Shown: in pieces, positions 1 to 64,000 of the stretch | How the letters are laid out: each line of letters begins with the position of its first letter | Position numbering within the stretch: position 1 is the stretch's first letter | Source: Patescibacteria group bacterium | GTDB lineage: Bacteria; Patescibacteriota; Minisyncoccia; Phycocordibacterales; JACOZG01 | DNA length: 64,000 bases | Direction of reading: 5' to 3' | Assembly (NCBI GenBank): GCA_038065495.1 | Contig: JBBTQW010000002.1 | Coordinates: 261,373 to 325,372, forward strand | Made by a program: the position numbers and the translations under genes | Notes under the pieces: model-generated | Told to the model about the DNA's origin: nothing | The model's input: only the letters and a program-made list of their open reading frames with translations | The model's database searches: none

Positions 1-1580
1 TCTATACAATATATCTCGTTAATTTTCTTTAGCCTTGAGATCAGGCGGATATTGGTGTGTGGCCCACAACCAACCTCCAGCGCTTTCCCGATTTGCGCTG
101 GCAAAGTGCGATAATTATCAAATTGCTTTTTCCACCAGAAGTTCCAATCATCACCAGCATAAAAATCGCGATACCACAGTAGTTCGAAAAAATTCTTTGG
201 ACTTCTCTTTAGAGCTCTCAAAAACTTAAGTAGTATCTGTGAGCGAGAATTATTCTGATTAGCTTTTACCCAACAACTTCGTTCAAATTCTTGCGCGGCT
301 AACCACTTCTGCTGATCAACAGCCAGTACCGAACCGTCTTTGTGTTCGTCAGCCGGCTTTAATCCATAACCAGTGATATATTCTGCAACTTTCGTTTTTA
401 GATTAAACTCATTGCGTATCCGCTCGCAGCCAGCTTCGCCCATTTGTTGTGCTTGCTGGGGATTTTGTAGAAGATTAATAATTTTTTCTGCCATTTTTTT
501 AGTATCAAACGGATTAACCACATAACCGGTGACGCCATCTACAATCGCTTCCGCCGCACCACCGTAGACTGTGCCGACCACCGGCTTGCTCATGGCCATA
601 GCTTCCAAGACCACGCGTGGCAAAGAATCAAAACAGATTGATGGCACCAGAACCACGTCAGCAACAGCATAAATCTTCTTAGATTCTTCCTGCTCGAGCC
701 AACCCGTAAAAATTAATTTATCGGCCAACCCCAATTGCTCCGCGCGCGCTCTAATTTGGTCAGCAGAATGATCAATTTTGCCAGCCACTAACAGCACGGC
801 ATTAGACATAACAGGAGAAATTTCTACTAATGCTTCTAGCGCCTGTCCTCCGCCCTTTGCTCCACTTAATCTCCCACTAAATAAAATCACTTTCTTGTCA
901 GTCAAATTATATTTTTTTATTAGCTTACTAGTGATAATCTCGTCAATCTGCCAGTCTGCTAGATTGATACCCGTGTGCATCACTGATGCATTTTTGATAC
1001 CGTTCTGCGCCAGGGCTTTCTTGAGCGCTCCACTAACCGCAAACATTTGATCAACGTAGCGCAGATACTTCTTAATTAAAAAGTTACGTAATGGATTCCA
1101 GCGCTTGCCTGCTTGTTGCAGGTGATCAAGCCAAGTGGTATGGGCATCGAGATTCTCCAGATATTTTCTAGTGACCAATTTACCGTAATTAAAAGTCATC
1201 ACGTCACGCGCGGTAAAGACTACTGTCTTAGCATACTTTTTAGCAATCTTAAGGCAGTGATAAGACAGATGAAAGTGAACATTATTTGCATGCACCACGT
1301 CTGGCCGGATTGTGCTTAATATTCTCTTCACTTCTCGCACCACCGGTGGATTGTACAAACTCAAATAAGCTCGCCAAAAACTTGGATAATTACTCAGGAT
1401 CCGGTAAATTTTAATCCCGTCTTGTTCAAATTCTCCGGCGTCTTTTTTGAGCCGACAAGTGGTCACCAGATAAACACTCTGCCCGGCTTCTTTAAGACCA
1501 AGGGCTAGCTCATGAGTAGAAACAGTCGCCCCCGCAAAACCTTGCGAGGGAGCATTATCGTGAAGCAGAACTATTTTCAT
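1..1580 (-). CDS. GT4-family glycosyltransferase. The reading frame stays open past the window start. The C-terminal extension carries a possible SAM-binding motif (LEVGCGPHTN). Partial.
   Basis: ATG at 1580..1578 on the minus strand. Translation MKIVLLHDNAPSQGFAG...EAMAMSKPVVGTVYGGAAEAIVDGVTGYVVNP shows classic GT4/GT-B motifs. I found no in-frame stop down to position 1. The N-terminus follows the stop of the downstream CE4 gene after a 13-nt gap. Confidence 0.7.
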   Translation of the reverse strand, partial: MKIVLLHDNAPSQGFAGATVSTHELALGLKEAGQSVYLVTTCRLKKDAGEFEQDGIKIYRILSNYPSFWRAYLSLYNPPVVREVKRILSTIRPDVVHANNVHFHLSYHCLKIAKKYAKTVVFTARDVMTFNYGKLVTRKYLENLDAHTTWLDHLQQAGKRWNPLRNFLIKKYLRYVDQMFAVSGALKKALAQNGIKNASVMHTGINLADWQIDEIITSKLIKKYNLTDKKVILFSGRLSGAKGGGQALEALVEISPVMSNAVLLVAGKIDHSADQIRARAEQLGLADKLIFTGWLEQEESKKIYAVADVVLVPSICFDSLPRVVLEAMAMSKPVVGTVYGGAAEAIVDGVTGYVVNPFDTKKMAEKIINLLQNPQQAQQMGEAGCERIRNEFNLKTKVAEYITGYGLKPADEHKDGSVLAVDQQKWLAAQEFERSCWVKANQNNSRSQILLKFLRALKRSPKNFFELLWYRDFYAGDDWNFWWKKQFDNYRTLPAQIGKALEVGCGPHTNIRLISRLKKINEIYCI

Positions 1581-1593
1581 ACTGGAACCCATA

Positions 1594-2343
1594 TCATTCC
1601 CACTCTAACACCTCACTATTAGATAAACAAACAATGTTTTGATGTTCTCTGACAAACTTAAGGAACGATTCGAGCTCTGACCACATTTCATATTTTTCCA
1701 GTTCCCAAGAGTGACCGTAGAGGTGGAAATAGTTGCCTTCGGCGAGAGCTTTTTTAAACCATTTTCGAGCCAACGACTGCCAAGATAAACTCCATTGCTT
1801 TGGGGTATAAGCCCGCATGGGATCAAGAATCCTTCGCCAGTACAAATTATTAGAATCTAGCCACCGCAAGGGAAACGGCTGGCAGATGATAGTCACGTCC
1901 ATCAGAAATTTTTTCTCTTTTGCTTTCTGAATAGAAAGTTTTTTGGTCGTACGAACACCCATGAAACCCGACTCTCTGACAACTTTCGTAAGAAATTCAT
2001 TGGATTTCCCGCCCGGGAAGGCAAAAATCTTGGCTGGTGAACCGGTAATTTTCTGCAAAAACTCTTGGCTACCTGTTATTTCACTTTTTGCCTCTTCTGG
2101 CGATATCTCTGTCAATCTAGAGTGCGTGAGCGAATGTCCTCCGACCTCATGAGAAACAGCAAGAGAACGAATCTCTTCTTCCGTCAGCCGACGATTATAA
2201 GCAGAATACTTACCAGTTCTTCCAGCAAATTTTTCTGGTACATAAAATGTACCCTTAATGCCGTAACGGGCTAGTAAATCCGCCACTTTTAGATCAAGCA
2301 CCGAGCCGTCGTCCCAACTGGTAGTAAATAATATTTTATTCAT
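1594..2343 (-). CDS. Polysaccharide deacetylase, CE4/NodB family.
   Basis: Motifs LFTTSWDDG (TFDDG-like) and HSLTH (H-S/T-x-x-H). The ATG at 2343 forms an ATGA overlap with the stop of the upstream gene. The ORF track gives a longer form, 1594..2376. Confidence 0.7.
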   Translation of the reverse strand: MNKILFTTSWDDGSVLDLKVADLLARYGIKGTFYVPEKFAGRTGKYSAYNRRLTEEEIRSLAVSHEVGGHSLTHSRLTEISPEEAKSEITGSQEFLQKITGSPAKIFAFPGGKSNEFLTKVVRESGFMGVRTTKKLSIQKAKEKKFLMDVTIICQPFPLRWLDSNNLYWRRILDPMRAYTPKQWSLSWQSLARKWFKKALAEGNYFHLYGHSWELEKYEMWSELESFLKFVREHQNIVCLSNSEVLEWE

Positions 2344-3482
2344 CGGATGTCTCTTAGTAGCAAACAAAATTTCCAAAACAACTTACTGTTGAGGCCTTGC
2401 TTACCGGCAGAGAAACCATAAGAATATGGTATTTTAAACCATCCTCCGCTCGCGACGGAAGATCCATAGGCCATGTTCACCGCCCTTACATGATTATTTA
2501 AATTATCTGGAGATCTAAGATTGTTCCACTCTCTCGAAGCAGACAGATGTTGACGGACGATGTCCGAAAACTCTCCCTCGCCTTGATCATAGGCTTGGAA
2601 AAAGACTGAAAAAGACGTCGGTAATAATAATCGAAATGATTCGACTTTTTTGCCAAACACTTTTGAGTCCCAGATTAATGATTTATCAAATTCCTCGATA
2701 AATTGCTGGTGTGACCAGCCGGTAGTAAACTTTACAGCAAATTTATCATTAGAGAACTTAACGTTCTGGGCATTTCTATTTACAAGAGTCTCTTTGGAAA
2801 CAAAACCGTCGAGCTCCATCACCGCTCTGGAGACAAGCACTATCCCTTCTTCAAGAAGAACCGAGAGTTCTTGGATAGCCAAACTTTCGTCTAGAGCAAA
2901 CCAATTCTCGCGCAAACTTTGTATTCTCTGCCCAAAACCGTGATCAATATCTACTCCAGATATTTCCCGCACCATCCACGACGTATACACGAGCGAATAT
3001 AAAGATCCGATCAACTGACGAACGTTTTGCGGTGCTTTCTTAAATTTACTGAAAAGTAATAACTTATTGACTAAAACATCAAACAGGATAAAAGCGAGTG
3101 TCCACTGGCGATTATTCTCCGGTATCGCCAAAAAATTATGCTCTATTCCCGCAATAAGACGAAGATTTGTAGTTTCTTGAGGATAGAGAAAATAAAAATA
3201 TTCAGCAGAACTCTGGCTAAAGCTTAAGTACCGATGAGTAAAGATAAAATTAGCTTTTTCTGATAAAGACCATGGATTACTTAGTGGTTTGGGCGTCAGT
3301 TCGTCCTTGTAGATGAGAACTATGTCTAAGTCCGAGATGCCTGGACACCATTCTCCTCCCATCAGGTAAGCAGCACTTACCGTTGGATTGCTTAAAGCCT
3401 CTTTTCTAATCAAATCAACGCACTTTTCATAGTCGGCTCGCTCTAGGCGTATCGGTAAATTATAACTATTTTTTATATTCAT
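2340..3482 (-). CDS. Nucleotidyltransferase-fold protein, possibly a LicD/fukutin-like phospho-alcohol transferase.
   Basis: GG-x-PGISDLDIV is a minimal polymerase-beta-type NTase motif (G[GS]...D-x-D). The gene is a tandem paralog of the next gene and is 380 aa long. Confidence 0.4.
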   Translation of the reverse strand: MNIKNSYNLPIRLERADYEKCVDLIRKEALSNPTVSAAYLMGGEWCPGISDLDIVLIYKDELTPKPLSNPWSLSEKANFIFTHRYLSFSQSSAEYFYFLYPQETTNLRLIAGIEHNFLAIPENNRQWTLAFILFDVLVNKLLLFSKFKKAPQNVRQLIGSLYSLVYTSWMVREISGVDIDHGFGQRIQSLRENWFALDESLAIQELSVLLEEGIVLVSRAVMELDGFVSKETLVNRNAQNVKFSNDKFAVKFTTGWSHQQFIEEFDKSLIWDSKVFGKKVESFRLLLPTSFSVFFQAYDQGEGEFSDIVRQHLSASREWNNLRSPDNLNNHVRAVNMAYGSSVASGGWFKIPYSYGFSAGKQGLNSKLFWKFCLLLRDIR

Positions 3483-4521
3483 AAAGATGAAGAAATTCTC
3501 TTGTTAGCCGTTCTATTTCGATAAGACTTTGTGCTGGACGTTTTAGCAAAGCTGGTTTTCTGGCAATGGCCACTATAATTCTAGACAACCAATATGGCAA
3601 ACTTACAATTAGTCTAGCTGGGAGGTATTTTACAAAATTAGACACTTCCCACTTTCTCATAATATCAGTCGCTTGATCAAGTGACCGTGCATCAAAATCA
3701 TTTAATACCTGCTTGACCTTAAGAAACGATTCTCTTTTATATACATATACACCTCTCGTCTGCAGAAGAAGCGACGGCAATAAAAATGTGTGCGCTAAAT
3801 CATTTTTCCAATCATACTGATTTCGACTCCAATTTCCGTTTTTAACTTTACGACGAAAGTGTTCCGTAAATTTCTCGAAGACTGCCGCTTGTTCGCTGGT
3901 ATCATCTCGGACGTCAAAATGGATTTGTCCTGTTCCCAACAAAAGCAGAGCCTGTTCATAAGAGGGTAATGGCAAAAAAGACTGAGGATAATAACTTAGA
4001 TCAAATTCTGTGATGAAAGATAGTTGATGATGAGCCAGCGGATCAATCCAATAACACAACAACCCCAGTTTCAAAAAAACTTTTTTTACTCTCTGTAAAT
4101 TAGTTACAGAATCAAACACGGAATCCTTTAGAACAATCATCGTGTCCAGATCACTCCACATGGGGATAAAGTCCCGCGTGGCATAACTACCGTGGACGAC
4201 AAAAGAGTGGATAAACTCATGGACAGAAGCCGCCTGATCACGCATTAGTCTGACTATCCGATAAGCAAAGTCTTTCTTAGCCAATCCAGAGTCAAAAATA
4301 TCGGAAATAGAGACCGTCTTAACGGACAGTTCCGGCGAAAGTTTGAGTCTCGCTCCCCTCAACTGGCGATATTGTTTGATTAAGGTTGGTGCATCTCCGT
4401 CTGGAGATTTCATGAAAATGCGAAGGTTTGTATTGAAGATAAGTTGCAGAGAGTTGAGCTCTGCAACAGATTTGATTTGATCTTGGCTTGAGAAATTCCT
4501 AGAAGAAGCCGCAGTTTTCAT
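3466..4521 (-). CDS. LicD/fukutin-like nucleotidyltransferase-fold protein (putative CDP-alcohol phosphotransferase).
   Basis: HGSYATRDFIPMWSDLDTMIV resembles the LicD signature G-S/T-LLG-x-R-x-x-FIPWDDDID. 351 aa, ATGA-coupled to the GT-C gene. Confidence 0.45.
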   Translation of the reverse strand: MKTAASSRNFSSQDQIKSVAELNSLQLIFNTNLRIFMKSPDGDAPTLIKQYRQLRGARLKLSPELSVKTVSISDIFDSGLAKKDFAYRIVRLMRDQAASVHEFIHSFVVHGSYATRDFIPMWSDLDTMIVLKDSVFDSVTNLQRVKKVFLKLGLLCYWIDPLAHHQLSFITEFDLSYYPQSFLPLPSYEQALLLLGTGQIHFDVRDDTSEQAAVFEKFTEHFRRKVKNGNWSRNQYDWKNDLAHTFLLPSLLLQTRGVYVYKRESFLKVKQVLNDFDARSLDQATDIMRKWEVSNFVKYLPARLIVSLPYWLSRIIVAIARKPALLKRPAQSLIEIERLTREFLHLYEYKK

Positions 4522-6287
4522 GCCTTGTGGTAAATAGCCACTTCACCAAATTCTACAGATTTTTCTAGAAAATTATACCGATCTAAATCCCAAGTTGGAT
4601 CAGTTTTTTTGTCCCAAATAATGTACTCAATTTCATACTTATCAAACACTTCCTGTAACCACCGAGAGTCTGGAGTCTCAAGAGTTTTGGTGTAAAATCT
4701 AACAAATTCTTCTATCTTTTCGTCTGGTATCGCCTCATATGAACCAAGTGCCTCTCGGTAATATATCCCGTAAATATTTGAAGAGAGGTACGCCCTATCT
4801 GCAAAAAACCTGTCCCGAGCAGTATCTTCTTCAACTTTCTCCAGACGATAAAGAGTGGCCACCACTTCTAACAAACGTTCCTTTGTCGCCGCGAGAGAAT
4901 TACCGGCCACTCGATGATAAAAAACATTGAGAGGAGTATAGATGACGGTCAAATGCGATACTTCGTTATTGGCCAGAACAACCGCCTCTTTTTGAGCATG
5001 CTCGCTTAGCCAACGCATAACCGGACCATATTTTTGTCTTTCAATCGCAATCTCGCCACCATCTCGCCAGTCAGAAAAATAGGAGATGACCTGAGTAAAC
5101 ATCCCCGTAAAAATACTCGCTAAAATAATGACAACGGCCAATGATTTCTTGTAAAAGATGAGTCCGCGAGAAGTTAAAAAATGAAAAATCACAAAAAGAA
5201 TCATTATGAGAGCCAGCGGTTTATTGAAAAACCAATGGTAGTGATCTACCTGCATAATTCTCCCGGTCAGAATCTGTTGATTGTGCGTGACAAAAGCTGT
5301 GAGCAACAAAGCCAAACCAAAGAAATATCTCTCTTTATCTTCCCTGGGGAATCCAATTAAAAAGATCATCAGAGCTGCAATCGTCGTGAAACCAACAAAG
5401 ATGGGTGCGTGAGATAAAACTAGACCAAACCGAGCGCTGGCTTCTGTAAAAGTAGGGTACATGGAAGCTCGGTAGAGATTGATAAAGTACGGAATGGCGA
5501 CCAACAAACCACCAACAAAAACACCCGCGAGCTTAACACTCTCTCGCCACTTTCTCTGTATAAGAAAAGACAGAACCAGAACACCGCCAAAAGCATACAA
5601 AAAAGTCCAAGTGTAGAAATAATTATAGAAGTTTAAGCCAAGCAGGACAGCGCTAGCTATGCCATAACGCCAATTGCGCTTCTGATAAAATAACCAAAAA
5701 GCTATTAAAAAGGCGAAAAAGGGAATGTAGGTCATCACCGGATTAACCGGCCGGGAAAGTTGCAAAAAATTGACCGGACCCAGGCCCGAAAATATCCGTG
5801 AGAGTCCGGAAAAAGAGATGACTGAGTCACCCAACAAGATTACTGCCGCACTCGATAGAGCGAGAAGTTTATCTGCCGATAATAAAAAAACAAAAGCGTA
5901 GAGCAGTAGAGAGACAACAAAAGAGAGAACAACGCGCGACAAGAGCAAGGTATTATTGATATCCAAACCAAACAATTCCCCCATGTAGCCCACAACCATC
6001 GGTTGCAGTGGCTGCCAGAGATACGGTCCATCTTTGCCGTCTTTGTAGTAGACATTACCCATGCCTGGATGCCCATCCAATACCTCTCGTGCAAGCGCAG
6101 AGCGCGGCGAGTCTGGCAAGAGCTCTATTCCCTGGTAAATACCGTCATCTTTATGATCAATGCGAAAATAGACCTGTGGAAAGGCAACAATGATTGAGGT
6201 AAGTAAGGCTAGAACAAGCGCCCAACGATGTTTTTGCAATATTAAACCCAGTTTCATCATCAGTTCTATGACCATTGATTGTACCAC
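4518..6287 (-). CDS. Polytopic membrane protein with a C-terminal soluble domain. Putative GT-C-type (ArnT/PMT/GtrC-like) glycosyltransferase.
   Basis: About 11 predicted TM helices in the first ~400 aa, a loop rich in D/G/Y (IDHKDDGIYQG...YYKDGKDGPYLWQP) and a ~190-aa hydrophilic C-terminus. The architecture is typical of GT-C enzymes. The start may be M10 at 6260. Confidence 0.4.
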   Translation of the reverse strand: MVQSMVIELMMKLGLILQKHRWALVLALLTSIIVAFPQVYFRIDHKDDGIYQGIELLPDSPRSALAREVLDGHPGMGNVYYKDGKDGPYLWQPLQPMVVGYMGELFGLDINNTLLLSRVVLSFVVSLLLYAFVFLLSADKLLALSSAAVILLGDSVISFSGLSRIFSGLGPVNFLQLSRPVNPVMTYIPFFAFLIAFWLFYQKRNWRYGIASAVLLGLNFYNYFYTWTFLYAFGGVLVLSFLIQRKWRESVKLAGVFVGGLLVAIPYFINLYRASMYPTFTEASARFGLVLSHAPIFVGFTTIAALMIFLIGFPREDKERYFFGLALLLTAFVTHNQQILTGRIMQVDHYHWFFNKPLALIMILFVIFHFLTSRGLIFYKKSLAVVIILASIFTGMFTQVISYFSDWRDGGEIAIERQKYGPVMRWLSEHAQKEAVVLANNEVSHLTVIYTPLNVFYHRVAGNSLAATKERLLEVVATLYRLEKVEEDTARDRFFADRAYLSSNIYGIYYREALGSYEAIPDEKIEEFVRFYTKTLETPDSRWLQEVFDKYEIEYIIWDKKTDPTWDLDRYNFLEKSVEFGEVAIYHKA

Positions 6288-8137
6288 AGCTGAAATATTA
6301 ACAGGGTCCAGAGTAATTTTCTATTATCTTCTTGTCCCGAAAAATGTTCTTCTTTTAGCTTCTGAATATAATCGAAGTCAAACAAACCAGCTTTTTTTAT
6401 AGCCTGTTCGCTTAGTATTTCATTGCAGAAATCTTTAAGCTCATTCCTTAACCAGCCGGCCAAAGGGATACTAAATCCTTGCTTACGACGATAAATAATA
6501 TTCTCAGGCAATTTATCTTTCATTAGCTTTTTCAAGATATATTTTGTCGTAAACATTCTACTTTTATACTTATAAGCCAAAGAATTAACGTAGTTAGCGA
6601 AAGTGAAATCTAGAAATGGCGCCCTCACCTCAAGAGCGTGGAACATGCTTGCTCGATCAACTTTTACCAACACCTCGTCCATTAGGTAAGTCCGTAAATA
6701 TAGATAAATGAGCTTATTAGACCAACTCACATTCTTCACTTCTCCCAAATAATGATCAATCTCTTCATACTCGTTACGATCTTTTAGCTTTTCCCAAACT
6801 TCTTTTTTAAACAACTTCTCTCTATCTTCTCTCACGAAACTGCCCAACCATCTCTGGTGGCGATATTCTGTAGCCGAGCCGAAACCGTCGATAAATTTTT
6901 TAGCCTTAAACCTAAGACCAAAATAGCCGTAGCTTACTGGCAGTTTAGAAACTATTTTGCTGATTATCTTATTCCGAATAAAAGACGGTATCAGGCTATA
7001 CAGACCGGCGACCTTTTCTGCCTTAAATGTGGGATAGCCAGCAAAGAGTTCATCGCCACCGTCGCCACCAAGAGCAACCGAAACATGCTTCTTAGCAAAT
7101 TCTGATAGAAATAGGGTTGGGATAATTGAAGCATCGGCGAGCGGCTCATCAATCACTGCTCCAATGTGCGGAATCATTTCCAGTAGATCTTGCGCACTTA
7201 AAATTTTAGAATAGTGGTCTGTCCCAAGAAAATCACTAACCTGTTTAGCATAATCTGATTCATCAAAGTTCTCGTCTTCAAATCCGATCGAAAAGGTTTT
7301 AATCTTCTCTTTACTATTTTTCTGAGCATAGTAAGCCACAGTCGAACTATCGATCCCCCCACTTAGAAAAACGCCAAGAGGCACATCAGATATTAATCTT
7401 CTTTTTACGCTTTCTTCTAGTTTGTGATCTAAAACTTTTAAAGCTTCACCGAGAGAGACGTCTTGTTGGACAAAGCTCATGCGCCAAAAGATTTTCTTTT
7501 TTATCTCTCCATTCTGGAAAGACAAACAAGACGCTGGTTCTAATTTGTAAACATCTTTAAAAATACTGTTTGGCGTAGGAACATATTCATACGCTAAGTA
7601 TTTATTTAGTGATTCTAGACTAATTTCTTTTCTAAAAGACGGATGCTTTAGTAGCGCCTTTAGTTCCGAACCAAACATAAACGTGCCGTCAAATATTCCC
7701 CAATAAAGTGGCTTCTTACCAAATCTGTCTCGTGCTAGCAATAACTTATTTACCCGGAAATCGTATAGAGCAATTGCAAACATGCCGTTAAGTTTTTCAA
7801 AGCACTCTTCACCATATTCTTCATACAGCGCAAGTATAACTTCTGTATCAGTGCCTGTGGTGAACTGGCGTGATTTACTTAAAGAAAGCTCCTCTCTTAG
7901 CTCACGGAAGTTATATACTTCGCCATTAAAAACAATCGCCACCGTCATAGCTTGGTTCCACATTGGTTGCTTACCTTTCTCGCTAACATCAAGAATACTC
8001 AACCTGGTGTGAGCTAATCCAACTCCGTCTCGATAATACAGCCCTTTGTCGTCCGGGCCACGGTGCTCAATTGCGGCACGCATAGACTCAAGGTCATCTA
8101 AACTTCCTTTGCCAATAAAGCCAGCTATTCCACACAT
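6266..8137 (-). CDS. asnB: Asparagine synthase (glutamine-hydrolysing), AsnB-family amidotransferase.
   Basis: N-terminal MCGIAGFIG (Cys2 Ntn nucleophile) and the SGGIDSS PP-loop. 623 aa. Confidence 0.85.
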   Translation of the reverse strand: MCGIAGFIGKGSLDDLESMRAAIEHRGPDDKGLYYRDGVGLAHTRLSILDVSEKGKQPMWNQAMTVAIVFNGEVYNFRELREELSLSKSRQFTTGTDTEVILALYEEYGEECFEKLNGMFAIALYDFRVNKLLLARDRFGKKPLYWGIFDGTFMFGSELKALLKHPSFRKEISLESLNKYLAYEYVPTPNSIFKDVYKLEPASCLSFQNGEIKKKIFWRMSFVQQDVSLGEALKVLDHKLEESVKRRLISDVPLGVFLSGGIDSSTVAYYAQKNSKEKIKTFSIGFEDENFDESDYAKQVSDFLGTDHYSKILSAQDLLEMIPHIGAVIDEPLADASIIPTLFLSEFAKKHVSVALGGDGGDELFAGYPTFKAEKVAGLYSLIPSFIRNKIISKIVSKLPVSYGYFGLRFKAKKFIDGFGSATEYRHQRWLGSFVREDREKLFKKEVWEKLKDRNEYEEIDHYLGEVKNVSWSNKLIYLYLRTYLMDEVLVKVDRASMFHALEVRAPFLDFTFANYVNSLAYKYKSRMFTTKYILKKLMKDKLPENIIYRRKQGFSIPLAGWLRNELKDFCNEILSEQAIKKAGLFDFDYIQKLKEEHFSGQEDNRKLLWTLLIFQLWYNQWS

Positions 8138-8140
8138 AAT

Positions 8141-8533
8141 TTATATTTCATTTTTTACTAAAAAAATCGCCCGGTAGGTGAAAAAACTAAATGCAGCAAT
8201 AAGCGTGGTCATGATAACTTGTGCTATAAAGTACCAGACGCCGACCTTATCTACCAAAACAAACATTCCCAAGTCGTTTACACCCAAACTAGCCAGACTA
8301 ACGATTAGAAACAGCATTAACTGTCTGGGAGCATCGGCTCCGGCGCGACTCTGGAAGGTCCAAAACTTTTGCAGTAAGAAACTAGTGATAAACGCTAAGA
8401 CAAACGCCAAGGTTGATGAATATAGATACCAAATATCTAAAACCTCTCGAAAAAAAACCAGAGACAGAAACATTACTCCAGAAGCAACGGAGCCTGAAAC
8501 AATATATTTCAATACAGTACTTGAAACATTCAT
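8141..8533 (-). CDS. GtrA-family small membrane protein (polyprenol-phosphate-sugar translocation accessory).
   Basis: 130 aa, 4 TM helices, LQKFWTFQS motif typical of the GtrA family. Sits 2 nt downstream of the GT2 gene. Confidence 0.65.
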   Translation of the reverse strand: MNVSSTVLKYIVSGSVASGVMFLSLVFFREVLDIWYLYSSTLAFVLAFITSFLLQKFWTFQSRAGADAPRQLMLFLIVSLASLGVNDLGMFVLVDKVGVWYFIAQVIMTTLIAAFSFFTYRAIFLVKNEI

Positions 8534-8535
8534 TA

Positions 8536-9474
8536 CTAGCTAGTTATATGCTCGCTTATGATGTAGCCTGGCTCTTTCCCCGACTGGCGCACAACCAGTT
8601 CGCCCAAAAAGCCAGAAACAAAAGACTGGAAACCAACCACCACCAAGAGCACACCAAGAAGTAACAATGGCCTGTCGCCAACAAATTCATCTACAACGAT
8701 GATCAGCCAACTCATGTAAGCAAGGATGACAAACCCGATAAACCCTACTACAAAACCAAAGAAGCCGAACAAGTGCATCGGTCGATTACTAAAACGCCCC
8801 AAAAGAACAATAGATATAAAATCAAAAAAACTCTTGAAGAACCGGCCAAAATTGCCGTATTTACTCTCACCAAACTCTCGCTTGCGGTGATGCACCTTCT
8901 GCTCACTTACTTTATAACCCTTGCTGGCTACAATCGCCGGAATATACCGATGATGATCGCCGGTGAGAACCAAACTTTTTGCGACTTCACTCTTATACAA
9001 TTTATAACCGCAGTTCATGTCGTGGACATAAGCTCCTGTCACCAAGCCAGTTATCCAATTCGCAATTTTCGACACTAAGCCCTTACTCATCCCATCTAGA
9101 CGGTTTTGCTTCCAACCAACAACCAAGTCACCACCTCGTTTCACCTCGTCGAGAAAATTGGGAATTTCTGCCGGATCATCTTGTAAATCGCCGTCCATTG
9201 TAATGATATACCTGCCACGTGCCTGATCGAAACCCGCCTGCAACGCTTGCGATTTACCAAAGTTCCTGGCAAAACGAATAATCGTGGCTGGCTTGAACTG
9301 AGTTAAGACTTCAAATGTGTTATCACTAGAACCATCGTCAACAAAAATAATTTCAAAACTTTTGTCTAACTTCGTCAGCACACTAAGCAGCTCAGCATGA
9401 AGTTGGGGAACAGATTCCGCTTCGTTATAGACCGGAATAACCAGTGATAATTCCAGACTCGAGTCATTATTCAT
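8536..9474 (-). CDS. GT2 polyprenol-phosphate glycosyltransferase (DPM1/GtrB/ArnC-like) with C-terminal TM helices.
   Basis: LSLVIPVYNEAESV...FVDDGSSD...DGDLQDD (DxD motif), two C-terminal TM segments, 312 aa. Confidence 0.8.
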   Translation of the reverse strand: MNNDSSLELSLVIPVYNEAESVPQLHAELLSVLTKLDKSFEIIFVDDGSSDNTFEVLTQFKPATIIRFARNFGKSQALQAGFDQARGRYIITMDGDLQDDPAEIPNFLDEVKRGGDLVVGWKQNRLDGMSKGLVSKIANWITGLVTGAYVHDMNCGYKLYKSEVAKSLVLTGDHHRYIPAIVASKGYKVSEQKVHHRKREFGESKYGNFGRFFKSFFDFISIVLLGRFSNRPMHLFGFFGFVVGFIGFVILAYMSWLIIVVDEFVGDRPLLLLGVLLVVVGFQSFVSGFLGELVVRQSGKEPGYIISEHITS

Positions 9475-9506
9475 GAGTCATATTAAATCACAAAAGAATG
9501 TTGCTA

Positions 9507-10667
9507 TCAACTCTGGCCGCGAGATCCGCGCAAGTCACTAATCAGCCTGTCGATTGACTCCTGCACCGACAAGACGGAGATAGACAACACTTGCCGGAGA
9601 GCTTCTTCTTGATTATATGATCTAGCATTTAAAATCGAAAGTTCTGCTCTAACCCTACCGGGAGGCAAAACATTGCGATGAATAAACCCGCGCGGTGGTT
9701 GCACGCGTTCGTCCACCGGGCCAACAATATTTATGGTTGGGATATCAAATGCTTCCGCAATATAAATCGGCCCGGTATCGACACTGATAAACAGATTAAC
9801 TTTCGAGATAAAGGCCTTCAACTCATCAAGATCAAATCGACCAACTGTATTTATTATCGCCACTTTTTTCTTAGAGTGCCCGATTAATTCTTTTGCTTTT
9901 TCGTTGTCTCCCTTACCACCGGTGATGATTATTTTTGCATTATATTTCTCAACCAGATAATCAGCCACCGTGGCAAAACGTTCCGTCGGCCACTCCTTTA
10001 TTTTATTCCCCGCCGATGGTGATATTGCCACTACAAAATCTCTTTTAAAGTTAATATTTTCGTCAACAAAAAACTGTTCTGTTTTTTTATTAGCCCACTC
10101 AGAAAATCCAAGTTGTTTCTTGGTATCTTCGGAAAAAACGCCCAGGGACTCAAGGGCTCTGAGCCTTTCTCGAGGAGCGTACTCTCCGATCTGATAGGGA
10201 AAAGTGCACATGAGATGCCGAAGAATTCTGTATGGCCACGTCTCGGCTGGGGAAAAACCGCCTTGCACCACCGGCACCACTACGAGAGGAATGCCGGCCA
10301 AGTATAATAAAGCGGCAGAAACAAACGATGGTCCAGTAACTAATGCCGCATCAGCATGAGACTCTCCGGTACGCGCTACCGCTCGCGGCTCTTCCAGATC
10401 AAGATACTCGTCCACCAGGCCACTGTCCGCAAAGAGCGGCCGATGAAGCTTGCTTGTGCCCGCCACAATTAGCCGCGCCCCTGGCAAGTGCGCCCGGACA
10501 GCACGCAAGACTGGCGTAACGCAGACTACATCGCCTAGTTTTCCTGTCGGCACTACGATAATTCTGGAGACTTGAATGGGAGGCCTGTTAGCCTTACCAG
10601 AAATCAAAGCCCGAAGCAGACAGCCGAGCAAAAGCAAAAACCGGTAAGTTCTGCTCGAGCGCCTCAT
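9507..10667 (-). CDS. GT9-family glycosyltransferase (heptosyltransferase-like).
   Basis: KLGDVVCVTPVLRAVR near the N-terminus and FISVDTGPIYIAEAFDIPTINIVGP near the C-terminus match the GT9 RLGDV.../VGNDSGPMHLAAA... signatures. Confidence 0.65.
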   Translation of the reverse strand: MRRSSRTYRFLLLLGCLLRALISGKANRPPIQVSRIIVVPTGKLGDVVCVTPVLRAVRAHLPGARLIVAGTSKLHRPLFADSGLVDEYLDLEEPRAVARTGESHADAALVTGPSFVSAALLYLAGIPLVVVPVVQGGFSPAETWPYRILRHLMCTFPYQIGEYAPRERLRALESLGVFSEDTKKQLGFSEWANKKTEQFFVDENINFKRDFVVAISPSAGNKIKEWPTERFATVADYLVEKYNAKIIITGGKGDNEKAKELIGHSKKKVAIINTVGRFDLDELKAFISKVNLFISVDTGPIYIAEAFDIPTINIVGPVDERVQPPRGFIHRNVLPPGRVRAELSILNARSYNQEEALRQVLSISVLSVQESIDRLISDLRGSRGQS

Positions 10668-11839
10668 GTTGATCGCTTAATGAAACTCGCGATATTGGCA
10701 CCGCGACTCTCCCAAGTATATTTGTTTTTAGTAACCATTGCTTGAGCCGCTAGCCTATTCCCCAGTTCACCGTCATCGTAAATCTCCAGAATCGCCTTAG
10801 CCCAGCCACTTGCATTATTTTCGCCAACAATCAGTGCGTCTAGATTATTAGTTAAAACTTCCTCAATACACTCTGCCCGACCAGCAATAATCGGCCGACG
10901 AGCGGCCAGCGCCGGGAACATCTTGGCCGGAGAATCACCAATTAAATCTTTTTTTCGCTTCGGAATGAGGACCACATCAAAGGCCTGAAGGTAGTTTGGA
11001 ATTACGCTTCTCTCCTGCCAAGGCACAATGATAACACGACTAGACACATCAAATTCTCTAGCAATCTGCCGCAGCCACTCCGCATTGCCGCTAATCTCTC
11101 CTACAATCACCGCAGAAACATCAACTGGCAAATCAGCAAGACTTCTCACAATATCGTCCACCTCATAATAATCATTATTAGGGTTAGCCCCTATCACGCC
11201 AGTATAACCTACCAAAAAAGCATTCTGTGGTAACGACAACTGTTGCCGTAGCGTCTCTCTGTTTTTAGAATAATCAAACCAAGAGTCTTCAGCAGCGCTG
11301 CAAAGTGAGACGAGAATATTATTATTGGCCTTCTGGTAATAATTTTTAAGTCCCGAACTAATTGCCACTACGCCATCGGCCCACTGCACCGCCAGCTTAT
11401 TAAACCACTGCTTCGATCGTCGTTCCAAAACTGAGTGAATCTCAAAAAAAACTTTTTTTCGCAAAACAAGTTTGACCCACAAAGCTGCAAAAACTAGTGT
11501 GGAATCCCGAAAATACAGAGCATTAAATTTTCTGGCTTGAGCTGACAAAAAAAACATCAAGCTAACGTTGGCTGAGAAAAATGCTATCAGCTCATACCAT
11601 TTTTTGCCAGAACAAGGAGAAGTTGTATCCGTTGCCCCCAAACACGTTACTAAAAATGGTCGGAGAACCGCCATTCTCTCAAAGAAGGCTGCATCGCTTA
11701 CTACTTTTTTATTAGTAGTCACAAGCCTGACTCTCAAATCCTGCTCAGCATTGAGGGCCTCACAAGTTTTAGCCAGATTATAAACATTAGTTCTACCAGA
11801 CAAAAGATTAGCTCGTGAAATATGGATGATATCAGTCAT
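10664..11839 (-). CDS. GT4-family glycosyltransferase.
   Basis: GT-B C-terminal domain: VGYTGVIGANPN...VVLIPKRKKDLIGDSPAKMFPALAARRPIIAG. 391 aa. Confidence 0.6.
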   Translation of the reverse strand: MTDIIHISRANLLSGRTNVYNLAKTCEALNAEQDLRVRLVTTNKKVVSDAAFFERMAVLRPFLVTCLGATDTTSPCSGKKWYELIAFFSANVSLMFFLSAQARKFNALYFRDSTLVFAALWVKLVLRKKVFFEIHSVLERRSKQWFNKLAVQWADGVVAISSGLKNYYQKANNNILVSLCSAAEDSWFDYSKNRETLRQQLSLPQNAFLVGYTGVIGANPNNDYYEVDDIVRSLADLPVDVSAVIVGEISGNAEWLRQIAREFDVSSRVIIVPWQERSVIPNYLQAFDVVLIPKRKKDLIGDSPAKMFPALAARRPIIAGRAECIEEVLTNNLDALIVGENNASGWAKAILEIYDDGELGNRLAAQAMVTKNKYTWESRGANIASFIKRST

Positions 11840-11862
11840 TTATTTATTAAGCACCCGCTCGT

Positions 11863-12777
11863 CTACTTAGCCACAAGAGAGCGGAAACTGTTTACGATCT
11901 CCTCACCGCTCTTCTCTTGGTACGCCTCAAGGTGCATCTTGCGTTGTCTCTCCTGGAGATAATGAACAAACAAGATACTATCATAAGACTCTGGTGCAAT
12001 GCGAGCCCCGATTTTACCAAAATATTGCGGCAAATACCTCTCGCAATTAGTCCGCAATAAACCGATACGGCCTTCGGACTTGAGAAACAAATTAAAAAGA
12101 TCGAAACCAGGCAATTTGCTTATACCTACGTGGTCATAATCAATCAAATTAATCTGCTCTCCGTAAATCAGCACATTATCAAGAGTAAAGTCTCCATGCT
12201 GGACCAATACAGGTAATTTGACATTAGAATCGAAAGCTAGATGCTTGTAATAATTGCTCAACACAAGCGCTGAGTCTCCCGATAATCCTAACGTTTTGAT
12301 TGTCTTATTAGCCAGATCAGTGATATCTCCAGAGCCCCAAGTCTTCTCTGTGCTAGTTGCTAGATGTGATTGCCAGCCAATATATTTCTCAATCACAAGA
12401 GCAGTGTCTCGCTCCAACAACGAGAACTTCACCCCTGGGCAAACGGATTCGAGAGAAAAAACCAAATTATCCTTATCGTGCAGGTAGAGCGGCTTGGCAA
12501 ACATGTCGGCATAGACACTGCCACGCACCCCCTCAGCCAATGACTGAAGATTTGAATAATTATTCCTGATCACCTCGCCCGCGGAATAAGTACGTGTAGT
12601 TTTAGCACAAATCGTTGGTCTTCTTTCTCCCTCTTCAAACACGAACACGAGCACCTTGCTTTCTTCCGCTCCATACTCCGGCTCCGGCGTACTCATCTTC
12701 ATAAACGACAAACTAGAGCCTGGTTTTCGCAACCAGTTAGGATTTTCCCCCATCACTTGTTTAAGCCAGGAAATCAT
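11863..12777 (-). CDS. APH/choline-kinase-like phosphotransferase (protein-kinase fold). Putative sugar or alcohol kinase.
   Basis: Brenner motif VQHGDFTLDNVLIYG followed by INLIDYDHVG. 304 aa. Confidence 0.6.
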   Translation of the reverse strand: MISWLKQVMGENPNWLRKPGSSLSFMKMSTPEPEYGAEESKVLVFVFEEGERRPTICAKTTRTYSAGEVIRNNYSNLQSLAEGVRGSVYADMFAKPLYLHDKDNLVFSLESVCPGVKFSLLERDTALVIEKYIGWQSHLATSTEKTWGSGDITDLANKTIKTLGLSGDSALVLSNYYKHLAFDSNVKLPVLVQHGDFTLDNVLIYGEQINLIDYDHVGISKLPGFDLFNLFLKSEGRIGLLRTNCERYLPQYFGKIGARIAPESYDSILFVHYLQERQRKMHLEAYQEKSGEEIVNSFRSLVAK

Positions 12778-13721
12778 TTTTTAACCACCATGCCAAAGCT
12801 GAAGAAAAAATACCGGTAAACACGAAGCAAGAGCGGCCAGCGCGCCAAGAATCTAGCCACTTTTCTCTTCCAGCCGATAGAAGGCAAGAAAGTTCTAACA
12901 GCATAAGCGAATGCATTGATATTATCATATGGAATCATTAGTCTTGGGAGATTATAGCCCGGATAAGTGAGATAGAAGGTGGTATCAGCAAATCCACCCT
13001 TCTGCAACAATTTATCATAGCCACTTTTGGTATAAGTAAAAGCTTGATAACGTTTACCTCTCCGGAACAAAGTATAAATATTAGCCAACCAACGTGGCAA
13101 GTAACTAGTGAAGCGCAAACCACTATGATCAATGGCACGCAGGTAGGCAAAAGCGAATCGGTTCTCGATGCCAATATAGAGGTGCCCACCGGGTTTCAAT
13201 AATTCGTGGCAAATCTTGAGGCTAGCGATCTGGGCTTCGGAAGGATTGCTAAAACGATCTGTAACACCCACCCACTCCAAGACACCATTCATCACAATCA
13301 GATCGAAACTTTCTCTCTCAAACGGTAAATCAAAAATATCGCCAACGCAAACCTCGATATTGTTCAGATTTTCTTTTTCTGCTCTAAGCTTAAGAAACTT
13401 CATCCGCAAAAAAGAATTATCCACGGCAATTATTTTTTTAACTGCTCTTGCCAAGGGAACACTAATCCGCCCCATACCTGCGCCAATGTCGAGGACAAAA
13501 GACTCGCCAGACAAGGGAACAACAAAACGCCAATCTGCCCGGTTTTCCTCGAACGTGGAATCGAACCTGTCTCGATAGCGCGCCTTAAATTCGTCCCAAC
13601 CCTTTTCTTCTATAATCGCCAATGCTTTTTCTAATTCTTCTTTGGGTGCCTTGCCCCAGTAGCGATCGTCAGAAAAAAAAGGTATGCCCTCGATGACTTT
13701 TACTGGAGCTTTATTATTCAT
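12774..13721 (-). CDS. Class I SAM-dependent methyltransferase.
   Basis: Motif I VLDIGAGMGRISVPLA and an acidic motif II. 315 aa. Confidence 0.7.
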   Translation of the reverse strand: MNNKAPVKVIEGIPFFSDDRYWGKAPKEELEKALAIIEEKGWDEFKARYRDRFDSTFEENRADWRFVVPLSGESFVLDIGAGMGRISVPLARAVKKIIAVDNSFLRMKFLKLRAEKENLNNIEVCVGDIFDLPFERESFDLIVMNGVLEWVGVTDRFSNPSEAQIASLKICHELLKPGGHLYIGIENRFAFAYLRAIDHSGLRFTSYLPRWLANIYTLFRRGKRYQAFTYTKSGYDKLLQKGGFADTTFYLTYPGYNLPRLMIPYDNINAFAYAVRTFLPSIGWKRKVARFLARWPLLLRVYRYFFFSFGMVVKK

Positions 13722-14775
13722 GATTAATATTTTTCTTAAAATAATTGGCTAAGTCATGGGCAAAAATATCGGCCGAGCAAAATTCCTCAGCAAACTCTCT
13801 GGCCGCTCGCCCCAGACGACGACGCAAAGCTTCATCGTTCCACAACAAATTAACTGCCTCTCGCAAAGCTCCCTCACTCCCTTCCGGCACCAACCAACCG
13901 TTCTCACCATGTGTAATATAAGCAGAAACTGTTTCAGTTCTAGTCGCAATGATCGCTTTACCCATTGCCAGAGATTCGACCAAAGTAGAGCAACCCATCG
14001 CATCATTTAGCCCGCCTTGCATGTTTAGTGGCAAGATGACTAATCTCGCGCGTTTGTATTGCTCACGCAGTTCAACTGGCGAAAAGTCATAGCGCTTAAT
14101 GTGCCGTCCTGCTGCACCAAACTTGTTTGGATCCCACTCCCGAGCAGTAATCTTGATCTCTGGAACCAGCCCGTGGGTGGCTCCTGCCAAAGTCCGCAGA
14201 TCACGACCAGGATCACGACCAGGACTTAGAGCAAACTCCTCTTCTTTTAGCTCAAAATCTGGTGTAAAAAATCGAGTATCCACACCCAAATGCAAAAATT
14301 CTATCTTATCCGCAAGCTTGGGAAACATGTCCCTCATGTCCCTTGCTTCTCCCGGAGAAATGGTAATGATTCCGTCTGATCGCCCAACCATAAATTTGAG
14401 TGCCCTCTGCTTCAGTCTCACGCCAGTCCCCATCATACCCTTGAGACCGTAATCGAAGATGACCCAGCGAGGGCGCTTCAGTCCGAGAAACGCTTTGACA
14501 AAAAGGGATCCAAGAGCGGTAGAAGTAAAAACAAAATCGTACTTTCTCATCTTTAAGAAGAGCGGCAAATGAATATAATGCACATTGAGGACCCGAGTAC
14601 GGAGAAAGCGCGCAAACCAAACGGGGACAAACTGCTCTATTTCTAAGTATTCAGCCTTAACACCGTGAGAAGCGAGACGAAATAGGCCAAAGAAGTGACC
14701 ATCATGATCTCGCTTCTGGACAATTTTATCTTCTAGCCCAACACGAACACGATTGAATAAATAAAGTATCTTCAT
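13714..14775 (-). CDS. GT4-family glycosyltransferase.
   Basis: STLVESLAMGKAIIATRTETVSAYITHGENGWLVP matches the GT4 E-x7-E region. Confidence 0.7.
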   Translation of the reverse strand: MKILYLFNRVRVGLEDKIVQKRDHDGHFFGLFRLASHGVKAEYLEIEQFVPVWFARFLRTRVLNVHYIHLPLFLKMRKYDFVFTSTALGSLFVKAFLGLKRPRWVIFDYGLKGMMGTGVRLKQRALKFMVGRSDGIITISPGEARDMRDMFPKLADKIEFLHLGVDTRFFTPDFELKEEEFALSPGRDPGRDLRTLAGATHGLVPEIKITAREWDPNKFGAAGRHIKRYDFSPVELREQYKRARLVILPLNMQGGLNDAMGCSTLVESLAMGKAIIATRTETVSAYITHGENGWLVPEGSEGALREAVNLLWNDEALRRRLGRAAREFAEEFCSADIFAHDLANYFKKNINHE

Positions 14776-15800
14776 GCGGTTAGAAGCAATTTAATCAAGC
14801 TACCCAAATCGTGTTTATTTACTAATTGTAGTATAACGCTGGAAAGATCTTCTGATTTATCTTCAGTTTTTTTGAAAATCTTTTCTAAATAATCAGCAAG
14901 CTCAATGGAGGTAAAATCTCCCGGCAAAACAAAGCTCTCTGGCAATTGATTGTGGAAAAAAGGATTGACCACCAGCGGAATACTACCACAAGCCATCGCC
15001 TCAAAGATCGTCTTATCCATACTCCCGGCAGCGGTTAGATTAACATAAAGCTCGTGCTCGCGATAGAGTTGACGCGCTTGCTCTTGCGTTACCGAGCCGA
15101 TAAATTTAACTCTATCAGTTAGTTCGTATTCCGACACTTTATTTTTAATTTTTCTCTCGTATTCAGTATCTCGAGGCAAAGCCTCGCCGGCAATCGTGGC
15201 AAAAAACTGGACATTAAGCTTTTGCAATTCATTGAGTGCGTCAATAAATATTTCTACTTTCTTGACCGGCGCAATCCGGCCGAGAAATAAGATAGAACTT
15301 GTTTTTTTAATCACCGACGAGTCCGGTGTGAAAAAGTCAGTATTAATCCCAACTGGCATAATTTCTGTTTTGCTAAATTGGGCCGTGTAAGACTGTGGCG
15401 AGGTACAGAAGACTTTATCTGACAAATAAACGGCCAACCGCGTGAAAAAATTTCCTGTTGCATGATTCCGCCACATTGCCACTTTCTTACCCCACAATTT
15501 CCAGAACAAACTTCCCAGCAAAACATACTCCTGATTCATGTGCACGAAAACTCTGTCGTAATTCTTCCGCTCTTGCCAGATATATTTATAAAAATTCTTG
15601 AGATATTTTAGCTTAGACTCGCCATTTTCTTTCCCCAGTGAGAGCACTTTCACATTCGCTGGCAGATTATATCTTCCCCGCTCCAGACAAATTACTGTGA
15701 TAAATTCGCAATGCTTAGCAAATTCCTCAATCCAACGATGGAAAAATCCCAGCACCGGGTTATCCCGATCAACCGCTTGAGTAATAATCAGTAATCTCAT
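14772..15800 (-). CDS. GT4-family glycosyltransferase.
   Basis: SMDKTIFEAMACGSIPLVVNP. 342 aa, ATGA-coupled on both sides. Confidence 0.7.
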   Translation of the reverse strand: MRLLIITQAVDRDNPVLGFFHRWIEEFAKHCEFITVICLERGRYNLPANVKVLSLGKENGESKLKYLKNFYKYIWQERKNYDRVFVHMNQEYVLLGSLFWKLWGKKVAMWRNHATGNFFTRLAVYLSDKVFCTSPQSYTAQFSKTEIMPVGINTDFFTPDSSVIKKTSSILFLGRIAPVKKVEIFIDALNELQKLNVQFFATIAGEALPRDTEYERKIKNKVSEYELTDRVKFIGSVTQEQARQLYREHELYVNLTAAGSMDKTIFEAMACGSIPLVVNPFFHNQLPESFVLPGDFTSIELADYLEKIFKKTEDKSEDLSSVILQLVNKHDLGSLIKLLLTA

Positions 15801-16804
15801 AAATTTTCGATAATCGCCTGCGTGATTTCTCCCACCTGATAGCCGACGATTCTCGTTCCCACTTCCCTTGCTACACCCACATCGGTAGAGATAATTTTAC
15901 AACCAGCGGCTTGCGCCTCCATCAACGTCAAGCCATAGCCCTCAAAGAACGAGGTGAGCAGAAACAGATCAGCCGTTTTGTAATAAGTCGCTAAATTAGT
16001 TTGCCACGGTTCAAAAATTACATTATTCTCGAGCTTTAATTTTTTAACTACAAACTTGAGATTATCTTCTTCTGCGCCAGCACCAACGATAACCAAGCCA
16101 GCTTGCGGTTTTACTTTAATCACCTGCTGCCAAGCCTTCAGCGGCAAGTAGATATTTTTTTCCGGTTCTAATCGGGAAGCGATCAGAGCTATTTTGCTAA
16201 ACTCTGGATATTTCTGATGTAGATCAACCGTAATTTCTGCTTTTTTGATCTTATCAGTATCAACAAAAATTGGTTTAACCGTAATTTTACTTTCTACAAT
16301 TCCCCACTCCCGCACTAGAAAATTTTTAATCCTCTCAGAAACTACGCGAATCTGATCCGCGCGCGGCAGCACAAATTTAGCAATTTTTTTTCTGATTTTA
16401 TTACCAAAAGTATAAGCAAAATACTGACTGCCAATATCCGTGTGCACTTGAATTTCTAAATTAAGAAAATTAATCTTGCGCGCGCAACGCTTGAGCCACC
16501 AGCCGGTGAGACCGGTCAAGAACGGGTCTTGGCACGTCAGATTAGTAATCACCTGTTCGCTAATTATTTTTCCACCCAGCGCGATAGCATCGAAAATATA
16601 GAACCATTTGCTACTAGAATTCGTTGAATAAACGAAACAGTTCTCTGCGATCTTCTCTGGCTTAAAATTAAAATCTCTGGTGGCAAAGACAATAATGTGA
16701 GTTTCGTCACGCTCGCGCGCATAATCAATCTGCCGCGCACGAACGGCGCTGTCTGCTTTAAATAAATTTCTGTCTGTGCTGATAGAAAGTAGCTTGATCA
16801 TGAT
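15797..16804 (-). CDS. GT4-family glycosyltransferase.
   Basis: EGYGLTLMEAQAAGCKIISTDVG. The likely start is MIKLLSIS at 16804. The ORF track gives a longer form, ending at 16867. Confidence 0.65.
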   Translation of the reverse strand: MMIKLLSISTDRNLFKADSAVRARQIDYARERDETHIIVFATRDFNFKPEKIAENCFVYSTNSSSKWFYIFDAIALGGKIISEQVITNLTCQDPFLTGLTGWWLKRCARKINFLNLEIQVHTDIGSQYFAYTFGNKIRKKIAKFVLPRADQIRVVSERIKNFLVREWGIVESKITVKPIFVDTDKIKKAEITVDLHQKYPEFSKIALIASRLEPEKNIYLPLKAWQQVIKVKPQAGLVIVGAGAEEDNLKFVVKKLKLENNVIFEPWQTNLATYYKTADLFLLTSFFEGYGLTLMEAQAAGCKIISTDVGVAREVGTRIVGYQVGEITQAIIENL

Positions 16805-17820
16805 AGAAATTCTGTCGCAATTTCTCGCCAAGTATGCGTAAAAGTAAAACTCTGCGCTCGCCCACAAGCTGTTCTGTAATTTTTAGCATCAGCCAGCCAA
16901 GTAATTTTCTCAGCAATATCTTGCTGATTCTCCGGATCAACCCAGATCACCGCCTCACCCAAGCGCTCCCGCAAACCAGTTTCTTGCGTCAAGATCACCG
17001 GCTTGCTGAATCTGAGCGCATCTAGAACCAGATTAGGGCTGATATCGCCAAGCGACACAAGAATCACCGCATAACAACTTTTTATTTTCTCCAAAAATTG
17101 CTGATAACTCGCATTTTCCAAATCAAGTTTGAGATCTAAACTTGCTAAATTATTTCTGGCTAGAGTAAAAGCTTGCTCTAATTTATCTAAATTCTTCCAC
17201 TTCAACTTTCTCGTCCCGGCAATAAAATTTTTCTGTTTCGCTACTTCTGATTCAGCTTTCTCGCCAAAATAATTCTCTATAATCTTTACTTCACAGTTAA
17301 CTTTGGCATCATCTAACAGATAAGCCCCGCGCCAAATTTCTCTCTGCCAGCTGGTGCTAAAAACTAAAATATCACAATTCCAGACCGTCCACTTGCTTAG
17401 TTTAAAAATAATTTTCTCTTTTAGATTTAACTTAATCTCTCCAGATTTAATCTTTCCGTAAAACTCGCGCAACAAAACCAGATTTCCCGTCCGCTCCACG
17501 TAACCTTCCCAGAGAAAGTCGCCACCAGTTCTGATTATTATTTTCTGATTCAAGATCTTTGCCGCAAGCACACTCGGCCAAGCCACCGAGAAAGTATCTA
17601 AAGCTAAAATAAAATCTGGTCTAAAAAACAAACTCGCAAAAAATACTTTCCAGAAAAAATAAAAGTGCCTGATGCCCGTTGGCAAATAATTTTCTAGTTT
17701 GTAAGTTAGAACTCTCACAGAGTGATTTAGGCTAACAAACTCCTGTTCTAGATTCTTAGCATATTGCGCTGGTCCGCCGATCTGTGGCGGATAAATACCG
17801 GTCGCGATAATTATCTTCAT
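16798..17820 (-). CDS. GT-B glycosyltransferase, GT1/GT4-like.
   Basis: N-terminal MKIIIATGIYPPQIGGPAQYAKNL is a GT-B donor-less N-domain motif. 340 aa and very AT-rich. Confidence 0.55.
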   Translation of the reverse strand: MKIIIATGIYPPQIGGPAQYAKNLEQEFVSLNHSVRVLTYKLENYLPTGIRHFYFFWKVFFASLFFRPDFILALDTFSVAWPSVLAAKILNQKIIIRTGGDFLWEGYVERTGNLVLLREFYGKIKSGEIKLNLKEKIIFKLSKWTVWNCDILVFSTSWQREIWRGAYLLDDAKVNCEVKIIENYFGEKAESEVAKQKNFIAGTRKLKWKNLDKLEQAFTLARNNLASLDLKLDLENASYQQFLEKIKSCYAVILVSLGDISPNLVLDALRFSKPVILTQETGLRERLGEAVIWVDPENQQDIAEKITWLADAKNYRTACGRAQSFTFTHTWREIATEFLS

Positions 17821-18992
17821 GTTGTTAGTTTATAGAAAAGCTCATTAAATTTAACAACCAGTTTGCCCCAGTCATAATTTTCGATCACCAACTTTTTCGC
17901 ATTACTAATTATTTTCTCCACTTCTCGCTGATTTTCTGGCTCCAGAATAAACTTAACTTGTGTGGCAACCGAAGTTGGATTATCAACCTCACAGAGCCAG
18001 CCAGTTTCGTGCTGTTTTAAGAAATCCGGGATACCGCCGACTGGTGTGCCAATTACCGGCAAACCAGCCGCCATGGCCTCCAAGAACGAGTTCCCCAGGC
18101 CCTCCGAGCGCGCTGGCCGAGCGAAAATCGTCGCCTTGGCCAAGTACTGCCCCACCACCGAACTCGCCACCTGGCCCAAAAATGACACTCTGGCGGCCAA
18201 TCCCAGGCTCTCCGCTAGGCTCACCAGACTCGCCTTTTCTGGCCCTTCGCCAACAATCCAGAGCTTAACATCACCGGGCAATAATGCCAGTGCTTTAATC
18301 AAAACATCCACGCCGTTTTTGTAAACTAGTCTCGACGTCGTAATCACTATTTTTTCAAGTTTTTGCTCTTCGCTAACAGCTAACAGCTTAAAGCTATTCA
18401 CATCCACGCCGTTGGGAATGACTGTGACTGGACAGGTTGCGCGCATTTTAGTTCTGGCCCAATTAGCTAGATAATTAGAAATGGCTTGGATGTGATTCGC
18501 GCGAGTAAAAACGCCAAATATTTTTGGCAGGAGCAAGCGCGCGCGATAGGCGAGGCTGTCCAAGTCATCGCCTTCTTGAAGTGTGAGTAAAAACGGAATC
18601 TCTGGATGAGACTTCTTGAACCAAGCACCAGCTATCCCCGCTTGGTTGGCCATGATCGACCAAACTAGATCATATTTTCTTTCGCGCGCTAATTTCTTAG
18701 CCAAACTGGCAGCAAGCCATGGGAAAAGATATTTATTCCCAGAAAGGGGAAAACGCCACAAATCAGCAATATCTGGTTGATTTTTCCCCCAACCAACCCG
18801 ATAGATTGTTAACTTGCCCTTTCGCTCATAAGGAGGAAGTTGGCTGTCAAATCTGATGGTAACCAGGTCAAACTCAAAATTAGACCCCTGACTCTCAATG
18901 GATCTGTCGATCACTTCTTGCATTGCTAGCTCAGCCCCTCCCACCCTCAAAGGAGGTGCCACTAACGAAAAAACTAAGATTCTTTTGGTCAT
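17817..18992 (-). CDS. GT4-family glycosyltransferase.
   Basis: EGLGNSFLEAMAAGLPVIGTPVGGIPDFLKQHETGWL. Confidence 0.75.
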   Translation of the reverse strand: MTKRILVFSLVAPPLRVGGAELAMQEVIDRSIESQGSNFEFDLVTIRFDSQLPPYERKGKLTIYRVGWGKNQPDIADLWRFPLSGNKYLFPWLAASLAKKLARERKYDLVWSIMANQAGIAGAWFKKSHPEIPFLLTLQEGDDLDSLAYRARLLLPKIFGVFTRANHIQAISNYLANWARTKMRATCPVTVIPNGVDVNSFKLLAVSEEQKLEKIVITTSRLVYKNGVDVLIKALALLPGDVKLWIVGEGPEKASLVSLAESLGLAARVSFLGQVASSVVGQYLAKATIFARPARSEGLGNSFLEAMAAGLPVIGTPVGGIPDFLKQHETGWLCEVDNPTSVATQVKFILEPENQREVEKIISNAKKLVIENYDWGKLVVKFNELFYKLTT

Positions 18993-19771
18993 TTCTTAAT
19001 CACTACCACGAGATGACTGGCAACAGGATTAAACCACTGCCGTCCAGAAAAGAGCTGGTCTAATCTCTCTGTCCTACGTGCCAAGAACTCTCCTAACTGG
19101 CGCGACAACATATAGACCGGACGAAGAAAGGGCAACATTGTGCCATAGCATGTCACATTCTGAGTACCAAATTGCTTCTCAAATAAAGTGGTGATGCTAC
19201 CTGGCGTAACAAAGTTGCAATAAACCGGCGCCGGTCTGCGCAATAAATAAGCCGACAACTGCGACACTTTTTGGTATAGGTAAAAGCCGTCAAGCGCCCA
19301 GAAATTTACAAGAGTAACGATGAGGTGGCCGCCAGGGCGCAGCGCTCGCCAACATTCTCTATAACCAGCAATGATCTCTTCGTCCGGCAAATATCTAAAA
19401 ACCTCCATGGCAATCACTGCATCAAAACTATTAGCTTCAAACGGAATCGCTGTCACCGTACCAGCCACAATTGGTATCTGACCATTAGAGTTTAGTTGTG
19501 CAATCTCACGCATCCGCTCGGCCGGTTCAAGACCAACAACTTGGTAACCTTTTTCTTGTAACAAAGCCAGCAAGAAGCCCGTCCCAGAACCCACTTCTAA
19601 GATCTTGGCCCCACGTGGCAGACGCTTCCCCAAGAAAGGCCAGAGCCAGTTGAACAAGCACTTGCGTCCATACAAGAAGGCGTTGTAATGGGGGTTGGAG
19701 GAAAAAAGCCGATAACGCTCGGCGAAAAGTGGTGCGTTCTGATTGTGTACCGCAACCGATTCAGTGGACAT
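18989..19771 (-). CDS. Class I SAM-dependent methyltransferase.
   Basis: ILEVGSGTGFLLALLQEKGYQVVGLEP (motif I). Confidence 0.75.
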   Translation of the reverse strand: MSTESVAVHNQNAPLFAERYRLFSSNPHYNAFLYGRKCLFNWLWPFLGKRLPRGAKILEVGSGTGFLLALLQEKGYQVVGLEPAERMREIAQLNSNGQIPIVAGTVTAIPFEANSFDAVIAMEVFRYLPDEEIIAGYRECWRALRPGGHLIVTLVNFWALDGFYLYQKVSQLSAYLLRRPAPVYCNFVTPGSITTLFEKQFGTQNVTCYGTMLPFLRPVYMLSRQLGEFLARRTERLDQLFSGRQWFNPVASHLVVVIKK

Positions 19772-20627
19772 TGACCAATACTTTATCAGCGATTTCCTTC
19801 ATCGTCAAAATTTCTATCTTGCCTTGATCTCGTAAGTTCCGCGCGCGCTCGAGAAGGGCTTCCAAAATTTTGAACTGATTTTCGACATCATAAGAGAAAT
19901 TACTGGGATGAAACCAAAGGTGAAAAACCTCCCTGCGAGCAACAGCTCGATCCAAACCAGCATTCATCTTAGCAATCATTAAGCCTGGTGAGACAAGTCT
20001 TCTTAAGCCATCTCGTCCAAGTAACAAAAGACTATCGGGGATATTCACCAGACCATTATCGGCGATATGTGGCCGAACAGTATAGACACTAGGCAAAAAA
20101 TAATCTAACCAACGACAAAATCTTTTCACCAACCTCAAGGGAACGGCGTCAAACCACTTGCGAGAATTCCCGCGATAGCACACCAAGCCGCTAGAACGCA
20201 ATGAACCGAGCCACCTGACCTGATTGCGCGGAAAAACAAAGGAATGGAAAGGTAGTCCATGCTTATCGTGCACGCGTTTGGCATTTTGTAAATCTAACTC
20301 AACTATTCTTTGATCTACTTCGTTATAAATAATGTGCCCATAAGAATGACTGCCAATCTCCTGTGAGACTTTAGAATTATTAATCAGTTCTATTGTTCTC
20401 CTAGAATCAAACCAGAGATCGAGATGACCCTCTTCCGCAACAGGCTCCAGCAACCGCCCAACAATAGCCCAGGTTGCCGATACTTGGTACTGTTCGAATA
20501 ATTTCACTAACCGCTCAACAATCAAATATTCCTGTTTAATGAGTGACCGTTGTTTGCTATCAATTTTTCGGTCCACATAACCCCAGGCCAACTCATGGTC
20601 AATGCTGATAGTAAAAATACCCTTCAT
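19761..20627 (-). CDS. Divergent polysaccharide deacetylase-like protein (CE4-like).
   Basis: ISIDHE (divergent TFDDG position), SHSYGH (H-S-x-x-H) and FVFPRNQV. 288 aa, ATGA overlap with the upstream ATPase. Confidence 0.5.
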   Translation of the reverse strand: MKGIFTISIDHELAWGYVDRKIDSKQRSLIKQEYLIVERLVKLFEQYQVSATWAIVGRLLEPVAEEGHLDLWFDSRRTIELINNSKVSQEIGSHSYGHIIYNEVDQRIVELDLQNAKRVHDKHGLPFHSFVFPRNQVRWLGSLRSSGLVCYRGNSRKWFDAVPLRLVKRFCRWLDYFLPSVYTVRPHIADNGLVNIPDSLLLLGRDGLRRLVSPGLMIAKMNAGLDRAVARREVFHLWFHPSNFSYDVENQFKILEALLERARNLRDQGKIEILTMKEIADKVLVNVH

Positions 20628-22324
20628 ACTTCCAACATTTTCTTGAGTTCTTGCTCGGGAATTTCGCTTGGTTTACTGACTGGCGCGGAGTTTTGATTAG
20701 GTTGAGAAACAGGATTAGGAGCAATGGGAGTAGTATTAGATTTAGGCAAAGCTGACTGGACTTCTTGCTGGACCGAGGCAATCACTTGCTTGAGATCAGC
20801 GCTGTGGCGACCGGTGCTCTTCTCGCGATCAGTTGACTTCTCAGCCAAAGACTTGAGGGAAACTACTTTCTCTGGCTCTCTGGCTGTTTCGCGCACTGGT
20901 CTAACCACCTTTTCTGGCGACACACTTTGCGTTTGAGGCCTTCTCTCTAGCGCTGACTCGCGGCGCGGCTCACGCTTCGGTTCTCGCGCTTCTGGCGAGC
21001 CTTTCTCACCAGCGGTGGCCGGCTTAACCGCCATCCACTCGCCAATCTCCTGCTCGACCACCGAGCGCGGCTTGGCATAAGCTTGACGCGAGTTTTGGAT
21101 AATCTCTTCCCGAAACGAGTGCGTAAGTGGTTTGATCGGCGGCAGAGTAACGGCCGAGAACGGTTGCGAACCAACGCCGTTGATCATCATGGTGAGATAA
21201 ACCTGGGCAAAGCCAAGATTCACCATGTCTTCTTGCGTAAATGTCGGCGCAAAAATCTTCTCAAACACTTCGGCGTCAAACGGACCAACTCGGAACGACA
21301 CAATCGTACCAACGTTGCCGAAGACCGCCGCACGCACCTCCTCACTCATCTGCTCAATGTACTGATGCGCGATGGTAAGCGAAAGTTTGTATTTCCGCGC
21401 TTCGGAGAGAATATTCGCAAAAGACTCATTAGCGAAAGATTGGAATTCGTCCACAAACAAATAAAATGGTGGCACTAGCCTCATCTGCGCGGAGTTAAGA
21501 TTAGCGCGGCTCATGGCGGCGAGATAAATTTTCGTGATAATCATCGAGCCGAGAAGATTAGCATTACCTTCACCGATCTGACCTTTCGACAAGTTAATAA
21601 TTAAAATTTTCTTCTCGTCCATCACTTTGCGAAAGTCAAAAGAAGACTTGGGCTGGCCAATGATGTTTCTAATCAACGGATTAGAGGTAAACTGACCGAT
21701 TTTGTTCTGGATCGCCGGCGTCGCCTCGGCGGCAAAACGCTCGGTATAATTCGCAAACTCTTGCGTCCAGTAAGCCTTGACCGAAGCATCCGTGACATTG
21801 GCCACCACCTTGTTCCGATAAGCTTTTTCCGTCAGCATGCGGTTAACGCCGAGCAAAGTTGAGTCCGGATACTCGAGTAGTGCTAATAAAGTATTCTGGA
21901 GAATGTACTGCATCCGATCAGAGAAGCTCTCCTCGCCGAAAAGTTTTTTGAAAGCGCTCATCAAACCGTTAACGACTAAATGTCTCTGTTCCGGCCCCAC
22001 GTCTTCCATCACGTTAAACGAGATTGGATTCTCGAGATCAAATGGTGCAAAGTAGACCACGTCTTTGATCCGATTCTCTGGCACATATTCCAGAAGCTTT
22101 TCTGCCATACTGCCGTGCGGATCAATCACCGCCACGCCATGGCCATCGGCGATATCTTGCACCACCATGTTCTCGAGCATGGTACTCTTGCCCATGCCCG
22201 TCTTGCCGATCACATACACGTGCCGCGCGCGATCCTCAAACTTGATGCCAAAGCGCGTGCGCTTGCCCCGGAAGTCCGTCTCGGCAAAGTAAGTTTTATC
22301 TTTGATAATTTCGCTTTCAGCCAT
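20624..22324 (-). CDS. Soluble P-loop ATPase of the HerA/FtsK/VirD4 (TraG/TraD-like) superfamily with a disordered basic C-terminal tail.
   Basis: Walker A VIGKTGMGKST, Walker B LFVDEFQSF, and IAHQY. No N-terminal TM segment. The last ~150 aa are low-complexity, rich in K/R/E/P/S. Confidence 0.6.
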   Translation of the reverse strand: MAESEIIKDKTYFAETDFRGKRTRFGIKFEDRARHVYVIGKTGMGKSTMLENMVVQDIADGHGVAVIDPHGSMAEKLLEYVPENRIKDVVYFAPFDLENPISFNVMEDVGPEQRHLVVNGLMSAFKKLFGEESFSDRMQYILQNTLLALLEYPDSTLLGVNRMLTEKAYRNKVVANVTDASVKAYWTQEFANYTERFAAEATPAIQNKIGQFTSNPLIRNIIGQPKSSFDFRKVMDEKKILIINLSKGQIGEGNANLLGSMIITKIYLAAMSRANLNSAQMRLVPPFYLFVDEFQSFANESFANILSEARKYKLSLTIAHQYIEQMSEEVRAAVFGNVGTIVSFRVGPFDAEVFEKIFAPTFTQEDMVNLGFAQVYLTMMINGVGSQPFSAVTLPPIKPLTHSFREEIIQNSRQAYAKPRSVVEQEIGEWMAVKPATAGEKGSPEAREPKREPRRESALERRPQTQSVSPEKVVRPVRETAREPEKVVSLKSLAEKSTDREKSTGRHSADLKQVIASVQQEVQSALPKSNTTPIAPNPVSQPNQNSAPVSKPSEIPEQELKKMLEV

Positions 22325-22339
22325 CTCTATTTAGTATAA

Positions 22340-22375
22340 CTAAAAACTCCCCAGTTTGCACCGAGGAGTTTTTTT
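22340..22375 (-). terminator. Hairpin plus U-run after the surface-protein gene, immediately followed by a TATACT -10 box for the ATPase gene.
   Basis: aactcc...ggagtt 6-bp stem with a 14-nt loop, flanked by an A/T run. TATACT (RC at 22333..22338) lies 8 nt before the ATPase ATG. Confidence 0.35.
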
Positions 22376-22387
22376 GTCGCAGAAAGT

Positions 22388-25156
22388 TTAGTAGCTAAAC
22401 AAATTCGGAAACATGCCGTAGAGCCAACTGCCCAGACTATCACTAGCGCTGGCAGTTTGATTGCCGCCAGAGAGATAAGCGTGATTGCTCGCGACGATGT
22501 TGAATGGAACACTTACAGCAGAGTTGTACTCTGGGTTAGTCGATGAAACCACGACAATGACATAGCTACCGGGCGTCACAGGATTGGCCGTCAGATTTTG
22601 CCCAACTGTCCAGCGAAGTTTTTTCTCGTTTACAACAGCGATTTGTCGCAAATTAACTCGATTGGCACCATCAGACGGAGTGGCAATATAGACCGTATAG
22701 CTGTAGTTCCCCGACCGACTATCCTGCCACTCAATATTTCGTTGTTCGCCCAATCTCCAAGAATCACCGGCGCGTGGTCGATCAATAGAAATGGTGGAAA
22801 CCGGCACTGGAGCTGGGACTGGCGCAGGAGCCGGTGGTGTCGGCGTCGGAGTTACGACGGGTGGAACAGTTGGAGCAGGAACGGTAGGAATAGGCGGAGT
22901 TGGATTGACTACCGGCGGTGTTGTTGTAATTACACCGGCGGTTAAGCTCACGCTACCGAGACTGAAAGCCTGGACGGAAGACCGACCAGCCGCGCTAACT
23001 GGAGCCAGACTATCAATGACCTGGACCCAGTAATTGCCCGGCGCGAGCGTCTTGACGACGCCGTTGACGGTCACTCGACCAACAGTCCAGTTGAGGCTTT
23101 TTTCGCCAGTGTCATTGATCAAGCCGTACCAAGAACCACTCTGGGTGGAAGCATAAACTTTGTACCGACCAGGAGAATAGCTCTGGCCAAGATGTGACCA
23201 GTTGATCTCGCGCACGCTACCAATCGGCCAGACTTCGCCACCACGAGGGAGATTGACGGAGAGGATTGGAAGAACGGGAATTGGAACATTGTTAAGAGAG
23301 AAAGTGACACCGTTTGCTGTCACGTTGCTGGCATTGGAAATATCAAGATTATTGAAGTTTGAATCAATCCCCACAATACGAGAAGCTAAGAGAGTCGGAG
23401 AGAGCGAAACATTGTCGGCACCAGCGACAATATCAGCCTTGAATGTGATGTCTCTTCCGGGTTCAAGAAAAATTTTCAAATTCGTGAAGTCAGCGACTAT
23501 CGCGCCAGAAACTGGATCACAAGGACAACCAACCGACGAGGCACCATAAATATTAGTCCCATCAACTAAGCGAATATTGGTCAATTTTTTACCGGCAACC
23601 GTAGGATCAAGAGCAAGACCTAAGCCAGTAACTGTAGACGCACCATTATTTGACAGTAGGCGAAACACCCCCAAAACTACATTTTCAGTCACAGTAGTAG
23701 CTGAAGTTGTAACCGTTCTCGCGGCTGGAGAACTTGGACTGATTGCAGTGTAGATTTGCGCTCCGGTCACTCCTTTCATCTCAAACCCGACCATATTGCT
23801 CGCTCCAGTTGTAGGAGAAACCACTTGGACAGAATAGAACCCAGCAGGGTAAGGCCGACCGGAAACGGGTTCGATCATTGAGTGATAAATAGTCGTACCA
23901 TCTCCACCGACTACTGGATTTTCATTAGTCTGACTAACGAGAGCACCAGTTTGTCTGTTGTAGACCTTAATTGTATTCCCTGACGCGGGAAAACGCGTGC
24001 CGATAATTTGTAGGTAGCACTTTTCAGCTGGTGGGAGACAGCCCAAAACCGCAGCCGAAGTGATGTAAGGCGCGCGCTCACCGAAAACAGCGAGGGAATT
24101 ACTAATTGCTGGAGAATTGGTGAGAGTAATCCACTGACACCAACCATTAGAGGGGCAGAAAGCCATTGACCAAAGTACACTAGAGTAACTGCCACCAAAC
24201 ATTACTTGTGGATTGAAGTTCGCAACAATGCGAAAAGTCTGAGTAGTGCCGGCTGGGATACTTAGACCCTGGCTAATATCCGGCGTGGTCGTACCCGATC
24301 GCGGCCAGCTACTGCAGAAATGGTAATCTGGCAAACCCGGTACAGTGCAATTATTACTTTCTACATAAGGATACACCTGTATAATAAAACCTGGAGGCAA
24401 CACCACACCTTCTGCGCCAGCCGTGATATCCACATTGTAAGTGGCTGTTAGCGCTGATTCTTGCTGATTGCTATCGTAAGTGAGCGCAAGTGTAGGATTA
24501 GGTTGAGCGGTAACGGTTGGCGCGCCTGTCACAGACACGGCCACGCTCACCTGCGCTTGATTGCCATTCACGTCGGAACTGTAGAAAGTGGCCGTGTAAG
24601 TGCCAGAGTGCGTATAAGTGTGCTGGAAGCTTACGCCCCACTGATTAACTTGGCCGGAAGTCTGGGTGCCATCGCCCCATTCCACCGAGGCGCTGGTGAC
24701 CGTATTGATATTGGTCCACGAGTACCAGAAATTATTTTGATTAGTAAAAACGAGCGATGGGCCGGAAATTTGCGTAATCTCGAGCACTGGAGTAGCCGGT
24801 GCCACGCCAGAGCTATTGGCTTTGCCACTGATCACCGTGCCGGCTTTGTTGGTGGTTTTTTTACTGCCGGCTTTGATCGTTAACTTGTTGGGATTGGTTG
24901 GCGCCTTAGTTGGATCAACTTTGGCTGGGCCTTTGGCTTTGTCCCGAGCGGCTGTGAGCTGGGCAACAAGCGGATTAGGCACAGCTGGCTTAGCGGCCGA
25001 GACCGCTGCCACTTGTGTGGCGGCCGGCGTAGCCGGCCACAGCCAGCTAATTAAATTCTGGAAAAAAGACGGTCTAGTTTCCGTCGTCTGGGCGTAAACC
25101 GTGCCAGTTACAACCAGAGTAACGAGCACTAGAACCAAAAGTAGTTTCTTGATCAT
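22388..25156 (-). CDS. Large secreted surface protein: signal peptide, PKD domain, Ig-like beta-rich region, PT-rich linker and two C-terminal Kre9/KNH-like (PF10342-like) modules.
   Basis: Signal peptide MIKKLLLVLVLVTLVVTGTVYA. PKD signature VEWGDGTQTSG...FQHTYTHSGTYTATF. PT linker PVVNPTPPIPTVPAPTVPPVVTPTPTPPAPAPVPAPVP. Repeated module NLPRGGEVWPIG..EINWS...GRYKVYAST.SGSWYGLIN... 922 aa. Confidence 0.75.
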   Translation of the reverse strand: MIKKLLLVLVLVTLVVTGTVYAQTTETRPSFFQNLISWLWPATPAATQVAAVSAAKPAVPNPLVAQLTAARDKAKGPAKVDPTKAPTNPNKLTIKAGSKKTTNKAGTVISGKANSSGVAPATPVLEITQISGPSLVFTNQNNFWYSWTNINTVTSASVEWGDGTQTSGQVNQWGVSFQHTYTHSGTYTATFYSSDVNGNQAQVSVAVSVTGAPTVTAQPNPTLALTYDSNQQESALTATYNVDITAGAEGVVLPPGFIIQVYPYVESNNCTVPGLPDYHFCSSWPRSGTTTPDISQGLSIPAGTTQTFRIVANFNPQVMFGGSYSSVLWSMAFCPSNGWCQWITLTNSPAISNSLAVFGERAPYITSAAVLGCLPPAEKCYLQIIGTRFPASGNTIKVYNRQTGALVSQTNENPVVGGDGTTIYHSMIEPVSGRPYPAGFYSVQVVSPTTGASNMVGFEMKGVTGAQIYTAISPSSPAARTVTTSATTVTENVVLGVFRLLSNNGASTVTGLGLALDPTVAGKKLTNIRLVDGTNIYGASSVGCPCDPVSGAIVADFTNLKIFLEPGRDITFKADIVAGADNVSLSPTLLASRIVGIDSNFNNLDISNASNVTANGVTFSLNNVPIPVLPILSVNLPRGGEVWPIGSVREINWSHLGQSYSPGRYKVYASTQSGSWYGLINDTGEKSLNWTVGRVTVNGVVKTLAPGNYWVQVIDSLAPVSAAGRSSVQAFSLGSVSLTAGVITTTPPVVNPTPPIPTVPAPTVPPVVTPTPTPPAPAPVPAPVPVSTISIDRPRAGDSWRLGEQRNIEWQDSRSGNYSYTVYIATPSDGANRVNLRQIAVVNEKKLRWTVGQNLTANPVTPGSYVIVVVSSTNPEYNSAVSVPFNIVASNHAYLSGGNQTASASDSLGSWLYGMFPNLFSY

Positions 25157-25230
25157 GATAATTTAGAAATTAAAAATATTAATACTCAATTATTATCACC
25201 CAGAAAGCTTAATTATGCTATTTTATAGTA

Positions 25231-26022
25231 ATGAAACTGGGGATAAAAATTCTAAGCGCGATTTTGGCGCTATATATTTTCGTCTTTTTTGCCGTCAAAT
25301 TTGGTTGGACAAATGTAAGAGGCGTAGTAGACAAGCAACTAGCGCAAGTAAGCGCGCTTGAGCTCGTCACGCCAGCTTGGGCAGAGAGCGAAGAATGGCA
25401 AACTTTAAAATTAGCGATTCTAAAAGACAAAGCTGTCTTAGAAAAAGTCGCGAGCGAGACTGACTTGCCAGCCAGACTAATTGTTGCCGCGATTGTGCCA
25501 GAGCAATTGCGCTTATTCCACGACGAACGCGAGATTTTCAAACAAGTTTTCTTACCACTCAAGATTCTGGGCAATCAGACGCAGTTTTCTTGGGGCGTGG
25601 CGGGATTGAAGCCGGAAACGGCAGAAAAAATTGAGCAGAATTTATTAGATCAGACTTCGGTTTTTTACCCGGGTGCTAAATATCGTGATTTATTGAACTT
25701 GCAAACCACAGACACTGACCAAAATAGTGCTAGATTTGCGAGAATTACGGACGAGCAAGATCGCTATTTTTCTTATCTCTACACGGCGCTTTATTTGCGC
25801 CAAGTGATGAGCCAGTGGGAAAAAGCCGGCTTTGATATTTCCCAGAAACCAGAAATCCTCGCTACTTTATTTAATATCGGCTTCCAGAATTCTGTGCCAA
25901 AGGCTAACCCTCAGGCTGGTGGTAGTGAGATCGAAATTGCTGGCCAGAAGTACAGCTTTGGCAGATTAGCTTACGAGTTTTATTATTCTAGAGAATTAGA
26001 AACAGAATTTGTGAGAAACTAA
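25231..26022 (+). CDS. Membrane-anchored hypothetical protein.
   Basis: N-terminal TM helix (ILSAILALYIFVFFAV). 263 aa. A TATAGT box lies 1 nt before the ATG, so the transcript may be leaderless. Confidence 0.5.
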   Translation: MKLGIKILSAILALYIFVFFAVKFGWTNVRGVVDKQLAQVSALELVTPAWAESEEWQTLKLAILKDKAVLEKVASETDLPARLIVAAIVPEQLRLFHDEREIFKQVFLPLKILGNQTQFSWGVAGLKPETAEKIEQNLLDQTSVFYPGAKYRDLLNLQTTDTDQNSARFARITDEQDRYFSYLYTALYLRQVMSQWEKAGFDISQKPEILATLFNIGFQNSVPKANPQAGGSEIEIAGQKYSFGRLAYEFYYSRELETEFVRN

Positions 26023-26033
26023 AATTTTATAGA

Positions 26034-27194
26034 TTATAGATTCAAGAACGCCTGCCACACATTTGCTAGCCAGTTAAATTGAGAAAAACCAGAAGTACTC
26101 CGCACCAGCTCCACACTGCCAGCGCTCAAGACTTTCAGCGAACTCACGCCAGTATCTTTCACCACGGCAATCCAATAATTACCGGGTGAGAGGGTTCTGG
26201 GCACGCCATTTACCGTCACTCTCCCCACTTGCCAGTTTAAGCTTGGTTCGCCCGTCTGGTTGATCAAACCATAATAAGAGCCGTCCCAGGTAGAAGCGTA
26301 AATTTTATAGAGCCCTGGCGAATATTTATAATTAGTTTCGGACCAATTTATTTCTTTCGTCGCGCCAATCGTCCAGACTTCACCACCGCGCGGCAAGTTC
26401 ACGACTAAATCTGCACGAACCGGGTTAGCCGCGGGCGTGGAATTACTGCCAGTGACTGGTGGCACGGGATTAGTTGGTGGCGTTGGCGTGGGATTATTGG
26501 GAGCAATGTTCAAGTTAGCATTAATCGCCTGCGAGAGTTGCGCCCACGGTGCGCCCGGCAAATGGTAAGAATTGGCCGCCGTTTTGGCATTGTATTGACA
26601 ATAAGGCATGCCATTCTCATGACGATTGGGGACCGAGCCATCAATACAGCAACGCTTGTCATTAGCATACTTGGTGCCATCTAGACCTTTGGCCACTTTT
26701 CCAGTTTGACCCATAAATTTGCAAGCGGCGCCTTCCAAACCCTTAGGCTGGCAATATGGATAAGAGGGATATTCGGCAACCATCGCTCCCCGATCTTCGG
26801 TCGCATTGCAACACCAAACTTGTTTGCCGTCGGTAGTCGTACCAGCCAAGCTGGAGCCACCCGGGCAATTGGTGCTGGTGGGCTTGGGCGGCACGCACAC
26901 AGCCACATTGGCCACCGAACTATCAGAGACGCCACAAGAGTCCTGCTTGTAGCAACAAGTTGACTTAGTCCCAGCTGGGCAAAATTTGCCATTGCTCGGA
27001 GCCGCCTCGCACTTGGCTTTGATCGTCTGACAATAACCGACCCAGAAACCAGCTGGCTGCTCGTAGAGATTATTACAACAATAATCGCCACTTTTTGTAT
27101 AACCACTTGGACAATTAGCAGCTAGCGCCTGACTAGAAACTAAAAACAGAATAATTACTAAAACTGTGTAGAAATATTTTCTTAACTTGTTCAT
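26034..27194 (-). CDS. Secreted Cys-rich protein with a PT linker and a C-terminal Kre9/KNH-like module paralogous to the 922-aa protein.
   Basis: Signal peptide MNKLRKYFYTVLVIILFLVSSQALA. About 28 Cys in the first 200 aa (CPSGY..CCNN..C..C). PT linker PNNPTPTPPTNPVPPV. Module VNLPRGGEVWTIGATKEINWSETNYKYSPGLYKIYASTWDGSYYGLINQTGEPSLNWQVGRVTVNGVPRTLSPGNYW. Confidence 0.7.
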   Translation of the reverse strand: MNKLRKYFYTVLVIILFLVSSQALAANCPSGYTKSGDYCCNNLYEQPAGFWVGYCQTIKAKCEAAPSNGKFCPAGTKSTCCYKQDSCGVSDSSVANVAVCVPPKPTSTNCPGGSSLAGTTTDGKQVWCCNATEDRGAMVAEYPSYPYCQPKGLEGAACKFMGQTGKVAKGLDGTKYANDKRCCIDGSVPNRHENGMPYCQYNAKTAANSYHLPGAPWAQLSQAINANLNIAPNNPTPTPPTNPVPPVTGSNSTPAANPVRADLVVNLPRGGEVWTIGATKEINWSETNYKYSPGLYKIYASTWDGSYYGLINQTGEPSLNWQVGRVTVNGVPRTLSPGNYWIAVVKDTGVSSLKVLSAGSVELVRSTSGFSQFNWLANVWQAFLNL

Positions 27195-27257
27195 GTTTAT
27201 TTAGTTTTTTATTTATTATCTCAATTAGTATAGCGCAAGACCGTTTTTTCCAAGCCC

Positions 27258-27285
27258 TTGACAAGTTCTGTGTATTTGCTATAAT
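27258..27285 (+). promoter_or_regulatory. Near-consensus sigma70 promoter (TTGACA, 16-nt spacer, TATAAT).
   Basis: TTGACA at 27258..27263 and TATAAT at 27280..27285, followed by an AAAGGGG RBS at 27294..27300 and an ATG at 27308. Confidence 0.6.
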
Positions 27286-27307
27286 GGGGGTAGAAAGGGG
27301 TGTAAAC

Positions 27308-27439
27308 ATGAAAATACGCCTAACTACAGCCCTAATTGCTCTTATCACCATCTTTGGTTTGGCGACGATCGGTCTTGGAACCTGGCAGGTCTACAAAGAA
27401 GTAAGCCACACTATCGGCTTCTCCGGGCCATGTCGCTAA
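27308..27439 (+). CDS. 43-aa hydrophobic mini-protein (MKIRLTTALIALITIFGLATIGLGTWQVYKEVSHTIGFSGPCR).
   Basis: Consensus promoter, RBS, ATG, a single TM-like helix and an intrinsic terminator directly downstream. It falls below the ORF-track size cut-off. Confidence 0.45.
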   Translation: MKIRLTTALIALITIFGLATIGLGTWQVYKEVSHTIGFSGPCR

Positions 27440-27467
27440 GCAAGAACGAGATGATCAGTGAACCCAA

Positions 27468-27498
27468 AACCCCGAGCACGTTGCTCGGGGTTTGTTAA
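27468..27498. terminator. Bidirectional rho-independent terminator. It ends the mini-ORF on the plus strand and the rplB-containing ribosomal operon on the minus strand.
   Basis: ccccgagca-cgt-tgctcgggg forms a perfect 9-bp stem. TTTGTT follows on the plus strand and an AAAA run sits on the other side. Confidence 0.7.
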
Positions 27499-27526
27499 TT
27501 CTCGTGAAAAATTTAGTTTTACTGTT

Positions 27527-28366
27527 TTACTTTCTCCCTTTCTTCTGCCGGCGCGTAACACGGAAGACATCAGAATACTTTTTAACGCGGCGCGTTTTGC
27601 GACCACCAGTAATCTTGCCGTGAGCAGTCTTGGGCCGGCGCGTACCGCGACCTTGGCGGCCCTCACCACCACCGTATGGGTGGTCCACCGGATTCATCGC
27701 CGAGCCACGGACAGTGGGCCGGATACCCAACCAGCGTGAACGTCCAGCTTTGCCCAGGTTCATGAGCTTCTGCTCTTCGTTCGAGACCGCACCGATCGAG
27801 GCCCAAGCCGTTTCTCGCACTTGTCGCACTTCTGTTGATGGCAACTTGAGCGAAGTATAACCAGCGTCGTTGGAGAGAACCTGCGCAAAAGAGCCCGCCG
27901 AGCGCACCAGCTTGGCCCCGCCGCCGGGTTGCAACTCAATATTGTAGACGAAAGTGCCGACCGGGATCTTCTTGAGCGGCAAGCGATTGCCTGTCTTTAC
28001 TTCCGCTTCGGCAGAAATAGCAAATTTATCGCCCACGCGCATACTCGCTGGCAAGAGCACATAGCGCCGCTCACCATCGGCATACAGCGCAAGACCGATT
28101 AAGCCACTACGATTTGGGTCGTATTCTACACTCTCAATCTTGGCGGGAATGTTGATTTTGTTGTATTTAAAGTCAATCTCGCGGAAGAGTCGCTTGTGGC
28201 CACTGCCCTTGTGGCGCACGGTGATCCGGCCCACATTGTTACGACCCACCGCGCGCTTGCGACCGTAGGTGAGCGCCTTCGCCGGTTCATTGCGAGTAAT
28301 TGTGCCACGATAAGTCACTGTAGAGGCTTGGCGACGAGATGGCGTGTATGGATTATAAGCTTTCAT
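27527..28366 (-). CDS. rplB: 50S ribosomal protein L2.
   Basis: GRNNVGRITVRHKGSGHKRLFREIDF and the C-terminal GGGEGRQGRG. 279 aa. Confidence 0.92.
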   Translation of the reverse strand: MKAYNPYTPSRRQASTVTYRGTITRNEPAKALTYGRKRAVGRNNVGRITVRHKGSGHKRLFREIDFKYNKINIPAKIESVEYDPNRSGLIGLALYADGERRYVLLPASMRVGDKFAISAEAEVKTGNRLPLKKIPVGTFVYNIELQPGGGAKLVRSAGSFAQVLSNDAGYTSLKLPSTEVRQVRETAWASIGAVSNEEQKLMNLGKAGRSRWLGIRPTVRGSAMNPVDHPYGGGEGRQGRGTRRPKTAHGKITGGRKTRRVKKYSDVFRVTRRQKKGRK

Positions 28367-28367
28367 G

Positions 28368-28652
28368 TTATTTTAGTTTTTCACCAGCCTTGAGATAAAT
28401 TACGGCTTTTTTCATACCTGGCCGTTGGCCAATTTTACCTCTCACCAACACTTTTTTGCCAGTCAAGTTCATGATATTAATCTTTCTGGGTGTCACATTA
28501 TAGAGTTGCTTGATTGCCGCGCGGATGAGTGGCTTGTTCGCATCACGAGCGACTTCGAAGTTATAGACACCCTGGAGTGCCGACTTTTCCGTCGCCAGTG
28601 GCCGGCGGAGGACGAGTGTTTCTTGACTAAGTTGTTTGCCGAGTTTGGACAT
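28368..28652 (-). CDS. rplW: 50S ribosomal protein L23.
   Basis: 94 aa. Sits between L4 and L2, matching the conserved S10-operon order. KVLVRGKIGQRPGMKKAVIYLKAGEKL. Confidence 0.85.
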   Translation of the reverse strand: MSKLGKQLSQETLVLRRPLATEKSALQGVYNFEVARDANKPLIRAAIKQLYNVTPRKINIMNLTGKKVLVRGKIGQRPGMKKAVIYLKAGEKLK

Positions 28653-28658
28653 GATTAT

Positions 28659-29432
28659 TTATTTGGCTTTTGCGCGAGCTTCTAAGATTGGCAAGAGCAG
28701 TTCCGGATTAGCTAGCACCAGATACTGATAATTCAAAACTAATTCTGGATTCAAGTTCCGCGCTTCTTCCACCGCTACACCCGGCAAATTACGGAAGCTC
28801 TTCCAAGTCTTCTCATCCGCGCTAGGCAAAGCGAGTAGTGTTCTATTACCTTTTTTATAACTAATTTTTTCCAGACCCTTCACCTTGGCCAGATTATTAA
28901 CCACCTTCTGCGCGTCTTGCGCCTTTGGTTTAGCAAATTTTAACGCTTCTAGCAAGATCACTTCGCCCTCGCGCTGCTTCTGGGAAATTACCGTAAAGAG
29001 CGCTTTCGTCTTCATCTTTTTATTAATTTTCTTGTCGTAATTTTTCTCCACTCTTGGTCCGTGAGTCACGCCGCCACCGCGCCAGATTGGCGAACGGCTA
29101 GAACCGTGACGCGCGCGGCCGGTACCCTTCTGCCGCCAAGGCTTCCGGCCGCCGCCACGCACTTCGCCCCGTGTCTGGGTGCTAGCCGTGCCCGCGCGCT
29201 GATTAGACTGCATCGAGACTAGAACTTGGTGGACTAGATCGCCATTCCATGGCAAGCCAAAAATCGCTTCTGGCAAATCAATTTGCCCAGACTCTTTGCC
29301 AGCCTGGCTGTAGATTTTACCTTCCAGCTTTAGCTTGGCTGTTTTAGTCTTAGCTTTAGCTGTTTTTTCAACTTTCACAGCTTCTTCAGTTTTGGTTTTT
29401 TTACTGGCCATAAATTTCGAGTAGCGTACCAC
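28659..29432 (-). CDS. rplD: 50S ribosomal protein L4 with a Lys-rich N-terminal extension.
   Basis: QRAGTASTQTRGEVRGGGRKPWRQKGTGRARHGS core. 257 aa (the start may be M8 at 29411). Confidence 0.88.
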   Translation of the reverse strand: MVRYSKFMASKKTKTEEAVKVEKTAKAKTKTAKLKLEGKIYSQAGKESGQIDLPEAIFGLPWNGDLVHQVLVSMQSNQRAGTASTQTRGEVRGGGRKPWRQKGTGRARHGSSRSPIWRGGGVTHGPRVEKNYDKKINKKMKTKALFTVISQKQREGEVILLEALKFAKPKAQDAQKVVNNLAKVKGLEKISYKKGNRTLLALPSADEKTWKSFRNLPGVAVEEARNLNPELVLNYQYLVLANPELLLPILEARAKAK

Positions 29433-29955
29433 GACGACCCGGCACTGCGCCGCTAACTAAGAGTTGATTATTCTCTGAATCAACTGCCACTATTTTCAAC
29501 TTCTGGACCGTCACGCGCTCACCGCCCATACGGCCAGCCATGCGGATACCTTTCGCTACCCTGCCACCAGCACGGCCACCGCCGCCGCCAATCGCGCCCG
29601 GCTCGCGCTCGCTATGCTTCTGACCGTGCGTCCGTGGTCCACCGTGGAAGCCGTGTCGCTTAACCACACCCTGGAAGCCTTTGCCTTTAGAGATGCCAGA
29701 AACCGACACAGTATCACCGGCCACAAACTCAAAATTCGGCTCTTCCGCACCGCGCACTTCCCGCTTCACCGTCTTCACCTTCTTGCCTTTGGTCTCAGTT
29801 AGCGTGACCTGGCTCGCTTCGTAACCATCACGAGAAACCGTCTTCTTCTGCGACACAGAGAGAGCGCCCGTGGCAATAAGCGTCGCTGGAACCACCCGAC
29901 CAGCGTCGTTAAAGATTTGCGTCATCTTCAGTTTTTGGCCAATAATAAATTTCAT
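29401..29955 (-). CDS. rplC: 50S ribosomal protein L3.
   Basis: GKGFQGVVKRHGFHGGPRTHGQ and a Gly-rich loop. 184 aa. Confidence 0.9.
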   Translation of the reverse strand: MKFIIGQKLKMTQIFNDAGRVVPATLIATGALSVSQKKTVSRDGYEASQVTLTETKGKKVKTVKREVRGAEEPNFEFVAGDTVSVSGISKGKGFQGVVKRHGFHGGPRTHGQKHSEREPGAIGGGGGRAGGRVAKGIRMAGRMGGERVTVQKLKIVAVDSENNQLLVSGAVPGRRGTLLEIYGQ

Positions 29956-29992
29956 AACTGTACTGTAATAATTACAGAATCTTGCTTCCGCT

Positions 29993-30364
29993 CTACATCA
30001 TCTTCAGATCAATGTTCACACCCGAGGGCAGAGTCAAGTTGCTCATGCTCTCAATTATTTTTGCACTTGGATTGGAGATATCCAGCAAGCGCTTGTGAAT
30101 GCGCATCTCGAACTGCTCTCGCGCATTCTTGTGGACGAAAGCGCCACGATTCACCGTATACTTTTTGATCTCCGTTGGCAATGGGATCGGCCCCTCAATC
30201 TTGCCGTCATAACGCATCGCCGTGTCCATGATCTGCTTCACACTCGCATCCAAGATCTTACTCTCATAAGCCGAGATTCTGATCCGAATCCGCTGGATAT
30301 CCAGCGCCCCGCCGGCCTTGCTTGCTACTTTCTTCGTCTTCATTTTGCTAATCTCGGCGGGCAT
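29993..30364 (-). CDS. rpsJ: 30S ribosomal protein S10, possibly with a short N-terminal extension.
   Basis: QRIRIRISAYESKILDAS....GPIPLPTEIKKYTVNRGAFVHKNAREQFEMRIHKRLLDI. Confidence 0.9.
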   Translation of the reverse strand: MPAEISKMKTKKVASKAGGALDIQRIRIRISAYESKILDASVKQIMDTAMRYDGKIEGPIPLPTEIKKYTVNRGAFVHKNAREQFEMRIHKRLLDISNPSAKIIESMSNLTLPSGVNIDLKMM

Positions 30365-30378
30365 GTTTTTTATTTTAT

Positions 30379-31581
30379 TTAGGCGATAATCTTAGTCGCC
30401 ACGCCTGCTCCAACAGTCTTGCCGCCCTCACGGATAGCAAAGCGTTGTTTCTCTTCCAAAGCGACTGGCGCTACGAGCTTAACTTTGAAGGTAATTGTAT
30501 CGCCCGGCATCACCATCTTGCTCGCATCGGCGAGAGTCACTTCACCAGTCACGTCCGTTGTCCGGATATAGAACTGGGGCTTGTAGCCGGAGAGGAATGG
30601 CGTGTGGCGACCACCTTCCTCTTTCTTTAAGATATAAACTTCTGCCTCAAACTCTGTGTGTGGCGTTACTGAGCCAGATTTGGCGAGCACCTGACCGCGA
30701 GTCACGTCTTCTTTCTTCGTCCCGCGGAGGAGAATACCAGCATTATCGCCAGCCATACCCTCGTCGAGTTGCTTATTGAACATTTCGATACCCGTAATCG
30801 TCGTCTTAGCCGTTGGATTGATACCCACGATCTCAATTTCCTCACCCACCTTCACTCTTCCACGCTCAATACGGCCTGTGACAACAGTGCCACGGCCTTC
30901 GATCGAGAAGATATCCTCCACTGGCATCAAGAATGGCTTATCAACCTCGCGCACTGGATCTGGGAGATAAGTGTCGAGCGCCTCAATGAGAGCGAGCACT
31001 TTCAGCGCCCACTCGTCATCAGCCGTCTTAGCTTCAAGCGCCTTCAAGCCCGAACCACGGATTACTGGCACACCAGCGCCATCGTAGCCGTTTTTCGTCA
31101 AAAGCTCGCGCACTTCCTCCTCCACCAAATCAATCAATTCTGGATCATCCACCATGTCGCACTTGTTCAAGAAAACAACAATCTTCGGCACACCCACCTG
31201 ACGAGCCAAGAGAATGTGTTCCCGAGTCTGGGGCATCACGCCATCCGTAGCAGCAACGACGATCACTGCGCCGTCCATCTGAGCGGCACCGGTAATCATG
31301 TTCTTGATGTAATCCGCGTGACCAGGAGCATCGATGTGCGCATAGTGGCGCTTTGAAGTCCAATATTCTGAGTGATGGAGAGCGATAGTAATACCACGCG
31401 CCTTCTCTTCTGGAGCATTGTCAATACCGTCAATGCCTTCCACCCGCGCGCCATAACCTTTGTCTTTGTTAAGATCAAGCACGTGTAAAATACTCGCCGT
31501 GAGGGTGGTCTTGCCGTGGTCAACGTGACCAATTGTGCCGACGTTTACGTGCGGCTTACTGCGATCAAATTTATCTGCCAT
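30379..31581 (-). CDS. tuf: Elongation factor Tu.
   Basis: [22 protein letters not shown], and 400 aa overall. Confidence 0.97.
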
Positions 31582-31650
31582 AATTTTTTATTATTTATTA
31601 AACTTACTAATTTATAAGCGAAAGAAAACTAGCGCAAAATGCGTTGCTCT

Positions 31651-31679
31651 ATACTAGCAGAAGGCGAAATAACAGTCAA
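31651..31679 (-). promoter_or_regulatory. Dedicated tuf promoter (TTGACT, 17-nt spacer, TAGTAT).
   Basis: RC of 31674..31679 is TTGACT and RC of 31651..31656 is TAGTAT. The spacer is 17 nt. The site lies about 70 nt upstream of the tuf ATG. Confidence 0.45.
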
Positions 31680-31685
31680 ATATAG

Positions 31686-32273
31686 CTATTTCGTGAAGCG
31701 GAAGGTGGAGAGGATTTGTTTAAATACCGGTTCGGGGTTATAAGCATTTCGCTTAGAACTAAAAAACCATCGATACACTGTATTACCAAGATCAAGATAG
31801 GCTTCAATAATTTCCGCATCTTCGGCTTCTGGCTCGAATGTGTCAAATCCCTCGCTAGCGATCGAAATCATACCATTCTGACCTTTGGTAAGTTTGTAAT
31901 AGTTACCGCCAGTATAACTGGGCACACCATTAATCGTGAAAGACATTGTCACGTCACCAGAAACCGAAAGGTCTTCGATCCGCACCCCAAAGAAACTTGC
32001 CCCAGGATAAACCTCAACGATGTTTTCAGATAATTTCCAACTTGTCGGATACTTAAACTCAAACCCATATTTCTCGTTTTTGTAAGTTTTCCAATCTTTT
32101 GTTTCATCTACAACTGGCGCTGGCTTCGTGGTGAAAGAATTATCGGGAGTGTTTAAGATTGGCGCCGTGGCACTGGGCTGATAAGAATAATCTGGTTGCA
32201 CTTGATTGTAGAAAGTGTAACCAGCAAAACCAAGAACCACGAGCACAAGCAAGATGATGATTGTATTTTTCAT
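31686..32273 (-). CDS. Membrane-anchored, secreted hypothetical protein (195 aa) carrying a YGFEFKYPTSW motif.
   Basis: ATG at 32273 and N-terminal TM segment MKNTIIILLVLVVLGFAGYTF. The 511-aa ORF-track call is an artefact: its upstream part runs antisense through the GC-rich lipoprotein gene. Confidence 0.6.
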   Translation of the reverse strand: MKNTIIILLVLVVLGFAGYTFYNQVQPDYSYQPSATAPILNTPDNSFTTKPAPVVDETKDWKTYKNEKYGFEFKYPTSWKLSENIVEVYPGASFFGVRIEDLSVSGDVTMSFTINGVPSYTGGNYYKLTKGQNGMISIASEGFDTFEPEAEDAEIIEAYLDLGNTVYRWFFSSKRNAYNPEPVFKQILSTFRFTK

Positions 32274-32393
32274 GCCACTAATCTTAGCAACTAAATTTAG
32301 ATTTGACAAAATTAGGGCGATTTTGATAAAGTGAAAGTTGCTGTTTTCTAGGTCATTGTGAGCTAGAAATAAATTAGGAACACTACTTTTTTC

Positions 32394-33041
32394 TTGGAGG
32401 AAAAGCAGATGAAACCGCGTATTGTGGCCGCTTTGGCTGTGGCTTGGGTTATGCTGCTCAGTGGTTGCGCTTCTTCGGAGAGAGACACCCTCTCTCTGTC
32501 GGGCTTCAAGTCCGTTACCGTCGTGGTGAAGGTGCAGGAGAACCTGCCTTACGCTTCCGACAAGCTGACCGAGCTGGCGCAAAGGGGTATAGACGATGTC
32601 ATTGCCAGCAACCTGACCTGGTCCAAGACGGCGAAACCGCGAGCCGAGCTGACGCTGGAAATCACCGACATCTACGAGCCGTCTGAAGCAGCGCAATTGA
32701 CGATCGGCATTCCTTACCAGATCAAGTACACGCTTACCGGCCGAGATGCCGAGACGAAAGCGCCATTGGGTGTGGTCTACGGCTTGAGTAAAGCGCGAGT
32801 GAGAGCCAGTATCTTGGTGGAAGGTTCGCAAGCCGCGTTCTTCGACAAGAACTTCGAGCGCGGCTGGAGCGACGGGACCCGCCAGAGTCCGATTGTGGGA
32901 CAACTGGTCGTCAATTTCGAGCGAGATATCAATCACGCGAGAAAAAGACAGCCCTCTCTTGCTCCCACTCCCCAGCCACAGTCGCCTCAAGACAAGCTGG
33001 TGGTGAACAAGGGACGACTCGTCGCACTCAACGGAAACTAA
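32394..33041 (+). CDS. Lipoprotein (lipobox LLSGC). GC-rich and carries a strong Shine-Dalgarno site.
   Basis: MKPRIVAALAVAWVMLLSGC. GGAGG 9 nt before the ATG. GC visibly higher than its neighbours. Convergent with fusA across a shared terminator. Confidence 0.65.
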   Translation: MEEKQMKPRIVAALAVAWVMLLSGCASSERDTLSLSGFKSVTVVVKVQENLPYASDKLTELAQRGIDDVIASNLTWSKTAKPRAELTLEITDIYEPSEAAQLTIGIPYQIKYTLTGRDAETKAPLGVVYGLSKARVRASILVEGSQAAFFDKNFERGWSDGTRQSPIVGQLVVNFERDINHARKRQPSLAPTPQPQSPQDKLVVNKGRLVALNGN

Positions 33042-33077
33042 AGGGGGTGATCCTACTCTTTCTAGTTCGAAATTCAA

Positions 33078-33132
33078 AAACTCCGACACGACATGTGATC
33101 CATGTGCCGTGACGGAGTTTCTTTTTTTATTT
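33078..33132. terminator. Long bidirectional intrinsic terminator shared by the lipoprotein gene (plus strand) and fusA (minus strand).
   Basis: actccgacacg...cgtgacggagt forms an 11-bp stem with one mismatch. The loop is itself palindromic (acatg/catgt). A TTTCTTTTTTTATTT run follows on the plus strand and an AAAAA run precedes it. Confidence 0.75.
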
Positions 33133-33138
33133 AAAAAA

Positions 33139-35280
33139 TTATTTCCTAGCTTCCACAATCTTGGCCGCCACACTAGCTGGCACGATTTCGTATTTATCAA
33201 ATTCCATAGTAAAGTTGCCACGACCTTCCGTCATCGAGCGGAGCGTGGTCATGTAGCCGAACATCTCGGAGAGTGGCACAGTGGCGCGCACGGCTTTGAT
33301 CAAACCTCTGTCTTCCGTCCCCTCAATCTGCCCGCGACGGCCAGCGAGCGAACCAGTGATATCACCCATAAACTTTTCCGGCACGGTGATCTCCACTTTC
33401 ATCACTGGCTCAAGCAAGACGGGATTGCAACGCTTAGCACCTTCTTGGAAGGCCATGGAAGCAGCAATTTTAAACGCCATTTCGGACGAGTCCACTTCGT
33501 GATAAGAACCATCATAAAGCTCGCAAGAAACATCCACCATGGGGAAGCCCGCCACCACGCCGCGCTCCATTGCCTCGCGCAAGCCCTTCTCCACCGGCGT
33601 AATAAACTCTTGCGGCACCACACCACCCTTGATAGCGTTGATAAACTCAAAGTGCGCCTCGCGTGTTACATTTTTTGCAATCTTTTTATCTGGATTAACC
33701 GGCTCAAGTGGTTTAAATCTGATTCTGACGTGGCCATACTGACCGCGGCCGCCAGACTGCTTGATATATTTGCCTTCGGCCTCGGCGGCCACGGTGATGG
33801 TCTCGCGATAAGCCACTTGCGGCCGGCCCACATTGGCCTCCACGCCAAACTCGCGCTTCATCCGGTCCACGATAATCTCGAGATGCAACTCGCCCATGCC
33901 GGAGATGATCATTTCGCCAGTTTCTTCGTCACTCTTGATGCGGAAAGTGGGATCTTCGTCAGAAAGCTTTCTTAGGGCAATACCCATTTTCTCCTGATCA
34001 ACTTTGGTCTTTGGCTCAATTCTTAATGAAATAACTGGCTCGGGGATATCAATGCCTTCGAGCAAGACCGGCTTATCCGGATCAGTCAGCGTGTCGCCAG
34101 TTTTGGTATCTTTCAAGCCCACCGCGGCGGCGATATTACCAGCGAAAATTTCTTTGATTTCTTGGCGGTCATTGGCATGCAAGCGCACAATGCGGCTGAT
34201 GCGCTCTTGCTGGCCGGTGCGGGCATTGAGCACATAAGAACCAGCAGCGAGCTTGCCCGCGTAGACGCGGAAGAATGTGAGCGAGCCCACAAATGGATCC
34301 GTGGCGGTTTTGAAGGCGAGCGCAGCAAAAGGCGCTTCGTCCGCCGCTGGCACGAGGATATTCTCACCGGTTTTCTCATCAATCGCTCTGGCCGGCGGAA
34401 TGTCGAGTGGGCTTGGTAAATAATAAGCAATCGCGTCGAGCGCCAATTGCACGCCTTTATTCTTGAGCGCCGAACCGCAGAAGACTGGGAAAATTTTGTT
34501 CGTGATCGTGGCTTGGCGCAAGAGTTGGCGCAAACGCGCGAGATCAATCTCTTTGCCCTCCAGATAATCCGTCATCGCGGCGTCGTCCTGCTCCACAATC
34601 TTCTCGATTGTCGCGGCGCGCTCTTTCTTGGCCTGCTCCAGCAAGTGCGCTGGGATGTCTTTGGTCTTCGTTACAATCTCGCCCTTATCGCCGCTAAAAG
34701 TAATGTATTCTAGGGTGAGCAAGTCCACAATGCCCTTAAAGTCTGCCTCGAGACCGTCCGGAATCTGCAACTTTACCGCTTTGGGCGAGAGTCGGTTAAG
34801 AATAGAATTAAAAGAGTTCTCAAAAGAGGCGCCAGTCCGGTCAAGCTTATTGATAAAACAAATTCGTGGCACTTTGTAATCATCCGCGTAACGCCAGTTG
34901 GTCTCGCTCTGCGGCTCCACTCCGGCCACACCGTCAAAGACGACAATCGCGCCATCCAGCACGCGCAAACTCCGCTTCACCTCGATTGTAAAGTCGATGT
35001 GCCCGGGTGTATCGATAATATTTAACCGCACTTTCTCGCTCTCCTGATCTTTTAGCTCTGTTGGCAGCCAGTAGGCCGTAGTAGCCGCCGCGGTAATGGT
35101 GATGCCACGCTCGCGCTCTTGCTCCATCCAGTCCATTACCGTGTCGCCCTCATGCACCTCGCCAATTTTGTGCGAGATACCAGTGTAAAATAAAATACGT
35201 TCAGAAACAGTCGTTTTACCAGCGTCGATGTGCGCGATAACGCCAAGATTACGGATTTTATCAATTGGATAGTCGGCCAT
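33139..35280 (-). CDS. fusA: Elongation factor G.
   Basis: NLGVIAHIDAGKTT, DTPGHIDF, and 713 aa overall. Confidence 0.97.
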   Translation of the reverse strand: MADYPIDKIRNLGVIAHIDAGKTTVSERILFYTGISHKIGEVHEGDTVMDWMEQERERGITITAAATTAYWLPTELKDQESEKVRLNIIDTPGHIDFTIEVKRSLRVLDGAIVVFDGVAGVEPQSETNWRYADDYKVPRICFINKLDRTGASFENSFNSILNRLSPKAVKLQIPDGLEADFKGIVDLLTLEYITFSGDKGEIVTKTKDIPAHLLEQAKKERAATIEKIVEQDDAAMTDYLEGKEIDLARLRQLLRQATITNKIFPVFCGSALKNKGVQLALDAIAYYLPSPLDIPPARAIDEKTGENILVPAADEAPFAALAFKTATDPFVGSLTFFRVYAGKLAAGSYVLNARTGQQERISRIVRLHANDRQEIKEIFAGNIAAAVGLKDTKTGDTLTDPDKPVLLEGIDIPEPVISLRIEPKTKVDQEKMGIALRKLSDEDPTFRIKSDEETGEMIISGMGELHLEIIVDRMKREFGVEANVGRPQVAYRETITVAAEAEGKYIKQSGGRGQYGHVRIRFKPLEPVNPDKKIAKNVTREAHFEFINAIKGGVVPQEFITPVEKGLREAMERGVVAGFPMVDVSCELYDGSYHEVDSSEMAFKIAASMAFQEGAKRCNPVLLEPVMKVEITVPEKFMGDITGSLAGRRGQIEGTEDRGLIKAVRATVPLSEMFGYMTTLRSMTEGRGNFTMEFDKYEIVPASVAAKIVEARK

Positions 35281-35303
35281 TTTTCTCTAAAAAATAAAAA
35301 TAA

Positions 35304-35783
35304 TTAGCTCTGCGGCTTGCGTGCAAAGTGGGCGAAAGCGCGGTTAGCCTCGGCCATGCGGTGCACGTTCTCGCGGCGCTTGATTGTCTCGCCCTCGCCC
35401 TTGGCGGCAGCCATAATCTCATCGGCCAGCTTATTCTTCATTGGCTTACCTTGCCGGCCACGCGTAAACTCCAGCATCCAGCGATAAGCCAGCGTTAAGC
35501 GCCGCTCTTCGCTGACCTCGTGCGGGATCTGATAGTTGGCACCGCCCACGCGCCGGGTTTTGATTTCCATCAGCGGCGCGGCGTTATTAATCGCGGTTTC
35601 CAACACTTCCAACGGCTCTTTCTTCGTCACTTTCTTGACCTCATCCAGCGCACCATACACAATCGCCCGAGCAATACTCTTGTGACCTTTTTCCATCACA
35701 TAATTAATCAACTTAGCCACTTTTACCGAATCATAACGATGATCGGGAGCGAGAATTCTCTTTGATTTTAATTTACGACGCAT
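35304..35783 (-). CDS. rpsG: 30S ribosomal protein S7.
   Basis: 159 aa: KLINYVMEKGHKSIARAIVYGAL....MEIKTRRVGGANYQIP. Confidence 0.92.
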   Translation of the reverse strand: MRRKLKSKRILAPDHRYDSVKVAKLINYVMEKGHKSIARAIVYGALDEVKKVTKKEPLEVLETAINNAAPLMEIKTRRVGGANYQIPHEVSEERRLTLAYRWMLEFTRGRQGKPMKNKLADEIMAAAKGEGETIKRRENVHRMAEANRAFAHFARKPQS

Positions 35784-35809
35784 TTATTTTATTTTTGAAA
35801 AAATTTAGA

Positions 35810-36220
35810 TTACTTTGGCTTCTTAACACCATATAAACTGCGCCCCTTCATGCGCTTATCCACGCCAGAGGCATCTAGCACGCCACGCACAATGTGATAA
35901 CGCACGCCGGGCAAGTCTTTCACCCGTCCACCTCGGATCACGACAACAGAGTGCTCTTGCAAATTGTGGCCAATGCCTGGGATATAAGCTGTTACCTCCA
36001 TGCCGTTCGTCAATCTCACGCGCGCGATCTTCCGGATAGCCGAGTTTGGCTTCTTAGGCGTAGTCGTCTTGACCTGCGTGCAAACTCCACGCTTAAAGGG
36101 CGCCGGATAGAAGATCGGCTTATTCTTGAGGTTATTAAAGCCTCGGGCCATCGCCACGCTCTTGGTCTTGCGCCGGATAATCTGGCGCTTGCGCTTTACT
36201 AATTGATTGATGGTAGACAT
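35810..36220 (-). CDS. rpsL: 30S ribosomal protein S12.
   Basis: [12 protein letters not shown]...[61 protein letters not shown] at 36220. The ORF-track GTG form at 36235 overlaps an upstream hairpin. Confidence 0.92.
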
Positions 36221-36226
36221 TTGCGA

Positions 36227-36283
36227 GAAAAACACCCGCCGAAGCGAGTGTTTCTATCTTAGCAGATTGCAACTGGGTGTCAA
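36227..36283 (-). promoter_or_regulatory. rpsL promoter (TTGACA, 16-nt spacer, TAAGAT) followed by a UUCG-tetraloop hairpin and a U5 run. The hairpin doubles as terminator for the upstream surface-protein gene.
   Basis: RC of 36278..36283 is TTGACA and RC of 36256..36261 is TAAGAT. Hairpin at 36232..36251 has 8 bp including one G-U and a uucg loop. U-run at 36227..36231. The rpsL ATG sits 6 nt after the U-run. Confidence 0.4.
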
Positions 36284-36287
36284 ACGG

Positions 36288-37715
36288 CTAATTAGTCGTG
36301 ATGGCAAAAACAGTGAAATTGACGGTATTGCTCGTGCCGTTCGCGTTGGTAACTGAAACCGGATAAACGCCGGGTGGCGTGAGATATTGTGCTACCAGAC
36401 AAGGCGGATTACCAGCCGAACAAGCGTAATACCGACTTGTTGGAACAGTGAAGGTGAGCGTGGTGCCGTTATTAGTTGAATTGAGACTGTAGCTTGGATT
36501 AAGCTCGGTGTTCAAATCACCAAACTTGATCTTGTTACCACTTGAAGTGAAACCGGAACCAGTGATGGTTACTTGCGCGCCGACTGCGGCGCTGGCTGGC
36601 GAGAGAGCGGAGATAGCTGGCGACTGAGTGACGCCCGAAGTGATGGTGAAGGGATTATTGCTAGAATCGCAATTAGTAGTTGCGCCAGCGGGACAAATTC
36701 TCATCAAATACTGACCAGCAGGGATTGGTTTATCGGCAATATCAGTCGCGACAATCCAGTGATAAATACCACCGAGACCACCAGCAATATTTTTATCTAG
36801 TACATAAGGGGGAAGGAAAACGGGCAGAGGACAAAGTCCAGCATTGGGTCCGACGAGGATACAACTCGGCACATAGTGGTCTAAATATAAATCAACTTTA
36901 CCCCAATCAGCCGACGGAAGACAGGTGGAGCAAAGAGCGATATTATTTGCCCACTTGATATCCTGAACCGAATTAGCCACCCAAGTTTCTCCCCCATTTG
37001 GCGAAGTGACAGTGATACCAGATTGATTAGAATCGGCTGGCGAAACTCTAATCGAGTAAGCTTGGCTGACTGTTTGTGTACCATTGGTAACCTGAACGGT
37101 AAAGTTGTAGGAGCCCGCGAGCGAAGCGAAACCAAAAATCGCCGTTCTGGTTAAGTTTGGTGCGTCACACGGTGGCATAACGATACCGGGACAAGTGACG
37201 ATGTGCGGATCACCAAGCTCCAATCCCCTTGGCAGAGCACCCCCAGAGATAGACCACTTCAGATCATCCGTGCTCTTAAACCCAACAGCCATTAACTGCT
37301 GTCGGTAGAAATCATCAACATTGGCAACATTAGGTACTAGTACCCTAACCTCTGCGTCAGGTAAAATTGTTGGAGTGATGAAGAATCTTTGCTGACACCC
37401 ATACAAACTATCCAACTTCGCCCGAGTAATTGGCCCAACATAACCGGTGCCGGGATGGATCACGTTATTCTCTTCCTGCCAAGCGATCACCGCCACCTTG
37501 GTTAGCGCGCCAAAGTAACCTGTTGGTGTGGTGATGTGGAGGTAGCCGCCCTGAATCAGAAATTGCTGCAGCGCGCTAACTTCTGCTCCTAGGCTACCAA
37601 TGGTTAGATTTCTGGTTAAGACAGGCGCACAGCTCGGCGGAAGTGGCGTTAGAGCAAAAACAGTCTGAGAAAACAAAACACCAAAAACTAAAGCCAGGAT
37701 AAAGAATTTTTTCAT
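36288..37715 (-). CDS. Secreted protein: signal peptide, PG_binding_1-like domain, Ig-like domains and a Kre9/KNH-like module.
   Basis: MKKFFILALVFGVLFSQTVFA. GAEVSALQQFLIQGGYL....GYFGALTKVAVIAWQ (peptidoglycan-binding repeat). ITVTSPNGGETWVANSVQDIKWA (PF10342-like). Confidence 0.7.
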   Translation of the reverse strand: MKKFFILALVFGVLFSQTVFALTPLPPSCAPVLTRNLTIGSLGAEVSALQQFLIQGGYLHITTPTGYFGALTKVAVIAWQEENNVIHPGTGYVGPITRAKLDSLYGCQQRFFITPTILPDAEVRVLVPNVANVDDFYRQQLMAVGFKSTDDLKWSISGGALPRGLELGDPHIVTCPGIVMPPCDAPNLTRTAIFGFASLAGSYNFTVQVTNGTQTVSQAYSIRVSPADSNQSGITVTSPNGGETWVANSVQDIKWANNIALCSTCLPSADWGKVDLYLDHYVPSCILVGPNAGLCPLPVFLPPYVLDKNIAGGLGGIYHWIVATDIADKPIPAGQYLMRICPAGATTNCDSSNNPFTITSGVTQSPAISALSPASAAVGAQVTITGSGFTSSGNKIKFGDLNTELNPSYSLNSTNNGTTLTFTVPTSRYYACSAGNPPCLVAQYLTPPGVYPVSVTNANGTSNTVNFTVFAITTN

Positions 37716-37745
37716 ACTAATTTAGAGTTTAGTTAGTTAATTTCT

Positions 37746-38207
37746 CTACTTCACTTCTATCAAGAAAGTGGCTGCCCCAGTTTGCTTAGTCAGATTAGTC
37801 GCCGAAGCTTTTATCAAGTATTTGCCGGCAGTTTTATAAGTGTGATTAAAAGTCACCAATTGCTCGTGCTGGCCGGATAAATGTGACGGCGTAAGAGTGA
37901 AGTTGGCCAAGCCATCGCCCCAGTCCAGGCGATAAGTCATCGGCGCGTCTTGTTGCTCGGTGGCTACCAGCGTCCACTGGCCATTCTCACCCACTGCAAT
38001 TGTCTCCGGACCAGTAATAGAACTAACAATGGGGCCAAGAATTAGCGCACTAGCCGTAACAGCCGGCTTCTGACTCTGCCGGGCGACGATGAGCTGGAGA
38101 ATCGCTAAGATCTGCTCGCGTGGCGTGCTGGCGGCACTGGTAAGAACTGGCACGATTACTGACGCCATCACTAGCGTCAGTAAGAATATTTTTAATTTTT
38201 TAGTCAT
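37746..38207 (-). CDS. Small secreted protein with a PKD domain.
   Basis: Signal peptide, YRLDWGDGLANFT...FNHTYKTAGKYLIKASATN, 153 aa. Confidence 0.65.
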   Translation of the reverse strand: MTKKLKIFLLTLVMASVIVPVLTSAASTPREQILAILQLIVARQSQKPAVTASALILGPIVSSITGPETIAVGENGQWTLVATEQQDAPMTYRLDWGDGLANFTLTPSHLSGQHEQLVTFNHTYKTAGKYLIKASATNLTKQTGAATFLIEVK

Positions 38208-38256
38208 ATCTGCCTATTATAACAGAACAACCGAAATATTTTCTAGTTTAACTTTA

Positions 38257-39714
38257 CTAACGTACATTCACACTCAAGCTCGTCCGTGCAGTAAGGCCGG
38301 CGCTATCGGTAACAGTGAAAACTGGTGAGAACGTGCCAGCGCGAGTGTAGTTGTGAGTAAAGGTCGCACTTTGAGTAAACATGGCACTCCGCGCCACCGA
38401 GGCCGAGCTAACGCTGGAGCTATCGCCCCAGTCTACCGTGTAAGTAAGCGCGCTATTTTCCAGATCAGTAGCACTAACCGTCCAAGTGCCAGTGGCGCCA
38501 AGCCCAAGAATCGTTGGCCCAGAGACAGCCGAGATTACCGGTGGCTGATTGGTCTGATTAGCCGTCGTCAAGCGGATCGCTCCGGAGCTCGCCTTGGCCA
38601 AGACCTGGGGCATGGGATTAGGCAAGAGACAACCGCCATAGCATGGCGTGCGGTCAAAGAGCGCAACTTCTATGAGATACTCGCCTGGTCTAACGGTGTC
38701 ACACATGTCGCCCCAGCAGCCGGTGCTTGGCACAGTGATCGTCCAGCTACCATTGCGCGTAAACTCGCCAGCGGCAAAGCGCTTGAGATTAACATTAGTC
38801 GAGCCGAGCAAGTTAAGTTGTAATACAGCGCCAGTTGGGATCTCGCCAGCAATCTGCCAAGTAATCGTCTGACTAGAACCAGCTGCCCAAGAATTGCCAC
38901 CGGTTGGCGCGAGCACCTGCATCGTGGGATTAGGCAAGCTGGTGCCAACTCTAATGTTTAATCTTGAGCTATCGCTTTTCCCAGTCTGATCCGTGACGGT
39001 AAAAATAGCAGTATAAGTGCCGGGATTATTGTAGGTGTGAGTGAAAGTCGCGGTCTGACTCACGCGATCATTCTCATTATTACTCTTCAGCACATTAGCG
39101 GCAGAAATGGTGTCGCCCCAGTCCACACGGTAAGTGAGCGAACTCTTAGCTGGCGCGGTCGCGCGGATTGTCCAAGTGCCAGTCACGCCCGGATTGAGAT
39201 TATTGGGACCAGAAACACTCTGGATGACCGGTGTGCGGTTGTTGCTATTTGTCACGCAAGGGTAGAGCGCTTGCAACTTGGCGCGAGTGAGTGGGCCCAC
39301 GTAGCCAGTCTGGATAATCCCCGACTTGATCTGAAAGTGGATCACGGCCGAAGCGGTAGCCTCACCGAAAACATTTTTATCATCACCAGCAAACTCAAAG
39401 CCAGAAGCGGTGAGCGCCGCGTGCAGATCAACTACGTCCTGGCCGCGTGCGCCAACGCCCAGATTGCGCTCAAAGCGCGAGCAAGATTTTTTATCTTTAT
39501 CATCATTCTTGTCGCTATTCTTAACATCACTCTTATCGATCATCATCGAAGAACTGCGCCACCAACCCCAGCGCGACAAGAGATCCCGCAACACTTGGAA
39601 GCGTGGTGAAGACTTATCGTCGTTATTATCGTTATTTTCTGCCAGCGCTGGTGTAATGAGAAAACTAAAGAGCATCACGCTTAGCAAACCTAAGACGAAA
39701 ATTCGTCGATTCAT
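38257..39714 (-). CDS. Secreted protein with a PG_binding_1-like domain and two PKD domains.
   Basis: Likely start MNRRIFVLGLLSVMLFSFLITPALA. GQDVVDLHAALTASGFEF...FGEATASAVIHFQ. YRVDWGDT...FTHTYNNPGTYTAIFTVTD and YTVDWGDSS...FTHNYTRAGTFSPVFTVTD. Confidence 0.7.
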   Translation of the reverse strand: MNRRIFVLGLLSVMLFSFLITPALAENNDNNDDKSSPRFQVLRDLLSRWGWWRSSSMMIDKSDVKNSDKNDDKDKKSCSRFERNLGVGARGQDVVDLHAALTASGFEFAGDDKNVFGEATASAVIHFQIKSGIIQTGYVGPLTRAKLQALYPCVTNSNNRTPVIQSVSGPNNLNPGVTGTWTIRATAPAKSSLTYRVDWGDTISAANVLKSNNENDRVSQTATFTHTYNNPGTYTAIFTVTDQTGKSDSSRLNIRVGTSLPNPTMQVLAPTGGNSWAAGSSQTITWQIAGEIPTGAVLQLNLLGSTNVNLKRFAAGEFTRNGSWTITVPSTGCWGDMCDTVRPGEYLIEVALFDRTPCYGGCLLPNPMPQVLAKASSGAIRLTTANQTNQPPVISAVSGPTILGLGATGTWTVSATDLENSALTYTVDWGDSSSVSSASVARSAMFTQSATFTHNYTRAGTFSPVFTVTDSAGLTARTSLSVNVR

Positions 39715-39832
39715 TTTATTGTTTCTCATATCAATATTGTAAGTTGGTTTAGTAATTTGTTTGTTTTCTATCATCTTTATTACTGACGAGCAAGACGAGA
39801 AAAGGTTACAGTTAGCGAACTGGAGTTTTAGA

Positions 39833-39872
39833 AATAAAAAAACAGCGTGGTCGGGTTTCCCCGAGCACGCTG
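39833..39872 (-). terminator. Intrinsic terminator downstream of the 90-aa gene.
   Basis: cagcgtg-gtcggg-tttcc-ccgagc-acgctg forms a nested stem of at least 12 bp, followed on the minus strand by U7. Confidence 0.6.
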
Positions 39873-39899
39873 TGAATTTCTTACCGACACTCTTTGATT

Positions 39900-40172
39900 T
39901 CAGAGAGTCTTCGGTAGCTGTGTCGGCGGAAGCAACTTTGGCTCTGGAATAGGAACAATGTAGGCGACCACAGCTTCAAGCTTTGGGTCGATGTCATTCG
40001 AGACATTAACCCTGGCCTGGAACTGACAAACGTCGGAATTAATATGATCACCAAAGGGCTTCCAACCACTTGAGACCAATTCCAGGGCTGCCTGACTACT
40101 ATCGTCATATGGCCCATACATCACCCTTTTCTTAGCTCCCGCTGGTCCTGAAACAACAACAATAGCGAACAT
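39900..40172 (-). CDS. Hypothetical 90-aa protein.
   Basis: AGGAG 8 nt upstream of the ATG. A strong terminator follows. No recognisable domain. Confidence 0.45.
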   Translation of the reverse strand: MFAIVVVSGPAGAKKRVMYGPYDDSSQAALELVSSGWKPFGDHINSDVCQFQARVNVSNDIDPKLEAVVAYIVPIPEPKLLPPTQLPKTL

Positions 40173-40333
40173 TTTGTCTCCTCTTGAGCATTTTCTGTTA
40201 GACTCTGCTTGCTACACCGCAAGTCAAAGAGCTGCATTCGCCAGCGCCCACTATAGCAGTCTCACAGAATTTGTCAAGTCTTTTTACGTATTTTTAACCC
40301 AAAACAGCCAAAATATGGCCAACTACAGCCACT

Positions 40334-40954
40334 TTACGCACTTCCCACGATTAGCTTAAACAGTCCAAAAACAAGAGATTCGAGAACCGTTGTAGAAGAA
40401 ATCAGAAACAAGAAAATGATCAGAATAATCAGCTGATAGCGTTGCCAGAACGCCTCAAACCAGTGGAACGAAGCCGGCAAAATGGCAAAAAGTACTTTTG
40501 AGCCATCTAGCGGCGCGATGGGCAAGAGATTGAAAACCGCGAGCATAATATTGAGCAAGATGAGCGAAGCGACGAGTGAAACAGCACTAGCCGGCAAGAG
40601 CGCCGCGCGCGCGAGGAGGCCAAAGATGATGGCGATCAACAAGTTGACACCTGGGCCAGCGAGAGCCACGAGCGCCGGCCCCCACTTGCCCGCCCGCAGA
40701 TTGTACGGATTATACGGCACCGGCTTGGCCCAGCCGAAGATGAATCCGCCCGGCAAGAGCCAGAGCACAAAGGGCACGAGCAATGAGCCAATCGGATCGA
40801 TGTGCTTGAGCGGATTGAGCGTGAGCCGGCCAGCCAGGCGCGCCGTGGGGTCGCCGAGCAAATCTGCCACGTAGCCGTGAGCCACCTCGTGCAGAACAAC
40901 AGAAATGACTAAAATCAGGATTAAGAAAACCGGATCAAGAGCAAATGGTTGCAT
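40334..40954 (-). CDS. Site-2-protease-family (M50B) membrane zinc metallopeptidase.
   Basis: VLHEVAHGYVA (HExxH) and LTLNPLKHIDPIGS. 206 aa with multiple TM helices. Confidence 0.75.
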   Translation of the reverse strand: MQPFALDPVFLILILVISVVLHEVAHGYVADLLGDPTARLAGRLTLNPLKHIDPIGSLLVPFVLWLLPGGFIFGWAKPVPYNPYNLRAGKWGPALVALAGPGVNLLIAIIFGLLARAALLPASAVSLVASLILLNIMLAVFNLLPIAPLDGSKVLFAILPASFHWFEAFWQRYQLIILIIFLFLISSTTVLESLVFGLFKLIVGSA

Positions 40955-40986
40955 AATTATCGTTTTGTGCTAACATTCTAGCACTT

Positions 40987-41187
40987 ATGAAAAGTTGTCC
41001 AAGTTGCGAGCGGAGTTCCCACATGGCCGGCGGCTACTCTAACCGCACGCGTGCCACTAAGTTTACGCCTACCGGCAAAGTCCGCAAATATCCCAACATG
41101 CAGTGGGCTGGCCTCCCCACCGGTGGCCGCATCAAGCTCTGCACCAAGTGCATTAAAGCGGGCAAACATCTCACGCTGAAAGTTTAA
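40987..41187 (+). CDS. rpmB: 50S ribosomal protein L28 (zinc-ribbon type).
   Basis: C-x-x-C near the N-terminus, then KYPNMQ...IKLCTKCIKAGK, matching the L28 PNLQ...VC..CL..GK pattern. 66 aa. Confidence 0.6.
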   Translation: MKSCPSCERSSHMAGGYSNRTRATKFTPTGKVRKYPNMQWAGLPTGGRIKLCTKCIKAGKHLTLKV

Positions 41188-41196
41188 AAAGTAAAA

Positions 41197-42114
41197 TCAA
41201 GACTCCAGAAAAACCGGCTGTAGTGGCTGGTTTTTATTTTTGTCACTAATTTCAAAAACGATTGTGCCAGTTTGATTAGTCTGCAAAGTTTTGATATTTA
41301 AATTCTCGAAAGTGGCGAGAGTGGCTGGATAAGGATGGCCGTAGCGATTATCCGTGCCGACGGAAATTACAGCGTAACTTGGTGAGACTTTTTGCACAAA
41401 GTTTCTGCCCGAAGAAGTTTTGGAACCATGGTGGCCAACTTTGAGAATTATAGCTTCTAGTGATTGCTTATTTTCACTTTCATTTGCGCTGGCGATTAAT
41501 TTGTCTTCCAGATCAGTTTCCATATCGCCCGTGAGCATCGCCAACCCGCGGCCGTTCACAGTCAGCCTAGCCACGACCATGGAGTCGTGAATCTCTTTGG
41601 CACTGCGCCCACGCCAATCCTCGAACGGCGCCAGAATTTCTAAAGCTGCCCCACGCGCCAGACTAATTTTCTCACCACGGAACGCCGGGATAATTGGAAT
41701 TTTCTTTTCTGCCAGCAAGCGATGCCATTCGGCATAAATCGCACTGCTGTAGACGGCACCGGCTTCCATCACCGCGCCCACTTCGTACCGGTTTAGAATT
41801 TCCACCAAGCCCGCGATATGATCCGCGTGCGGATGCGAGACGATTAGCAAATCAAGTGACCGATCAGAGACGGGCATCAACGCTGGTAATCTGGCTAAGA
41901 TTTTCTGATCTGGTCCGCCGTCAATCAAGATCTGATGACCAACCGAATCCTGAATAAAAATTGCATCGCCCTGGCCGATGTCGAGCATCGCGAGCGTCAA
42001 TTTTCCGCCATGCTCGGCCAAAAAAACTGCACGCCAAACAAAAATATTAGCCAGAAATAAAATCAAGACTATCGCCCATTTGATTTTGGTAATTTTTGTT
42101 TTACTAAAAAACAT
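41197..42114 (-). CDS. ComEC C-terminal metallo-beta-lactamase domain protein (separate ORF).
   Basis: N-terminal TM helix, then LDIGQGDAIFIQ...LLIVSHPHADHIAGL (MBL HxHxDH). 305 aa. Confidence 0.75.
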   Translation of the reverse strand: MFFSKTKITKIKWAIVLILFLANIFVWRAVFLAEHGGKLTLAMLDIGQGDAIFIQDSVGHQILIDGGPDQKILARLPALMPVSDRSLDLLIVSHPHADHIAGLVEILNRYEVGAVMEAGAVYSSAIYAEWHRLLAEKKIPIIPAFRGEKISLARGAALEILAPFEDWRGRSAKEIHDSMVVARLTVNGRGLAMLTGDMETDLEDKLIASANESENKQSLEAIILKVGHHGSKTSSGRNFVQKVSPSYAVISVGTDNRYGHPYPATLATFENLNIKTLQTNQTGTIVFEISDKNKNQPLQPVFLES

Positions 42115-42145
42115 TTGACAAATTATAGCATCAGTAATAAGCTGG

Positions 42146-42312
42146 GTCCGACTGGCTGGGAGAAATCAAGTAAGTTTAACCTCCTTTCAGCCCTTGGTTT
42201 CTCACTTCGGTTCTCGCCCCCCGTCGGCGAGGATAGGTGAGGTCCAAACAGCCAGTCGGTGAGCTTGCGAAAGTTGTCTCCGGACAATCGTAACAAGCTC
42301 ATTTTTTTATAA
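42146..42312 (+). ncRNA. Candidate structured small RNA (~165 nt) antisense-oriented between the two comEC ORFs.
   Basis: Possible promoter: TTGACA at 42116..42121, 17-nt spacer, TAAGCT. An 11-bp perfect long-range stem (42148..42158 with 42249..42259) encloses nested helices (gagaaa/uuucuc, a CUUCGG tetraloop, cucgcc/ggcgag). It ends with a 7-bp hairpin (42261..42300) plus a U7 run. Confidence 0.4.
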
Positions 42313-42325
42313 AATAATTTTGTTC

Positions 42326-43789
42326 TTACTTCTTCTGACGATGGAAATAGTAATAAAATATATAAACCAGAACAGTTAACCAAAGTGGAAAGTAAGCAAT
42401 ATTAACAGAAGCAAACGGAATCTGAGCGGCAAATTTCGCTATTAGCAAATCATAACTAAGTAGTAAATAAGCGAGATAAGTGAATGGCGGGAACGGGAGC
42501 AAGAAAACCACAAAGCCGAGTAGCATGGTGAGTGGCACAAAACCCAAAACTAATAAATTAACCGGCAAAGCGATGAGCGAGAGATTGCCCATCTTGTACA
42601 AGATCCACGGTAGAACAGCTAACTGCGCAGAAAGGGTTGTAGTTGTCGTCTCGCGCAAACCAAATCTCTCGGGTAAAAATGCTAAATATTTTTTGATTAG
42701 CGGCGGTCCGGCGATCACACCAAGAGTGGCGAGGAAGGAAAGTTGGAAGCTGATGTCGGAAATTAAAATTTTCGGCTGGAAGAGGATCATCACAAAGGCG
42801 GCAAGGAAGAGCGCATCGAGTGACTGATAAACGCGACCAGTCGCTCGCGCGAGCAAGGCCACCAGGGCCATGATCGCCGCCCGCACGGCCGTGCTACTCG
42901 CGCCCGTGGCGAGCGTGAAGAGGATCACGCTCGCCCCGCCGGCTAGGATGCCGGCGAGCGGCGGCAAAAAGCTCAAGGCTTTGGCCGTCGCCTCGGCGGC
43001 AATGGTAATGTTGTAGCCGGATAACACAATCAAGTGCGACAAGCCAACAGTGCGGAAGCGTTCGCCCCAGTCCTCGCTCAAGCCTTTCGCCCCAATCGCA
43101 ATGCCAGCGAGGAGCGCGCTCTGCGGCTCGGGCAAACTGGACCCGAGCCGCCGCAAAAATAACTTTTTGAAGCCAAAAAGTTTGGCGCGCGCGCTCACCA
43201 CCCAGCTTTCATCCATGCCAATTTTTTCTATCTTGGGGTTACTGATGAGATAATAAATATCGTCTTTGGCCAGATAATTCTGATAATCAAAGGTTCGGCC
43301 CGCGTCGGTCTCAAAGTTTTCTGGTGCTTCCAGCTTGCCACTCACGCGCAAGCGCTCGCCATAAGCATGGCTCGGATATTTCCCGGCTGACAAAATAATT
43401 TTGCCGCCGGATTTCTTGTTTATTTCATCTGGCAAATCTGGTGAGAAAATTAGCCGCAAGCTGCTCTCGCGCTCGTCCGGCTCGCCCACCACCGTGCCAG
43501 TCAATTCTATTTTTTCACCAATAAACTGATCTAGATATTTCTCTGTTGGACCCAACGCCCGCGTGCCCCACATAGCACTGAGCGCAAAAATTAGCAAAAC
43601 AAAACTGACTAACTTAATTAAATTATTATTTTTCCCAGATTTTCTATACAACCAAAAAACTAAAAATAAAATGCTAGAAATTATTACTAGCAAAAATAAA
43701 ACTGTGAAATCAAAACGCACGAGCGTGCCCGCGCCAATGCCTACAAAAAAGCTCGCAAAAAATAAACTACGCCAGTTCATTCCCGCCAT
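42326..43789 (-). CDS. comEC: ComEC/Rec2 DNA-uptake channel (DUF4131 plus competence domain). No MBL domain in this ORF.
   Basis: Polytopic membrane protein. LSHLIVLSGYNITIAA matches the ComEC SHLLAISGLH motif. 487 aa. Confidence 0.75.
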   Translation of the reverse strand: MAGMNWRSLFFASFFVGIGAGTLVRFDFTVLFLLVIISSILFLVFWLYRKSGKNNNLIKLVSFVLLIFALSAMWGTRALGPTEKYLDQFIGEKIELTGTVVGEPDERESSLRLIFSPDLPDEINKKSGGKIILSAGKYPSHAYGERLRVSGKLEAPENFETDAGRTFDYQNYLAKDDIYYLISNPKIEKIGMDESWVVSARAKLFGFKKLFLRRLGSSLPEPQSALLAGIAIGAKGLSEDWGERFRTVGLSHLIVLSGYNITIAAEATAKALSFLPPLAGILAGGASVILFTLATGASSTAVRAAIMALVALLARATGRVYQSLDALFLAAFVMILFQPKILISDISFQLSFLATLGVIAGPPLIKKYLAFLPERFGLRETTTTTLSAQLAVLPWILYKMGNLSLIALPVNLLVLGFVPLTMLLGFVVFLLPFPPFTYLAYLLLSYDLLIAKFAAQIPFASVNIAYFPLWLTVLVYIFYYYFHRQKK

Positions 43790-44216
43790 TCATTTCGTCC
43801 ATCGCCTCATTCGCTAATTTATCAGCCAGTTCATTTTCTTCGCGTCTAATGTGCGTAAAAGTGGCACTCGCCAATTTCAAGTAACTAACAATATCTTTCA
43901 CTTCTGTCGCCAGAACTTTCAATCTTGCTTCTTTCACTTTATACTCACCTCGCAATTGCTTCACGACTAATTCGCTATCAAGTTTTATTTCTAAATCTAA
44001 ATCTTTCAGCTCTTCTTTATCTTTGAATAATTCCCAAACCGTTTGCAGACCAAAAATCAGCGCCTGATATTCGGCCTCGTTATTCGTCAAATCTTTCCCG
44101 AGAAACTTCTTCGCAGTTTGGATCACTTCATCAGTGGCATCAAAAATCGCGACGCCCGCACCCGCTGGTCCGGGATTACCGCGCGCGCCACCATCCGTGT
44201 GTAGAATAATTTTCAT
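43767..44216 (-). CDS. rnhA: Ribonuclease HI.
   Basis: HTDGGARGNPGPAGAGV, NNEAEYQAL, DSELVV, and H...REEN..AD. 149 aa. Confidence 0.82.
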   Translation of the reverse strand: MKIILHTDGGARGNPGPAGAGVAIFDATDEVIQTAKKFLGKDLTNNEAEYQALIFGLQTVWELFKDKEELKDLDLEIKLDSELVVKQLRGEYKVKEARLKVLATEVKDIVSYLKLASATFTHIRREENELADKLANEAMDEMNGGNELA

Positions 44217-44264
44217 GAGTTTAGATTACTTAAACTGTATTGTAAGCGAGAAAGATATTTTAGA

Positions 44265-44472
44265 CAAAAAAAACACTGCTCCCGGGCTGAGGAGCAGTGC
44301 GATTGAAGGTCAGGTTACCCACTATGCGAGCGGCACTTCTCGGCCGAATCACCCATCATCAGTGGCCAAGAGGGGCACGTGCATGCGCTTCAAGCATAAA
44401 CCCTGGGCAAACCTACCGCGTGGAACAAAAGATCGCCGCTCAAGATAATAGCGCGAGGAGAAACTTTGTCAA
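44265..44472 (-). ncRNA. Candidate sRNA (~170 nt) with its own promoter and intrinsic terminator, directly downstream of recJ.
   Basis: Promoter: RC of 44467..44472 is TTGACA (overlapping the recJ stop) and RC of 44445..44450 is TATTAT, 16-nt spacer. The 5' GAGCGGC pairs with a 3' GCCGCUC. GC-rich body with no credible ORF. Terminator: cactgctcc-cgggctga-ggagcagtg (9-bp perfect stem, 44274..44299) plus a U9 run. Confidence 0.45.
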
Positions 44473-46130
44473 GCCGTAATATCCACAATCCGCAACCGCA
44501 ACTCCGGCTGGCGCTTGAAGTAAGATTTTTCTAGTGTCGCCGTGAGATTAATTCTGTTTCCCACTTCTAATTTTACATTTTTAAATTTATCTAAAGCTGT
44601 GAAGAAACCAATCGCGCAGATTATTGCGCCACTACTTTTCTGGAATCCAAGCTCGAGATGAATACCACCGTTGCCGAAAGTCTTAGCCTGCGCGATTTCT
44701 AGATTTGGCAGCGAGAAAACCGGTTTAGGATTGCCCGTCCCAAATGGCGCGAGTTGCTCGAGCAAGTGCCAAGCATATTCGCTCACGTCATCTATCGAGA
44801 TAACGGCATCTGGTTCAACTTGCTCTGGCTTTTTTATTTTCTCTATTTTTTCATAAGCTTTTAGCAATCTTTCTTCTAACTCACCAACTTTCTCTGGCGA
44901 GATTGAGAAACCACCAGCCATCGCATGACCACCGAAAGCGGTGAAAAATTGCTCACCGCCAGCTTCTCTCATTAAATCAACCAGATTCACCGAGCCGTCA
45001 GATCGGCAAGAGCCTTTTATTTCATTCCCATTTGCACCCCACACAAAGACCGGTCGCTGATATTTATTCTCTACCAGCCTGCTCGCACCGAGACCGAGCA
45101 CGCCCGGCGACCAACTCTCATCGCCGATCACAATTACCGCCGGCAAATCAGCTTCAGCAATCGCACTCAATCTGGCTTCGCAAGTCTCCATAATCTTCTC
45201 CACACTCTTCTTACGCTCGCCATTTTTCTTTTCCAAATGTTTCGCCATTTCTTGCGCTTCGGCAATATTGCTTGTAGTGAGGAGAAAAAAAGCTTCAGAG
45301 GCGTGACTCATCCGCCCGGCAGAGTTAATTCTCGGCCCGATCGTAAAGCCGACATCATCTTCGTTCAAGTTCTCTTGCTTCAACTTTGCCGCTGAGAATA
45401 AAGCCCGCAAGCCCGGCCGTCTACTTCTCTGCAACATCAGCAAGCCAAACTTCGCCAGCGCGCGATTTTCGTCGGTCAACGGCACACGATCAGAGATCGT
45501 CGCAATTGCGACTAAATCTAACAGTGTTTTCTCCCAATTTTTATCAAGATTAAACTCGCCACGCCGGATTAGCGCCTGCACGACTTTGAAGATTACGCCC
45601 GAGCCACACAACATTTTATCGGGATAAGTATCTCCCAGCTGTTTCGGATTAATAATCGCGTACGCTTCTGGCAAGGTCTCGGGAGGAAGATGATGATCAG
45701 TAATTATCACATCCAGATTTAACTTATTCGCCAGTTTTACTTCTGTAAAATCAGTAATTCCACAATCGATCGTGATTACCAACTTCGCGCCGTTATCCGC
45801 AAACTCTTGAATACTCTTTTCTGATAAGCCGTAACTTTCCGTATGTCTATTGGGAATATAAACCTCTAGATTTGTATAATTTATTTTTTTGAAAAACTCA
45901 CTCAAGATTACCGCGCCTGGCACGCCGTCAGCATCGTAATCAGAGAAAATTATTATCTTCTCGCTATTTTTTATCGCCAACAAAATTCTCGCAACAACTT
46001 TCTCCATATCTTTTAACAAAAAAGCATCATAAATATCGCGCAAATAGCTTGGCGTGAGAAATTTCTCGCGCTGTTCTGGCGTCTCAATCCCACGCGCGAG
46101 CAAGAGCTGATTTAACAAATCGTCAGACAT
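44469..46130 (-). CDS. recJ: Single-stranded-DNA-specific exonuclease RecJ (DHH/DHHA1).
   Basis: IIIFSDYDADGVPGAVIL...VIITDHH, and 553 aa. Confidence 0.85.
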   Translation of the reverse strand: MSDDLLNQLLLARGIETPEQREKFLTPSYLRDIYDAFLLKDMEKVVARILLAIKNSEKIIIFSDYDADGVPGAVILSEFFKKINYTNLEVYIPNRHTESYGLSEKSIQEFADNGAKLVITIDCGITDFTEVKLANKLNLDVIITDHHLPPETLPEAYAIINPKQLGDTYPDKMLCGSGVIFKVVQALIRRGEFNLDKNWEKTLLDLVAIATISDRVPLTDENRALAKFGLLMLQRSRRPGLRALFSAAKLKQENLNEDDVGFTIGPRINSAGRMSHASEAFFLLTTSNIAEAQEMAKHLEKKNGERKKSVEKIMETCEARLSAIAEADLPAVIVIGDESWSPGVLGLGASRLVENKYQRPVFVWGANGNEIKGSCRSDGSVNLVDLMREAGGEQFFTAFGGHAMAGGFSISPEKVGELEERLLKAYEKIEKIKKPEQVEPDAVISIDDVSEYAWHLLEQLAPFGTGNPKPVFSLPNLEIAQAKTFGNGGIHLELGFQKSSGAIICAIGFFTALDKFKNVKLEVGNRINLTATLEKSYFKRQPELRLRIVDITA

Positions 46131-46163
46131 GAGTTAGCATTATAGCAAATCGCTAAATAGAAC

Positions 46164-46493
46164 ATGGAAAACTGCATTTTTTGTAAAATCGCCAGTAAAC
46201 AGATTCCCGCCGAAATTGTCCATGAAGATGAGAATTTTCTCGCTTTCTTAGACATCAATCCCAAAGGGTCTCACCACACACTCTTGATTCCCAAAGCTCA
46301 CTATCACTGGTTCTACGAATTGCCGGATGAACTTTATGACGAAATGTTCAGAAAAGTGAAAACACTTGTGCCGATTCTTAAAGAAAAAGCCGGGGCTGAT
46401 TATGTAAAACTGGGAATTGTGGGCACCGACGTGCCGCATGTCCACGTCCACCTGATTCCCCGAAAGTTGTCAGAAAAAGATAATGTGATCTAA
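46164..46493 (+). CDS. HIT-family (histidine triad) nucleotide hydrolase.
   Basis: CIFCKI...HVHVHLIP. Confidence 0.85.
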   Translation: MENCIFCKIASKQIPAEIVHEDENFLAFLDINPKGSHHTLLIPKAHYHWFYELPDELYDEMFRKVKTLVPILKEKAGADYVKLGIVGTDVPHVHVHLIPRKLSEKDNVI

Positions 46494-46566
46494 CAGATGT
46501 TGACAAAAAATCCAACTTGCGCTAGGGTCAGTGCAGTCAGCAAAAGCACAGAAAGCGAGGTTAACT

Positions 46567-46689
46567 ATGAAAAAGCTGTGCTATATGTTCCTTACGGTGT
46601 GTGTCCTGGGCTTTGGCGCCGGTTGTGAGCAGCAGCTCATGACGGCCGAACTGCAGGAGAGCATCACCCGCGCCTTCTTTGGCGGATAG
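46567..46689 (+). CDS. 40-aa GC-rich mini-ORF, lipoprotein-like (MKKLCYMFLTVCVLGFGAGCEQQ...).
   Basis: GAGG-type RBS 7 nt upstream. Hydrophobic N-terminus ending in AGC. Followed by a hairpin plus T7 terminator. Confidence 0.3.
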   Translation: MKKLCYMFLTVCVLGFGAGCEQQLMTAELQESITRAFFGG

Positions 46690-46693
46690 ATCC

Positions 46694-46752
46694 AGCTCCG
46701 CCAGCGCCAACCACCCTCTCGAGCCTAAAAACTTGAGGGGGTGCGTTTTTTT
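46694..46752. terminator. Intrinsic terminator. It is strong for the plus-strand mini-ORF and abuts the pgk stop on the minus strand.
   Basis: ccctctcgag/cttgaggggg forms a 10-bp stem (2 G-U) at 46714..46741, followed by T7. Confidence 0.55.
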
Positions 46753-47887
46753 ATTTATTAAAAAATTTCTGCTCACTTGCTTCTAGCGCTTCGATCCCCG
46801 GCAAAGTGCCAGTCGCCAAGAAGTCCAACATCGCGCCACCGCCGGTGGAGACAAAGCCGAACTTATCAAACAAGTTTAATTTCTCAAGCGCGGCAATCGT
46901 ATCGCCGCCGCCCACCACACTGTGCGCGCCACTCGCGGCCAGCACTTGCGCCAGGTCATGCGTGGGCGACACAAAGCCTTGCTCGTAATTACCCAGCGGG
47001 CCGTTCCAGAGCACCGTCTTAGCCTCACTAATCAACTCACTCAACTGACCCAGCGCCGCTGGACCGGCATCGACAATAATCCCGTCTCTCGGCACTTGAT
47101 CTGGTGTTGTGCTACCAACCTCATCTCCCCTTTTTACTAAAACTTCGCTTGGCAAAACAATTTTTGGATCAGTTGCTAGGCTTTCCAGATCTTTGAGACT
47201 GTCATCGCAAAGTGATTGCCCAATTTCGTAACCCAAAAGTTTAAAAATTGGGTGCGCCAGCGCACCGCCGATAAAAATCTTCTCAGCTAGTGGCAAAAAT
47301 TTCTGCACCAGTGACAACTTAGTGCCAAATTTCGCGCCGGCAATGATCACCACCAGTGGTTGCTCTGGCTTAAATAATTCACTCAACTGTTTTACTTCTT
47401 CCGCAAACTGCAAACCAGCATAACTCGGCAATAATCTGGGCAAAGAAACAATCGAGGCATGCGCGCGGTGTGAGACCGGAAAATCTTCGTTAATATAAAT
47501 ATCGCCAAGCTTGGCCAACTCTTGCGCGAATTCGCTAGAATTATTTTCTTCTCTCGGATCTAAACGCAAATTCTCTAGCAAAACTACTGATCCTTCAGCC
47601 CAGTGCGCAGAATCCGGCACATCGTTTACATTTTTGACAAAAATTACGGGGAAAAACTGTTGTAAATAATCAGCGATTAGCGCCAAACTCGCGCCCGGCT
47701 CGCTCGAGTGGCTCAAGAGTGTCACCCGTGCGCCCGCGTTTAATAATTTTTTTATCGTCGGGATCGCGCGCTTGATCCGAAAGTCATCGCGCACTGTGCC
47801 ATTCTCAATCGGCACATTCAAGTCCACGCGCAAGAGCACACGTTTGCCGACTAATTCTACATCCGTGAGATCAGCGAGCAAGTTCAT
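46751..47887 (-). CDS. pgk: Phosphoglycerate kinase.
   Basis: VLLRVDLNVP, a Gly-rich nucleotide loop, and 378 aa. Confidence 0.92.
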   Translation of the reverse strand: MNLLADLTDVELVGKRVLLRVDLNVPIENGTVRDDFRIKRAIPTIKKLLNAGARVTLLSHSSEPGASLALIADYLQQFFPVIFVKNVNDVPDSAHWAEGSVVLLENLRLDPREENNSSEFAQELAKLGDIYINEDFPVSHRAHASIVSLPRLLPSYAGLQFAEEVKQLSELFKPEQPLVVIIAGAKFGTKLSLVQKFLPLAEKIFIGGALAHPIFKLLGYEIGQSLCDDSLKDLESLATDPKIVLPSEVLVKRGDEVGSTTPDQVPRDGIIVDAGPAALGQLSELISEAKTVLWNGPLGNYEQGFVSPTHDLAQVLAASGAHSVVGGGDTIAALEKLNLFDKFGFVSTGGGAMLDFLATGTLPGIEALEASEQKFFNK

Positions 47888-48644
47888 CAGCGATTTTTAG
47901 AATTTGCGTAAAGTGATCGGCTCTTAGAGATGCCCGGCCAACGAGTAAACCGTCAGCCGCGCCTTCACTCAAGAAACTGCCAGCATTTTTGATATCCACC
48001 GAGCCACCATAGAGCACCGGCACAGCCAGCGCGCTAGCATGACCGCACCAGTGGCTCAAGATTTTGCGAATAAAAATCGCGGTTTCCAAGAAACTGTGCG
48101 GCGTGTCACTAGATTTTGCTTGCTCGCCAATCGCCCACACCGGCTCATAGGCAATAACAATCTGCTTAGCAAATTTTTTAGAAACTTTCTCCAGCGCGCT
48201 AGTAATCTGCTCGCGAATAATTTTTAAATACTCACCGTGACTATCCCGCTCTCGTTCGCCCACGCACAAGATCACTCGCAAATCCTGCGCTAGCGCGAGC
48301 TTGAGCTTCTGATTTATAACCGAGTCAGAATCGCCCAAGGCGCGCTTTTCCGAATGTCCGAGCAATAAATACTGCCCGCCTGATTTCCGCACCATCCCGG
48401 GGCCAATCTGGCCCGTCCAAGGGCCTTCTAGAGCCCAGAAAGTGTCTTGCGCGCCCAGCGCCAATCTAGCGCCAAGCTTAGCCCTATTAGCGAGATTTTC
48501 TAAAAAGATCACCGGCGGACAAACTACCGTTTCCACGCGCTTCAAGCCTTGCGCCACGCGCTTCACTTTGCCCCACAACTCCTGCGCCTCGCGCGGCGAG
48601 CTGGGATTAGCTTTCCAGTTTCCGACAATTAGCTTGTTTTTCAT
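47871..48644 (-). CDS. tpiA: Triosephosphate isomerase.
   Basis: LIVGNWKAN, AYEPVWAIG, LYGGSV. An extended -10 (TGCTATAAT, RC of 48663..48671) sits upstream. Confidence 0.92.
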   Translation of the reverse strand: MKNKLIVGNWKANPSSPREAQELWGKVKRVAQGLKRVETVVCPPVIFLENLANRAKLGARLALGAQDTFWALEGPWTGQIGPGMVRKSGGQYLLLGHSEKRALGDSDSVINQKLKLALAQDLRVILCVGERERDSHGEYLKIIREQITSALEKVSKKFAKQIVIAYEPVWAIGEQAKSSDTPHSFLETAIFIRKILSHWCGHASALAVPVLYGGSVDIKNAGSFLSEGAADGLLVGRASLRADHFTQILKIADELAR

Positions 48645-48687
48645 TCTGTTAATTTAACCAGAATTATAGCAGATTTAGAATTTTAAG

Positions 48688-48730
48688 ATAAAAAAATGAC
48701 CCTTAGTCTGCCGGAGCAAACCAAGGGTCA
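48688..48730 (-). terminator. Intrinsic terminator at the end of the pilus region.
   Basis: tgaccctt...aagggtca 8-bp stem plus a U-run on the minus strand. Confidence 0.6.
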
Positions 48731-48751
48731 AAGTGATTGAGCGCTAGAGCG

Positions 48752-49192
48752 TCATTTGGGTTTAGAGCCAGAGCGCTTGAACTTGCGGGAGAAGACACGG
48801 CCCCCGGCAGCCCATGAGCACGGATCCTCGACGGAGTCGGTACGAACGCCCCAACCGTCGTCGAACTGATAAACGCCCAAGGCACGGAGCACGCCATCTT
48901 TGTCCTCAACGTAGAAAATGTTGGCAGCACCGTTGCGAACCAGCTTCTTGTTGTAGCGAATATTGTAGAGCACTACTCCAAGAGTTGTCGGCTCTGGCTG
49001 ACAGTGCTTGGCGATTGCCTGATCATTCATCGGCTGTCCCAGCTCGCGCGAGTGGAGCAGAATTTTCTCCTCGACCACCTCCATTGAGCCGAAATACTCG
49101 AGAAAGTCGCGGCTAACTCTAGTAATCGGATTTGGGTCGGGAGCAAAAACCTCTCGCGCCAAACCAAGCGACCCCTGTGATTTCTTAGCCAT
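48752..49192 (-). CDS. Hypothetical 146-aa protein, GC-rich, with its own strong RBS.
   Basis: AAGGGG 8 nt before the ATG at 49192 (MAKKSQ...). No recognisable domain. The ORF track gives 164 aa from an upstream ATG. Confidence 0.5.
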   Translation of the reverse strand: MAKKSQGSLGLAREVFAPDPNPITRVSRDFLEYFGSMEVVEEKILLHSRELGQPMNDQAIAKHCQPEPTTLGVVLYNIRYNKKLVRNGAANIFYVEDKDGVLRALGVYQFDDGWGVRTDSVEDPCSWAAGGRVFSRKFKRSGSKPK

Positions 49193-49284
49193 TTTCTGGC
49201 CCCTTTCTATATATTTTATATTTTGAAGACCTTGTTTCGAACGCAACCCACACCCTAGTAAGAAAAACAGAAACTGTCAAGCCC

Positions 49285-50742
49285 TCACAACTCGCGCCAA
49301 GAGATTGTCTGATACTGATCGGAAGTAAGGGGAAAAGAGGGTGGCGGGCCGTAGAGTAGATTGGCATCGTAGATGATTGTGCGCGTGGCGTAGCCGGTGC
49401 CGTCGGTGTAGGCAAAGCCGTAACGCTGATTGGTAGCGATCATGCCCACCAAGCGGAGCGAAGTGCGCGAATTATTCGTACAAGATGAGCCGTAATAATA
49501 ACGGCCAACAAAGCCGTTCTTGGCCACCAGCGCGGCGTCGAGCTCTAGATCATCAGCACTATTCTTGCCGACCAAGATATTATTCTGCGCGATAAGTGAT
49601 AGGACGTCCGTGCCATTGTAATTGGTGTAACTCAAATCGTTATTTACTATGATGTTCGTATTAGTTGAGGAATTCTCGGGGAATTTGCCGGAGGCGATCG
49701 TTAAACGCGCGCTGTTAATCGTGCCCTCCACCCACACATGATCTTCGAGAAAGATTAAACCATTAGCGGGGAAAGCGTAATTCTGGAGGAAGGTGCGCGT
49801 ACTGATACTCCACGTGCCCCAGCCGGTCTGGTTCTGGCTGTTACTGCAACCGGAGCCGGCGCTGGAAAGTGTGTTCACCCTGTATAAGTCAAAAGTGTCA
49901 TTAGTTTTGAGAATAACTTGATAACCTTGCGCGCCGGAGGAGGCGAAGTAGCGACCGCTAGTCTGCGCTTGCGTCTTGATATTCGAGAGATCAGCGGTAA
50001 AGCCATTGAAGTCGACAGCCGGGACGGGAAACTGCCGACCAGCCTCGAAGATGTCGGCGCGGTTGGGCACCGCGCTTGGCGGCGCTTCTAAGGCCCGGAA
50101 AGTGTCAGTAATACCGCTACCGGGTGGTGCATTCACGTGAGTGTGCACGCCAAATTCGACAGCACCACTGTGGTCAGGATCATCGTAGCTCGCTACCGCG
50201 CTAGTGACAATATTGTGGACGAGACCGTCGAAGCGGATACCGGCATTGGAGTGGATGGGTCCGAAAACTTCCGTTCCGGCGCCAAAGCGCATATTGGAAT
50301 TAGCAACGAAAGCGTACTTGGCCAGCGAGGGAATGGCGAACTTGGCCTCGATCTTTCTGCTCAAACTGGCGTCACTAGCTACTTTGCCTTCGGAAACAAC
50401 CGTAACAATCGTTGAACCCACGATGGGTGGCGTGATGGTGAGTGTGTAAGTGCCGAGAACCGTGCCGTTCTTATCGGTATAATTATGGACATAGGGGCCC
50501 GCCGCGCCGGTGCCGTCCTGATAATCCTGGGCCGCATGCGCCAAGTGCCAGCGATAATACTCAATCCCCGCCTCCGCGATCTGGAAGGCTTGCTCGCGCG
50601 CCGTAGTCTGCCGGGCTGCGCGATAATTGCTCGCGCCCCAAGAGATCAAGCCGCCGAGAATAACTACACCAACAGAGCCAAAGACGAGCGCTTGAATCAA
50701 GAGGTAGCCAGACTTTTTATTTTTTTTATTTTTTATTTTCAC
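49285..50742 (-). CDS. PilX-like minor pilin or pseudopilin (485 aa).
   Basis: KKSGYLLIQALVFGSVGVVILGGLISWG is a prepilin-like N-terminus with Q at +5. AREQAFQIAEAGIEYY resembles the PilX N-domain. Large beta-rich C-terminal domain. Confidence 0.55.
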   Translation of the reverse strand: MKIKNKKNKKSGYLLIQALVFGSVGVVILGGLISWGASNYRAARQTTAREQAFQIAEAGIEYYRWHLAHAAQDYQDGTGAAGPYVHNYTDKNGTVLGTYTLTITPPIVGSTIVTVVSEGKVASDASLSRKIEAKFAIPSLAKYAFVANSNMRFGAGTEVFGPIHSNAGIRFDGLVHNIVTSAVASYDDPDHSGAVEFGVHTHVNAPPGSGITDTFRALEAPPSAVPNRADIFEAGRQFPVPAVDFNGFTADLSNIKTQAQTSGRYFASSGAQGYQVILKTNDTFDLYRVNTLSSAGSGCSNSQNQTGWGTWSISTRTFLQNYAFPANGLIFLEDHVWVEGTINSARLTIASGKFPENSSTNTNIIVNNDLSYTNYNGTDVLSLIAQNNILVGKNSADDLELDAALVAKNGFVGRYYYGSSCTNNSRTSLRLVGMIATNQRYGFAYTDGTGYATRTIIYDANLLYGPPPSFPLTSDQYQTISWREL

Positions 50743-50759
50743 AGTTTTTTTAAATTATC

Positions 50760-51383
50760 TCACAGATTATCTTTGAGACTTCTGATTGCCACCTGACTCT
50801 CATAAGTCGTGGTCACTGGCGCACGGTTGGGATCAGCTTCGATACTAAACTGAACTTTGACTAATCTGACATTTGGTAAATTAATTGGTAGCGTGAGTGC
50901 CGTGCTCGTGCCAGCATAATTCTTATCGAAATAAGTGAAAATTATGCTATTACTGTTTACCAAGTTTGGCACGAAGTTGCTGACCTGCTCGTTCGCGTCT
51001 AGATAAGTCAGCGGACTGCCAGTTGGTTTGATAATTCCTCGCCGCAAAATATTACCACTCAAGAAATAGCGCAAACGCTCGTGCAGGCCATCGCCATCAA
51101 TGTCGCTGTAAAAAGTTAATTTATCTTTATCAGCGAGTGCAATCGCAAAGGCGCCAGTGTCGGAAGGCGCAGCTTGCCTCAACTCGGCCACCAATCTCTT
51201 CAGAGCAATTCTGGCATCTTGTTCGGCTTGGATAGAGTTAGTGAGAAAACTATTCTGCCGCCAAATATCAACTTGGAAAGTCGCCAGCACCACGCTGATC
51301 AAGCCCAGAATCGCCACCACAATCAGAATCTCAACCAAACTAAAACCTTTTTGCTTATTTTTTAATAAAAATATTTTAGACAT
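50760..51383 (-). CDS. Type IV pilin-like protein (prepilin-type N-terminal cleavage/methylation domain).
   Basis: KGFSLVEILIVVAILGLISVV is the canonical G/F-x-x-x-E class III signal. 207 aa. Confidence 0.75.
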   Translation of the reverse strand: MSKIFLLKNKQKGFSLVEILIVVAILGLISVVLATFQVDIWRQNSFLTNSIQAEQDARIALKRLVAELRQAAPSDTGAFAIALADKDKLTFYSDIDGDGLHERLRYFLSGNILRRGIIKPTGSPLTYLDANEQVSNFVPNLVNSNSIIFTYFDKNYAGTSTALTLPINLPNVRLVKVQFSIEADPNRAPVTTTYESQVAIRSLKDNL

Positions 51384-51384
51384 A

Positions 51385-53208
51385 TTATGGCGACATTAGA
51401 ACTTCGAAAGTTTGCCATGGCTGTGTGGCAGAAACAGAATTATTTTGGTAATTCTGATAACCGGTCGCCGTCACGTTGAGATTATAATCACTCGCGCTGG
51501 TGAGATTATTAAAGAAAACTTGTCCGGACGGTAGGCAACCCGAGCCGTAGACCAAGCTAACATCAGACAAGACGGGCGTGAAATTCGGATCAATCGTGGA
51601 GAAATAGGCGCGATAACGGATAAACTCGTCGCTATTGTGAATCGCATTGATTGGATCGCCAGAGACAGTGTAGAACGTGTTGCTCGTTCCATCCGGGCCG
51701 AGATAATTCCACGTGCTGGTGGCATTATCATTGCCCGTCGCGATTTGGAATCGGAGAGTTGTGGAAGCGCTCTGGGAGGCCGGTGTCCAGTTGATATTAT
51801 AGAACGCGCTGGCCGTGCTAGAGCCGGTGTCGAAAATTGAGGAAGTAAGCACACCGCTGGCCGAATAATTGCCGAAAACGGAGCGCAACTGCGCCTGACC
51901 GAGCACGCCAGCCGTGTCCACATTGCCGTCATCACTGAAGTATTGATTAGCGCTCACAAAGTCCACTTGCCCCGCGCCGCCCGACCAATCTGTCTGGCGG
52001 AAGAAGCCACGATTGGTCACGAGATTCTGACTAAAGCCGCCCCGCGAGAGCGTGACGCTAGCGTCGTCGATGGGCAAGAGACTGGCGGCATCTTTCACCG
52101 TCACCAGCAAGGCATTGGGATTGGCTGGCGCAGTAACCAGCAAGACATTCTGATCCGTATTGGGCGCAAGTGAGAAAGGCAAGAGTGGCACCGAACCAGC
52201 GAGATCCGTGCCGGCGTCACTCACACTCAAGCTGTAAGTGTCCCATTCTAGATTAGCGATAGTTTTGTGCCCAGCGCCATCCAGCGTGTGATTCTGATTA
52301 TATTTCAAAACATTGGGACTCGTGCCAAGTAATTTATTCCCCTGTAGATTAAAGCCGGCACTCGGCGTGCTCACGCAAGCACTATTGATACCAGAGAAAT
52401 TGATCTGACTGGTGCGATCAATCGAGAGCGTCACTTGTGTAACCTGACCAACAGAAACGGTGGAGTGCGGATTGACCGGATTGGGATTGCCCACCGCGCC
52501 GGCTGGATAAGTTCTATCTGTGGAATAACCGCTTTTGCTAACCGTGATCTCGTAAGCAAAGTTCCCGGGTGGCACATCAACTAGTTGGAGCATGCCGGCA
52601 TTGTTCGTCACATCATCAATACTAATCGCCGGATTAACTAAGTTGTTCGCAATGTGCACGTTTGCATTAGCCACTGGCTGACCATTGGCGTCTAGCACAC
52701 GCACAAAGAGCGCGCCGTTGCCACTGGAAGTTTCTAAACTCTTCGGTGCTACCGTAGCGACAAAAGCGAGCGGTTGCGCTAGTTTGCAGGCTGAACAATT
52801 CATGTCCAATTGCACGAGCTTATAATCCGCTGGACTCAAATCGTTTGGCGCACCGCCGATGGTGCCGTCGAAAATGTCGTCCACGTTACGCACAGTCGTG
52901 GTGGAAGTGAAAGTGATGCCAGCGTCCGTGACGTTCTGCACGCTCTGGATCAAGCCGTTCGGGATGCCGCCCACCTCGCCCACTTGGGCATAAGGCATAT
53001 TGCGGATAATCTCTAATTGTTGATTGGCCAGTAGAGTGGCCGCTGTCCGAGCACGCGACGCTTTGACCAGATCAGTAACCGCAAAGAAGCCCTGATAAAT
53101 CGCCAGCGCGATGACAGAAAATACAAACACGCCAACAAGTGTCTCTACCAACGTAAAGCCAGTTTTTCTATTTTTTAAATTATTTTTTTCTAAAAATTTA
53201 TTTGGCAT
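51385..53208 (-). CDS. Large type IV pilin-like protein (607 aa) with a prepilin N-terminus.
   Basis: KTGFTLVETLVGVFVFSVIALAIY, then a ~560-aa beta-rich globular region. 1 nt after pilC. Confidence 0.7.
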   Translation of the reverse strand: MPNKFLEKNNLKNRKTGFTLVETLVGVFVFSVIALAIYQGFFAVTDLVKASRARTAATLLANQQLEIIRNMPYAQVGEVGGIPNGLIQSVQNVTDAGITFTSTTTVRNVDDIFDGTIGGAPNDLSPADYKLVQLDMNCSACKLAQPLAFVATVAPKSLETSSGNGALFVRVLDANGQPVANANVHIANNLVNPAISIDDVTNNAGMLQLVDVPPGNFAYEITVSKSGYSTDRTYPAGAVGNPNPVNPHSTVSVGQVTQVTLSIDRTSQINFSGINSACVSTPSAGFNLQGNKLLGTSPNVLKYNQNHTLDGAGHKTIANLEWDTYSLSVSDAGTDLAGSVPLLPFSLAPNTDQNVLLVTAPANPNALLVTVKDAASLLPIDDASVTLSRGGFSQNLVTNRGFFRQTDWSGGAGQVDFVSANQYFSDDGNVDTAGVLGQAQLRSVFGNYSASGVLTSSIFDTGSSTASAFYNINWTPASQSASTTLRFQIATGNDNATSTWNYLGPDGTSNTFYTVSGDPINAIHNSDEFIRYRAYFSTIDPNFTPVLSDVSLVYGSGCLPSGQVFFNNLTSASDYNLNVTATGYQNYQNNSVSATQPWQTFEVLMSP

Positions 53209-53209
53209 C

Positions 53210-54439
53210 TTAAATAGTTTCGCTTAGCGAGTACATTGGTCCGAGCATGGAGATGGCGAAGAAGCCGACAAAAATACCAATCACCACCATTAGCGCTGGT
53301 TCGATAATCGTGGAGAGATTCTTAGTCGCTTGTTCCACTTCGTCTTCAAAGAACGTGGCGCCTTTCAAGAGCATTGCTGGCAAATTACCAGTTTCTTCGC
53401 CCACTTCGGCCATCTCGCCAACCAGAATAGGGAAAATATCTTCGTGACTTTTGAACACCGCTGATAATGTCCCGCCTTTCTCGACCACCACAGCCGCTTC
53501 TAGTAAAACGCTCTGATAAAACGGGTTTTGCAAAACTTTGCCAGTGATCGCCAGCGCCTCTAGCATGCTAACGCCAGATGAGATGAGTGAAGAAATCGTG
53601 CGCATCGTAACGGCCGCGTTTAGATTTTTCACGATCGTGCCGATCGCCGGTGTATGTAGCCAGATTCTGGTCAGGGATTTGTGGCCAGATTTGGTCCTGG
53701 CTAATTTGAGAAAAATCACGATAATCGCGGCTAAACTAAGCAAAAAAGAGATGGTGTAGTTAGACAAAAAATCACTAACACCAATCACGATTCTCGTTGA
53801 GAGCGGCAAATCAACGTTGAGATCACGAAACAGCGCCGTGAGTTGCGGCACGAGAAAGATCATCATCAAGATCGCAATCGCGATAATCACCACCACAATA
53901 ATCGCCGGGTAGAGCATGGCGCCTTTTACTTTGCGCTGGAGATCATAGCTCTTGGCTAACTGTTGATGTACTACTTCGAGCGCTTGCGTGAGATTCCCCG
54001 ATTCCTCGCCCGCGCCAACCATAGCGATAAAAACGGGTGGGAAAACATCGGGGAAACTAGCGAGCGAGGCCGAGAATGGCTCGCCAGAATTTACTTTTGC
54101 GCTAAGTTGCGCGATCACGCTCTTGAACTTCTCATTAGCCACTTGCCGCTCCAGAATCGCCAGAGCGCGAGAGAGTGATAAGCCCGCGCCGATCATGGCC
54201 GAGAGCGAGGAAGCGAAAACAATCTTGTCTTTAATCTTGATCCGACCAAAGGGACTGGCAAAGTGGAAGCGATGCTTCTTGCCCAGCTCGGCGACTAGTC
54301 TGGCTTGAGTGACTGTCAAACCTTCCGCATGCAGTTCGCGCGCCAGCGCGTAACGATCCGGCGCCTCACGCTCGCCGCTCATTGTGGTGCCATCAGATCG
54401 AGAAGCTTTGAAAGAATATTTCATGAAAGAATTACTCAC
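53210..54439 (-). CDS. pilC: Type IV pilus assembly platform protein PilC (GspF family).
   Basis: Two GspF-type repeats with TM helices. 409 aa. Overlaps pilB. Confidence 0.82.
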   Translation of the reverse strand: MSNSFMKYSFKASRSDGTTMSGEREAPDRYALARELHAEGLTVTQARLVAELGKKHRFHFASPFGRIKIKDKIVFASSLSAMIGAGLSLSRALAILERQVANEKFKSVIAQLSAKVNSGEPFSASLASFPDVFPPVFIAMVGAGEESGNLTQALEVVHQQLAKSYDLQRKVKGAMLYPAIIVVVIIAIAILMMIFLVPQLTALFRDLNVDLPLSTRIVIGVSDFLSNYTISFLLSLAAIIVIFLKLARTKSGHKSLTRIWLHTPAIGTIVKNLNAAVTMRTISSLISSGVSMLEALAITGKVLQNPFYQSVLLEAAVVVEKGGTLSAVFKSHEDIFPILVGEMAEVGEETGNLPAMLLKGATFFEDEVEQATKNLSTIIEPALMVVIGIFVGFFAISMLGPMYSLSETI

Positions 54440-56189
54440 TCACCACGCGCAACACTTCCTCAATGCTCGTCACGCCTTGTGCGGCTTGAAAAATGCCATC
54501 TTCCAACATCGTGAGCATTCCCTCTTTCTTGGCTTGTTCCTCAATTTGCGAAGTGGTGGCACTTTTCATTACTAGATCTTTAATCGTTGCTGACATTTTG
54601 AGAACTTCGTGGATGCCCACTCGACCACGATAAGAGTCCTCACTATTTGCTCCAGCTTTTGGTTTATAAAAAGAAATATTTTCCCACTTCGCGGCTGGCG
54701 CTACTACTTTTTCTGTTTTCAAGATTTCCAACACTCGCTCCAAATCCACTTTCTCACCCAACTTTTTCAATTCTGCACTAGATAATAAATATTTTTCTTT
54801 CGCGCCTTCTAATCTCCGCACCAATCTCTGCGCGATGATCACATTAATAGTAGAAACGAGCAAGAACGGCTCCGCGCCCATGTCCAAGAATCTTGGGATC
54901 GCACCAGCGGCGGAATTTGTGTGCAGAGTGGAAAGAACCAAGTGACCAGTCAGCGCCGCATTAATCGCCAAGCCAGCTGTTTCTTTATCTCGAATCTCGC
55001 CGACCATAATAATATCCGGATCTTGGCGCACAAGCGCTCTTAAGCCATTACCAAAAGTGAGACCAATCTCGGGCTTCACTTGCGTCTGGTTCACGCGCGG
55101 CATCTGATACTCAATCGGATCTTCGATGGTTGAGATGTTTACATCCGGCTGATTCAAGATTTCCAGAACAGTATACAAAGTAGTAGATTTACCCGAACCA
55201 GTCGGGCCAGTCACCAAGATCATGCCAGTTGCCTGTTGCGTGGCCGCTTGCACGCGCTCCAAACCCTCGCCGTGGAACCCGCCTTGCTCTAGCGATAAAC
55301 CACGCGCCGTGTCGGGCAATAAGCGCATCACGATCTTCTCGCCAAAATAGGTTGGTAAAATAGAAACGCGAAACGAGACGCCCTGACCGTCCAGTTCAAT
55401 CTTAAACCGCCCATCTTGCGGCAAGCGCTTTTCGTCTAATCTCAAGTTTGCTAAAACTTTGATCCTCGCCACCAAGGCCGGTCCAGCATTCTTGGGCAAG
55501 ACCATCGCGTCGTGGAGCAAGCCGTCTATCCGATATCTAATAATCACCTCTCTCTCAAAGTTCTCGATATGAATGTCGGAAGCTTGCTGGGTAATCGCAT
55601 GCGAGAGCAATGTATCGACAATGCGCACCACTGGCAAATCTTCGGCCAGCTTCTTGAGCTCACCTTCGCCAATTTCTTTTCCGCCATCAGTGTCGTCCAG
55701 CTTTTTTAGTTTAGCCGCTTCTTGGCCCACTAAGTCACCAAACTCGGCTTTTAAGCTTTTTTGATACTGCAAGAGCGCACTCTTGAGCGAAGCGGCGTCG
55801 GTTAATCTCGGCAAAATCTTGAGACCAGAACCTTTTTTGATAAAATCAATCGCGGTCAAGTCATCCGGGTCGAGCATCGCCACCTCCAGCGAGTCATTAT
55901 CTTTTTTCTTAAAAGCCACAATATTATGCCGCCGTGCAATTGGCTCGGGAATCGTGTACAGCACATCTTTATCTATTTTATCTTTCTTTAAATCCACAAA
56001 CGGAATGCCCAAGATGTAAGCCTTGGCACGACGAAGATCGTCTTCCGTAATCTTGCCGCTGGCGAGCAGTAGTTCTTCGAAACTTTTTTTCTCACTCTCA
56101 ACCTGTTCGGCGATATTCACCAAATCTTTCTTGCTCGCTAAACCAGAGTCGAGTAGAAAAGTTTGTAATTGTTCCGGATCAATCCACAT
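54432..56189 (-). CDS. pilB: Type IV pilus assembly ATPase PilB (GspE family).
   Basis: GILVTGPTGSGKSTTLY, an Asp box, a His box, N-terminal GSPII_E_N-like domain, and 585 aa. Confidence 0.88.
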   Translation of the reverse strand: MWIDPEQLQTFLLDSGLASKKDLVNIAEQVESEKKSFEELLLASGKITEDDLRRAKAYILGIPFVDLKKDKIDKDVLYTIPEPIARRHNIVAFKKKDNDSLEVAMLDPDDLTAIDFIKKGSGLKILPRLTDAASLKSALLQYQKSLKAEFGDLVGQEAAKLKKLDDTDGGKEIGEGELKKLAEDLPVVRIVDTLLSHAITQQASDIHIENFEREVIIRYRIDGLLHDAMVLPKNAGPALVARIKVLANLRLDEKRLPQDGRFKIELDGQGVSFRVSILPTYFGEKIVMRLLPDTARGLSLEQGGFHGEGLERVQAATQQATGMILVTGPTGSGKSTTLYTVLEILNQPDVNISTIEDPIEYQMPRVNQTQVKPEIGLTFGNGLRALVRQDPDIIMVGEIRDKETAGLAINAALTGHLVLSTLHTNSAAGAIPRFLDMGAEPFLLVSTINVIIAQRLVRRLEGAKEKYLLSSAELKKLGEKVDLERVLEILKTEKVVAPAAKWENISFYKPKAGANSEDSYRGRVGIHEVLKMSATIKDLVMKSATTSQIEEQAKKEGMLTMLEDGIFQAAQGVTSIEEVLRVVSE

Positions 56190-56198
56190 GTTCTATTA

Positions 56199-56256
56199 AT
56201 TATAGCAAAAACAAAACAAAAATCCCTGTGCTAGAAAATCTAGACAGGGATTTTTG
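56199..56256. promoter_or_regulatory. Bidirectional hairpin terminator between the tail-collar gene and pilB, plus an extended -10 (TGCTATAAT) 9 nt upstream of the pilB ATG.
   Basis: atccctgtgctaga...tctagacagggat forms a ~13-bp stem with one bulge (56222..56250), flanked by an A-run and T5. RC of 56199..56207 is TGCTATAAT. Confidence 0.5.
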
Positions 56257-56275
56257 TGGAAAGAAATAAACTTAT

Positions 56276-57400
56276 CTAATTTTTGACGCAGAAAGCAACA
56301 GAGATAGACGGTATTGGGTGACTGTGGATTGGCCGACTCAACAAACTAGTACCAAGTTCTGGACCAATAGCAAAAATGCCCTCCGCTTCGTGACTCTTGG
56401 AATAATCAGGTCCGGTTTTGGCGGTCCAATTGGTAGTGCCAGGGGCATGTGCGGAATCGGAACCAATCACAAACCGCGCGTTGAAAGAGGGATCGAGACT
56501 CCAACCAGCCGGGCAAGTGCCAGCTTTGGTCATCACCACTGAACCAGCCGGAAACGCGTCACTACCACCACCCGTCGGAGGAGTTGGGGTGCCAGAGCCG
56601 CCGCCCAAGCAATTTACTGTATTCCCATTGCTATCAGTTGTGCAAATAGAGCCACCTCTAACAGCTGCGCCGCTAACCGTCCCACCAGAACTGACATTGT
56701 TCGAAACAGTCACACTCCCACCAGAAACATTAAGATTCCCACCCACTCGCGCGGCACCAGCCACATCGAGTTTGACGCCAGAAATTGCCCCGGCACTGAC
56801 TCCAGTGCCAATACCAAGGGCACCACCGTTGATAATTACATCACGTTGGCCACCAACCGCGGCCGGAGTAAGCACCATATTGCCGCTACCGCTCGCGCGT
56901 AGGATCAAACTCGCATGATTAGCGTCACCAGCGACGCCGGAAAGAAGCCCCTTATTCTCACCAACAATACCAACATTACCGCCAGCCACGGTTAGTTTGG
57001 AATTCGGAGTATTGGTGCCGATGCCAACGTTATCGCCAATATTAAGAGGAAAAAGACTGGAGCCAGTCCGAGACCAGAAGTTTGTGCTTGGATCGCCAGA
57101 GCCCCCACCAGAACTAGGCGTGGCCCACTGCGCAAAACCAGTCACCGGATCAGCAGTCAGAAACTGCCCGGCAAGCGGCTTAAATCCATTAACGAGCAAC
57201 TCTCCCAAGAGATTCAGCCCGCCAAGCTCCAAGCGCCCAGATTTACTTTGTTGGCTACTGCTTACATTAATCGGTTCGGCGGTATTAGGACAACCCGCTC
57301 CTGGCCCAGAACAATCAGCTGGAGCATCGTTCCAAGCCGCCATCACGCTCCCGGCGAGAACTAAAGCAAAAATTGGCAAAATAATTTTTAAATATTTCAT
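56276..57400 (-). CDS. Secreted Gly-rich beta-helix-like protein with a C-terminal phage-tail-collar-like domain.
   Basis: Signal peptide MKYLKIILPIFALVLAGSVMA. Gly-rich repeats (GGNVGIVGENKG, GALGIGTGVSAG, GGNLNVSGGSV). C-terminal PAGWSLDPSFNARFVIG...RPIHSHPIPS resembles the Collar P.GW...R...H.H pattern. Confidence 0.55.
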   Translation of the reverse strand: MKYLKIILPIFALVLAGSVMAAWNDAPADCSGPGAGCPNTAEPINVSSSQQSKSGRLELGGLNLLGELLVNGFKPLAGQFLTADPVTGFAQWATPSSGGGSGDPSTNFWSRTGSSLFPLNIGDNVGIGTNTPNSKLTVAGGNVGIVGENKGLLSGVAGDANHASLILRASGSGNMVLTPAAVGGQRDVIINGGALGIGTGVSAGAISGVKLDVAGAARVGGNLNVSGGSVTVSNNVSSGGTVSGAAVRGGSICTTDSNGNTVNCLGGGSGTPTPPTGGGSDAFPAGSVVMTKAGTCPAGWSLDPSFNARFVIGSDSAHAPGTTNWTAKTGPDYSKSHEAEGIFAIGPELGTSLLSRPIHSHPIPSISVAFCVKN

Positions 57401-57420
57401 ATTTTTTTAAATAATAATTT

Positions 57421-57732
57421 TTATTGCGCTTTTAAAGATTCTAATAATTTCTCGCGGTCAGCGTCGGTTAGCTTGGTGGGTTTGCTGGACTTCAGGCCTT
57501 TTAGCAACGCCGCGCGTTCGGCTTCGGTCAACGAGGTTGGCTCGGTAGCGCGGAGTGACTGGAGTAATTGCGCGCGGCGAGCCTCTTCGGCATCTTCCTC
57601 GGAAGCAGCTGGCGCAGGCGCAGGCGCGCCGTCGCGGTAATTGGAAACATAATAAACACCGATCCACACGATTGCCGTAATGGCGGCTAATATAGCGATC
57701 ACTTTGTAAAATTTTTCGGCAGACATGCTCAA
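57421..57732 (-). CDS. Small membrane-anchored protein with a 15-aa tandem repeat (SLTEAERAALLKGLK, KLTDADREKLLESLK).
   Basis: N-terminal TM helix, a PAPAPA linker, three copies of an L-T-x-A-x-R-x-x-L-L-x-x-L-K motif. An extended -10 (TGTTACAAT, RC) sits 6 nt before the ATG. Confidence 0.5.
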   Translation of the reverse strand: MSMSAEKFYKVIAILAAITAIVWIGVYYVSNYRDGAPAPAPAASEEDAEEARRAQLLQSLRATEPTSLTEAERAALLKGLKSSKPTKLTDADREKLLESLKAQ

Positions 57733-57776
57733 ATTGTAACACAGGCTGGTTTAACTTGTTTAGATTTACTAGCCAG

Positions 57777-57805
57777 TTGACTGTTGATAACTCTAAGTAT
57801 ATAGT
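57777..57805 (+). promoter_or_regulatory. nusA promoter (TTGACT, 17-nt spacer, TATAGT).
   Basis: TTGACT at 57777..57782 and TATAGT at 57800..57805. Confidence 0.5.
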
Positions 57806-57877
57806 GGTAGCAGACCTGTCCCGACCTCGGAACGGGCGTTTTTACTCAAAAATTTTCTAAAAAACTAATAAATTATT

Positions 57878-59134
57878 ATGATGGATCTCAAAACAATGCG
57901 CTCGGCTCTGGAACAACTGGAAGAAGAGCGTGGTATCCCTAAAGAGAAAATCCTAAGCGCGATTGAAGACGCGCTAATTGCCGCGTATAAAAAAGATTAC
58001 GGTCAGAAGGACCAAATAGTGCGCACCAAGTTTGATTACGCTACCGGCAAAGTAGACTTTTATCAGGTCAAGATTGTGGTGGATGAGAGTATGCTCTTGA
58101 GCGAAGACGAATTAAGCAAAAGTGAAAATCTGGATGAGGTGGAAGCTGGCAAGACAGAACAAACAGAGTTAAAGCCTGATGAGAAAGTAAAATTTAACGA
58201 AGAGCAACACATCATGCTCGCGGATGCGAAGAAAATAAAAGCTGACGCTAAGCTGGGCGATGAACTAATTTTCCCACTCGAGGCCAAAGATGATTACGGT
58301 CGCATCGCGGCGCAAACGGCCAAGCAAGTGATTATCCAGCGCTTGCGCGAGGCCGAGAAGCAGTCGGTACTCACCGAATATTCTGGCCGTGAGGGTGAGA
58401 TTATGAATGGCAAAGTGCAGAAGATGGAACGCGGCAATGTGTTTGTAGATCTCGGACGCACTACCGGTCTACTCGCTCGTGAAGAGCAAATCCCGGGCGA
58501 ATATTATCGCCAAGGCGAACGCATCAAGACCTATCTCTATGATGTGGAAGAAACGCCAAGAGGAATCAACTTGCGTCTCTCGCGCGCGCATCCTAAATTT
58601 GTGGAAAAATTGTTTGCCGTGGAAGCGCCAGAGATCGCCAGCGGCGTGGTGAGCATCCGGGCCATTGCTCGCGAGCCGGGCGCGCGGACCAAGATTGCCG
58701 TCCACTCTAGCGACCCAAATGTGGATCCAGTTGGATCCTGTGTGGGCCAGCGCGGCGTACGCGTGAATACAGTAATCTCCGAACTCGGCGGCGAGAAAAT
58801 TGATATTATTGAGTGGAGCGAGGATCCCGAAACTTTTATCTCCAGCGCGCTCTCACCGGCGAAAATTAACAAAGTCACACTATTTAAAGAAGATAACCGC
58901 GCGCAGATTGAGGTGGACGCGGATCAGTTCTCACTAGCCGTCGGTCGCGGTGGGCAGAATGCTCGCCTCGCCGCGCGTCTCACCGGCTGGAAAATCGACA
59001 TTATTCCCCCAGCTTCGATGACGGAGACGAAAAAAGCTGAAACTCCAGAAGTAACTCCAGAAAATGTTGCAGAAGTAAAAACTGAAAGTTCTGAAATTGA
59101 AAGTGAGAAGACCGAAACAGAGAAGTCAGAATAA
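57878..59134 (+). CDS. nusA: Transcription termination/antitermination factor NusA (short form, acidic tail, no AR domains).
   Basis: N-terminal domain, S1 and two KH domains (GxxG motifs VGQRGVRV and VGRGGQNARLA). 418 aa. Confidence 0.88.
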   Translation: MMDLKTMRSALEQLEEERGIPKEKILSAIEDALIAAYKKDYGQKDQIVRTKFDYATGKVDFYQVKIVVDESMLLSEDELSKSENLDEVEAGKTEQTELKPDEKVKFNEEQHIMLADAKKIKADAKLGDELIFPLEAKDDYGRIAAQTAKQVIIQRLREAEKQSVLTEYSGREGEIMNGKVQKMERGNVFVDLGRTTGLLAREEQIPGEYYRQGERIKTYLYDVEETPRGINLRLSRAHPKFVEKLFAVEAPEIASGVVSIRAIAREPGARTKIAVHSSDPNVDPVGSCVGQRGVRVNTVISELGGEKIDIIEWSEDPETFISSALSPAKINKVTLFKEDNRAQIEVDADQFSLAVGRGGQNARLAARLTGWKIDIIPPASMTETKKAETPEVTPENVAEVKTESSEIESEKTETEKSE

Positions 59135-59157
59135 TTTTAGTTTTTAGAAAATTAAGA

Positions 59158-59190
59158 AAGCCCGCGACTTTTCAGTCGCGGGCTTTTGTT
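59158..59190. terminator. Strong intrinsic terminator after nusA.
   Basis: gcccgcgact-tttc-agtcgcgggc forms a 10-bp perfect stem, followed by TTTTGTT. An A-rich run sits on the other side. Confidence 0.8.
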
Positions 59191-59208
59191 CACAAAATGA
59201 CTCTATTT

Positions 59209-59721
59209 CTACTTCACTTCAACGAAGCAGAGCAGAATACCCCCAACCCACTCGGTTTCTCCGTCAATAACCATCGACTGAAAAACTGGATTGCTTTGAA
59301 TCTTCGTACTGGGCAGGTTGTTATGATCATTTGAATCATAAGAAAGGGCGTGATAGCCGTGGTAACAGCTTGAACACTCCTCAAAGTTTCCCTGCTCTTT
59401 GAGCAAGTCCAAACCAAGTTGACCCAGCAAGACACCTCCTTTGAGGTTAATGAACGCGAGGTGCTCTTGGCAAGTACTAGTCAGACCATTTCTAGAGTGG
59501 CAGTAGCCACTCACACTAAACTTACGTCCGTCGGGGTGCGTAACAATGCCGAGATTAAGATCAGCCACAAGCGCGAACCTATCCGCCAGAGGGATGGATT
59601 CATCGATGACCTTCTGCAAGAAGTCACTGATCTTTCTGGGATCTCTCTTGCCGTCGAGCACAAGCTTATTAACACTAGCTTGCACTTTCCACAAACGTAC
59701 GATTTCGGAGTCACTACTCAT
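59209..59721 (-). CDS. Hypothetical Cys/His-rich protein (170 aa).
   Basis: CHSRNG...CQEH...ECSSCYHGYH may form a metal-binding cluster. No family recognised. Confidence 0.45.
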   Translation of the reverse strand: MSSDSEIVRLWKVQASVNKLVLDGKRDPRKISDFLQKVIDESIPLADRFALVADLNLGIVTHPDGRKFSVSGYCHSRNGLTSTCQEHLAFINLKGGVLLGQLGLDLLKEQGNFEECSSCYHGYHALSYDSNDHNNLPSTKIQSNPVFQSMVIDGETEWVGGILLCFVEVK

Positions 59722-59895
59722 GACACTTTCTCCTGTAAAAGAACCATCTGTCCGCTACTAACGGACATACCCCGGTAAAAACTGCCGGAATTCAGTTGCA
59801 GTGAAATACTGCTCCAACTCCCATTCTATCACAAACAGGTTTGAAAGTCAAGTGGTTATCAAAAAATGGCCTAAAATATAGCTTTTTCAATATAT

Positions 59896-59923
59896 TTGAC
59901 AGATATTACTCACGCGCTAAAAT
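59896..59923 (+). promoter_or_regulatory. ppa promoter (TTGACA, 16-nt spacer, TAAAAT) placed 6 nt before the ATG, so the transcript is likely leaderless.
   Basis: TTGACA at 59896..59901 and TAAAAT at 59918..59923. The ATG is at 59930. Confidence 0.5.
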
Positions 59924-59929
59924 AGTGAG

Positions 59930-60463
59930 ATGAACTTATGGCACGATATTGAACCGGGGACGAAAGACGCGATTAATGTGATCGTGGAGATTAATAAAGG
60001 CAGTAAAAATAAGTATGAGGTGGATAAAGAAACAGGCCTGATTGCGCTAGATCGAGTCTTGCACAGTGCCCAAGATTTCCCTTGCGATTACGGCTTCGTG
60101 CCCCAAACACTCTGGGACGACAATGATCCGGTAGATGTGATTCTGCTCACGACTAATCCCCTCGTGCCGGGCTTGCTAGTGCGAGCGCGGCCGGTCGCTA
60201 TTATGAATATGATTGACTCTGGCGATGCGGATGACAAGCTCATCGCCGTGCCAGTGGACGATCCAAGATGGCAGAAAGTGCAAGATCTCGCTGATCTGAA
60301 CCCGCATACGCTGAAAGAGTTGCAACACTTCTATGAGACTTACAAGCAGCTGCAAGGCAAAGAAGTGAAGATTAACGGCTTTAAGGGCAAAACAGAAGCC
60401 GAGCAAGCCTTTGCTCGCGGCTGTGAGCTATATGCCCAGAAATTTAGTGTTGAGAAAAAATAG
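59930..60463 (+). CDS. ppa: Inorganic pyrophosphatase (family I).
   Basis: VIVEINKGSKNKYEVDKETG, DNDPVDVILL, and DDKLIAVPVDDPRW. Confidence 0.88.
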   Translation: MNLWHDIEPGTKDAINVIVEINKGSKNKYEVDKETGLIALDRVLHSAQDFPCDYGFVPQTLWDDNDPVDVILLTTNPLVPGLLVRARPVAIMNMIDSGDADDKLIAVPVDDPRWQKVQDLADLNPHTLKELQHFYETYKQLQGKEVKINGFKGKTEAEQAFARGCELYAQKFSVEKK

Positions 60464-60519
60464 GTTATAATGGGAAAATAGTTTAGATTATTAGGTTTTT
60501 TAATAAAAAAGAAATAAAT

Positions 60520-61209
60520 ATGCGCAAGTTATTAGTGTTGTTGCTTGTAAGTTTGTTTTGTTTGCCAGTTCTAGCTAGCGCCGAAGAGGGTTATCTCAAG
60601 ACGCTCAAGCCAATCCCCGCCGAGCGCGAGGCAAAGCTGAAAGAGATGAAAGCGAAACTAGAGGCGAGCCGGCAAGAAATAGAACTAAAAAAGAAAGATC
60701 TGCTGGAAAAACGCGACGCGAACAAAGAAGCGCGTGATGTGCGGCAAGAAGATCGTCAGGAGGATAGACAAGAGAAGCGCGCCGGTCAGATTGGTAATTA
60801 TGTTGAGAAAATCACAGAGCGCGTGAGCTTGGTGTTGAAAAATCTGGAGAATCTGGATAACAAGCTCAAGACTCATCTGGATAAGCTCGCCAGCCAGGGA
60901 ACGGATGTAACGAGCTGGAAAGCGAGCGAGGCAAAACTAGCTGCTGATATTGCGGCGGCCAAGGCGGCGCTGGCTGACTTACCAAGCAAACTAGCCACAC
61001 TAACCGCAACGGAAAAACTGACGGTAACGGAAGCCAAGACTGTGCGCGAGGCGGTGGCTAGCGTCTTGAAAATCGTCAAGACCATTGGCCAAGACTTGCA
61101 CAAACTGGTGCAGGAGATCCGTGCCGCCATGCCTAAGCCGGCCAACACACTTAAGCCAAGCGCGACGGAAGCTAGAACCGCTTCCCCAGCGGCGGTGGAA
61201 ATGCAGTAG
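60520..61209 (+). CDS. Secreted coiled-coil, charged protein.
   Basis: Signal peptide MRKLLVLLLVSLFCLPVLASA. An RQEDRQEDRQEKR repeat. Predicted alpha-helical. Confidence 0.5.
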   Translation: MRKLLVLLLVSLFCLPVLASAEEGYLKTLKPIPAEREAKLKEMKAKLEASRQEIELKKKDLLEKRDANKEARDVRQEDRQEDRQEKRAGQIGNYVEKITERVSLVLKNLENLDNKLKTHLDKLASQGTDVTSWKASEAKLAADIAAAKAALADLPSKLATLTATEKLTVTEAKTVREAVASVLKIVKTIGQDLHKLVQEIRAAMPKPANTLKPSATEARTASPAAVEMQ

Positions 61210-61236
61210 AAATTAGAAAAATAATAAACATAAAAC

Positions 61237-61542
61237 ATGAACGGAGACAACACTATGGATCAGAACAACAACTCCAGCGGCTCGCTGGTGGGCTCGATCA
61301 TCGTCGTGATTATCTTGATCATCGGCGCGATTTATTTGTTTAGTTCTAAAACTAATGCGCCGGTAATGCCGGCCAGCGAAACTGGCTTGAGTAGTGAGCA
61401 AAATATGCCGGGCACTACGGAAACAGTCACGACAGAAATTGTAACGGAAGAAACGCTAAGTGCGGACGCCGATATGAGCGCGCAAGAAGCGGCAGAATTG
61501 GAAACTAGCATTAACACGCTCAACCAAGAAGCGGGTTTGTAA
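61237..61542 (+). CDS. Small single-pass membrane protein with an acidic, T/E-rich tail.
   Basis: LVGSIIVVIILIIGAIYLF TM helix. 101 aa. Confidence 0.45.
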   Translation: MNGDNTMDQNNNSSGSLVGSIIVVIILIIGAIYLFSSKTNAPVMPASETGLSSEQNMPGTTETVTTEIVTEETLSADADMSAQEAAELETSINTLNQEAGL

Positions 61543-61604
61543 AACTCGCCAGAAATGCTTTAATTAGAGGCCGGCTTTAAGCTGGCTTTTAATTTGTTAA
61601 AAAT

Positions 61605-62561
61605 ATGGAACTAAAAATCACTAAATTAGAGAATAGCGAAGTGGAACTGACAGGCGAAATTGCCGCGGAAAAATTTGAAAGCTTTAGAACCAGAGCGCTA
61701 GCTAAGCTCAACCAAGAAGTGAAGATAGACGGCTTCCGAACCGGACACATTCCGGCGGATATCTTGGCGAGCAAAATTGGCGAAGAAAAGATTTTACTCG
61801 AGATGGCGGAACTAGCGCTACAAAATATTTATCCCGAAATTTTGCAAGCAAACAAAATCGACGCACTTGGCCGACCAGCGATTACCCTCACGAAAATTGC
61901 AAAAGGCAATCCGCTCGGTTTCGTGATCAAGACGGCAGTTAGACCAGAATTTACTCTGCCGGATTACACAAAATTAGAGAAACCAGAGACAGAAATAATT
62001 CCGGAAATTACAGAAAAAGAAGTAGACGAAGTGGTGGAAAATATTAAGAAGAATCAGGAAACGCAAAAAATAGAACCAGAAAAAATTACAGAAATCACAG
62101 CCGAACAGCGCGAAATAATTAAGCAGAACTTGAAGCTAGAACGCGAGCGGAGAAACAGAGAAAAAACGCGACTGAAGATTATGGATAATTTGCTAGAACA
62201 AGCAAAAATTACTTTGCCAAATGTGCTGGTAGAAAGTGAATTAGATAAAATGGCGCATGAGATGAAGCACCAGATCGAGCAAATGGGTCTCAAGTTTGAG
62301 GATTATCTCAAGCACATCAAGAAAGAAGAAAAAGATTTGCGCGCGGATTGGCAGAGCGAAGCGGAAAAGCGTTTAAAGACCGGTTTGCTGATTGCCGAAA
62401 TTGCTAAGCAAGCGAAACTAGAACCAAAACCTGAAGAAATCGAGAAAGAGGTGAAACATTTGCAAGAACACTACAAGGATGTCCCGGCCGAGAATTTGCG
62501 GCATTATGTGAGCGAGATGCTCTTGGTAGAGATGGTTTGGAAATTATTGGAAAATAAATAA
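61605..62561 (+). CDS. tig: Trigger factor lacking the FKBP/PPIase domain.
   Basis: N-terminal ribosome-binding signature GFRTGHIPADIL (GFRxGxxP). 318 aa. Followed by clpP. Confidence 0.65.
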   Translation: MELKITKLENSEVELTGEIAAEKFESFRTRALAKLNQEVKIDGFRTGHIPADILASKIGEEKILLEMAELALQNIYPEILQANKIDALGRPAITLTKIAKGNPLGFVIKTAVRPEFTLPDYTKLEKPETEIIPEITEKEVDEVVENIKKNQETQKIEPEKITEITAEQREIIKQNLKLERERRNREKTRLKIMDNLLEQAKITLPNVLVESELDKMAHEMKHQIEQMGLKFEDYLKHIKKEEKDLRADWQSEAEKRLKTGLLIAEIAKQAKLEPKPEEIEKEVKHLQEHYKDVPAENLRHYVSEMLLVEMVWKLLENK

Positions 62562-62595
62562 AGACCGCTGGGCGTACCATGCGGTCTTTCTGTGG
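62555..62595. terminator. Hairpin between the convergent tig and MYG1-like genes.
   Basis: agaccgc-(12-nt loop)-gcggtct forms a 7-bp stem flanked by U-rich (plus) and A/T-rich (minus) runs. Confidence 0.45.
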
Positions 62596-62610
62596 TTGGA
62601 GTCGGGGAAT

Positions 62611-63603
62611 TTATGCCTCGACTGCAACCGGAACTGGTGACGAGTTCGGTACCGAAGTAGAACCTTCGGCAAAAGCTCGCTTGACGCAAGCCACGATCTC
62701 ATCGAGAGAGAGCTTGCTCGGTGGGACATCTGTGGCCGTGAGACTGCCATTGAACAGGCCAATCGCGGCCAACCACCAACATTCGGCGCCCGCCACTCGA
62801 CCCTCGGCCAACAAGGCTTGAAAATCAACAGACTCACAGCCGTGCAGGCTTCGTTCGGCCAAACGAATTTGCCGGGCGATCTCTGGCAATCTCTGCTGTG
62901 CCGGACCACGGACGAAAATGTAGTGGTGGCCAGTATCGGGATTGCTCTGTACTACGGTGACACTGCCGCCCTTAACGAAATGGCGATAGCCGGCCGCCCG
63001 ATTGGTCTCTGGGTTAGCGGTGGTGACCACAACCAATGTGTGTGACTTGCCACCAATCTGGGCCAGTCGTTCTGGAAGAACGAACCCGTCCAGAAAATTG
63101 AGCGCCGCCAAGAAAGTCTCCTGCTCCTTCAGTTTGGCATCGAGAGCGTCGAAGACCCAATTCATTACCCATTTTGGATCCATCCCAGACTTGTGCATCG
63201 ACTTAACGATCGAGCCCAAGCTGAACGCCCCAAAACCGGCCTCAAGATCCTCTTTTCTCACATGTTCAAGGATCATGTCCAGCTCTCGCCGTTCCAGCAA
63301 ACCCAGATGCCGAGCAACCAGCGTGGCGGTGCACTCACCCACCTTGCGGCTGCTTCCGTCTGCCGGATGTTCATCGAAGCGGCCACCGCCGATACCGATG
63401 AACAATGTTCCCTCGGCCTCATGCTCCTGCCACGACTTCCCGTCCGGCGGCTGATTCCCATCGCCCCAGAACTCCACCGGAGCTTCTGGAACTCCTGGGA
63501 AAAGCTTCTGCCCGAAAACCCACAACAGCCAAATGGCCACAATCTCATCGAGATGAGGCCAACAGTGAGTCACAATCCTGTTAACCGTAAATGGTTTTGC
63601 CAC
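62611..63603 (-). CDS. MYG1/UPF0160-like metal-dependent hydrolase. GC-rich, antisense insert between tig and clpP.
   Basis: RIVTHCWPHLDEIVAIWLL resembles the MYG1 GTHxGxFHxDExLAxxLL motif. GIGGGRFDEH resembles MYG1 GG.YDP..RFDHH. Likely GTG start at 63603, with AGGAG 6 nt upstream. The ORF track extends to 63735. Confidence 0.5.
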   Translation of the reverse strand: MAKPFTVNRIVTHCWPHLDEIVAIWLLWVFGQKLFPGVPEAPVEFWGDGNQPPDGKSWQEHEAEGTLFIGIGGGRFDEHPADGSSRKVGECTATLVARHLGLLERRELDMILEHVRKEDLEAGFGAFSLGSIVKSMHKSGMDPKWVMNWVFDALDAKLKEQETFLAALNFLDGFVLPERLAQIGGKSHTLVVVTTANPETNRAAGYRHFVKGGSVTVVQSNPDTGHHYIFVRGPAQQRLPEIARQIRLAERSLHGCESVDFQALLAEGRVAGAECWWLAAIGLFNGSLTATDVPPSKLSLDEIVACVKRAFAEGSTSVPNSSPVPVAVEA

Positions 63604-63783
63604 GAGAAACTCCTCTTGTTTGATTGACGAAGATCGAGATTTAGAGAGCTTAGGCAAAAACTGCCCAATACCACTCTCAACCCCAATTATAGCAAATACA
63701 CAGAGCTTGTCAAGGGCTAGGCTAAAAAGGTTCAACTAGGGTCACATTTGCAAAATTAGGGGAAATTCGTTAAGATTCGCCAC

Positions 63784-64000
63784 ATGTTAATCCCAACTGT
63801 CATTGAGAAGTCCCCTTTCGGCGAGCGTGCTTACGATATTTATTCGCGCTTGTTAAGAGATCGAATAATCTTCCTCGGCGGGCCAATTGACGATCATGTG
63901 GCCAATATCATCATCGCGCAACTCTTGTTTCTGGAAAGTGAAGGTCCGAAGAAAGATATCACGATGTACATCAACTCTCCCGGCGGTAGCGTGAGCGCTG
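63784..64000 (+). CDS. clpP: ATP-dependent Clp protease proteolytic subunit. The N-terminal part runs off the window.
   Basis: [72 protein letters not shown]. Confidence 0.9.

Follow-up and report, generated by a model that had tools for sequence, protein, structure and literature searches.

The 64-kb window, by which we mean the whole stretch of DNA analysed, opens with a run of 21 co-directional minus-strand genes that fills positions 3–25156 in the open reading frame listing and translation, the leftmost being cut by the window edge. Overlaps occur at 13 of the 20 junctions, ten of exactly 4 nt (ATGA type) and the others of 8, 11 and 17 nt, and the non-overlapping junctions have gaps of 1, 2, 3, 8, 23, 32 and 63 nt. 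The original prediction of about 22 consecutive genes, joined by overlaps or gaps of at most 33 nt, was therefore right about the run but not about the number, and its tight spacing holds at 19 of 20 junctions, the exception being the 63-nt gap between the surface protein and ATPase genes. Promoter and terminator scans did no better than on shuffled sequence.

From the left edge, the genes (all on the minus strand; E-values from Pfam) begin with a GT4 glycosyltransferase fused to a SAM methyltransferase (3..1592; Glycos_transf_1, E 3e-35), truncated by the window edge; the full-length fusion on the same genome has 676 aa, with Methyltransf_11/23 in the complete gene. A CE4 polysaccharide deacetylase follows (1594..2343; Polysacc_deac_1, E 6e-20), its start ATG at 2343 giving a 4-nt overlap with the upstream gene. 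The next product, of 380 aa (2340..3482), has no match in Pfam or NCBIfam, is found in one of 41 related loci (L011) and possibly has a pol-beta-type nucleotidyltransferase fold. It shares a pol-beta-type G[GS]...SDLD motif with its neighbour, a 351-aa nucleotidyltransferase-fold protein (3466..4521; NTP_transf_2, E 1.3e-4, 22.7 bits against a cut-off of 21), and BLASTP between the motif regions gives E 0.006. The label ‘LicD-like’, previously applied to both, is unsupported, since neither matches LicD: one has a weak NTP_transf_2 match and the other no family. Beyond these lie a GT-C-fold membrane glycosyltransferase (579 aa, 4518..6257), an AsnB-type glutamine amidotransferase (6266..8137; Asn_synthase, E 3e-98, GATase_6/7) that probably amidates a uronic acid, a GtrA-family small membrane protein (8141..8533; GtrA_DPMS_TM, E 2e-18) that is a candidate polyprenol-phosphate-sugar flippase, a GT2 polyprenol-phosphate sugar synthase of GtrB/DPMS type (8536..9474; Glycos_transf_2, E 1e-28) with hydrophobic C-terminal transmembrane helices at residues 242–289, and a GT9 (heptosyltransferase-family) glycosyltransferase (9507..10667; Glyco_transf_9, E 3e-22).

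The remainder of the run starts with GT4_a (10664..11839; Glyco_trans_1_4 and Glycos_transf_1), an APH/protein-kinase-like phosphotransferase (11863..12777), probably a sugar kinase, and the SAM methyltransferase MT1 (12774..13721; Methyltransf_31/11/25, E 1e-16 to 6e-18), GT4_a and MT1 belonging to the conserved core. Five further GT4 enzymes match Glycos_transf_1: GT4_b (13714..14775; E 1e-14), GT4_c (14772..15800; E 3e-16), GT4_d (15797..16801; E 2e-26), whose start ATG at 16801 agrees with the public gene call of 334 aa, GT4_e (16798..17820; E 2e-7) and GT4_f (17817..18992; E 6e-37), with GT4_c part of a conserved f-e-d-c string. The run then continues through a second methyltransferase, MT2 (18989..19771; Methyltransf_11, E 3e-21), a putative CE4-like deacetylase (19761..20627; Polysacc_deac_1, E 6e-4, sub-threshold at 20.1 bits against a cut-off of 23.1), a soluble VirD4/TraG/TrwB-like P-loop ATPase with a low-complexity C-terminal tail (20624..22324) and a 922-aa secreted or anchored surface protein (22388..25156). 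The predicted inventory agrees with Pfam for one each of GT9, GT2, GtrA and AsnB and for two methyltransferases. About eight GT4 enzymes had been expected and Pfam gives seven, one fused to a methyltransferase; of the two proposed CE4 enzymes one is solid and the second only sub-threshold; and the APH-like kinase, sub-threshold in the window (E 0.002), is backed by orthologues with significant PF01636 on record.

Among window ORFs of at least 90 aa, Pfam found no Wzx, Wzy, ABC transporter, Wzz or phosphoglycosyltransferase (PGT) family. This absence is valid only within the window, because the operon passes the left edge. On the same genome, GCA_964356885.1, the co-directional gene string goes on with a cytidylyltransferase (CTP_transf_3), a phosphatase (Inositol_P) and a NeuB-like synthase, and a GDP_Man_Dehyd gene (E 2e-154) of the same cluster also lies just outside. 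A Wzx flippase (PF01943/PF13440) is encoded 5.8–7.0 kb past the edge (window -7039..-5765), and a 742-aa Wzy_C+TPR protein, to judge from its domains of the WaaL/PglL/WsfB type, 10.3–12.5 kb past it (window -12515..-10287). With secA as its end boundary, the complete cluster spans ~37.7 kb and ~30 genes (window -12515 to 25156), about two thirds of it within the window; the proposed 25-kb glycan gene run is thus real, yet only the larger part of a ~38-kb cluster. No Wzz/PCP and no LCP ligase was seen. That flippase and polymerase or ligase seemed to be lacking is therefore a window-edge artefact, and the presence of flippase and ligase just outside makes the pathway fairly conventional. The original prediction had also sketched what would make this an ordinary polysaccharide locus, and roughly half of that picture is found: just beyond the edge are Wzx and a member of the O-antigen-ligase family, but the GT-C protein is not a Wzy, and a WbaP-type PGT occurs in relatives with none located in this genome. 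As first proposed, polyprenol-phosphate monosaccharides would be exported with no Wzx, Wzy or ABC transporter and added singly by the GT-C protein to surface proteins or a wall polymer. The window itself does lack an export gene, PT-rich linkers exist, and the GT2/GtrA/GT-C trio does occur, in conserved form and also as fusions; however, here as in relatives the cluster includes Wzx and Wzy_C+TPR, and eight or nine soluble GT4 enzymes plus the GT9 would be left without a role. Single-sugar transfer as the whole pathway is thus very improbable, largely refuted by the location of Wzx and Wzy_C.

Paceibacteria are tiny-genome groundwater bacteria, and so elaborate a pathway had been considered an oddity in a small-genome organism. 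The cluster is not peculiar to this bacterium: synteny comparison with related genomes found the block kept in gene order across Paceibacteria (Patescibacteria/CPR), of which it is a conserved feature. The order in relatives is MT1-APH-GT4-GT9-(GtrA)-GT2-X-GT-C-GT4/MT-...-u593-Wzx-Wzy_C/TPR, with MT1-APH-GT4_a-GT9 as a conserved sub-order. Across 41 related loci, the GT4/MT fusion orthologue lies directly downstream of GT-C in 32, GT2 upstream of it in 31, and GT9 orthologues are present in 20 (median 57% identity). MT1 has a median identity of 64% to its orthologues, and the APH-like gene is always coupled to the upstream methyltransferase. Wzx, found in at least nine of the related loci, is 54–82% identical across the class and lies on the same contigs as GT-C; Wzy_C is matched in five loci (E 1e-20 to 1e-24). 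In relatives GT4_f comes directly after the ATPase gene, a succession seen in 59 of 80 metagenome loci. Other parts vary: MT2 is a genome-specific insertion between the ATPase and GT4_f, missing at that position in relatives, the weak CE4-like gene occurs in one of 80 loci, and the AsnB position is occupied in relatives by a nitroreductase-like gene and a 521-aa unknown.

The GT-C protein has ~11 transmembrane helices and a 185-aa C-terminal globular domain. Its predicted GT-C fold was borne out, and the possibility that it is a Wzy or WaaL homologue was rejected; the family is uncharacterised and undescribed. It neighbours the GtrB/DPMS-type GT2 and GtrA, a trio kept in relatives, and natural gene fusions join GT2, GtrA or GT4 to GT-C. 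On the strength of fold, trio and fusions, the proposal of an extracytoplasmic glycosylation module fed by a polyprenol-phosphate-sugar donor is well supported. Alternatively, the GT-C protein could be a divergent AglB/STT3-like oligosaccharyltransferase acting en bloc, with GT2, like haloarchaeal AglJ, starting the oligosaccharide on polyprenol monophosphate, and the Wzy_C-TPR protein serving as polymerase or in another pathway. STT3 and PglB are among its best Foldseek matches, its first loop carries invariant acidic residues, and its identity among relatives (55–79%) is far above that of the adjacent glycosyltransferases. Initiation by GT2 would also account for the missing PGT: none was found in 80 kb of this genome (window plus 16 kb), and using the PGT of a relative as the query brought up no copy from this genome. 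Against this, AftA, ArnT and PMT, all users of monosaccharide donors, score equally well, there is no Pfam STT3 match and no oligosaccharyltransferase sequence match even by profile, and the WWDxG motif is missing, the equivalent region reading xRDGG / ANNExSH. The GtrA+GT-C and GT2+GT-C fusions best fit a monosaccharide relay, and relatives do carry a WbaP-type PGT (Bac_transf, E 2e-54) in an upstream block ~7 kb upstream of the ATPase. We regard en bloc transfer by GT-C as distinctly unlikely.

We consider it reasonably probable that the locus is an envelope-glycoconjugate cluster combining cytoplasmic assembly, Wzx flipping, Wzy_C-TPR transfer and GT2/GtrA/GT-C addition outside, each step being assigned from family membership. 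The GT4 enzymes, the GT9 and a putative ulosonic-acid transferase of 593 aa would build a lipid-linked oligosaccharide of ~9–11 sugars at the cytoplasmic face, and the gene for the initiating PGT would lie elsewhere in this genome. The GDP-mannose dehydratase and the trio of NeuB-like synthase, phosphatase and CMP-transferase, all encoded just outside the window, would supply activated sugars, and the methyltransferases, APH-like kinase, CE4 de-N-acetylases, AsnB amidotransferase and two nucleotidyltransferase-fold proteins would tailor the glycan. The Wzx homologue would flip the glycan across the membrane and the Wzy_C+TPR protein would move it en bloc to an acceptor, most likely Ser/Thr/Tyr residues on secreted surface proteins, for instance the neighbouring ones with PT linkers. 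In an independent branch, GT2 would make a polyprenol-phosphate monosaccharide and GtrA would flip it; on the outer side, GT-C would attach this sugar to the same glycan or protein. The O-oligosaccharyltransferases PglL and WsfB share the Wzy_C+TPR architecture; the S-layer enzymes WsaB and WsfB contain Wzy_C, with a C-terminal TPR in WsfB and PglL, and the Paenibacillus alvei slg cluster holds an asparagine-synthase homologue and adjoins the S-layer gene (PMC2943079). One product from all genes is an assumption, and there may be two or more glycans. Moreover, Wzy_C proteins can be polymerases, or lipid/glycan ligases, rather than protein O-oligosaccharyltransferases, and the product might instead be a glycopolymer anchored in membrane or wall, either a lipoglycan or a secondary cell-wall polymer, whose chemistry would resemble that of an LPS inner core, with ulosonic acid, a GT9 and a sugar kinase. 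The GT9 and protein-kinase-like kinase within the conserved core, the CMP-ulosonic-acid genes of this genome and the full Kdo set of relatives (SIS+CBS, DAHP_synth_1, Hydrolase_3) are consistent with such a product. We nevertheless hold it to be rather unlikely: genes for an LCP ligase, lipid A or teichoic acid were not seen, and a protein acceptor is favoured both by the TPR domain of the Wzy_C protein and by the neighbouring PT-linker proteins. Also against it, the CPR envelope is inferred to be monoderm and devoid of LPS; Parcubacteria are known to be glycosyltransferase-rich with an undefined envelope (PMC5220378).

In the envelope-glycoconjugate reading, the ATPase and surface protein would be co-transcribed neighbours. 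Features of the 922-aa protein are a hydrophobic helix at the N terminus (residues 5–23), weak PKD and Kre9 (Kre9_KNH) matches and a PT-rich linker (residues 743–790), and it is a candidate glycosylation substrate; PT-rich linkers, as predicted for the adjacent surface proteins, are present in two secreted neighbours, of 922 and 386 aa. The ATPase matches T4SS-DNA_transf (E 3e-10), TrwB_AAD_bind (E 2e-9) and DUF87 (E 6e-7), all above the Pfam cut-off, with NCBIfam TraD/VirD4-like matches all far below theirs and no transmembrane helix, and is an orphan homologue of type IV coupling proteins. We lean slightly towards both being passengers with no functional tie to the glycan genes; the ATPase would then translocate DNA or protein, in connection with type IV pilus/ComEC DNA uptake or a distant type IV secretion system, and would head the operon only through frozen gene order in compact genomes. 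Housekeeping murC, rsmI and secF are equally syntenic upstream, the window also contains a type IV pilus cluster together with ComEC and RecJ, and no homologue of the 922-aa protein lies upstream of the ATPase in relatives. In Patescibacteria there are 5,713 homologues of VirD4 type, most of them encoded far away from virB4 (PMC12102498). Rather than an enzyme acting on glycans, the ATPase is probably a translocase whose gene stays in a conserved order. Pointing the other way, its gene overlaps the next glycan gene by 4 nt, 44 of 55 informative loci have a GT4 string behind it on the same strand, frequently with spacings below 50 nt, and its conserved upstream neighbour in relatives is a DUF4015 putative glycoside hydrolase.

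The coupled gene run that heads this part of the contig was found to be unbroken, with 21 minus-strand genes by ORF list and translation from the left window edge to position 25156, so that the run in the original prediction stands but its count of about 22 genes does not. When junctions were measured with the start codons of public gene calls, 10 of the 20 overlapped by exactly 4 nt and three more by 8, 11 and 17 nt, and the gaps between block genes were 1, 2, 3, 8, 23 and 32 nt. The spacing claimed at the outset (start/stop overlaps or gaps of 33 nt or less) is therefore seen at 19 of 20 junctions, the exception being a 63-nt gap between the genes of a 922-aa surface protein (22388-25156, minus strand) and a VirD4/TrwB-like P-loop ATPase (20624-22324, minus strand). 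Pfam searches assigned to the block seven GT4 enzymes (not the eight or so expected, and the leftmost cut by the window edge), one GT9, AsnB, two SAM methyltransferases, a GT2 enzyme (PF00535, E 1e-28) with hydrophobic helices at its C-terminus (residues 242-289) and a GtrA-family membrane protein (PF04138, E 2e-18), all as anticipated apart from the GT4 count. Only one of two anticipated CE4 deacetylases is clear, the second being sub-threshold, as is the APH-like kinase, whose orthologues carry PF01636 on record. The label 'LicD-like' for two nucleotidyltransferase candidates had to be abandoned, as neither matches PF04991 and one gene alone gives a weak NTP_transf_2 match; a pol-beta-type GG/GS...SDLD motif is the sole likeness of this protein and a family-less 380-aa protein. 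PT-rich linkers are indeed present in the adjacent surface proteins, namely at residues 743-790 of the 922-aa protein, which also has a hydrophobic N-terminal helix and weak PKD and Kre9 matches, and in a 386-aa protein (26034-27194). Neither promoter-like sites (35 vs 33.6) nor terminator-like sites (25 vs 19.9) in the block do better than in shuffled sequence, so that they define no transcription units, and the window has no tRNAs or Rfam families.

Across every ORF of at least about 90 aa in the 64-kb window, Pfam returned no Wzx, Wzy, ABC transporter, Wzz or initiating phosphoglycosyltransferase (PGT) family. The cluster does not end at the window edge. Its extension was read on contig CAYHIU010000002.1 of GCA_964356885.1, located by exact-protein look-ups, and on Logan and ENA contigs of up to 443 kb. 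The truncated leftmost gene encodes in full a 676-aa GT4-methyltransferase fusion. Beyond it, without a change of strand, come genes for a cytidylyltransferase (CTP_transf_3), a phosphatase of the Inositol_P family, a NeuB-like synthase and proteins of 143 aa and 593 aa, the latter (u593) with weak matches to the BFO_1060 and surf_polysacc glycosyltransferase models. Further out, in mixed orientation, lie a methyltransferase, a Wzx flippase (424 aa, PF01943 and PF13440; window coordinates -7039 to -5765, negative values lying left of the edge), a 360-aa protein, a GT4, a GDP-mannose 4,6-dehydratase (E 2e-154), a Wzy_C+TPR protein (742 aa, -12515 to -10287), a 137-aa ORF and secA. Since the gene string continues past the window edge to secA, the whole cluster measures ~37.7 kb and has roughly 30 genes. 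The premise that it lacks a flippase, polymerase or ligase, correct inside the window, is thus a window-edge artefact for the cluster, where a flippase and a ligase/polymerase-family protein sit 6-12.5 kb outside; 'no exporter' claims are unsafe when an operon runs off the window edge. The function of the Wzy_C+TPR protein is putative, polymerase and ligase being indistinguishable from sequence. No PGT (PF02397, PF00953) was found in the window or the 16 kb to its left, a search for this genome's PGT seeded with that of a relative gave only closer relatives of the query, and neither the Pfam scan of the window nor the records of the extension genes show a Wzz/PCP chain-length regulator.

The order of the block core proved to be conserved in related genomes. 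Scanning a genome collection with a profile of the GT-C-like membrane protein of the block (579 aa, 4518-6257) gave 39 loci, whose gene order was then read by tblastn with all cluster proteins. On one strand, relatives share a core of the methyltransferase MT1, the APH-like kinase, GT4_a, GT9, (GtrA), GT2, a variable insert, the GT-C gene, the GT4/methyltransferase fusion and, later, u593; Wzx follows the core on the opposite strand, and then the Wzy_C+TPR protein (Pfam E 1e-20 to 1e-24). Wzx is kept adjoining u593 in at least nine related loci, and its family, found on the contigs that bear GT-C, shows 54-82% identity across the class. One Paceibacterota locus (L011, STE_50) has the same order as the window from GT4_b to u593. 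The genes that vary between genomes are AsnB, the two nucleotidyltransferase-fold genes, CE4, the NeuB module and the pair CE4b (the weak CE4) plus MT2, and relatives without the NeuB module carry Kdo-type genes (SIS+CBS, DAHP_synth_1, Hydrolase_3). Before GT-C, the insert is AsnB here and in three other loci (L011, L033, L044), and elsewhere a nitroreductase-like gene with a 521-aa protein without family. This AsnB slot holds, in many relatives (7106-9990 in L006; 7163-10008 in L008), a 443-aa double nitroreductase-domain protein and a family-less one of ~510-520 aa; L008 additionally has a GT2-GtrA fusion adjoining an FAD/amine-oxidase-like protein and an SDR epimerase, a set that by analogy recalls DprE1/DprE2-type epimerisation of a lipid-linked sugar. 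GC content is 0.40-0.46 over most of the glycan block (window 1-18000) vs 0.47-0.51 in the remaining window, and a recent island was considered; this was rejected for the core because it is syntenic across the class. MT1 and the APH-like kinase were also tried as a split WbdD-type methyl-phosphate capping enzyme, a likeness we take to be architectural, but PDB sequence searches did not return WbdD.

Were the GT-C protein itself a Wzy or O-antigen-ligase homologue, with a WbaP/WecA plus Wzx set just outside the window, the locus would be an ordinary polysaccharide one. Wzx and a Wzy_C protein are there, but no PGT was found in the 16 kb to the left of the window, and the GT-C protein has neither a Wzy_C domain nor a WaaL-like fold, and its fold rules out a Wzy/WaaL homologue. 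Sequence searches of Pfam, NCBIfam and the PDB gave nothing for it, the last also with a 46-sequence profile. Hundreds of homologues, 55-79% identical to it, occur in MAGs of Zambryskibacteria, Vogelbacteria and Paceibacterota, and the family comprises 1,891 representatives at 50% identity (E ≤ 1e-3), or 539 at E ≤ 1e-30. An AlphaFold2 model built from the homologue alignment was confident (pLDDT 91, pTM 0.90), and Foldseek against the PDB matched it to STT3, AftA, PglB, DPY19 and ArnT (E down to 4e-6), with no Wzy or WaaL structure among the matches listed. Residues E45, D49, E58 and D61 of the first extracytoplasmic loop are invariant, as expected of GT-C. The overall fold, this acidic loop and a C-terminal globular domain of AglB type are shared with STT3/AglB/PglB (GT66), and the protein could, less probably, be a divergent AglB-like oligosaccharyltransferase working on a GT2-initiated carrier. 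A canonical oligosaccharyltransferase is ruled out, because the WWDxG motif is absent from the 46-sequence alignment; there is no Pfam STT3 match either, and, unlike GT66 enzymes, the protein lacks a DK/MI motif and any sequence or profile similarity to them, is shorter (~11 TM helices) and has a genomic and fusion context that points to a monosaccharide donor. Natural fusions in the family join GT-C to GT2 (four examples), GtrA or GT4, with no Pfam match in their GT-C parts. The fusions and the conserved adjacency are strong grounds for linking the GT-C protein to a polyprenol-P-sugar donor made by GT2 and flipped by GtrA.

All three components of such a system are present, namely a GT2 with C-terminal TM helices, GtrA and a linked GT-C-fold transferase. 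They are encoded together, as in GtrA/GtrB/GtrC of Shigella and Salmonella phages, CsbB/GtcA/YfhO of Firmicutes and Ppm1/PMT of Actinobacteria; PT-rich linkers are the usual acceptors in actinobacterial PMT systems. Unlike its counterparts in these systems, the GT-C protein matches neither PMT, PMT_2, YfhO, ArnT nor any other Pfam model and has the AglB-like C-terminal domain, AsnB (in relatives the nitroreductase-like and family-less genes) splits GtrA/GT2 from GT-C, and the module sits within a Wzx-dependent cluster and does not stand alone. The polyprenol-P-sugar-dependent extracytoplasmic glycosylation of the original prediction therefore fits three genes and not the whole operon, as Wzx and Wzy_C-TPR belong to the cluster and GT2/GtrA/GT-C form a separate module. 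A second, distant GT-C paralogue, 21-25% identical to the window protein, lies beside GtrA within the cluster of six loci (L030, L031, L032, L040, L044 and L047), and L043-L048 have only a 26-31% identical version.

The cluster as a whole most resembles Gram-positive S-layer glycan (slg) clusters and PglL/WsfB-type systems of general protein O-glycosylation, as in Paenibacillus alvei, Geobacillus stearothermophilus, Neisseria and Tannerella. It is likewise large and beside a surface-protein gene, and shares with them many cytoplasmic glycosyltransferases (one of them a methyltransferase fusion), a homologue of asparagine synthase, a flippase of Wzx type and a Wzy_C transferase with C-terminal TPR (PMC2943079). 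The P. alvei S-layer glycan cluster also has an asparagine-synthase homologue and adjoins the S-layer gene (PMC2943079). As in Tannerella, there is a terminal ulosonic/nonulosonic-acid module, with the weak BFO_1060-family match of u593. From the observed presence and order of the genes we infer every functional step of a pathway in which a lipid-linked oligosaccharide would be built in the cytoplasm by the GT4 series, GT9 and a putative ulosonic-acid transferase, and tailored by methylation, phosphorylation, de-N-acetylation and amidation. It would then be flipped across the membrane by Wzx and transferred en bloc by the Wzy_C-TPR protein, and the GT2/GtrA/GT-C module may add a further sugar outside the membrane. 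The pairing of Wzy_C and C-terminal TPR with glycan genes and a surface protein is the PglL/WsfB-type architecture, for which transfer to protein is putative here; this architecture and the P. alvei parallel favour protein acceptors, for example the adjoining PT-linker proteins. Unlike the slg/PglL systems, the cluster of this genome has no PGT, contains GT9 and the APH-like kinase, carries the GT2/GtrA/GT-C module inside its conserved core and belongs to a CPR host. A less probable alternative product is a lipoglycan, or a polymer of the wall, whose chemistry resembles that of the LPS core.

The VirD4-like ATPase scores above Pfam thresholds (PF02534, 40 bits for a cut-off of 20.1; PF10412, 37 bits for 20.5; also DUF87), and all its NCBIfam equivalog scores fall far under cut-off. 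Its P-loop domain is that of the VirD4/TrwB/TraD coupling proteins, but unlike these it is soluble, with neither a TM helix nor a membrane anchor at its N-terminus; the 64-kb window has no virB4, no relaxase and no further gene of type IV secretion, and in most relatives it heads a glycosyltransferase string. A metagenome scan gave more than 570 relatives, from which 80 loci were kept. Of the 55 that extend 2.5 kb or more downstream, 44 have the ATPase followed on its strand by GT4_f, e, d and c homologues; the first GT4 lies within 1 kb in 35 of these and gaps are below 50 nt in about half. The GT4 order of the window is kept in 29 of the 36 loci having at least three of the four types, and several loci run on into GT4_a and GT9; CE4b and MT2, between ATPase and GT4_f in the window, are a genome-specific insertion. 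Directly upstream, 42 of 49 related loci have a putative glycoside hydrolase of ~400 aa (DUF4015, E 1e-88), with murC, rsmI and secF further upstream, and a WbaP-type PGT (Bac_transf E 2e-54) lies ~7 kb upstream in seven related loci; identity within the PGT family is 67-94% among Zambryski-, Azam- and Paceibacteria. None of these five genes is in the window, where the non-conserved 922-aa surface protein occupies the DUF4015 slot.

The position at the head of a GT4 string is a new contextual clue to the ATPase, although adjacency alone is weak evidence, given that upstream synteny is just as strong for unrelated housekeeping genes. By default we take the ATPase to be a separate translocase that transports DNA or protein, and a glycan-related role appears improbable. 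We likewise think it unlikely that the anchor-less ATPase was exapted as a dedicated envelope-pathway motor, for example to export or assemble the glycan or the glycosylated surface proteins, with a clade-specific AglB-like GT-C glycosylating the PT-linker surface proteins; if true, this would be a glycoconjugate secretion machinery of a kind not known elsewhere. The ATPase is among the orphan coupling-protein homologues of Patescibacteria; a recent survey that leaves their function open counted 5,713 of VirD4 type, only 148 of them near virB4 (PMC12102498). For these proteins the cluster offers a concrete genomic context.

In its enzymes and its logic the cluster follows known systems, in that a Wzx-dependent assembly route with a transferase of Wzy_C type is joined by a three-component GT-C system. 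New are the joining of the Wzx/Wzy_C-TPR en bloc route with the GT2/GtrA/GT-C route in one cluster, its conservation in CPR, a GT-C family that has no Pfam or NCBIfam model and the association with a coupling protein. The cluster probably makes up several percent of a sub-megabase genome, by our estimate, with its order conserved across Paceibacteria. Epibiotic CPR/Patescibacteria rely on host surface contact, and to our knowledge their cell envelope is essentially uncharacterised. The CPR envelope has been described as undefined (PMC5220378).

The remaining window holds a str/S10 ribosomal operon, PG_binding/PKD/TIG surface proteins, ComEC, RecJ, PGK, TIM, a type IV pilus cluster, NusA and trigger factor. 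Within 42326-56189, ComEC (42326-43789), RecJ (44469-46130) and the pilus block (PilB, PilC and two N_methyl pilins, of which one has 607 aa and a CarboxypepD_reg domain) lie on one strand. Together they form the apparatus for DNA uptake and pili that is typical of CPR, and glycosylation might alternatively target the pilins. The str/S10 string (27467-36235, minus strand) runs S12, S7, EF-G, a 511-aa protein, EF-Tu, S10, L3, L4, L23 and L2; the 511-aa ORF (31686-33221, minus strand) has only a sub-threshold PsbP_2 fragment. Neither S19 nor L22 was found in the window by tblastn, nor is either recorded for the 16 kb on its left, and so the normally contiguous L2-S19 junction is broken in this genome. 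After L2 the string ends at a 12-bp GC-rich palindromic hairpin (27467-27493). On the plus strand (27258-27493), a perfect sigma-70 consensus (TTGACA, 16 nt, TG-TATAAT; 12 of 12 matches) precedes a Shine-Dalgarno-like GAAAGGGG and the ATG (27309) of an ORF for a 43-aa hydrophobic peptide, MKIRLTTALIALITIFGLATIGLGTWQVYKEVSHTIGFSGPCR, beyond which lies the hairpin shared with L2. This segment resembles a gene for a small membrane peptide that lacks annotation and converges on L2.

Follow-up and report, generated by a model that had tools for sequence, protein, structure and literature searches.

A polysaccharide operon of a Patescibacteria bacterium carries two adjacent genes, here named ORF-B and ORF-A, whose products bear nucleotidyltransferase (NTase) motifs, and the question raised by this locus is what the two proteins do to the glycan. 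Recognition by phages, the immune system and symbiotic partners is shaped by the non-sugar groups carried on surface glycans, and to our knowledge few families (LicD, TagF-like, Stealth and the phosphoethanolamine transferases) add phospho-linked groups. The initial annotation of the window (the whole analysed stretch of DNA, 64,000 nucleotides) took the two genes for tandem LicD/fukutin-like paralogs that, together with a LicA-like kinase from the same operon, would attach a phospho-alcohol. The pair and its immediate neighbours are as follows.

3466..4521, minus strand: ORF-B, 351 aa; Pol-beta/MNT-type NTase core (about residues 85-205), then an all-helical C-terminal domain
2340..3482, minus strand: ORF-A, 380 aa; N-terminal NTase core; the long helical domain after it contains a small beta-rich insert
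1594..2343, minus strand: CE4 polysaccharide deacetylase; PF01522 at 6e-20, no signal peptide
4518..6287, minus strand: polytopic membrane protein, 589 aa; no Pfam family
6266..8137, minus strand: AsnB-like glutamine amidotransferase (GATase_7 and Asn_synthase); PF00733 at 2.8e-98
3..1604, minus strand: N-terminal part of a GT4-methyltransferase fusion; open frame that runs off the window

The two adjacent frames of about 350-380 aa described in the initial annotation were both found, on the minus strand, and they overlap by 17 nt. ATGA start/stop overlaps flank the pair on both sides, the stop codon of the membrane protein overlapping the ATG of ORF-B, and the ATG of the CE4 gene overlapping the stop codon of ORF-A (read directly). 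ORF-B and ORF-A are real, translationally coupled genes. The translation of ORF-B contains FVVHGSYATRDFIPMWSDLDTMIVLKD, so that the string quoted in the initial annotation, FIPMWSDLDTMI, is present in it, and that of ORF-A contains YLMGGEWCPGISDLDIVLIY; the G-S...D-x-D signature attributed to both proteins was therefore complete in ORF-B (HGS..SDLD), whereas ORF-A kept the S-D-x-D part with G-G, not G-S, ahead of it. No N-terminal hydrophobic leader was seen in either sequence when read by eye.

The ORF-B motif comprises HGS110-112 and SDxD123-126, plus D160, H164 and H165, and in the B-family alignment (n = 38) G111, S112, S123, D124, D126, D160, H164 and H165 were 95-100% kept, D160, a candidate third carboxylate, being 100% conserved. 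The ORF-A motif comprises GG42-43 and GISDLD48-53, plus H83, and G48, S50, D51 and D53 were invariant among the 81 aligned members of its family. To judge from these alignments, the motifs of both ORFs are under selection. A conserved third acidic residue was not seen in the ORF-A family, in which H83 sits in the aligned region, and ORF-A, in which an obvious conserved third carboxylate is lacking, might be a non-catalytic partner. Basic residues are also conserved in the helical domains (K239 and K262 in ORF-B, R155 and R191 in ORF-A).

The family assignment was approached through profiles and structure models. ORF-B passed the Pfam NTP_transf_2 cut-off (PF01909; 22.7 bits vs 21), and NTP_transf_2 and Polbeta (PF01909/PF18765) were matched by 14 and 15, respectively, of 16 B-family members; the A family gave weak matches to the same models in 26 and 19 of 81 members, and ORF-A alone had no Pfam, NCBIfam or PDB sequence match. 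Neither ORF matched any NCBIfam model at E<=1, ANT/Lnu models included, and Pfam KNTase_C, DUF4111 and Adenyl_transf had no matches in the ORFs, the 16 B-family or the 81 A-family members. The motif hG[GS]-x(9-13)-Dh[DE]h was conserved in both families, and an NTase core was visible in both AF2 models (pLDDT 88.9 for ORF-B and 88.1 for ORF-A; pTM 0.88-0.90), in agreement with the initial annotation, which had assigned an NTase fold with a DxD centre to both proteins. The best Foldseek matches were AadA, ANT(3'')(9), AAD(9), LinB and MNT for the ORF-B model and AAD(9) and AadA for the ORF-A model, with KNTase also among the top matches across the two. Alignments to AadA, AAD(9), ANT(3'')(9) and LinB covered about 270-310 columns at a probability of 0.8-0.94; these matches are nevertheless weak (E ~1e-2, TM 0.25-0.45, 8-14% identity), so that "ANT-like" denotes an architecture and not a close relationship. 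PDB profile searches at E<=10 returned DrrA, CdnD, LinB and AF0614. Profiles and models together indicate that ORF-B and ORF-A are Pol-beta-superfamily NTases forming an unnamed family pair of known fold. The A profile found 1271 cluster representatives (50% identity clusters) at E<=1e-3; family members are all annotated as hypothetical and all of metagenome origin, and no studied member of either family was found.

The description of the two genes as tandem paralogs held in a remote sense. BLASTP aligned them at only E=0.006 over 56 aa and hhalign at default settings gave a probability of 17%, whereas permissive settings gave 73% (E=3e-5, 260 columns, 13% identity), and the A profile picked up the B half in fusion proteins at E ~1e-6, suggesting that ORF-A is a paralog of ORF-B, remotely only.

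The enzymes closest in layout, AadA/ANT(3'')(9), AAD(9), LinB and KNTase/ANT(4'), resemble the pair in having a helical domain behind an N-terminal Pol-beta core that bears G[SG]...DxD, and they O-nucleotidylylate sugar hydroxyls. KNTase and LinB are dimers with shared active sites, which provides a precedent for a B-A heteromer. ORF-B and ORF-A are, in contrast, 90-130 residues longer, ORF-B has the additional D160/H164/H165 cluster, and the two form an obligate two-gene heteropair in glycan operons, whereas ANT/Lnu enzymes occur in resistance contexts. The MNT proteins (PF01909, PF18765) represent the only profile families matched by the pair and have the hG[GS]-x(9-13)-DxD signature in common with it, but they are about 100-150 aa long and usually accompanied by a HEPN partner, whereas here both partners have 350-380 aa, each with an NTase motif and its own helical domain.

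The placement of the pair in a glycan-biosynthesis operon was borne out by the neighbouring genes, and the operon extends past the left edge of the window. In one related locus (L005) the full GT4-methyltransferase gene encodes 676 aa and is followed by CTP_transf_3, Inositol_P, NeuB and Wzx. The CE4 gene is syntenic in three loci (L001, L005 and L007), and in one natural protein (P0134) A, at residues 3-387, is fused to a CE4 domain (Polysacc_deac_1, 396-513); in this lineage the deacetylase is likely the partner that takes the step after the pair. Orthologues of the membrane protein were found beside the pair only in those same three close Patescibacteria loci, and an AsnB-like homologue lay at <=8 kb from the pair in 13 loci, Bacteroidota and Saccharibacteria among them. 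Of 28 distinct polysaccharide loci, 26 show the order B then A; among the 31 loci fetched, 27 contain a GT4 family and 12 of them have Wzx upstream of the pair. Because ORF-A relatives served to retrieve the loci, these co-occurrence counts are not phylogenetically independent. Wzy, UDP-glucose dehydrogenase, methyltransferases and B12-radical SAM proteins also recur near the pair. The B-A order occurs in Patescibacteria, Saccharibacteria, Bacteroidota, Desulfobacterales, Nitrospinota, Spirochaetales and WOR-3, and among archaea in Methanosarcinales, Nanoarchaeota and Woesearchaeota. B-A gene fusions were found three times (L016, P0160 and P0139), that of P0139 reading B-A-GT4, and no plasmid homologues of the pair were found. 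B-A makes up a portable cassette of two genes that is found in Wzx/Wzy-type polysaccharide loci of both Bacteria and Archaea.

The kinase invoked by the initial annotation lies farther upstream, among the following genes.

11863..12777, minus strand: APH/choline-kinase-like kinase, 304 aa, with QHGDFTLDNV and IDYD
12774..13721, minus strand: class I SAM methyltransferase, 315 aa; Methyltransf_31/11/25
10664..11839, minus strand: GT4 glycosyltransferase, completing a methyltransferase-kinase-GT4-GT9 cassette
9507..10667, minus strand: GT9 glycosyltransferase of the same cassette

The HGDxxxxN Brenner motif reported for it was read in the sequence as HGDFTLDN, and in the alignment of the kinase family (n = 19) G195, D196, N201, D213 and D215 were invariant, H194 being kept in <90%. 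The window kinase itself scored 18.4 bits against PF01636, below the cut-off of 23.2, but its relatives agreed with the expected APH profile (19/19, best 2.3e-7), 12 of the 19 also matching PF01633 Choline_kinase (best 6.4e-8), and the best solved relatives of the kinase profile in the PDB were choline kinases (E ~0.03). By these profile matches the kinase is assigned to the APH/choline-kinase superfamily. The methyltransferase gene, upstream, shares 4 nt with the kinase gene, an arrangement repeated in three further loci (L032, L033 and L034), with the whole methyltransferase-kinase-GT4-GT9 order present in L033 and L034 and, with a radical-SAM insert, in L032. These three loci carry the kinase cassette without the NTase pair, and the pair occurs without this kinase in about 25 others; the kinase belongs with the methyltransferase, GT4 and GT9 to an independent module, separate from the pair, and a LicA-LicD-type partnership was not upheld. 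Identification as a LicA-type kinase was not supported, as the NCBIfam matches were sub-threshold only (CotS, APH(3') and Bud32) and no lic genes are among the conserved neighbours, which are a methyltransferase, GT4 and GT9. The substrate of the kinase is most likely a sugar or the glycan itself, and a role in supplying the NTase pair is less likely.

For the pair, the reading that we prefer, with middling confidence, is that of a co-translated, probably heteromeric, cytoplasmic NTase pair of ANT layout that modifies a glycan intermediate or precursor. ORF-B and ORF-A would assemble as a heterodimer and, given their leaderless N-termini, would most likely act in the cytoplasm. The acceptor may be a sugar hydroxyl, carried by a glycan precursor or by a lipid-linked repeat unit, which by two-metal DxD chemistry would attack a nucleotide donor (NTP or NDP-X), leaving a nucleotidyl or phospho-linked substituent, around which the neighbouring CE4 deacetylase, GT4 and methyltransferases would work. 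The observed part of this picture comprises the fold, the conservation of catalytic motifs in both partners, the B-then-A adjacency and overlap, the fusions and the glycan-locus context. A bolder and rather unlikely extension makes B-A the core of an unrecognised cross-domain system of non-carbohydrate glycan decoration by a heterodimeric ANT-like enzyme, for instance sugar O-nucleotidylylation or a phospho-linked cap elaborated by neighbouring methyltransferases or amidotransferases, which would set the pair apart from LicD, TagF, Stealth and alkaline-phosphatase-type transferases. If the pair modifies glycans, a further enzyme class would be added to those that attach phospho-groups, and the surface chemistry of episymbiotic CPR bacteria and DPANN archaea, of which next to nothing is known, would become approachable.

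Against this stands the reading of the initial annotation, in which a CDP-alcohol serves the pair as donor of phosphocholine, ribitol-phosphate or glycerol-phosphate for the glycan and the kinase supplies this phospho-alcohol as LicA does. The LicD enzymes, too, branch from the NTase superfamily and use CDP conjugates (PMC2794190, PMC11666461), NTase-GT fusions are described for the LicD group (PMC11666461) and the present pair lies in glycan loci and is GT4-fused in P0139. Both systems also have a DxD centre and, as proposed for the pair, a cytoplasmic-side role in glycan decoration, and the kinase relatives match Choline_kinase; LicD enzymes (LicD/fukutin/FKRP; PF04991/COG3475, PF06828), however, act singly, whereas B-A is a conserved heteropair. 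The NTase fold and the DxD metal site are present (D124/D126 in ORF-B, D51/D53 in ORF-A); both are common to the whole superfamily and not diagnostic for LicD. Neither ORF matched PF04991 at E<=1, and at E<=10 it was matched by 0/16 B-family and 0/81 A-family members, that is, by none of the 97 relatives. FKRP/fukutin was absent from the PDB profile searches of the pair at E<=10 and, for the two models, from the best 50 of 113 and the best 50 of 185 Foldseek matches, the nearest structures being AadA, AAD(9), LinB, KNTase and MNT, the outcome that the initial annotation had itself named as contrary to its proposal. The FIP of FIPMWSDLD in ORF-B, likened to the LicD motif, is not kept in the B family. 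LicD/fukutin membership was rejected on the missing PF04991, FKRP and fukutin matches and on the nearest folds being ANT/MNT. As to the donor, no linkage of CDP-alcohol supply genes (LicC/TarI/TagD-type, LicA kinase, LicB importer) to the pair was found, and no consistent donor-synthesis gene stood beside it across 26 loci. The initial annotation had noted the lack of a cytidylyltransferase, and none was found in the examined part of the window; the only one nearby, about 2.8 kb beyond its left edge in the same operon, is a PF02348 enzyme of CMP-ulosonic-acid (CMP-Kdo/CMP-sialic-acid) type that adjoins NeuB and a phosphatase, which speaks against a CDP-alcohol route. With the kinase and the pair being separable modules as well, the phospho-alcohol reading appears quite improbable. 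LicD-like chemistry in the wider sense, with an NDP-X donor giving up a phospho-substituent, is conceivable; nothing found in these sequences points to it specifically. An appealing phosphocholine/LicD annotation that lacks support is thereby corrected.

Another reading has the pair nucleotidylylate a soluble precursor (a sugar-phosphate, an acid or other), yielding an activated donor for GT4 or another transferase. Both proteins appear cytoplasmic, the pair adjoins GT4 genes and is fused to one, AsnB-like, UDP-glucose dehydrogenase and B12-radical SAM genes recur nearby, and K239/K262 of ORF-B and R155/R191 of ORF-A could bind a phosphorylated substrate. Known sugar-activating nucleotidyltransferases, however, have other folds (PF00483, PF02348, PF01467), Pol-beta enzymes typically modify hydroxyls on larger acceptors and the CE4 fusion better suits a polymer or lipid-linked substrate, so that we regard this reading as unlikely; were the pair only to make a precursor, it would still represent a sizeable annotatable family (~1,270 cluster representatives at 50% identity). 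Far less probable is a role unrelated to the glycan, as an MNT/HEPN-like toxin-antitoxin or defence system or an aminoglycoside/lincosamide resistance NTase. The best structural matches are indeed resistance enzymes and an MNT antitoxin, and the ORF-B core matched the PADLOC candidate PDC-S09 (E=1.3e-5), but over the 50-residue NTase core only; no NCBIfam model, ANT/Lnu or other, was matched, NTase motifs occur in both partners, which is not the case in MNT-HEPN pairs, plasmid homologues were not found, and the overlapping frames lie inside polysaccharide operons of distant phyla, with GT4 and CE4 fusions.

For the kinase part alone, it is possible, though doubtful, that the methyltransferase and kinase form a split analogue of WbdD, the chain terminator of the E. 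coli O9a O-antigen, phosphorylating the sugar at the non-reducing end and then methylating its phosphate as a chain cap, or that the kinase is a WaaP-like glycan kinase working with GT9/GT4. WbdD has an N-terminal methyltransferase domain directly before its kinase domain (PMC3482155), and the likeness, limited to the kinase module, consists of a methyltransferase followed by an ePK/APH-like kinase in a glycan locus. WbdD is nevertheless a single protein without detectable sequence similarity to the two separate gene products found here, which by length (315 and 304 aa) are too short to include its long C-terminal coiled-coil domain. It was absent from the PDB matches of the kinase profile (E<=10) and from the best 60 methyltransferase matches, choline kinases were the best kinase matches, an anomeric sugar kinase or an ethanolamine/choline kinase is also possible, and the exporter of the locus is a Wzx flippase, whereas WbdD accompanies an ABC transporter, as is typical of capped O-antigens. 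The same methyltransferase-kinase order is nonetheless kept here by two genes that overlap by 4 nt, and it is conserved together with GT4 and GT9 in L032-L034.

ORF-B and ORF-A represent an unnamed pair of Pol-beta nucleotidyltransferases (NTases) with an architecture like that of aminoglycoside nucleotidyltransferases (ANT), distributed widely but sparsely in polysaccharide operons of Bacteria and Archaea. In the window, all the genes from position 20627 leftward to the window edge are on the minus strand, with neighbours abutting or overlapping, and the operon extends past that edge. Its content includes several GT4 glycosyltransferases, SAM methyltransferases, two CE4 deacetylases, one GT9, a GtrB-like GT2, a GtrA-like protein, an AsnB-like amidotransferase, a polytopic membrane protein and the NTase pair. 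The features considered were:

2340..3482, minus strand, ORF-A, 380 aa, containing YLMGGEWCPGISDLDIVLIY
3466..4521, minus strand, ORF-B, 351 aa, containing HGSYATRDFIPMWSDLDTMIVLKD
4518..6287, minus strand, 589-aa polytopic membrane protein without a Pfam family
6266..8137, minus strand, AsnB-like glutamine amidotransferase
8141..9474, minus strand, GtrB-like GT2 (312 aa) and GtrA-like small membrane protein (130 aa)
9507..13721, minus strand, methyltransferase-kinase-GT4-GT9 cassette with 4-nt overlaps
11863..12777, minus strand, kinase of that cassette, with QHGDFTLDNV and IDYD in its sequence
20624..22324, minus strand, T4SS coupling-protein-like gene (VirD4/TraG-like homologue), 566 aa, with a long low-complexity tail
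22388..25156, minus strand, 922-aa Thr/Pro/Val-rich protein with a hydrophobic N-terminal leader

The end of the membrane-protein gene overlaps the start of ORF-B as ATGA, ORF-B and ORF-A overlap by 17 nt, and ATGA again joins the ORF-A stop to the start codon of the CE4 deacetylase gene that follows; because of these reading-frame overlaps, the four genes were considered translationally coupled. The ORFs, motifs and kinase HGD motif described in the initial annotation were correct, with one exception: ORF-A carries G-G where G-S had been given. The 566-aa and 922-aa genes are directly upstream of the glycan operon, and the ORFs sampled to the right of 27 kb included housekeeping genes (ribosomal proteins, TIM, trigger factor). 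The GtrA-like and GtrB-like proteins and the 589-aa membrane protein, all from the same operon, resemble the layout of a three-component polyprenyl-phosphate-sugar glycosylation system (GtrA/GtrB/GT-C).

Both NTases had initially been assigned to the LicD/fukutin family. ORF-B passed the Pfam NTP_transf_2 cut-off (22.7 bits vs 21) with a weak Polbeta match as well, no Pfam match was obtained for ORF-A, and neither protein matched Pfam LicD at E<=1 or any NCBIfam family. A word-indexed homologue search of 5.8 billion proteins returned only 16 clusters for B and 15 for A, every member of which was annotated as a hypothetical protein, with no functional name found; one hypothetical protein, from a Patescibacteria-group MAG, was 100% identical to ORF-A. 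When the A alignment was used as a profile in an exhaustive search, 1,271 representatives were recovered at E<=1e-3 (568 with the threshold at E<=1e-10), mostly of 350-420 aa and aligned over their full length. When family members were scanned one by one against Pfam at E<=10, Polbeta and NTP_transf_2 were matched by 15/16 and 14/16 of the B sequences and by 19/81 and 26/81 of the A sequences, respectively, while LicD was matched by none of the 97. Profile searches of the PDB (E<=10) gave only marginal NTase-core matches (DrrA, CdnD, LinB and AF0614) and never returned FKRP or fukutin. A literature search linking NTP_transf_2 with polysaccharide and glycosyltransferase yielded nothing.

AlphaFold models made from the family alignments (pLDDT 88.9 and pTM 0.88 for B; pLDDT 88.1 and pTM 0.90 for A) both showed an NTase core of alpha-beta type and, C-terminal to it, a large helical domain. 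The best Foldseek matches in the PDB were AadA/ANT(3'')(9), AAD(9) and the minimal nucleotidyltransferase (MNT) antitoxin for both models, as well as LinB and KNTase for B, and no LicD-type structure was among the 50 matches listed per model. The statistics were weak (probability up to 0.94, but E about 1e-2, TM 0.25-0.45 and 8-17% identity), and therefore the models are described as having an ANT-like architecture, not as members of the ANT family.

Residues S112, S123, D124, D160, H165, P184, P249 and K262 were 100% conserved in 38 B sequences, with G111, D126, H164 and K239 conserved in at least 95%; in 81 A sequences, Y18, G48, S50, D51 and D53 were invariant, and G42, H83, G112, R155, R191, W194, F195 and P288 were conserved in at least 90%. 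This conservation in both families indicates that the DxD metal-binding motif is kept in both partners. Judged from the alignments, D160 is a clear candidate for a third carboxylate in B, and A has no such candidate. The two families are paralogs only remotely: BLASTP gave E=0.006 across the motif, default hhalign a probability of 17%, and permissive hhalign of B against the 81-sequence A alignment a probability of 73% (E=3e-5, 260 columns), pairing H165-x-LSF...YPQ of B with H83-x-x-LSF...YPQ of A; in addition, the A profile matched fusion proteins over their B halves at E about 1e-6 to 4e-5.

In the contigs with a B homologue, an A homologue was always immediately downstream. A scan of GTDB species genomes using a 15-sequence A alignment detected 25 loci, in bacteria (Paceibacterota, Saccharibacteria, Bacteroidota/Bacteroidia, Ignavibacteria, Desulfobacterales, Nitrospinota, Spirochaetales, Elusimicrobia, Chloroflexia and WOR-3) and archaea (Methanosarcinales, Nanoarchaeota and Woesearchaeota). 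All fetched loci were searched with HMMs of both families, and B was upstream of A in 26/28 distinct loci, in most of which the genes overlapped or were spaced by only a few bases. Several loci from Bacteroidota had either one or two glycan genes between B and A (a sulfotransferase plus a GINT1_N-like protein, or a methyltransferase); in one locus (L026) they were divergent, and in another (L016) they were fused in a single 814-aa ORF. Three independent fusions came from the profile search: B (8-263) with A (302-640) in P0160; B (112-390) with A (470-824), a coiled coil and a GT4 (1205-1302) in P0139; and A (3-387) with a CE4 deacetylase (396-513) and DUF3473 in P0134, the CE4 family being the same as that encoded downstream of ORF-A. 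Gene order, overlap and fusion thus support a B-A complex. Several A-family ORFs or fragments, with no B-family gene detected, were observed in a Chloroflexia MAG (L030:2725-10395), an exception possibly explained by faulty assembly, by frameshifts or by an expansion specific to that lineage. Another A-family protein (P0039, 556 aa) had an extra C-terminal domain of ~180 aa without a Pfam match, a fusion that might offer a clue to the substrate.

A GT4 family was present in 27/31 fetched loci, an AsnB-like amidotransferase in 13/31, within a few kb of the pair (L015, L018, L019, L022 and L024-L028 among them), and a Wzx flippase in 12/31, usually as the gene immediately preceding B. SAM methyltransferases occurred in most loci, and Wzy, UDP-glucose dehydrogenase and GT9 in several. 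A B12-binding radical-SAM enzyme adjoined A in five phylogenetically scattered bacterial and archaeal loci (L002, 13442-14929; L008; L010; L013; L021), the same position being occupied by SAM methyltransferases in Bacteroidota, WOR-3 and Patescibacteria loci; the function of the pair may be linked to a methylation step. Reading by eye revealed no hydrophobic leader or membrane segment in ORF-A or ORF-B, which, together with the neighbourhood, supports a cytoplasmic, glycan-linked role.

No donor-supply gene co-occurred consistently with the pair in the fetched loci. The absence of a cytidylyltransferase from the window, as initially described, held for the ten ORFs scanned between 20.6 and 62.6 kb, namely the 566-aa ORF and nine others of 184-318 aa; these encode a T4SS coupling protein, an M50 peptidase, a pilin-like protein, a metallo-beta-lactamase-fold protein, trigger factor, TIM and ribosomal proteins. 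A PF02348 cytidylyltransferase gene does lie just beyond the left edge. In the contig with the identical ORF-A (L005), the operon continues after the CE4 gene, at 11891-16167, with a GT4-methyltransferase fusion, the PF02348 cytidylyltransferase, an inositol-monophosphatase-family phosphatase and a short NeuB; next come a 143-aa ORF, a 593-aa protein without a Pfam family, a methyltransferase and a Wzx flippase. The cytidylyltransferase, phosphatase and NeuB look like a CMP-ulosonic/nonulosonic acid pathway in this Patescibacterium, not a CDP-alcohol pathway. In Saccharibacteria loci with the pair, a PF02348-methyltransferase fusion was found two genes downstream of A, near an ORF that clusters by BLAST with the L005 NeuB ORF. 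The association of PF02348/NeuB with the pair is not general.

The tandem NTases are real; their reading as LicD enzymes of phospho-alcohol decoration is not supported. LicD membership was rejected by the Pfam scans, the PDB profile searches and Foldseek; the Foldseek outcome is one that the initial annotation had itself named as refuting LicD. LicD-like chemistry by the pair is a minority possibility. Membership in the antibiotic-resistance ANTs was rejected on the glycan-operon context and the lack of an NCBIfam match, PADLOC gave only a generic NTase-core match (PDC-S09), and tblastn detected no plasmid homologues of ORF-A or ORF-B, so that a mobile-element origin was discarded and the pair is unlikely to act as a toxin-antitoxin system or in defence or resistance. 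As the most likely mechanism, B and A would act as a heteromeric enzyme with DxD/two-metal chemistry. The acceptor would be a sugar hydroxyl on either a lipid-linked glycan intermediate or a precursor, and the group added, nucleotidyl or phospho-linked, would come from a nucleotide donor.

The superfamily assigned to the kinase was confirmed, with Pfam APH matched by 19/19 relatives and Choline_kinase by 12/19; source names of these relatives included Zambryskibacteria, Levybacteria and Minisyncoccia, and the solved structures closest to the profile were Plasmodium choline kinases (E about 0.03). Its supposed partnership with the pair did not hold: the methyltransferase-kinase-GT4-GT9 cassette was kept in three loci (L032, L033 and L034) lacking the pair and any lic-type gene, and the pair occurred in about 25 other loci without the kinase. 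APH-fold sugar kinases include NahK, AmgK and MtnK, and the kinase of the cassette is possibly an anomeric sugar kinase or possibly an ethanolamine/choline kinase. The combination of GT9, GT4 and kinase recalls the LPS-core waa genes. In WbdD, the kinase/methyltransferase that terminates O9a chains, the domains follow each other in the same order as the methyltransferase and kinase genes here (PMC3482155). WbdD was not detected in the PDB by the kinase profile (E<=10) nor among the best 60 methyltransferase matches listed; homology was therefore rejected as lacking sequence support, and the comparison stays an analogy. In L032, the cassette was beside a B12-radical SAM enzyme, a PfkB kinase, a HAD phosphatase and a transaldolase, a set of enzymes that could supply the GT9 with a heptose-type donor.

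Follow-up and report, generated by a model that had tools for sequence, protein, structure and literature searches.

The ribosomal str/S10 genes in the window (the whole 64,000-nt stretch of DNA analyzed here) have a cluster of surface-protein genes on each side, which raises the question of how these proteins are related to one another and of what the short tails that end two of them might do. The first-pass annotation had proposed a paralogous family sharing one module, copied recently between genes, and aromatic tails that could serve in sorting or anchoring. We confirmed its observations in part, and its interpretation was partly supported.

Secreted proteins on both sides of the ribosomal genes

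The features of the locus, with the protein names used below, are as follows.

22388..25156, minus strand: P922, a 922-aa secreted multi-domain surface protein (ORF)
25231..26022, plus strand: TM263, a 263-aa conserved protein; a single transmembrane helix at the N-terminus and an ecto-domain that is largely helical
26034..27194, minus strand: P386, a 386-aa secreted protein (ORF, homologs P0001-P0003, AF2 model)
27527..36235, minus strand: ribosomal gene block, rpsL-rpsG-fusA-(195-aa secreted protein)-tuf-rpsJ-rplC-rplD-rplW-rplB (ORFs and Pfam labels on identical public contigs)
36288..37715, minus strand: P475, secreted; PG_binding_1 at aa 43-101, module at 232-360, TIG at 366-468, without the tail
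37746..38207, minus strand: P153, a small secreted protein with a single PKD domain (Pfam PKD_4, 29.5 bits, over cut-off)
38257..39774, minus strand: P505, secreted; PG_binding_1 at aa 110-167, PKD at 179-274, module at 283-403, PKD at 409-502

All five surface-protein ORFs lie on the same strand and begin with a signal peptide; the true start of P505 is probably Met21 at 39714, directly after which its signal peptide follows. Both clusters encode envelope proteins that are exported by Sec and assembled from Ig-like modules (PKD, TIG and PF10342-like), in support of the proposed paralogous family of secreted, modular surface proteins. Proteins identical to those of the window were found on groundwater contigs from Hainich H41 and in NCBI records named "Patescibacteria group bacterium," and the window belongs to a groundwater Patescibacteria genome of the Paceibacteria/Parcubacteria type. 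In related loci, such surface-protein genes sit either after rplB or in the interval from fusA to tuf.

In P922, the signal peptide is followed by an aromatic N-terminal segment, a sub-threshold PKD domain, an unassigned beta-rich middle, a first module (m1), a PT linker, a second module (m2) and the tail; its Pfam matches, PKD_4 and Kre9_KNH, are both sub-cut-off, and its ortholog P0005 is 63% identical. P386 runs from its signal peptide through an 18-Cys domain, a PT linker and an m1-type module to its tail, and no Pfam family was found in it. The PT-rich linkers had been correctly recognized, while the cysteine-rich domain had been credited with 28 Cys rather than 18. PG_binding_1 is indeed present in two proteins, P475 and P505, in both over the Pfam cut-off, and absent from P386 and P922; PKD, earlier assigned to five proteins, is found by Pfam in three, in four copies. 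P475 scored 37.8 bits for PG_binding_1 and 29.3 bits for TIG, both over cut-off, and carries the NCBI name "peptidoglycan-binding protein."

The shared module is a divergent PF10342-like domain

The module spans ~105 aa with the pattern P.GGE.W..G....I.W...PG.Y, and five copies occur in four proteins.

22937..23266, minus strand: module m1 of P922 (aa ~631-740), highly conserved "LPRGGEVW...YAST.DGSWYGLIN...PGNYW" subtype
22490..22798, minus strand: module m2 of P922 (aa 787-889; Pfam Kre9_KNH and HMM)
26103..26411, minus strand: module of P386 (aa 262-364), m1-type
within 36288..37715, minus strand: module of P475 (aa 232-360), a Cys-containing variant
within 38257..39774, minus strand: module of P505 (aa 283-403; Pfam and HMM)

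The two copies in P922 and the single copies in P386 and P475 had been noted before; that of P505 had been overlooked. When each copy was scored by a profile built without its own group (leave-one-group-out HMM), held-out copies reached 15-44 bits, with 38 bits for P922 m1, 44 bits for P922 m2 and 23 bits for the P505 module. No other ORF in the window exceeded 5.7 bits with the module HMM, nor did the PKD and TIG Ig-like domains, and the module therefore stands apart from unrelated Ig-like domains. For the P475 copy, HMM support from within the window is limited to the first ~25 residues, and the rest is backed by external relatives, P0007 and a 495-aa protein of locus L004.

The resemblance to PF10342 (Kre9/KNH) proposed earlier was also borne out. 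P922 m2 matched Pfam Kre9_KNH at 22.4 bits (E = 2e-4, profile positions 2-94 of 94), and the direct PF10342 matches of the module, at 22.4 and 18.6 bits, fall slightly under the Pfam cut-off of 24.6. A search with the module profile returned 8363 cluster representatives, which in some cases carry as many as 56 repeats, and sampled matches were solid PF10342 proteins (6e-42 and 4e-22); of the closest word-indexed matches, 3 of 4 were already annotated as PF10342. The AF2 model of the P386 module is a beta-sandwich (pLDDT ~70) whose best Foldseek matches are Ig/Fn3-like domains. Both this fold and the P.GGE.W..G....I.W ... PG.Y layout are shared with the "SPNGGE.W" PF10342 repeat of giant bacterial surface proteins. 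We conclude that the module belongs, as a divergent member, to the very large, widespread PF10342 (Kre9/KNH-like) family of extracellular Ig-like repeats. Its top relatives are mostly T9SS-type cargo with Por-type C-terminal domains, which the window proteins lack. Within the family, the m1 subtype forms a narrow and unusually well conserved subfamily with 56-91% identity over differing architectures, and was seen only in a handful of Patescibacteria proteins.

The module copies are old paralogs

P922 m1 and the P386 module had been described as near-identical and as evidence of recent duplication or gene conversion across the ribosomal operon. Pairwise alignment at the DNA level did not support this description: the two copies share 63% protein identity (67.5% within the 80-residue core) and 60% DNA identity, use the same codon at 26 of 74 identical residues, and have a longest exact DNA run of 9 nt, with synonymous sites saturated. 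Module copies also cluster by ortholog type and not by genome, as seen in the pairwise identities of 91% between m1 of P922 and m1 of P0005 and 77% between the modules of P386 and P0002, compared with 63% between P922 m1 and the P386 module. Saturation and ortholog-type grouping together refute recent duplication or gene conversion, and "across the ribosomal operon" was wrong because both similar copies sit on one side of the block, 3 kb apart. The five copies are old paralogs. In P922, m1 is the best-conserved stretch, with 80-95% identity to P0005 compared with 20-46% in its flanks; strong purifying selection acts on the m1 subtype, the most conserved part of its proteins.

P922 and P386 end in a lineage-wide motif

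Both tails were present at the C-termini, as reported, and are kept in the ortholog P0005 and the homologs P0002 and P0003.

22391..22444, minus strand: tail of P922, SDSLGSWLYGMFPNLFSY (SDSLGSWWYETFPSWFGN in ortholog P0005)
26037..26087, minus strand: tail of P386, FSQFNWLANVWQAFLNL (NWLANVWSVLERLFNR in P0002, EWLASVWQLISDRWGRR in P0003)
25034..25072, minus strand: aromatic segment of P922, PSFFQNLISWLWP, immediately past the signal peptide and identical in P0005

A search of the lineage for such tails showed that they recur at the C-termini of large secreted proteins: in many Paceibacteria, a motif of 13-18 residues, approximately A-S-[IV]-W-[DQ]-[SA]-Φ-x-x-Φ-Φ-G-Φ-COOH, follows a Ser/Thr/Pro/Gln-rich linker and lies no more than 10 residues from the C-terminus of large signal-peptide proteins. 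When an HMM built from the tails of large TM263 neighbors in metagenome loci was run on separate genome loci, 14 of 18 matches of at least 2 bits fell within 10 residues of the C-terminus (chance expectation 3.6%, p = 1.6e-17; a few of these loci duplicate training contigs, and two such loci were excluded), in proteins with a median length of 992 aa. A regular expression for the motif matched 19 of 377 C-termini, compared with 12 internal matches in 97,678 positions; both it and the HMM were derived from C-termini picked by eye. The tails of P386 and P922 are local aromatic variants of this motif. With P386 left out of the HMM, and its homologs P0002 and P0003 in the seed, the P386 tail scored 7.4 bits, with a distance of 0 to the C-terminus, and in P922 the hydrophobic positions match the motif in an alignment made by hand.

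The tails had been called Trp/Phe-rich. A conserved motif at the C-terminus does exist, but aromatic richness does not define it: what is conserved is an amphipathic periodicity of Φ and small residues, together with a single Trp/Phe position and Gly as the penultimate residue. The aligned core has a hydrophobicity peak at a 100-degree period (0.37, compared with 0.06-0.17 at 160-180 degrees). AF2 placed a helix at residues 373-384 of P386 with confidence below 50, and the P922 tail is a weak amphipathic helix containing Pro and Gly, with a low helical moment that ranks at the 27th percentile among ordinary C-termini. We detected no transmembrane segment in the tail (the longest apolar run is 7 residues), and no Pfam or NCBIfam model matched it. 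The two tails belong to a conserved, so far undescribed C-terminal motif on large surface proteins of the Paceibacteria lineage, and since this motif is conserved, lineage-wide in its C-terminal position and unmatched in Pfam and NCBIfam, the earlier suggestion of an unrecognized sorting or anchoring signal is a fair hypothesis.

What the tail might do

The explanation we favor for the locus as a whole, to which we give somewhat less than an even chance, is that old Ig-like paralogs are accompanied in P386 and P922 by tails that would hold the C-terminus at the envelope. From the sequences we infer that the tail may be an envelope-retention or docking peptide. It would fold as a short amphipathic/aromatic helix, lying either in the outer-leaflet interface of the cytoplasmic membrane or docked onto a conserved envelope partner, for which TM263 is the obvious candidate. 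The conserved m1 module would then be cell-proximal, with variable N-terminal domains projecting outward. PG_binding_1 would provide a separate, non-covalent attachment to the wall; the tail is not a substitute for it, as 15 proteins carry both.

TM263 is transcribed divergently from P922, and its homologs (40-87% identity) occur in 44 metagenome loci and in no fewer than 102 species genomes of GTDB, with relatives in genomes labeled Taylorbacteria, Paceibacteria or Parcubacteria. It has 26 invariant columns. No protease or transpeptidase family was detected for it; the one match, to DUF1402 in 25 of 32 members, is sub-threshold. The gene usually adjoins large secreted proteins and str-operon genes, and tail proteins lie in or next to the str/S10 operon. 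About 22 large TM263 neighbors in metagenome loci end in the tail pattern, 18 of 27 tail-bearing large proteins are immediate neighbors of TM263, and the tail is found on 29% of TM263-adjacent large secreted proteins compared with 13% of non-adjacent ones (Fisher p = 0.018). Many TM263 neighbors have no recognizable tail, and the adjacency may simply be conserved synteny around fusA.

We also considered that the tail is an assembly element, its helix bundling with other tails or with amphipathic helices past the signal peptide to link subunits into oligomers, fibers or an S-layer-like lattice. Many members do pair a heptad-like helix past the signal peptide (e.g., LQAQIQSLLATIASLQAKL) with a C-terminal helix (e.g., QMASVLESVRATLEGIRASLGN); helices like that of P922 are also found in P505, P153 and relatives, giving all three window proteins N-terminal aromatic/amphipathic segments, and a location within the str operon points to high expression. 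However, N-terminal helices are absent from some tail-bearing proteins, and the canonical ASIWDSIKGLFGF type has just 13 residues with Trp/Phe and Gly at its core, which is unusual for coiled coils. We regard this reading as unlikely, though not negligible.

Similarly unlikely, in our judgment, is a tail recognized by an enzyme dedicated to sorting or processing, with TM263 as either this enzyme or the receptor. Cleavage or exchange of the tail would then lead to covalent attachment of the protein, or to its transfer to an assembly site, in the manner of sortase or exosortase. The tail fits several of the attributes of C-terminal sorting domains set out by Haft (10.1101/2023.06.07.544157), being at the C-terminus, present in more than one protein per genome (here P386 and P922; at least two per locus in L006, L007, L011 and L013), carried by proteins with N-terminal signal peptides, and encoded beside a conserved membrane protein. 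Nevertheless, it has neither a transmembrane segment nor a consistent basic cluster, so the tripartite design is absent; TM263, with its single transmembrane helix, belongs to no detected enzyme family of the required kind, and no invariant residue upstream of the motif marks a cleavage site.

We think it rather improbable that the tail has no role of its own, as the cap or final secondary-structure element of the domain before it, or as a compositionally biased C-terminus kept by descent. In P386 and P0003 it directly follows the m1 module, and its AF2 confidence is low; yet the motif also follows unrelated domains and long low-complexity linkers in differing architectures, P0002 keeps it despite a ~190-residue stretch (linker and further domain) after the module, and its positional enrichment at C-termini is strong. 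A donor strand for strand-exchange polymerization of Ig-like subunits, as in CPR Pam or chaperone-usher pili, is disfavored as very improbable, even though the proteins are Ig-rich and gave weak local NCBIfam matches to CPR_pilus_PamR: those matches reached 23-44 bits, far short of the cut-off of 300, and covered only a PKD/FnIII-like stretch, the tail periodicity is helical rather than beta, and no chaperone-like genes were seen next to the surface-protein genes.

Comparison with known systems

Pam pilins polymerize by donor-strand exchange (10.64898/2026.03.03.709456). Like the Pam system (PamA/B pilins, PamR anchor), the window proteins are Ig-like, signal-peptide-bearing, CPR-specific envelope proteins, with weak local similarity to PamR over a PKD/FnIII-like domain. 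In Pam, inter-domain linkers or N-terminal strands serve as donor strands, and PamR carries a transmembrane helix at its C-terminus. The window proteins score far below the PamR cut-off and lack chaperones of the pam type, a donor-strand linker and a transmembrane helix at the C-terminus.

The tripartite signals (LPXTG/sortase, PEP-CTERM/exosortase, GlyGly-CTERM/rhombosortase and MYXO-CTERM) resemble the tail in being C-terminal, several per genome, on proteins with N-terminal signal peptides and with a conserved membrane protein encoded nearby. They differ from it in their defining transmembrane segment and Arg cluster, and no sortase-like or intramembrane-protease family was detected.

C-terminal amphipathic helices anchor the exported enzymes PBP5 and PBP6 of E. 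coli to the membrane. Like the tail, these anchors are short, lie at the extreme C-terminus of Sec-exported proteins, and show a helical hydrophobic periodicity with no segment that spans the membrane. The two are unrelated in sequence, and unlike those anchors the tail is lineage-specific, its cargo consists of giant Ig-repeat proteins, its membrane binding is putative, and it is distinguished by a conserved Trp/Phe and a penultimate Gly.

Gene Layout Around the Surface Proteins

The surface proteins of the window carry Sec signal peptides and share a modular, Ig-like build. We refer to five of them by their length in amino acids (P922, P386, P475, P153 and P505) and to a membrane-anchored 263-aa neighbor as TM263. 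The window matches contigs recovered from groundwater of Hainich well H41 (0.1 µm fraction), and it also matches an NCBI MAG labeled "Patescibacteria group bacterium."

Features of the region, in minus-strand reading order
38257-39774, minus strand: P505, secreted; start probably at 39714
37746-38207, minus strand: P153, secreted
36288-37715, minus strand: P475, secreted
27527-36235, minus strand: ribosomal stretch with a 195-aa secreted protein between fusA and tuf, ending tuf-rpsJ-rplC-rplD-rplW-rplB
26034-27194, minus strand: P386
25231-26022, strand opposite to P386 and P922: TM263, 263 aa
22388-25156, minus strand: P922

In this reading direction, rpsL-rpsG-fusA lies immediately 3′ of the P505-P153-P475 set, and 332 nt separate rplB from P386. 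The longest ORF of P505 opens at 39774; a Met at 39714, which is the end coordinate that the first-pass annotation gave on the P505 side, yields a normal signal peptide (MNRRIFVLGLLSVMLFSFLITPALA), and the real length of the protein is probably 485 aa. Around 27527-28366 the S10 operon ends at rplB, with rpsS-rplV-rpsC and later genes absent from the window. One related locus (L004) also breaks after rplB, with an aminotransferase gene next, and another (L003) has a surface-protein gene 3′ of rplB; in a more distant relative (L048), ORFs of the size expected for rpsS, rplV and rpsC, judged by size alone, directly follow rplB.

The rplB-P386 gap contains a perfect sigma-70 consensus promoter (27258-27285, plus strand; TTGACA, a 16-nt spacer with TG, TATAAT), then an RBS and a 43-aa ORF (27308-27439, plus strand) for a single-transmembrane peptide, MKIRLTTALIALITIFGLATIGLGTWQVYKEVSHTIGFSGPCR. 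A 12-bp GC-rich hairpin (27467-27493) lies after this ORF and, on the other strand, just past the rplB stop. Promoter and terminator scans gave no enrichment over shuffled sequences, and the window held no Rfam family and no tRNA.

Both flanks are envelope-related. Upstream (1-20627), a long series of genes resembles those of glycosyltransferases and polysaccharide deacetylases, and downstream (49285-57400) is a type IV pilus block of PilB-/PilC-like genes and pseudopilin-like proteins with an N-terminal "GFTLVE"; apart from one weak Pfam deacetylase match, these labels come from sequence reading. In the same orientation as P922, and 63 nt downstream of it, is a VirD4/TraG/TrwB-type coupling-protein ATPase gene (20624-22324, minus strand; T4SS-DNA_transf 3e-10, TrwB_AAD_bind 2e-9, phrog_5156 3e-59), whose product has no obvious N-terminal transmembrane helices and no homolog among the first 44 related loci (L005-L048).

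A Shared Ig-Like Module in Four Proteins

The first-pass annotation had described a module shared across these paralogous surface proteins, and this description held. In BLASTP among the five proteins, P922 627-738 and P386 258-363 aligned with 62.5% identity (E 9e-40). P386 was also matched by the second copy in P922 (E 3e-12), and P505 matched both P922 copies (E ~1e-4); for P475, the match was confined to an N-terminal motif of 24-33 residues. When nine copies were aligned, homologs from other metagenomes among them, the columns P, G, W, I, W, G, W, G, Y were invariant. We then built module HMMs with each copy group left out in turn. The held-out copies scored 38 and 25 bits (m1 type, that is, the first module of P922 and the module of P386), 44 bits (m2, the second module of P922), 23 bits (P505) and 15 bits (P475, N-terminal part only). 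Everything else in the window, the PKD and TIG Ig-like domains included, reached at most 5.7 bits. Because the held-out copies were recovered at 15-44 bits, above this ceiling, the five copies, spread over four proteins, form a genuine family of homologs, and mere generic Ig similarity is ruled out.

The proposed resemblance to Kre9_KNH (PF10342) stood at the level of profile homology and of an Ig-like fold, but the window copies miss the Pfam gathering score of 24.6 bits: P922 m2 scored 22.4 bits over the full profile length and the P505 copy 18.6 bits, and the P922 m1, P386 and P475 copies went unreported at E ≤ 1. With nine module sequences, an exhaustive profile search at E ≤ 1e-3 returned 8363 cluster representatives, including many giant proteins in which 10-56 copies stand in tandem; many matches also have a "GVYFYRL...KKMLLLK"-type C-terminus, which we take to be the T9SS (Por-type) sorting domain. 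Two sampled matches (P0119 and P0125) passed PF10342, at 6e-42 (7 stretches) and 3.6e-22, and three of four word-indexed matches (P0008-P0010) were already annotated with it. The AF2 model of P386 residues 262-363 was an all-beta sandwich of moderate confidence (pLDDT ~70), and its best PDB matches in Foldseek were Ig/Fn3-like (E 7e-4 to 1e-2, TM-score ≤ 0.66 on the target). From the PF10342 profile homology and the Ig/Fn3-like fold, we concluded that the module is ordinary and already known: it is related, if divergently, to an extracellular Ig-like repeat that is very common.

Other domains were partly as previously listed. PG_binding_1 (PF01471, cut-off 23 bits) was confirmed in two proteins, P475 (37.8 bits) and P505 (37.3 bits). 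PKD (PF18911/PF00801, cut-off 27 bits), claimed for five proteins, was found in three: P505 (60.9 bits, two copies) and P153 (29.5 bits) above the cut-off, and P922 (22.5 bits) below it; P475 and P386 had no PKD in Pfam, and P475 bears a TIG domain instead. The supposed 28-Cys domain counts 18 Cys. This beta-rich region (P386 aa 27-200; 26595-27116) was modeled by AF2 with pLDDT 70-86 despite a very shallow alignment, matched no Pfam, NCBIfam or PHROG family, and has only three homologs among 5.8 billion proteins. P386 and P922 as wholes likewise have three homologs each in that set, and no P386 relative was found in GTDB species genomes. The full proteins gave no Pfam or NCBIfam match to LPXTG, PEP-CTERM, WxL, SLH, LysM or other sorting or wall-binding modules.

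The Closest Module Copies Diverged Long Ago

The closest pair, P922 m1 and the P386 module, had been attributed to recent duplication or gene conversion across the ribosomal operon. Both modules sit on one side of the ribosomal genes. They share 63% protein identity and 60% DNA identity, use the same codon at 26 of 74 conserved residues, and have a longest exact DNA match of 9 nt. In the identity matrix, module copies clustered by ortholog type: P922 m1 and m1 of the P922 ortholog (P0005) were 91% identical and the modules of P386 and its homolog P0002 77%, with the within-genome P922 m1-P386 pair lowest at 63%. The codon-level comparison and the matrix rule out recent duplication or gene conversion, and such divergence together with the ortholog-wise grouping indicates an old duplication held by purifying selection.

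The m1 subtype is the best-conserved part of its proteins. Between P922 and its 63%-identical ortholog, m1 was 80-95% identical and its flanks 20-46%; between P386 and P0002, the m1-type module was 71-90% identical and the remainder 24-45%. That m1 is far more conserved than its flanks argues that it takes part in a specific, conserved interaction and is more than a spacer. Across its carriers (22937-23266; 26103-26411; P0002, P0003, P0005, and L003 3649-5364), m1 identity was 56-91%, and the rest of these proteins was 20-45% identical or unrelated. In every case the module is close to the C-terminal end, and what comes after it is a short C-terminal tail, a PT linker plus m2 and the tail, or a further domain and then the tail.

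A Conserved C-Terminal Tail

This tail, which ends P922 and P386, is a motif of 13-18 residues that recurs at C-termini across the lineage, has so far gone undescribed, and comes with a candidate partner gene. The suggestion that it is conserved in orthologs was borne out: homologs of P386 end in NWLANVWSVLERLFNR and EWLASVWQLISDRWGRR, the P922 ortholog in SDSLGSWWYETFPSWFGN and a distant relative (P0006) in TASIWDSMKSFLGL, and P0002 keeps the tail although an extra ~190 residues (a linker and a further domain) part it from the module. Among 44 metagenome loci, many large signal-peptide proteins adjoining TM263 share the ending (e.g., PASIWDSIKGLFGF, SSVWQSFMNLLGF, ATIWDALKTILGL, ASAWQSFKSLFFGR, and QMAGLLQGLQGLLKTLGR). 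We built a tail HMM from 19 cores and ran it on another 80 loci, drawn from GTDB species genomes, leaving two contigs that duplicated training data out of the count; 14 of 18 matches at ≥ 2 bits fell within 10 residues of the C-terminus (expected 3.6%, p = 1.6e-17), in proteins of median length 992 aa (e.g., EASIWDAFKRLFGF and RASIWSAIKSLLGF). One further protein ends in NWLANILTAVFGQ, which is similar to the P386 tail. P386, which was outside the HMM seed (its homologs P0002 and P0003 were inside), scored 7.4 bits exactly at its C-terminus. Thus the tail is present and conserved, but the aromatic form first noticed is one local version of a more widespread amphipathic motif. Isolated tails matched no Pfam or NCBIfam model at E ≤ 10, searches with the full proteins gave no tail match either, and we found nothing relevant in the literature on a C-terminal signal of Patescibacteria.

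Hydrophobicity along the aligned core has its strongest moment at 100 degrees (0.37), so the tail would be a helix rather than a strand. Tail-bearing C-termini had a helical moment of 0.57 vs. 0.45 for other C-termini (p = 5e-7); the value was 0.51 for P386 and only 0.35, which is weak, for P922, whose tail, with Pro and Gly, is the least helix-like. The helical periodicity argues against an outer-membrane beta-signal or a donor strand, the latter being highly improbable as an explanation. The longest apolar run in the tails is 7 residues (median 4), so the tail is unable to span a membrane, and a single terminal Arg occurs in some tails only.

Within the window, PG_binding_1 occurs in two proteins (P475 and P505) and the C-terminal motif in the other two large ones (P386 and P922). 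The tail as an alternative to PG_binding_1 was rejected, as 15 proteins bear both; 12 have the tail without PG_binding_1.

Amphipathic or aromatic helix-like segments also follow the signal peptides of P922 (25034-25072), P505 (~39540-39600) and P153 (~38090-38130). Segments of this kind in the family read PSFFQNLISWLWP, FQVLRDLLSRWGWW, and REQILAILQLIV, with forms such as LQAQIQSLLATIASLQAKL in relatives (L006, L007, L008, and L046). They are loosely like the C-terminal tails, and some proteins thus have such segments at both ends.

TM263 as a Candidate Partner

TM263 is anchored by a transmembrane helix at its N-terminus; its outer domain is conserved, largely helical, and invariant at 26 positions. 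The protein occurs in at least 102 species genomes labeled Taylorbacteria, Paceibacteria, Parcubacteria, Vogelbacteria or Nomurabacteria. The common gene order is rpsL-rpsG-fusA, TM263 (opposite strand), at least one large secreted protein, and then tuf-rpsJ onward; in the window, as in L003, the TM263-P922 pair follows rplB instead. TM263 was the immediate neighbor of 18 of 27 tail-bearing large proteins, and the tail was present in 29% of large secreted proteins next to TM263 vs. 13% elsewhere (p = 0.018). The only family match was to DUF1402, sub-threshold in 25 of 32 members, for which we found no mention in the literature; no PDB sequence relative (E ≤ 10) or PHROG was detected, and the single-sequence model had a pLDDT of 44, so that its Foldseek matches are meaningless. 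The order E91 ... SWGVMGIK ... LFNIGF is presumably like SLT/lytic-transglycosylase motifs (ES ... GLMQ ... AYNAG), which we take as a lead only.

The fusA-tuf gap, which holds the TM263 cassette in many relatives, carries other genes in the window (31686-33041):
31686-32273, minus strand: 195-aa membrane-anchored or secreted protein, weak PsbP_2 match
32409-33041, plus strand: 210-aa ORF with a textbook lipoprotein signal (MKPRIVAALAVAWVMLLSGC...), no Pfam family

Possible Role of the Tail

We tentatively favor, at somewhat less than even confidence, a reading in which the tail is a short helical peptide that keeps the C-terminus at the envelope, either by sitting at the membrane interface or by binding a partner, for instance TM263. 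On this view, the conserved m1 module would lie near the cell, with the variable domains directed outward. A helical tail might instead serve in oligomerization, which we consider doubtful. A sorting signal that is cleaved off by TM263 is an unlikely reading of the tail. As the candidate cognate enzyme, TM263 is enriched beside tail-bearing genes; it has no recognizable catalytic family. That the tail merely caps the preceding domain is improbable, and P0002 has its tail after a domain other than the module; if the tail were only a helical cap, the finding would shrink to an ordinary Ig-repeat surface-protein family.

Envelope building and the retention of large adhesin-like proteins in CPR/Patescibacteria are largely unknown, and the lifestyle of these bacteria hinges on surface contact. 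That the surface-protein genes recur at three separate gaps in the str/S10 operon suggests that few envelope proteins are more strongly expressed. More speculatively, and with rather low confidence, the tail and TM263 may form an undescribed, Paceibacteria-specific surface-display system, with TM263 as tail receptor or processing enzyme and, as cargo, giant, fast-evolving Ig-repeat proteins that are encoded in the str/S10 operon, would thereby be highly expressed, and possibly make an S-layer or host-attachment coat. The tail offers a simple sequence marker, a C-terminal motif of 13 residues, and a conserved single-pass membrane protein is encoded next to it; together, the two could let the displayed surface proteome of Paceibacteria be listed from genomes alone and could allow an in vitro test of the anchoring mechanism. 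Overall, the module is ordinary and the gene-conversion idea wrong, while the tail observation is correct and worth following up.

Comparison With Known Systems

PamR (NF058578), of the CPR Pam pilus, has a C-terminal transmembrane helix (10.64898/2026.03.03.709456), which none of the five surface proteins has. These share with PamR just an Ig-like stretch of 50-80 residues, over which they scored 22.7-44 bits, far under the NCBIfam equivalog cut-off of 300 bits, and Pam pilus membership is therefore ruled out. The helical periodicity of the tail, weak in P922, is reminiscent of the C-terminal amphipathic anchor of PBP5-type proteins, by analogy only. C-terminal sorting signals are recognized by a C-terminal site, several copies per genome, and N-terminal signal peptides (10.1101/2023.06.07.544157). 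The tail lacks the transmembrane segment and the Arg cluster of tripartite signals (LPXTG, PEP-CTERM) and so falls outside the tripartite definition, but it resembles them in its position at the C-terminus, in its several copies per genome, and in the N-terminal signal peptides of its carriers.
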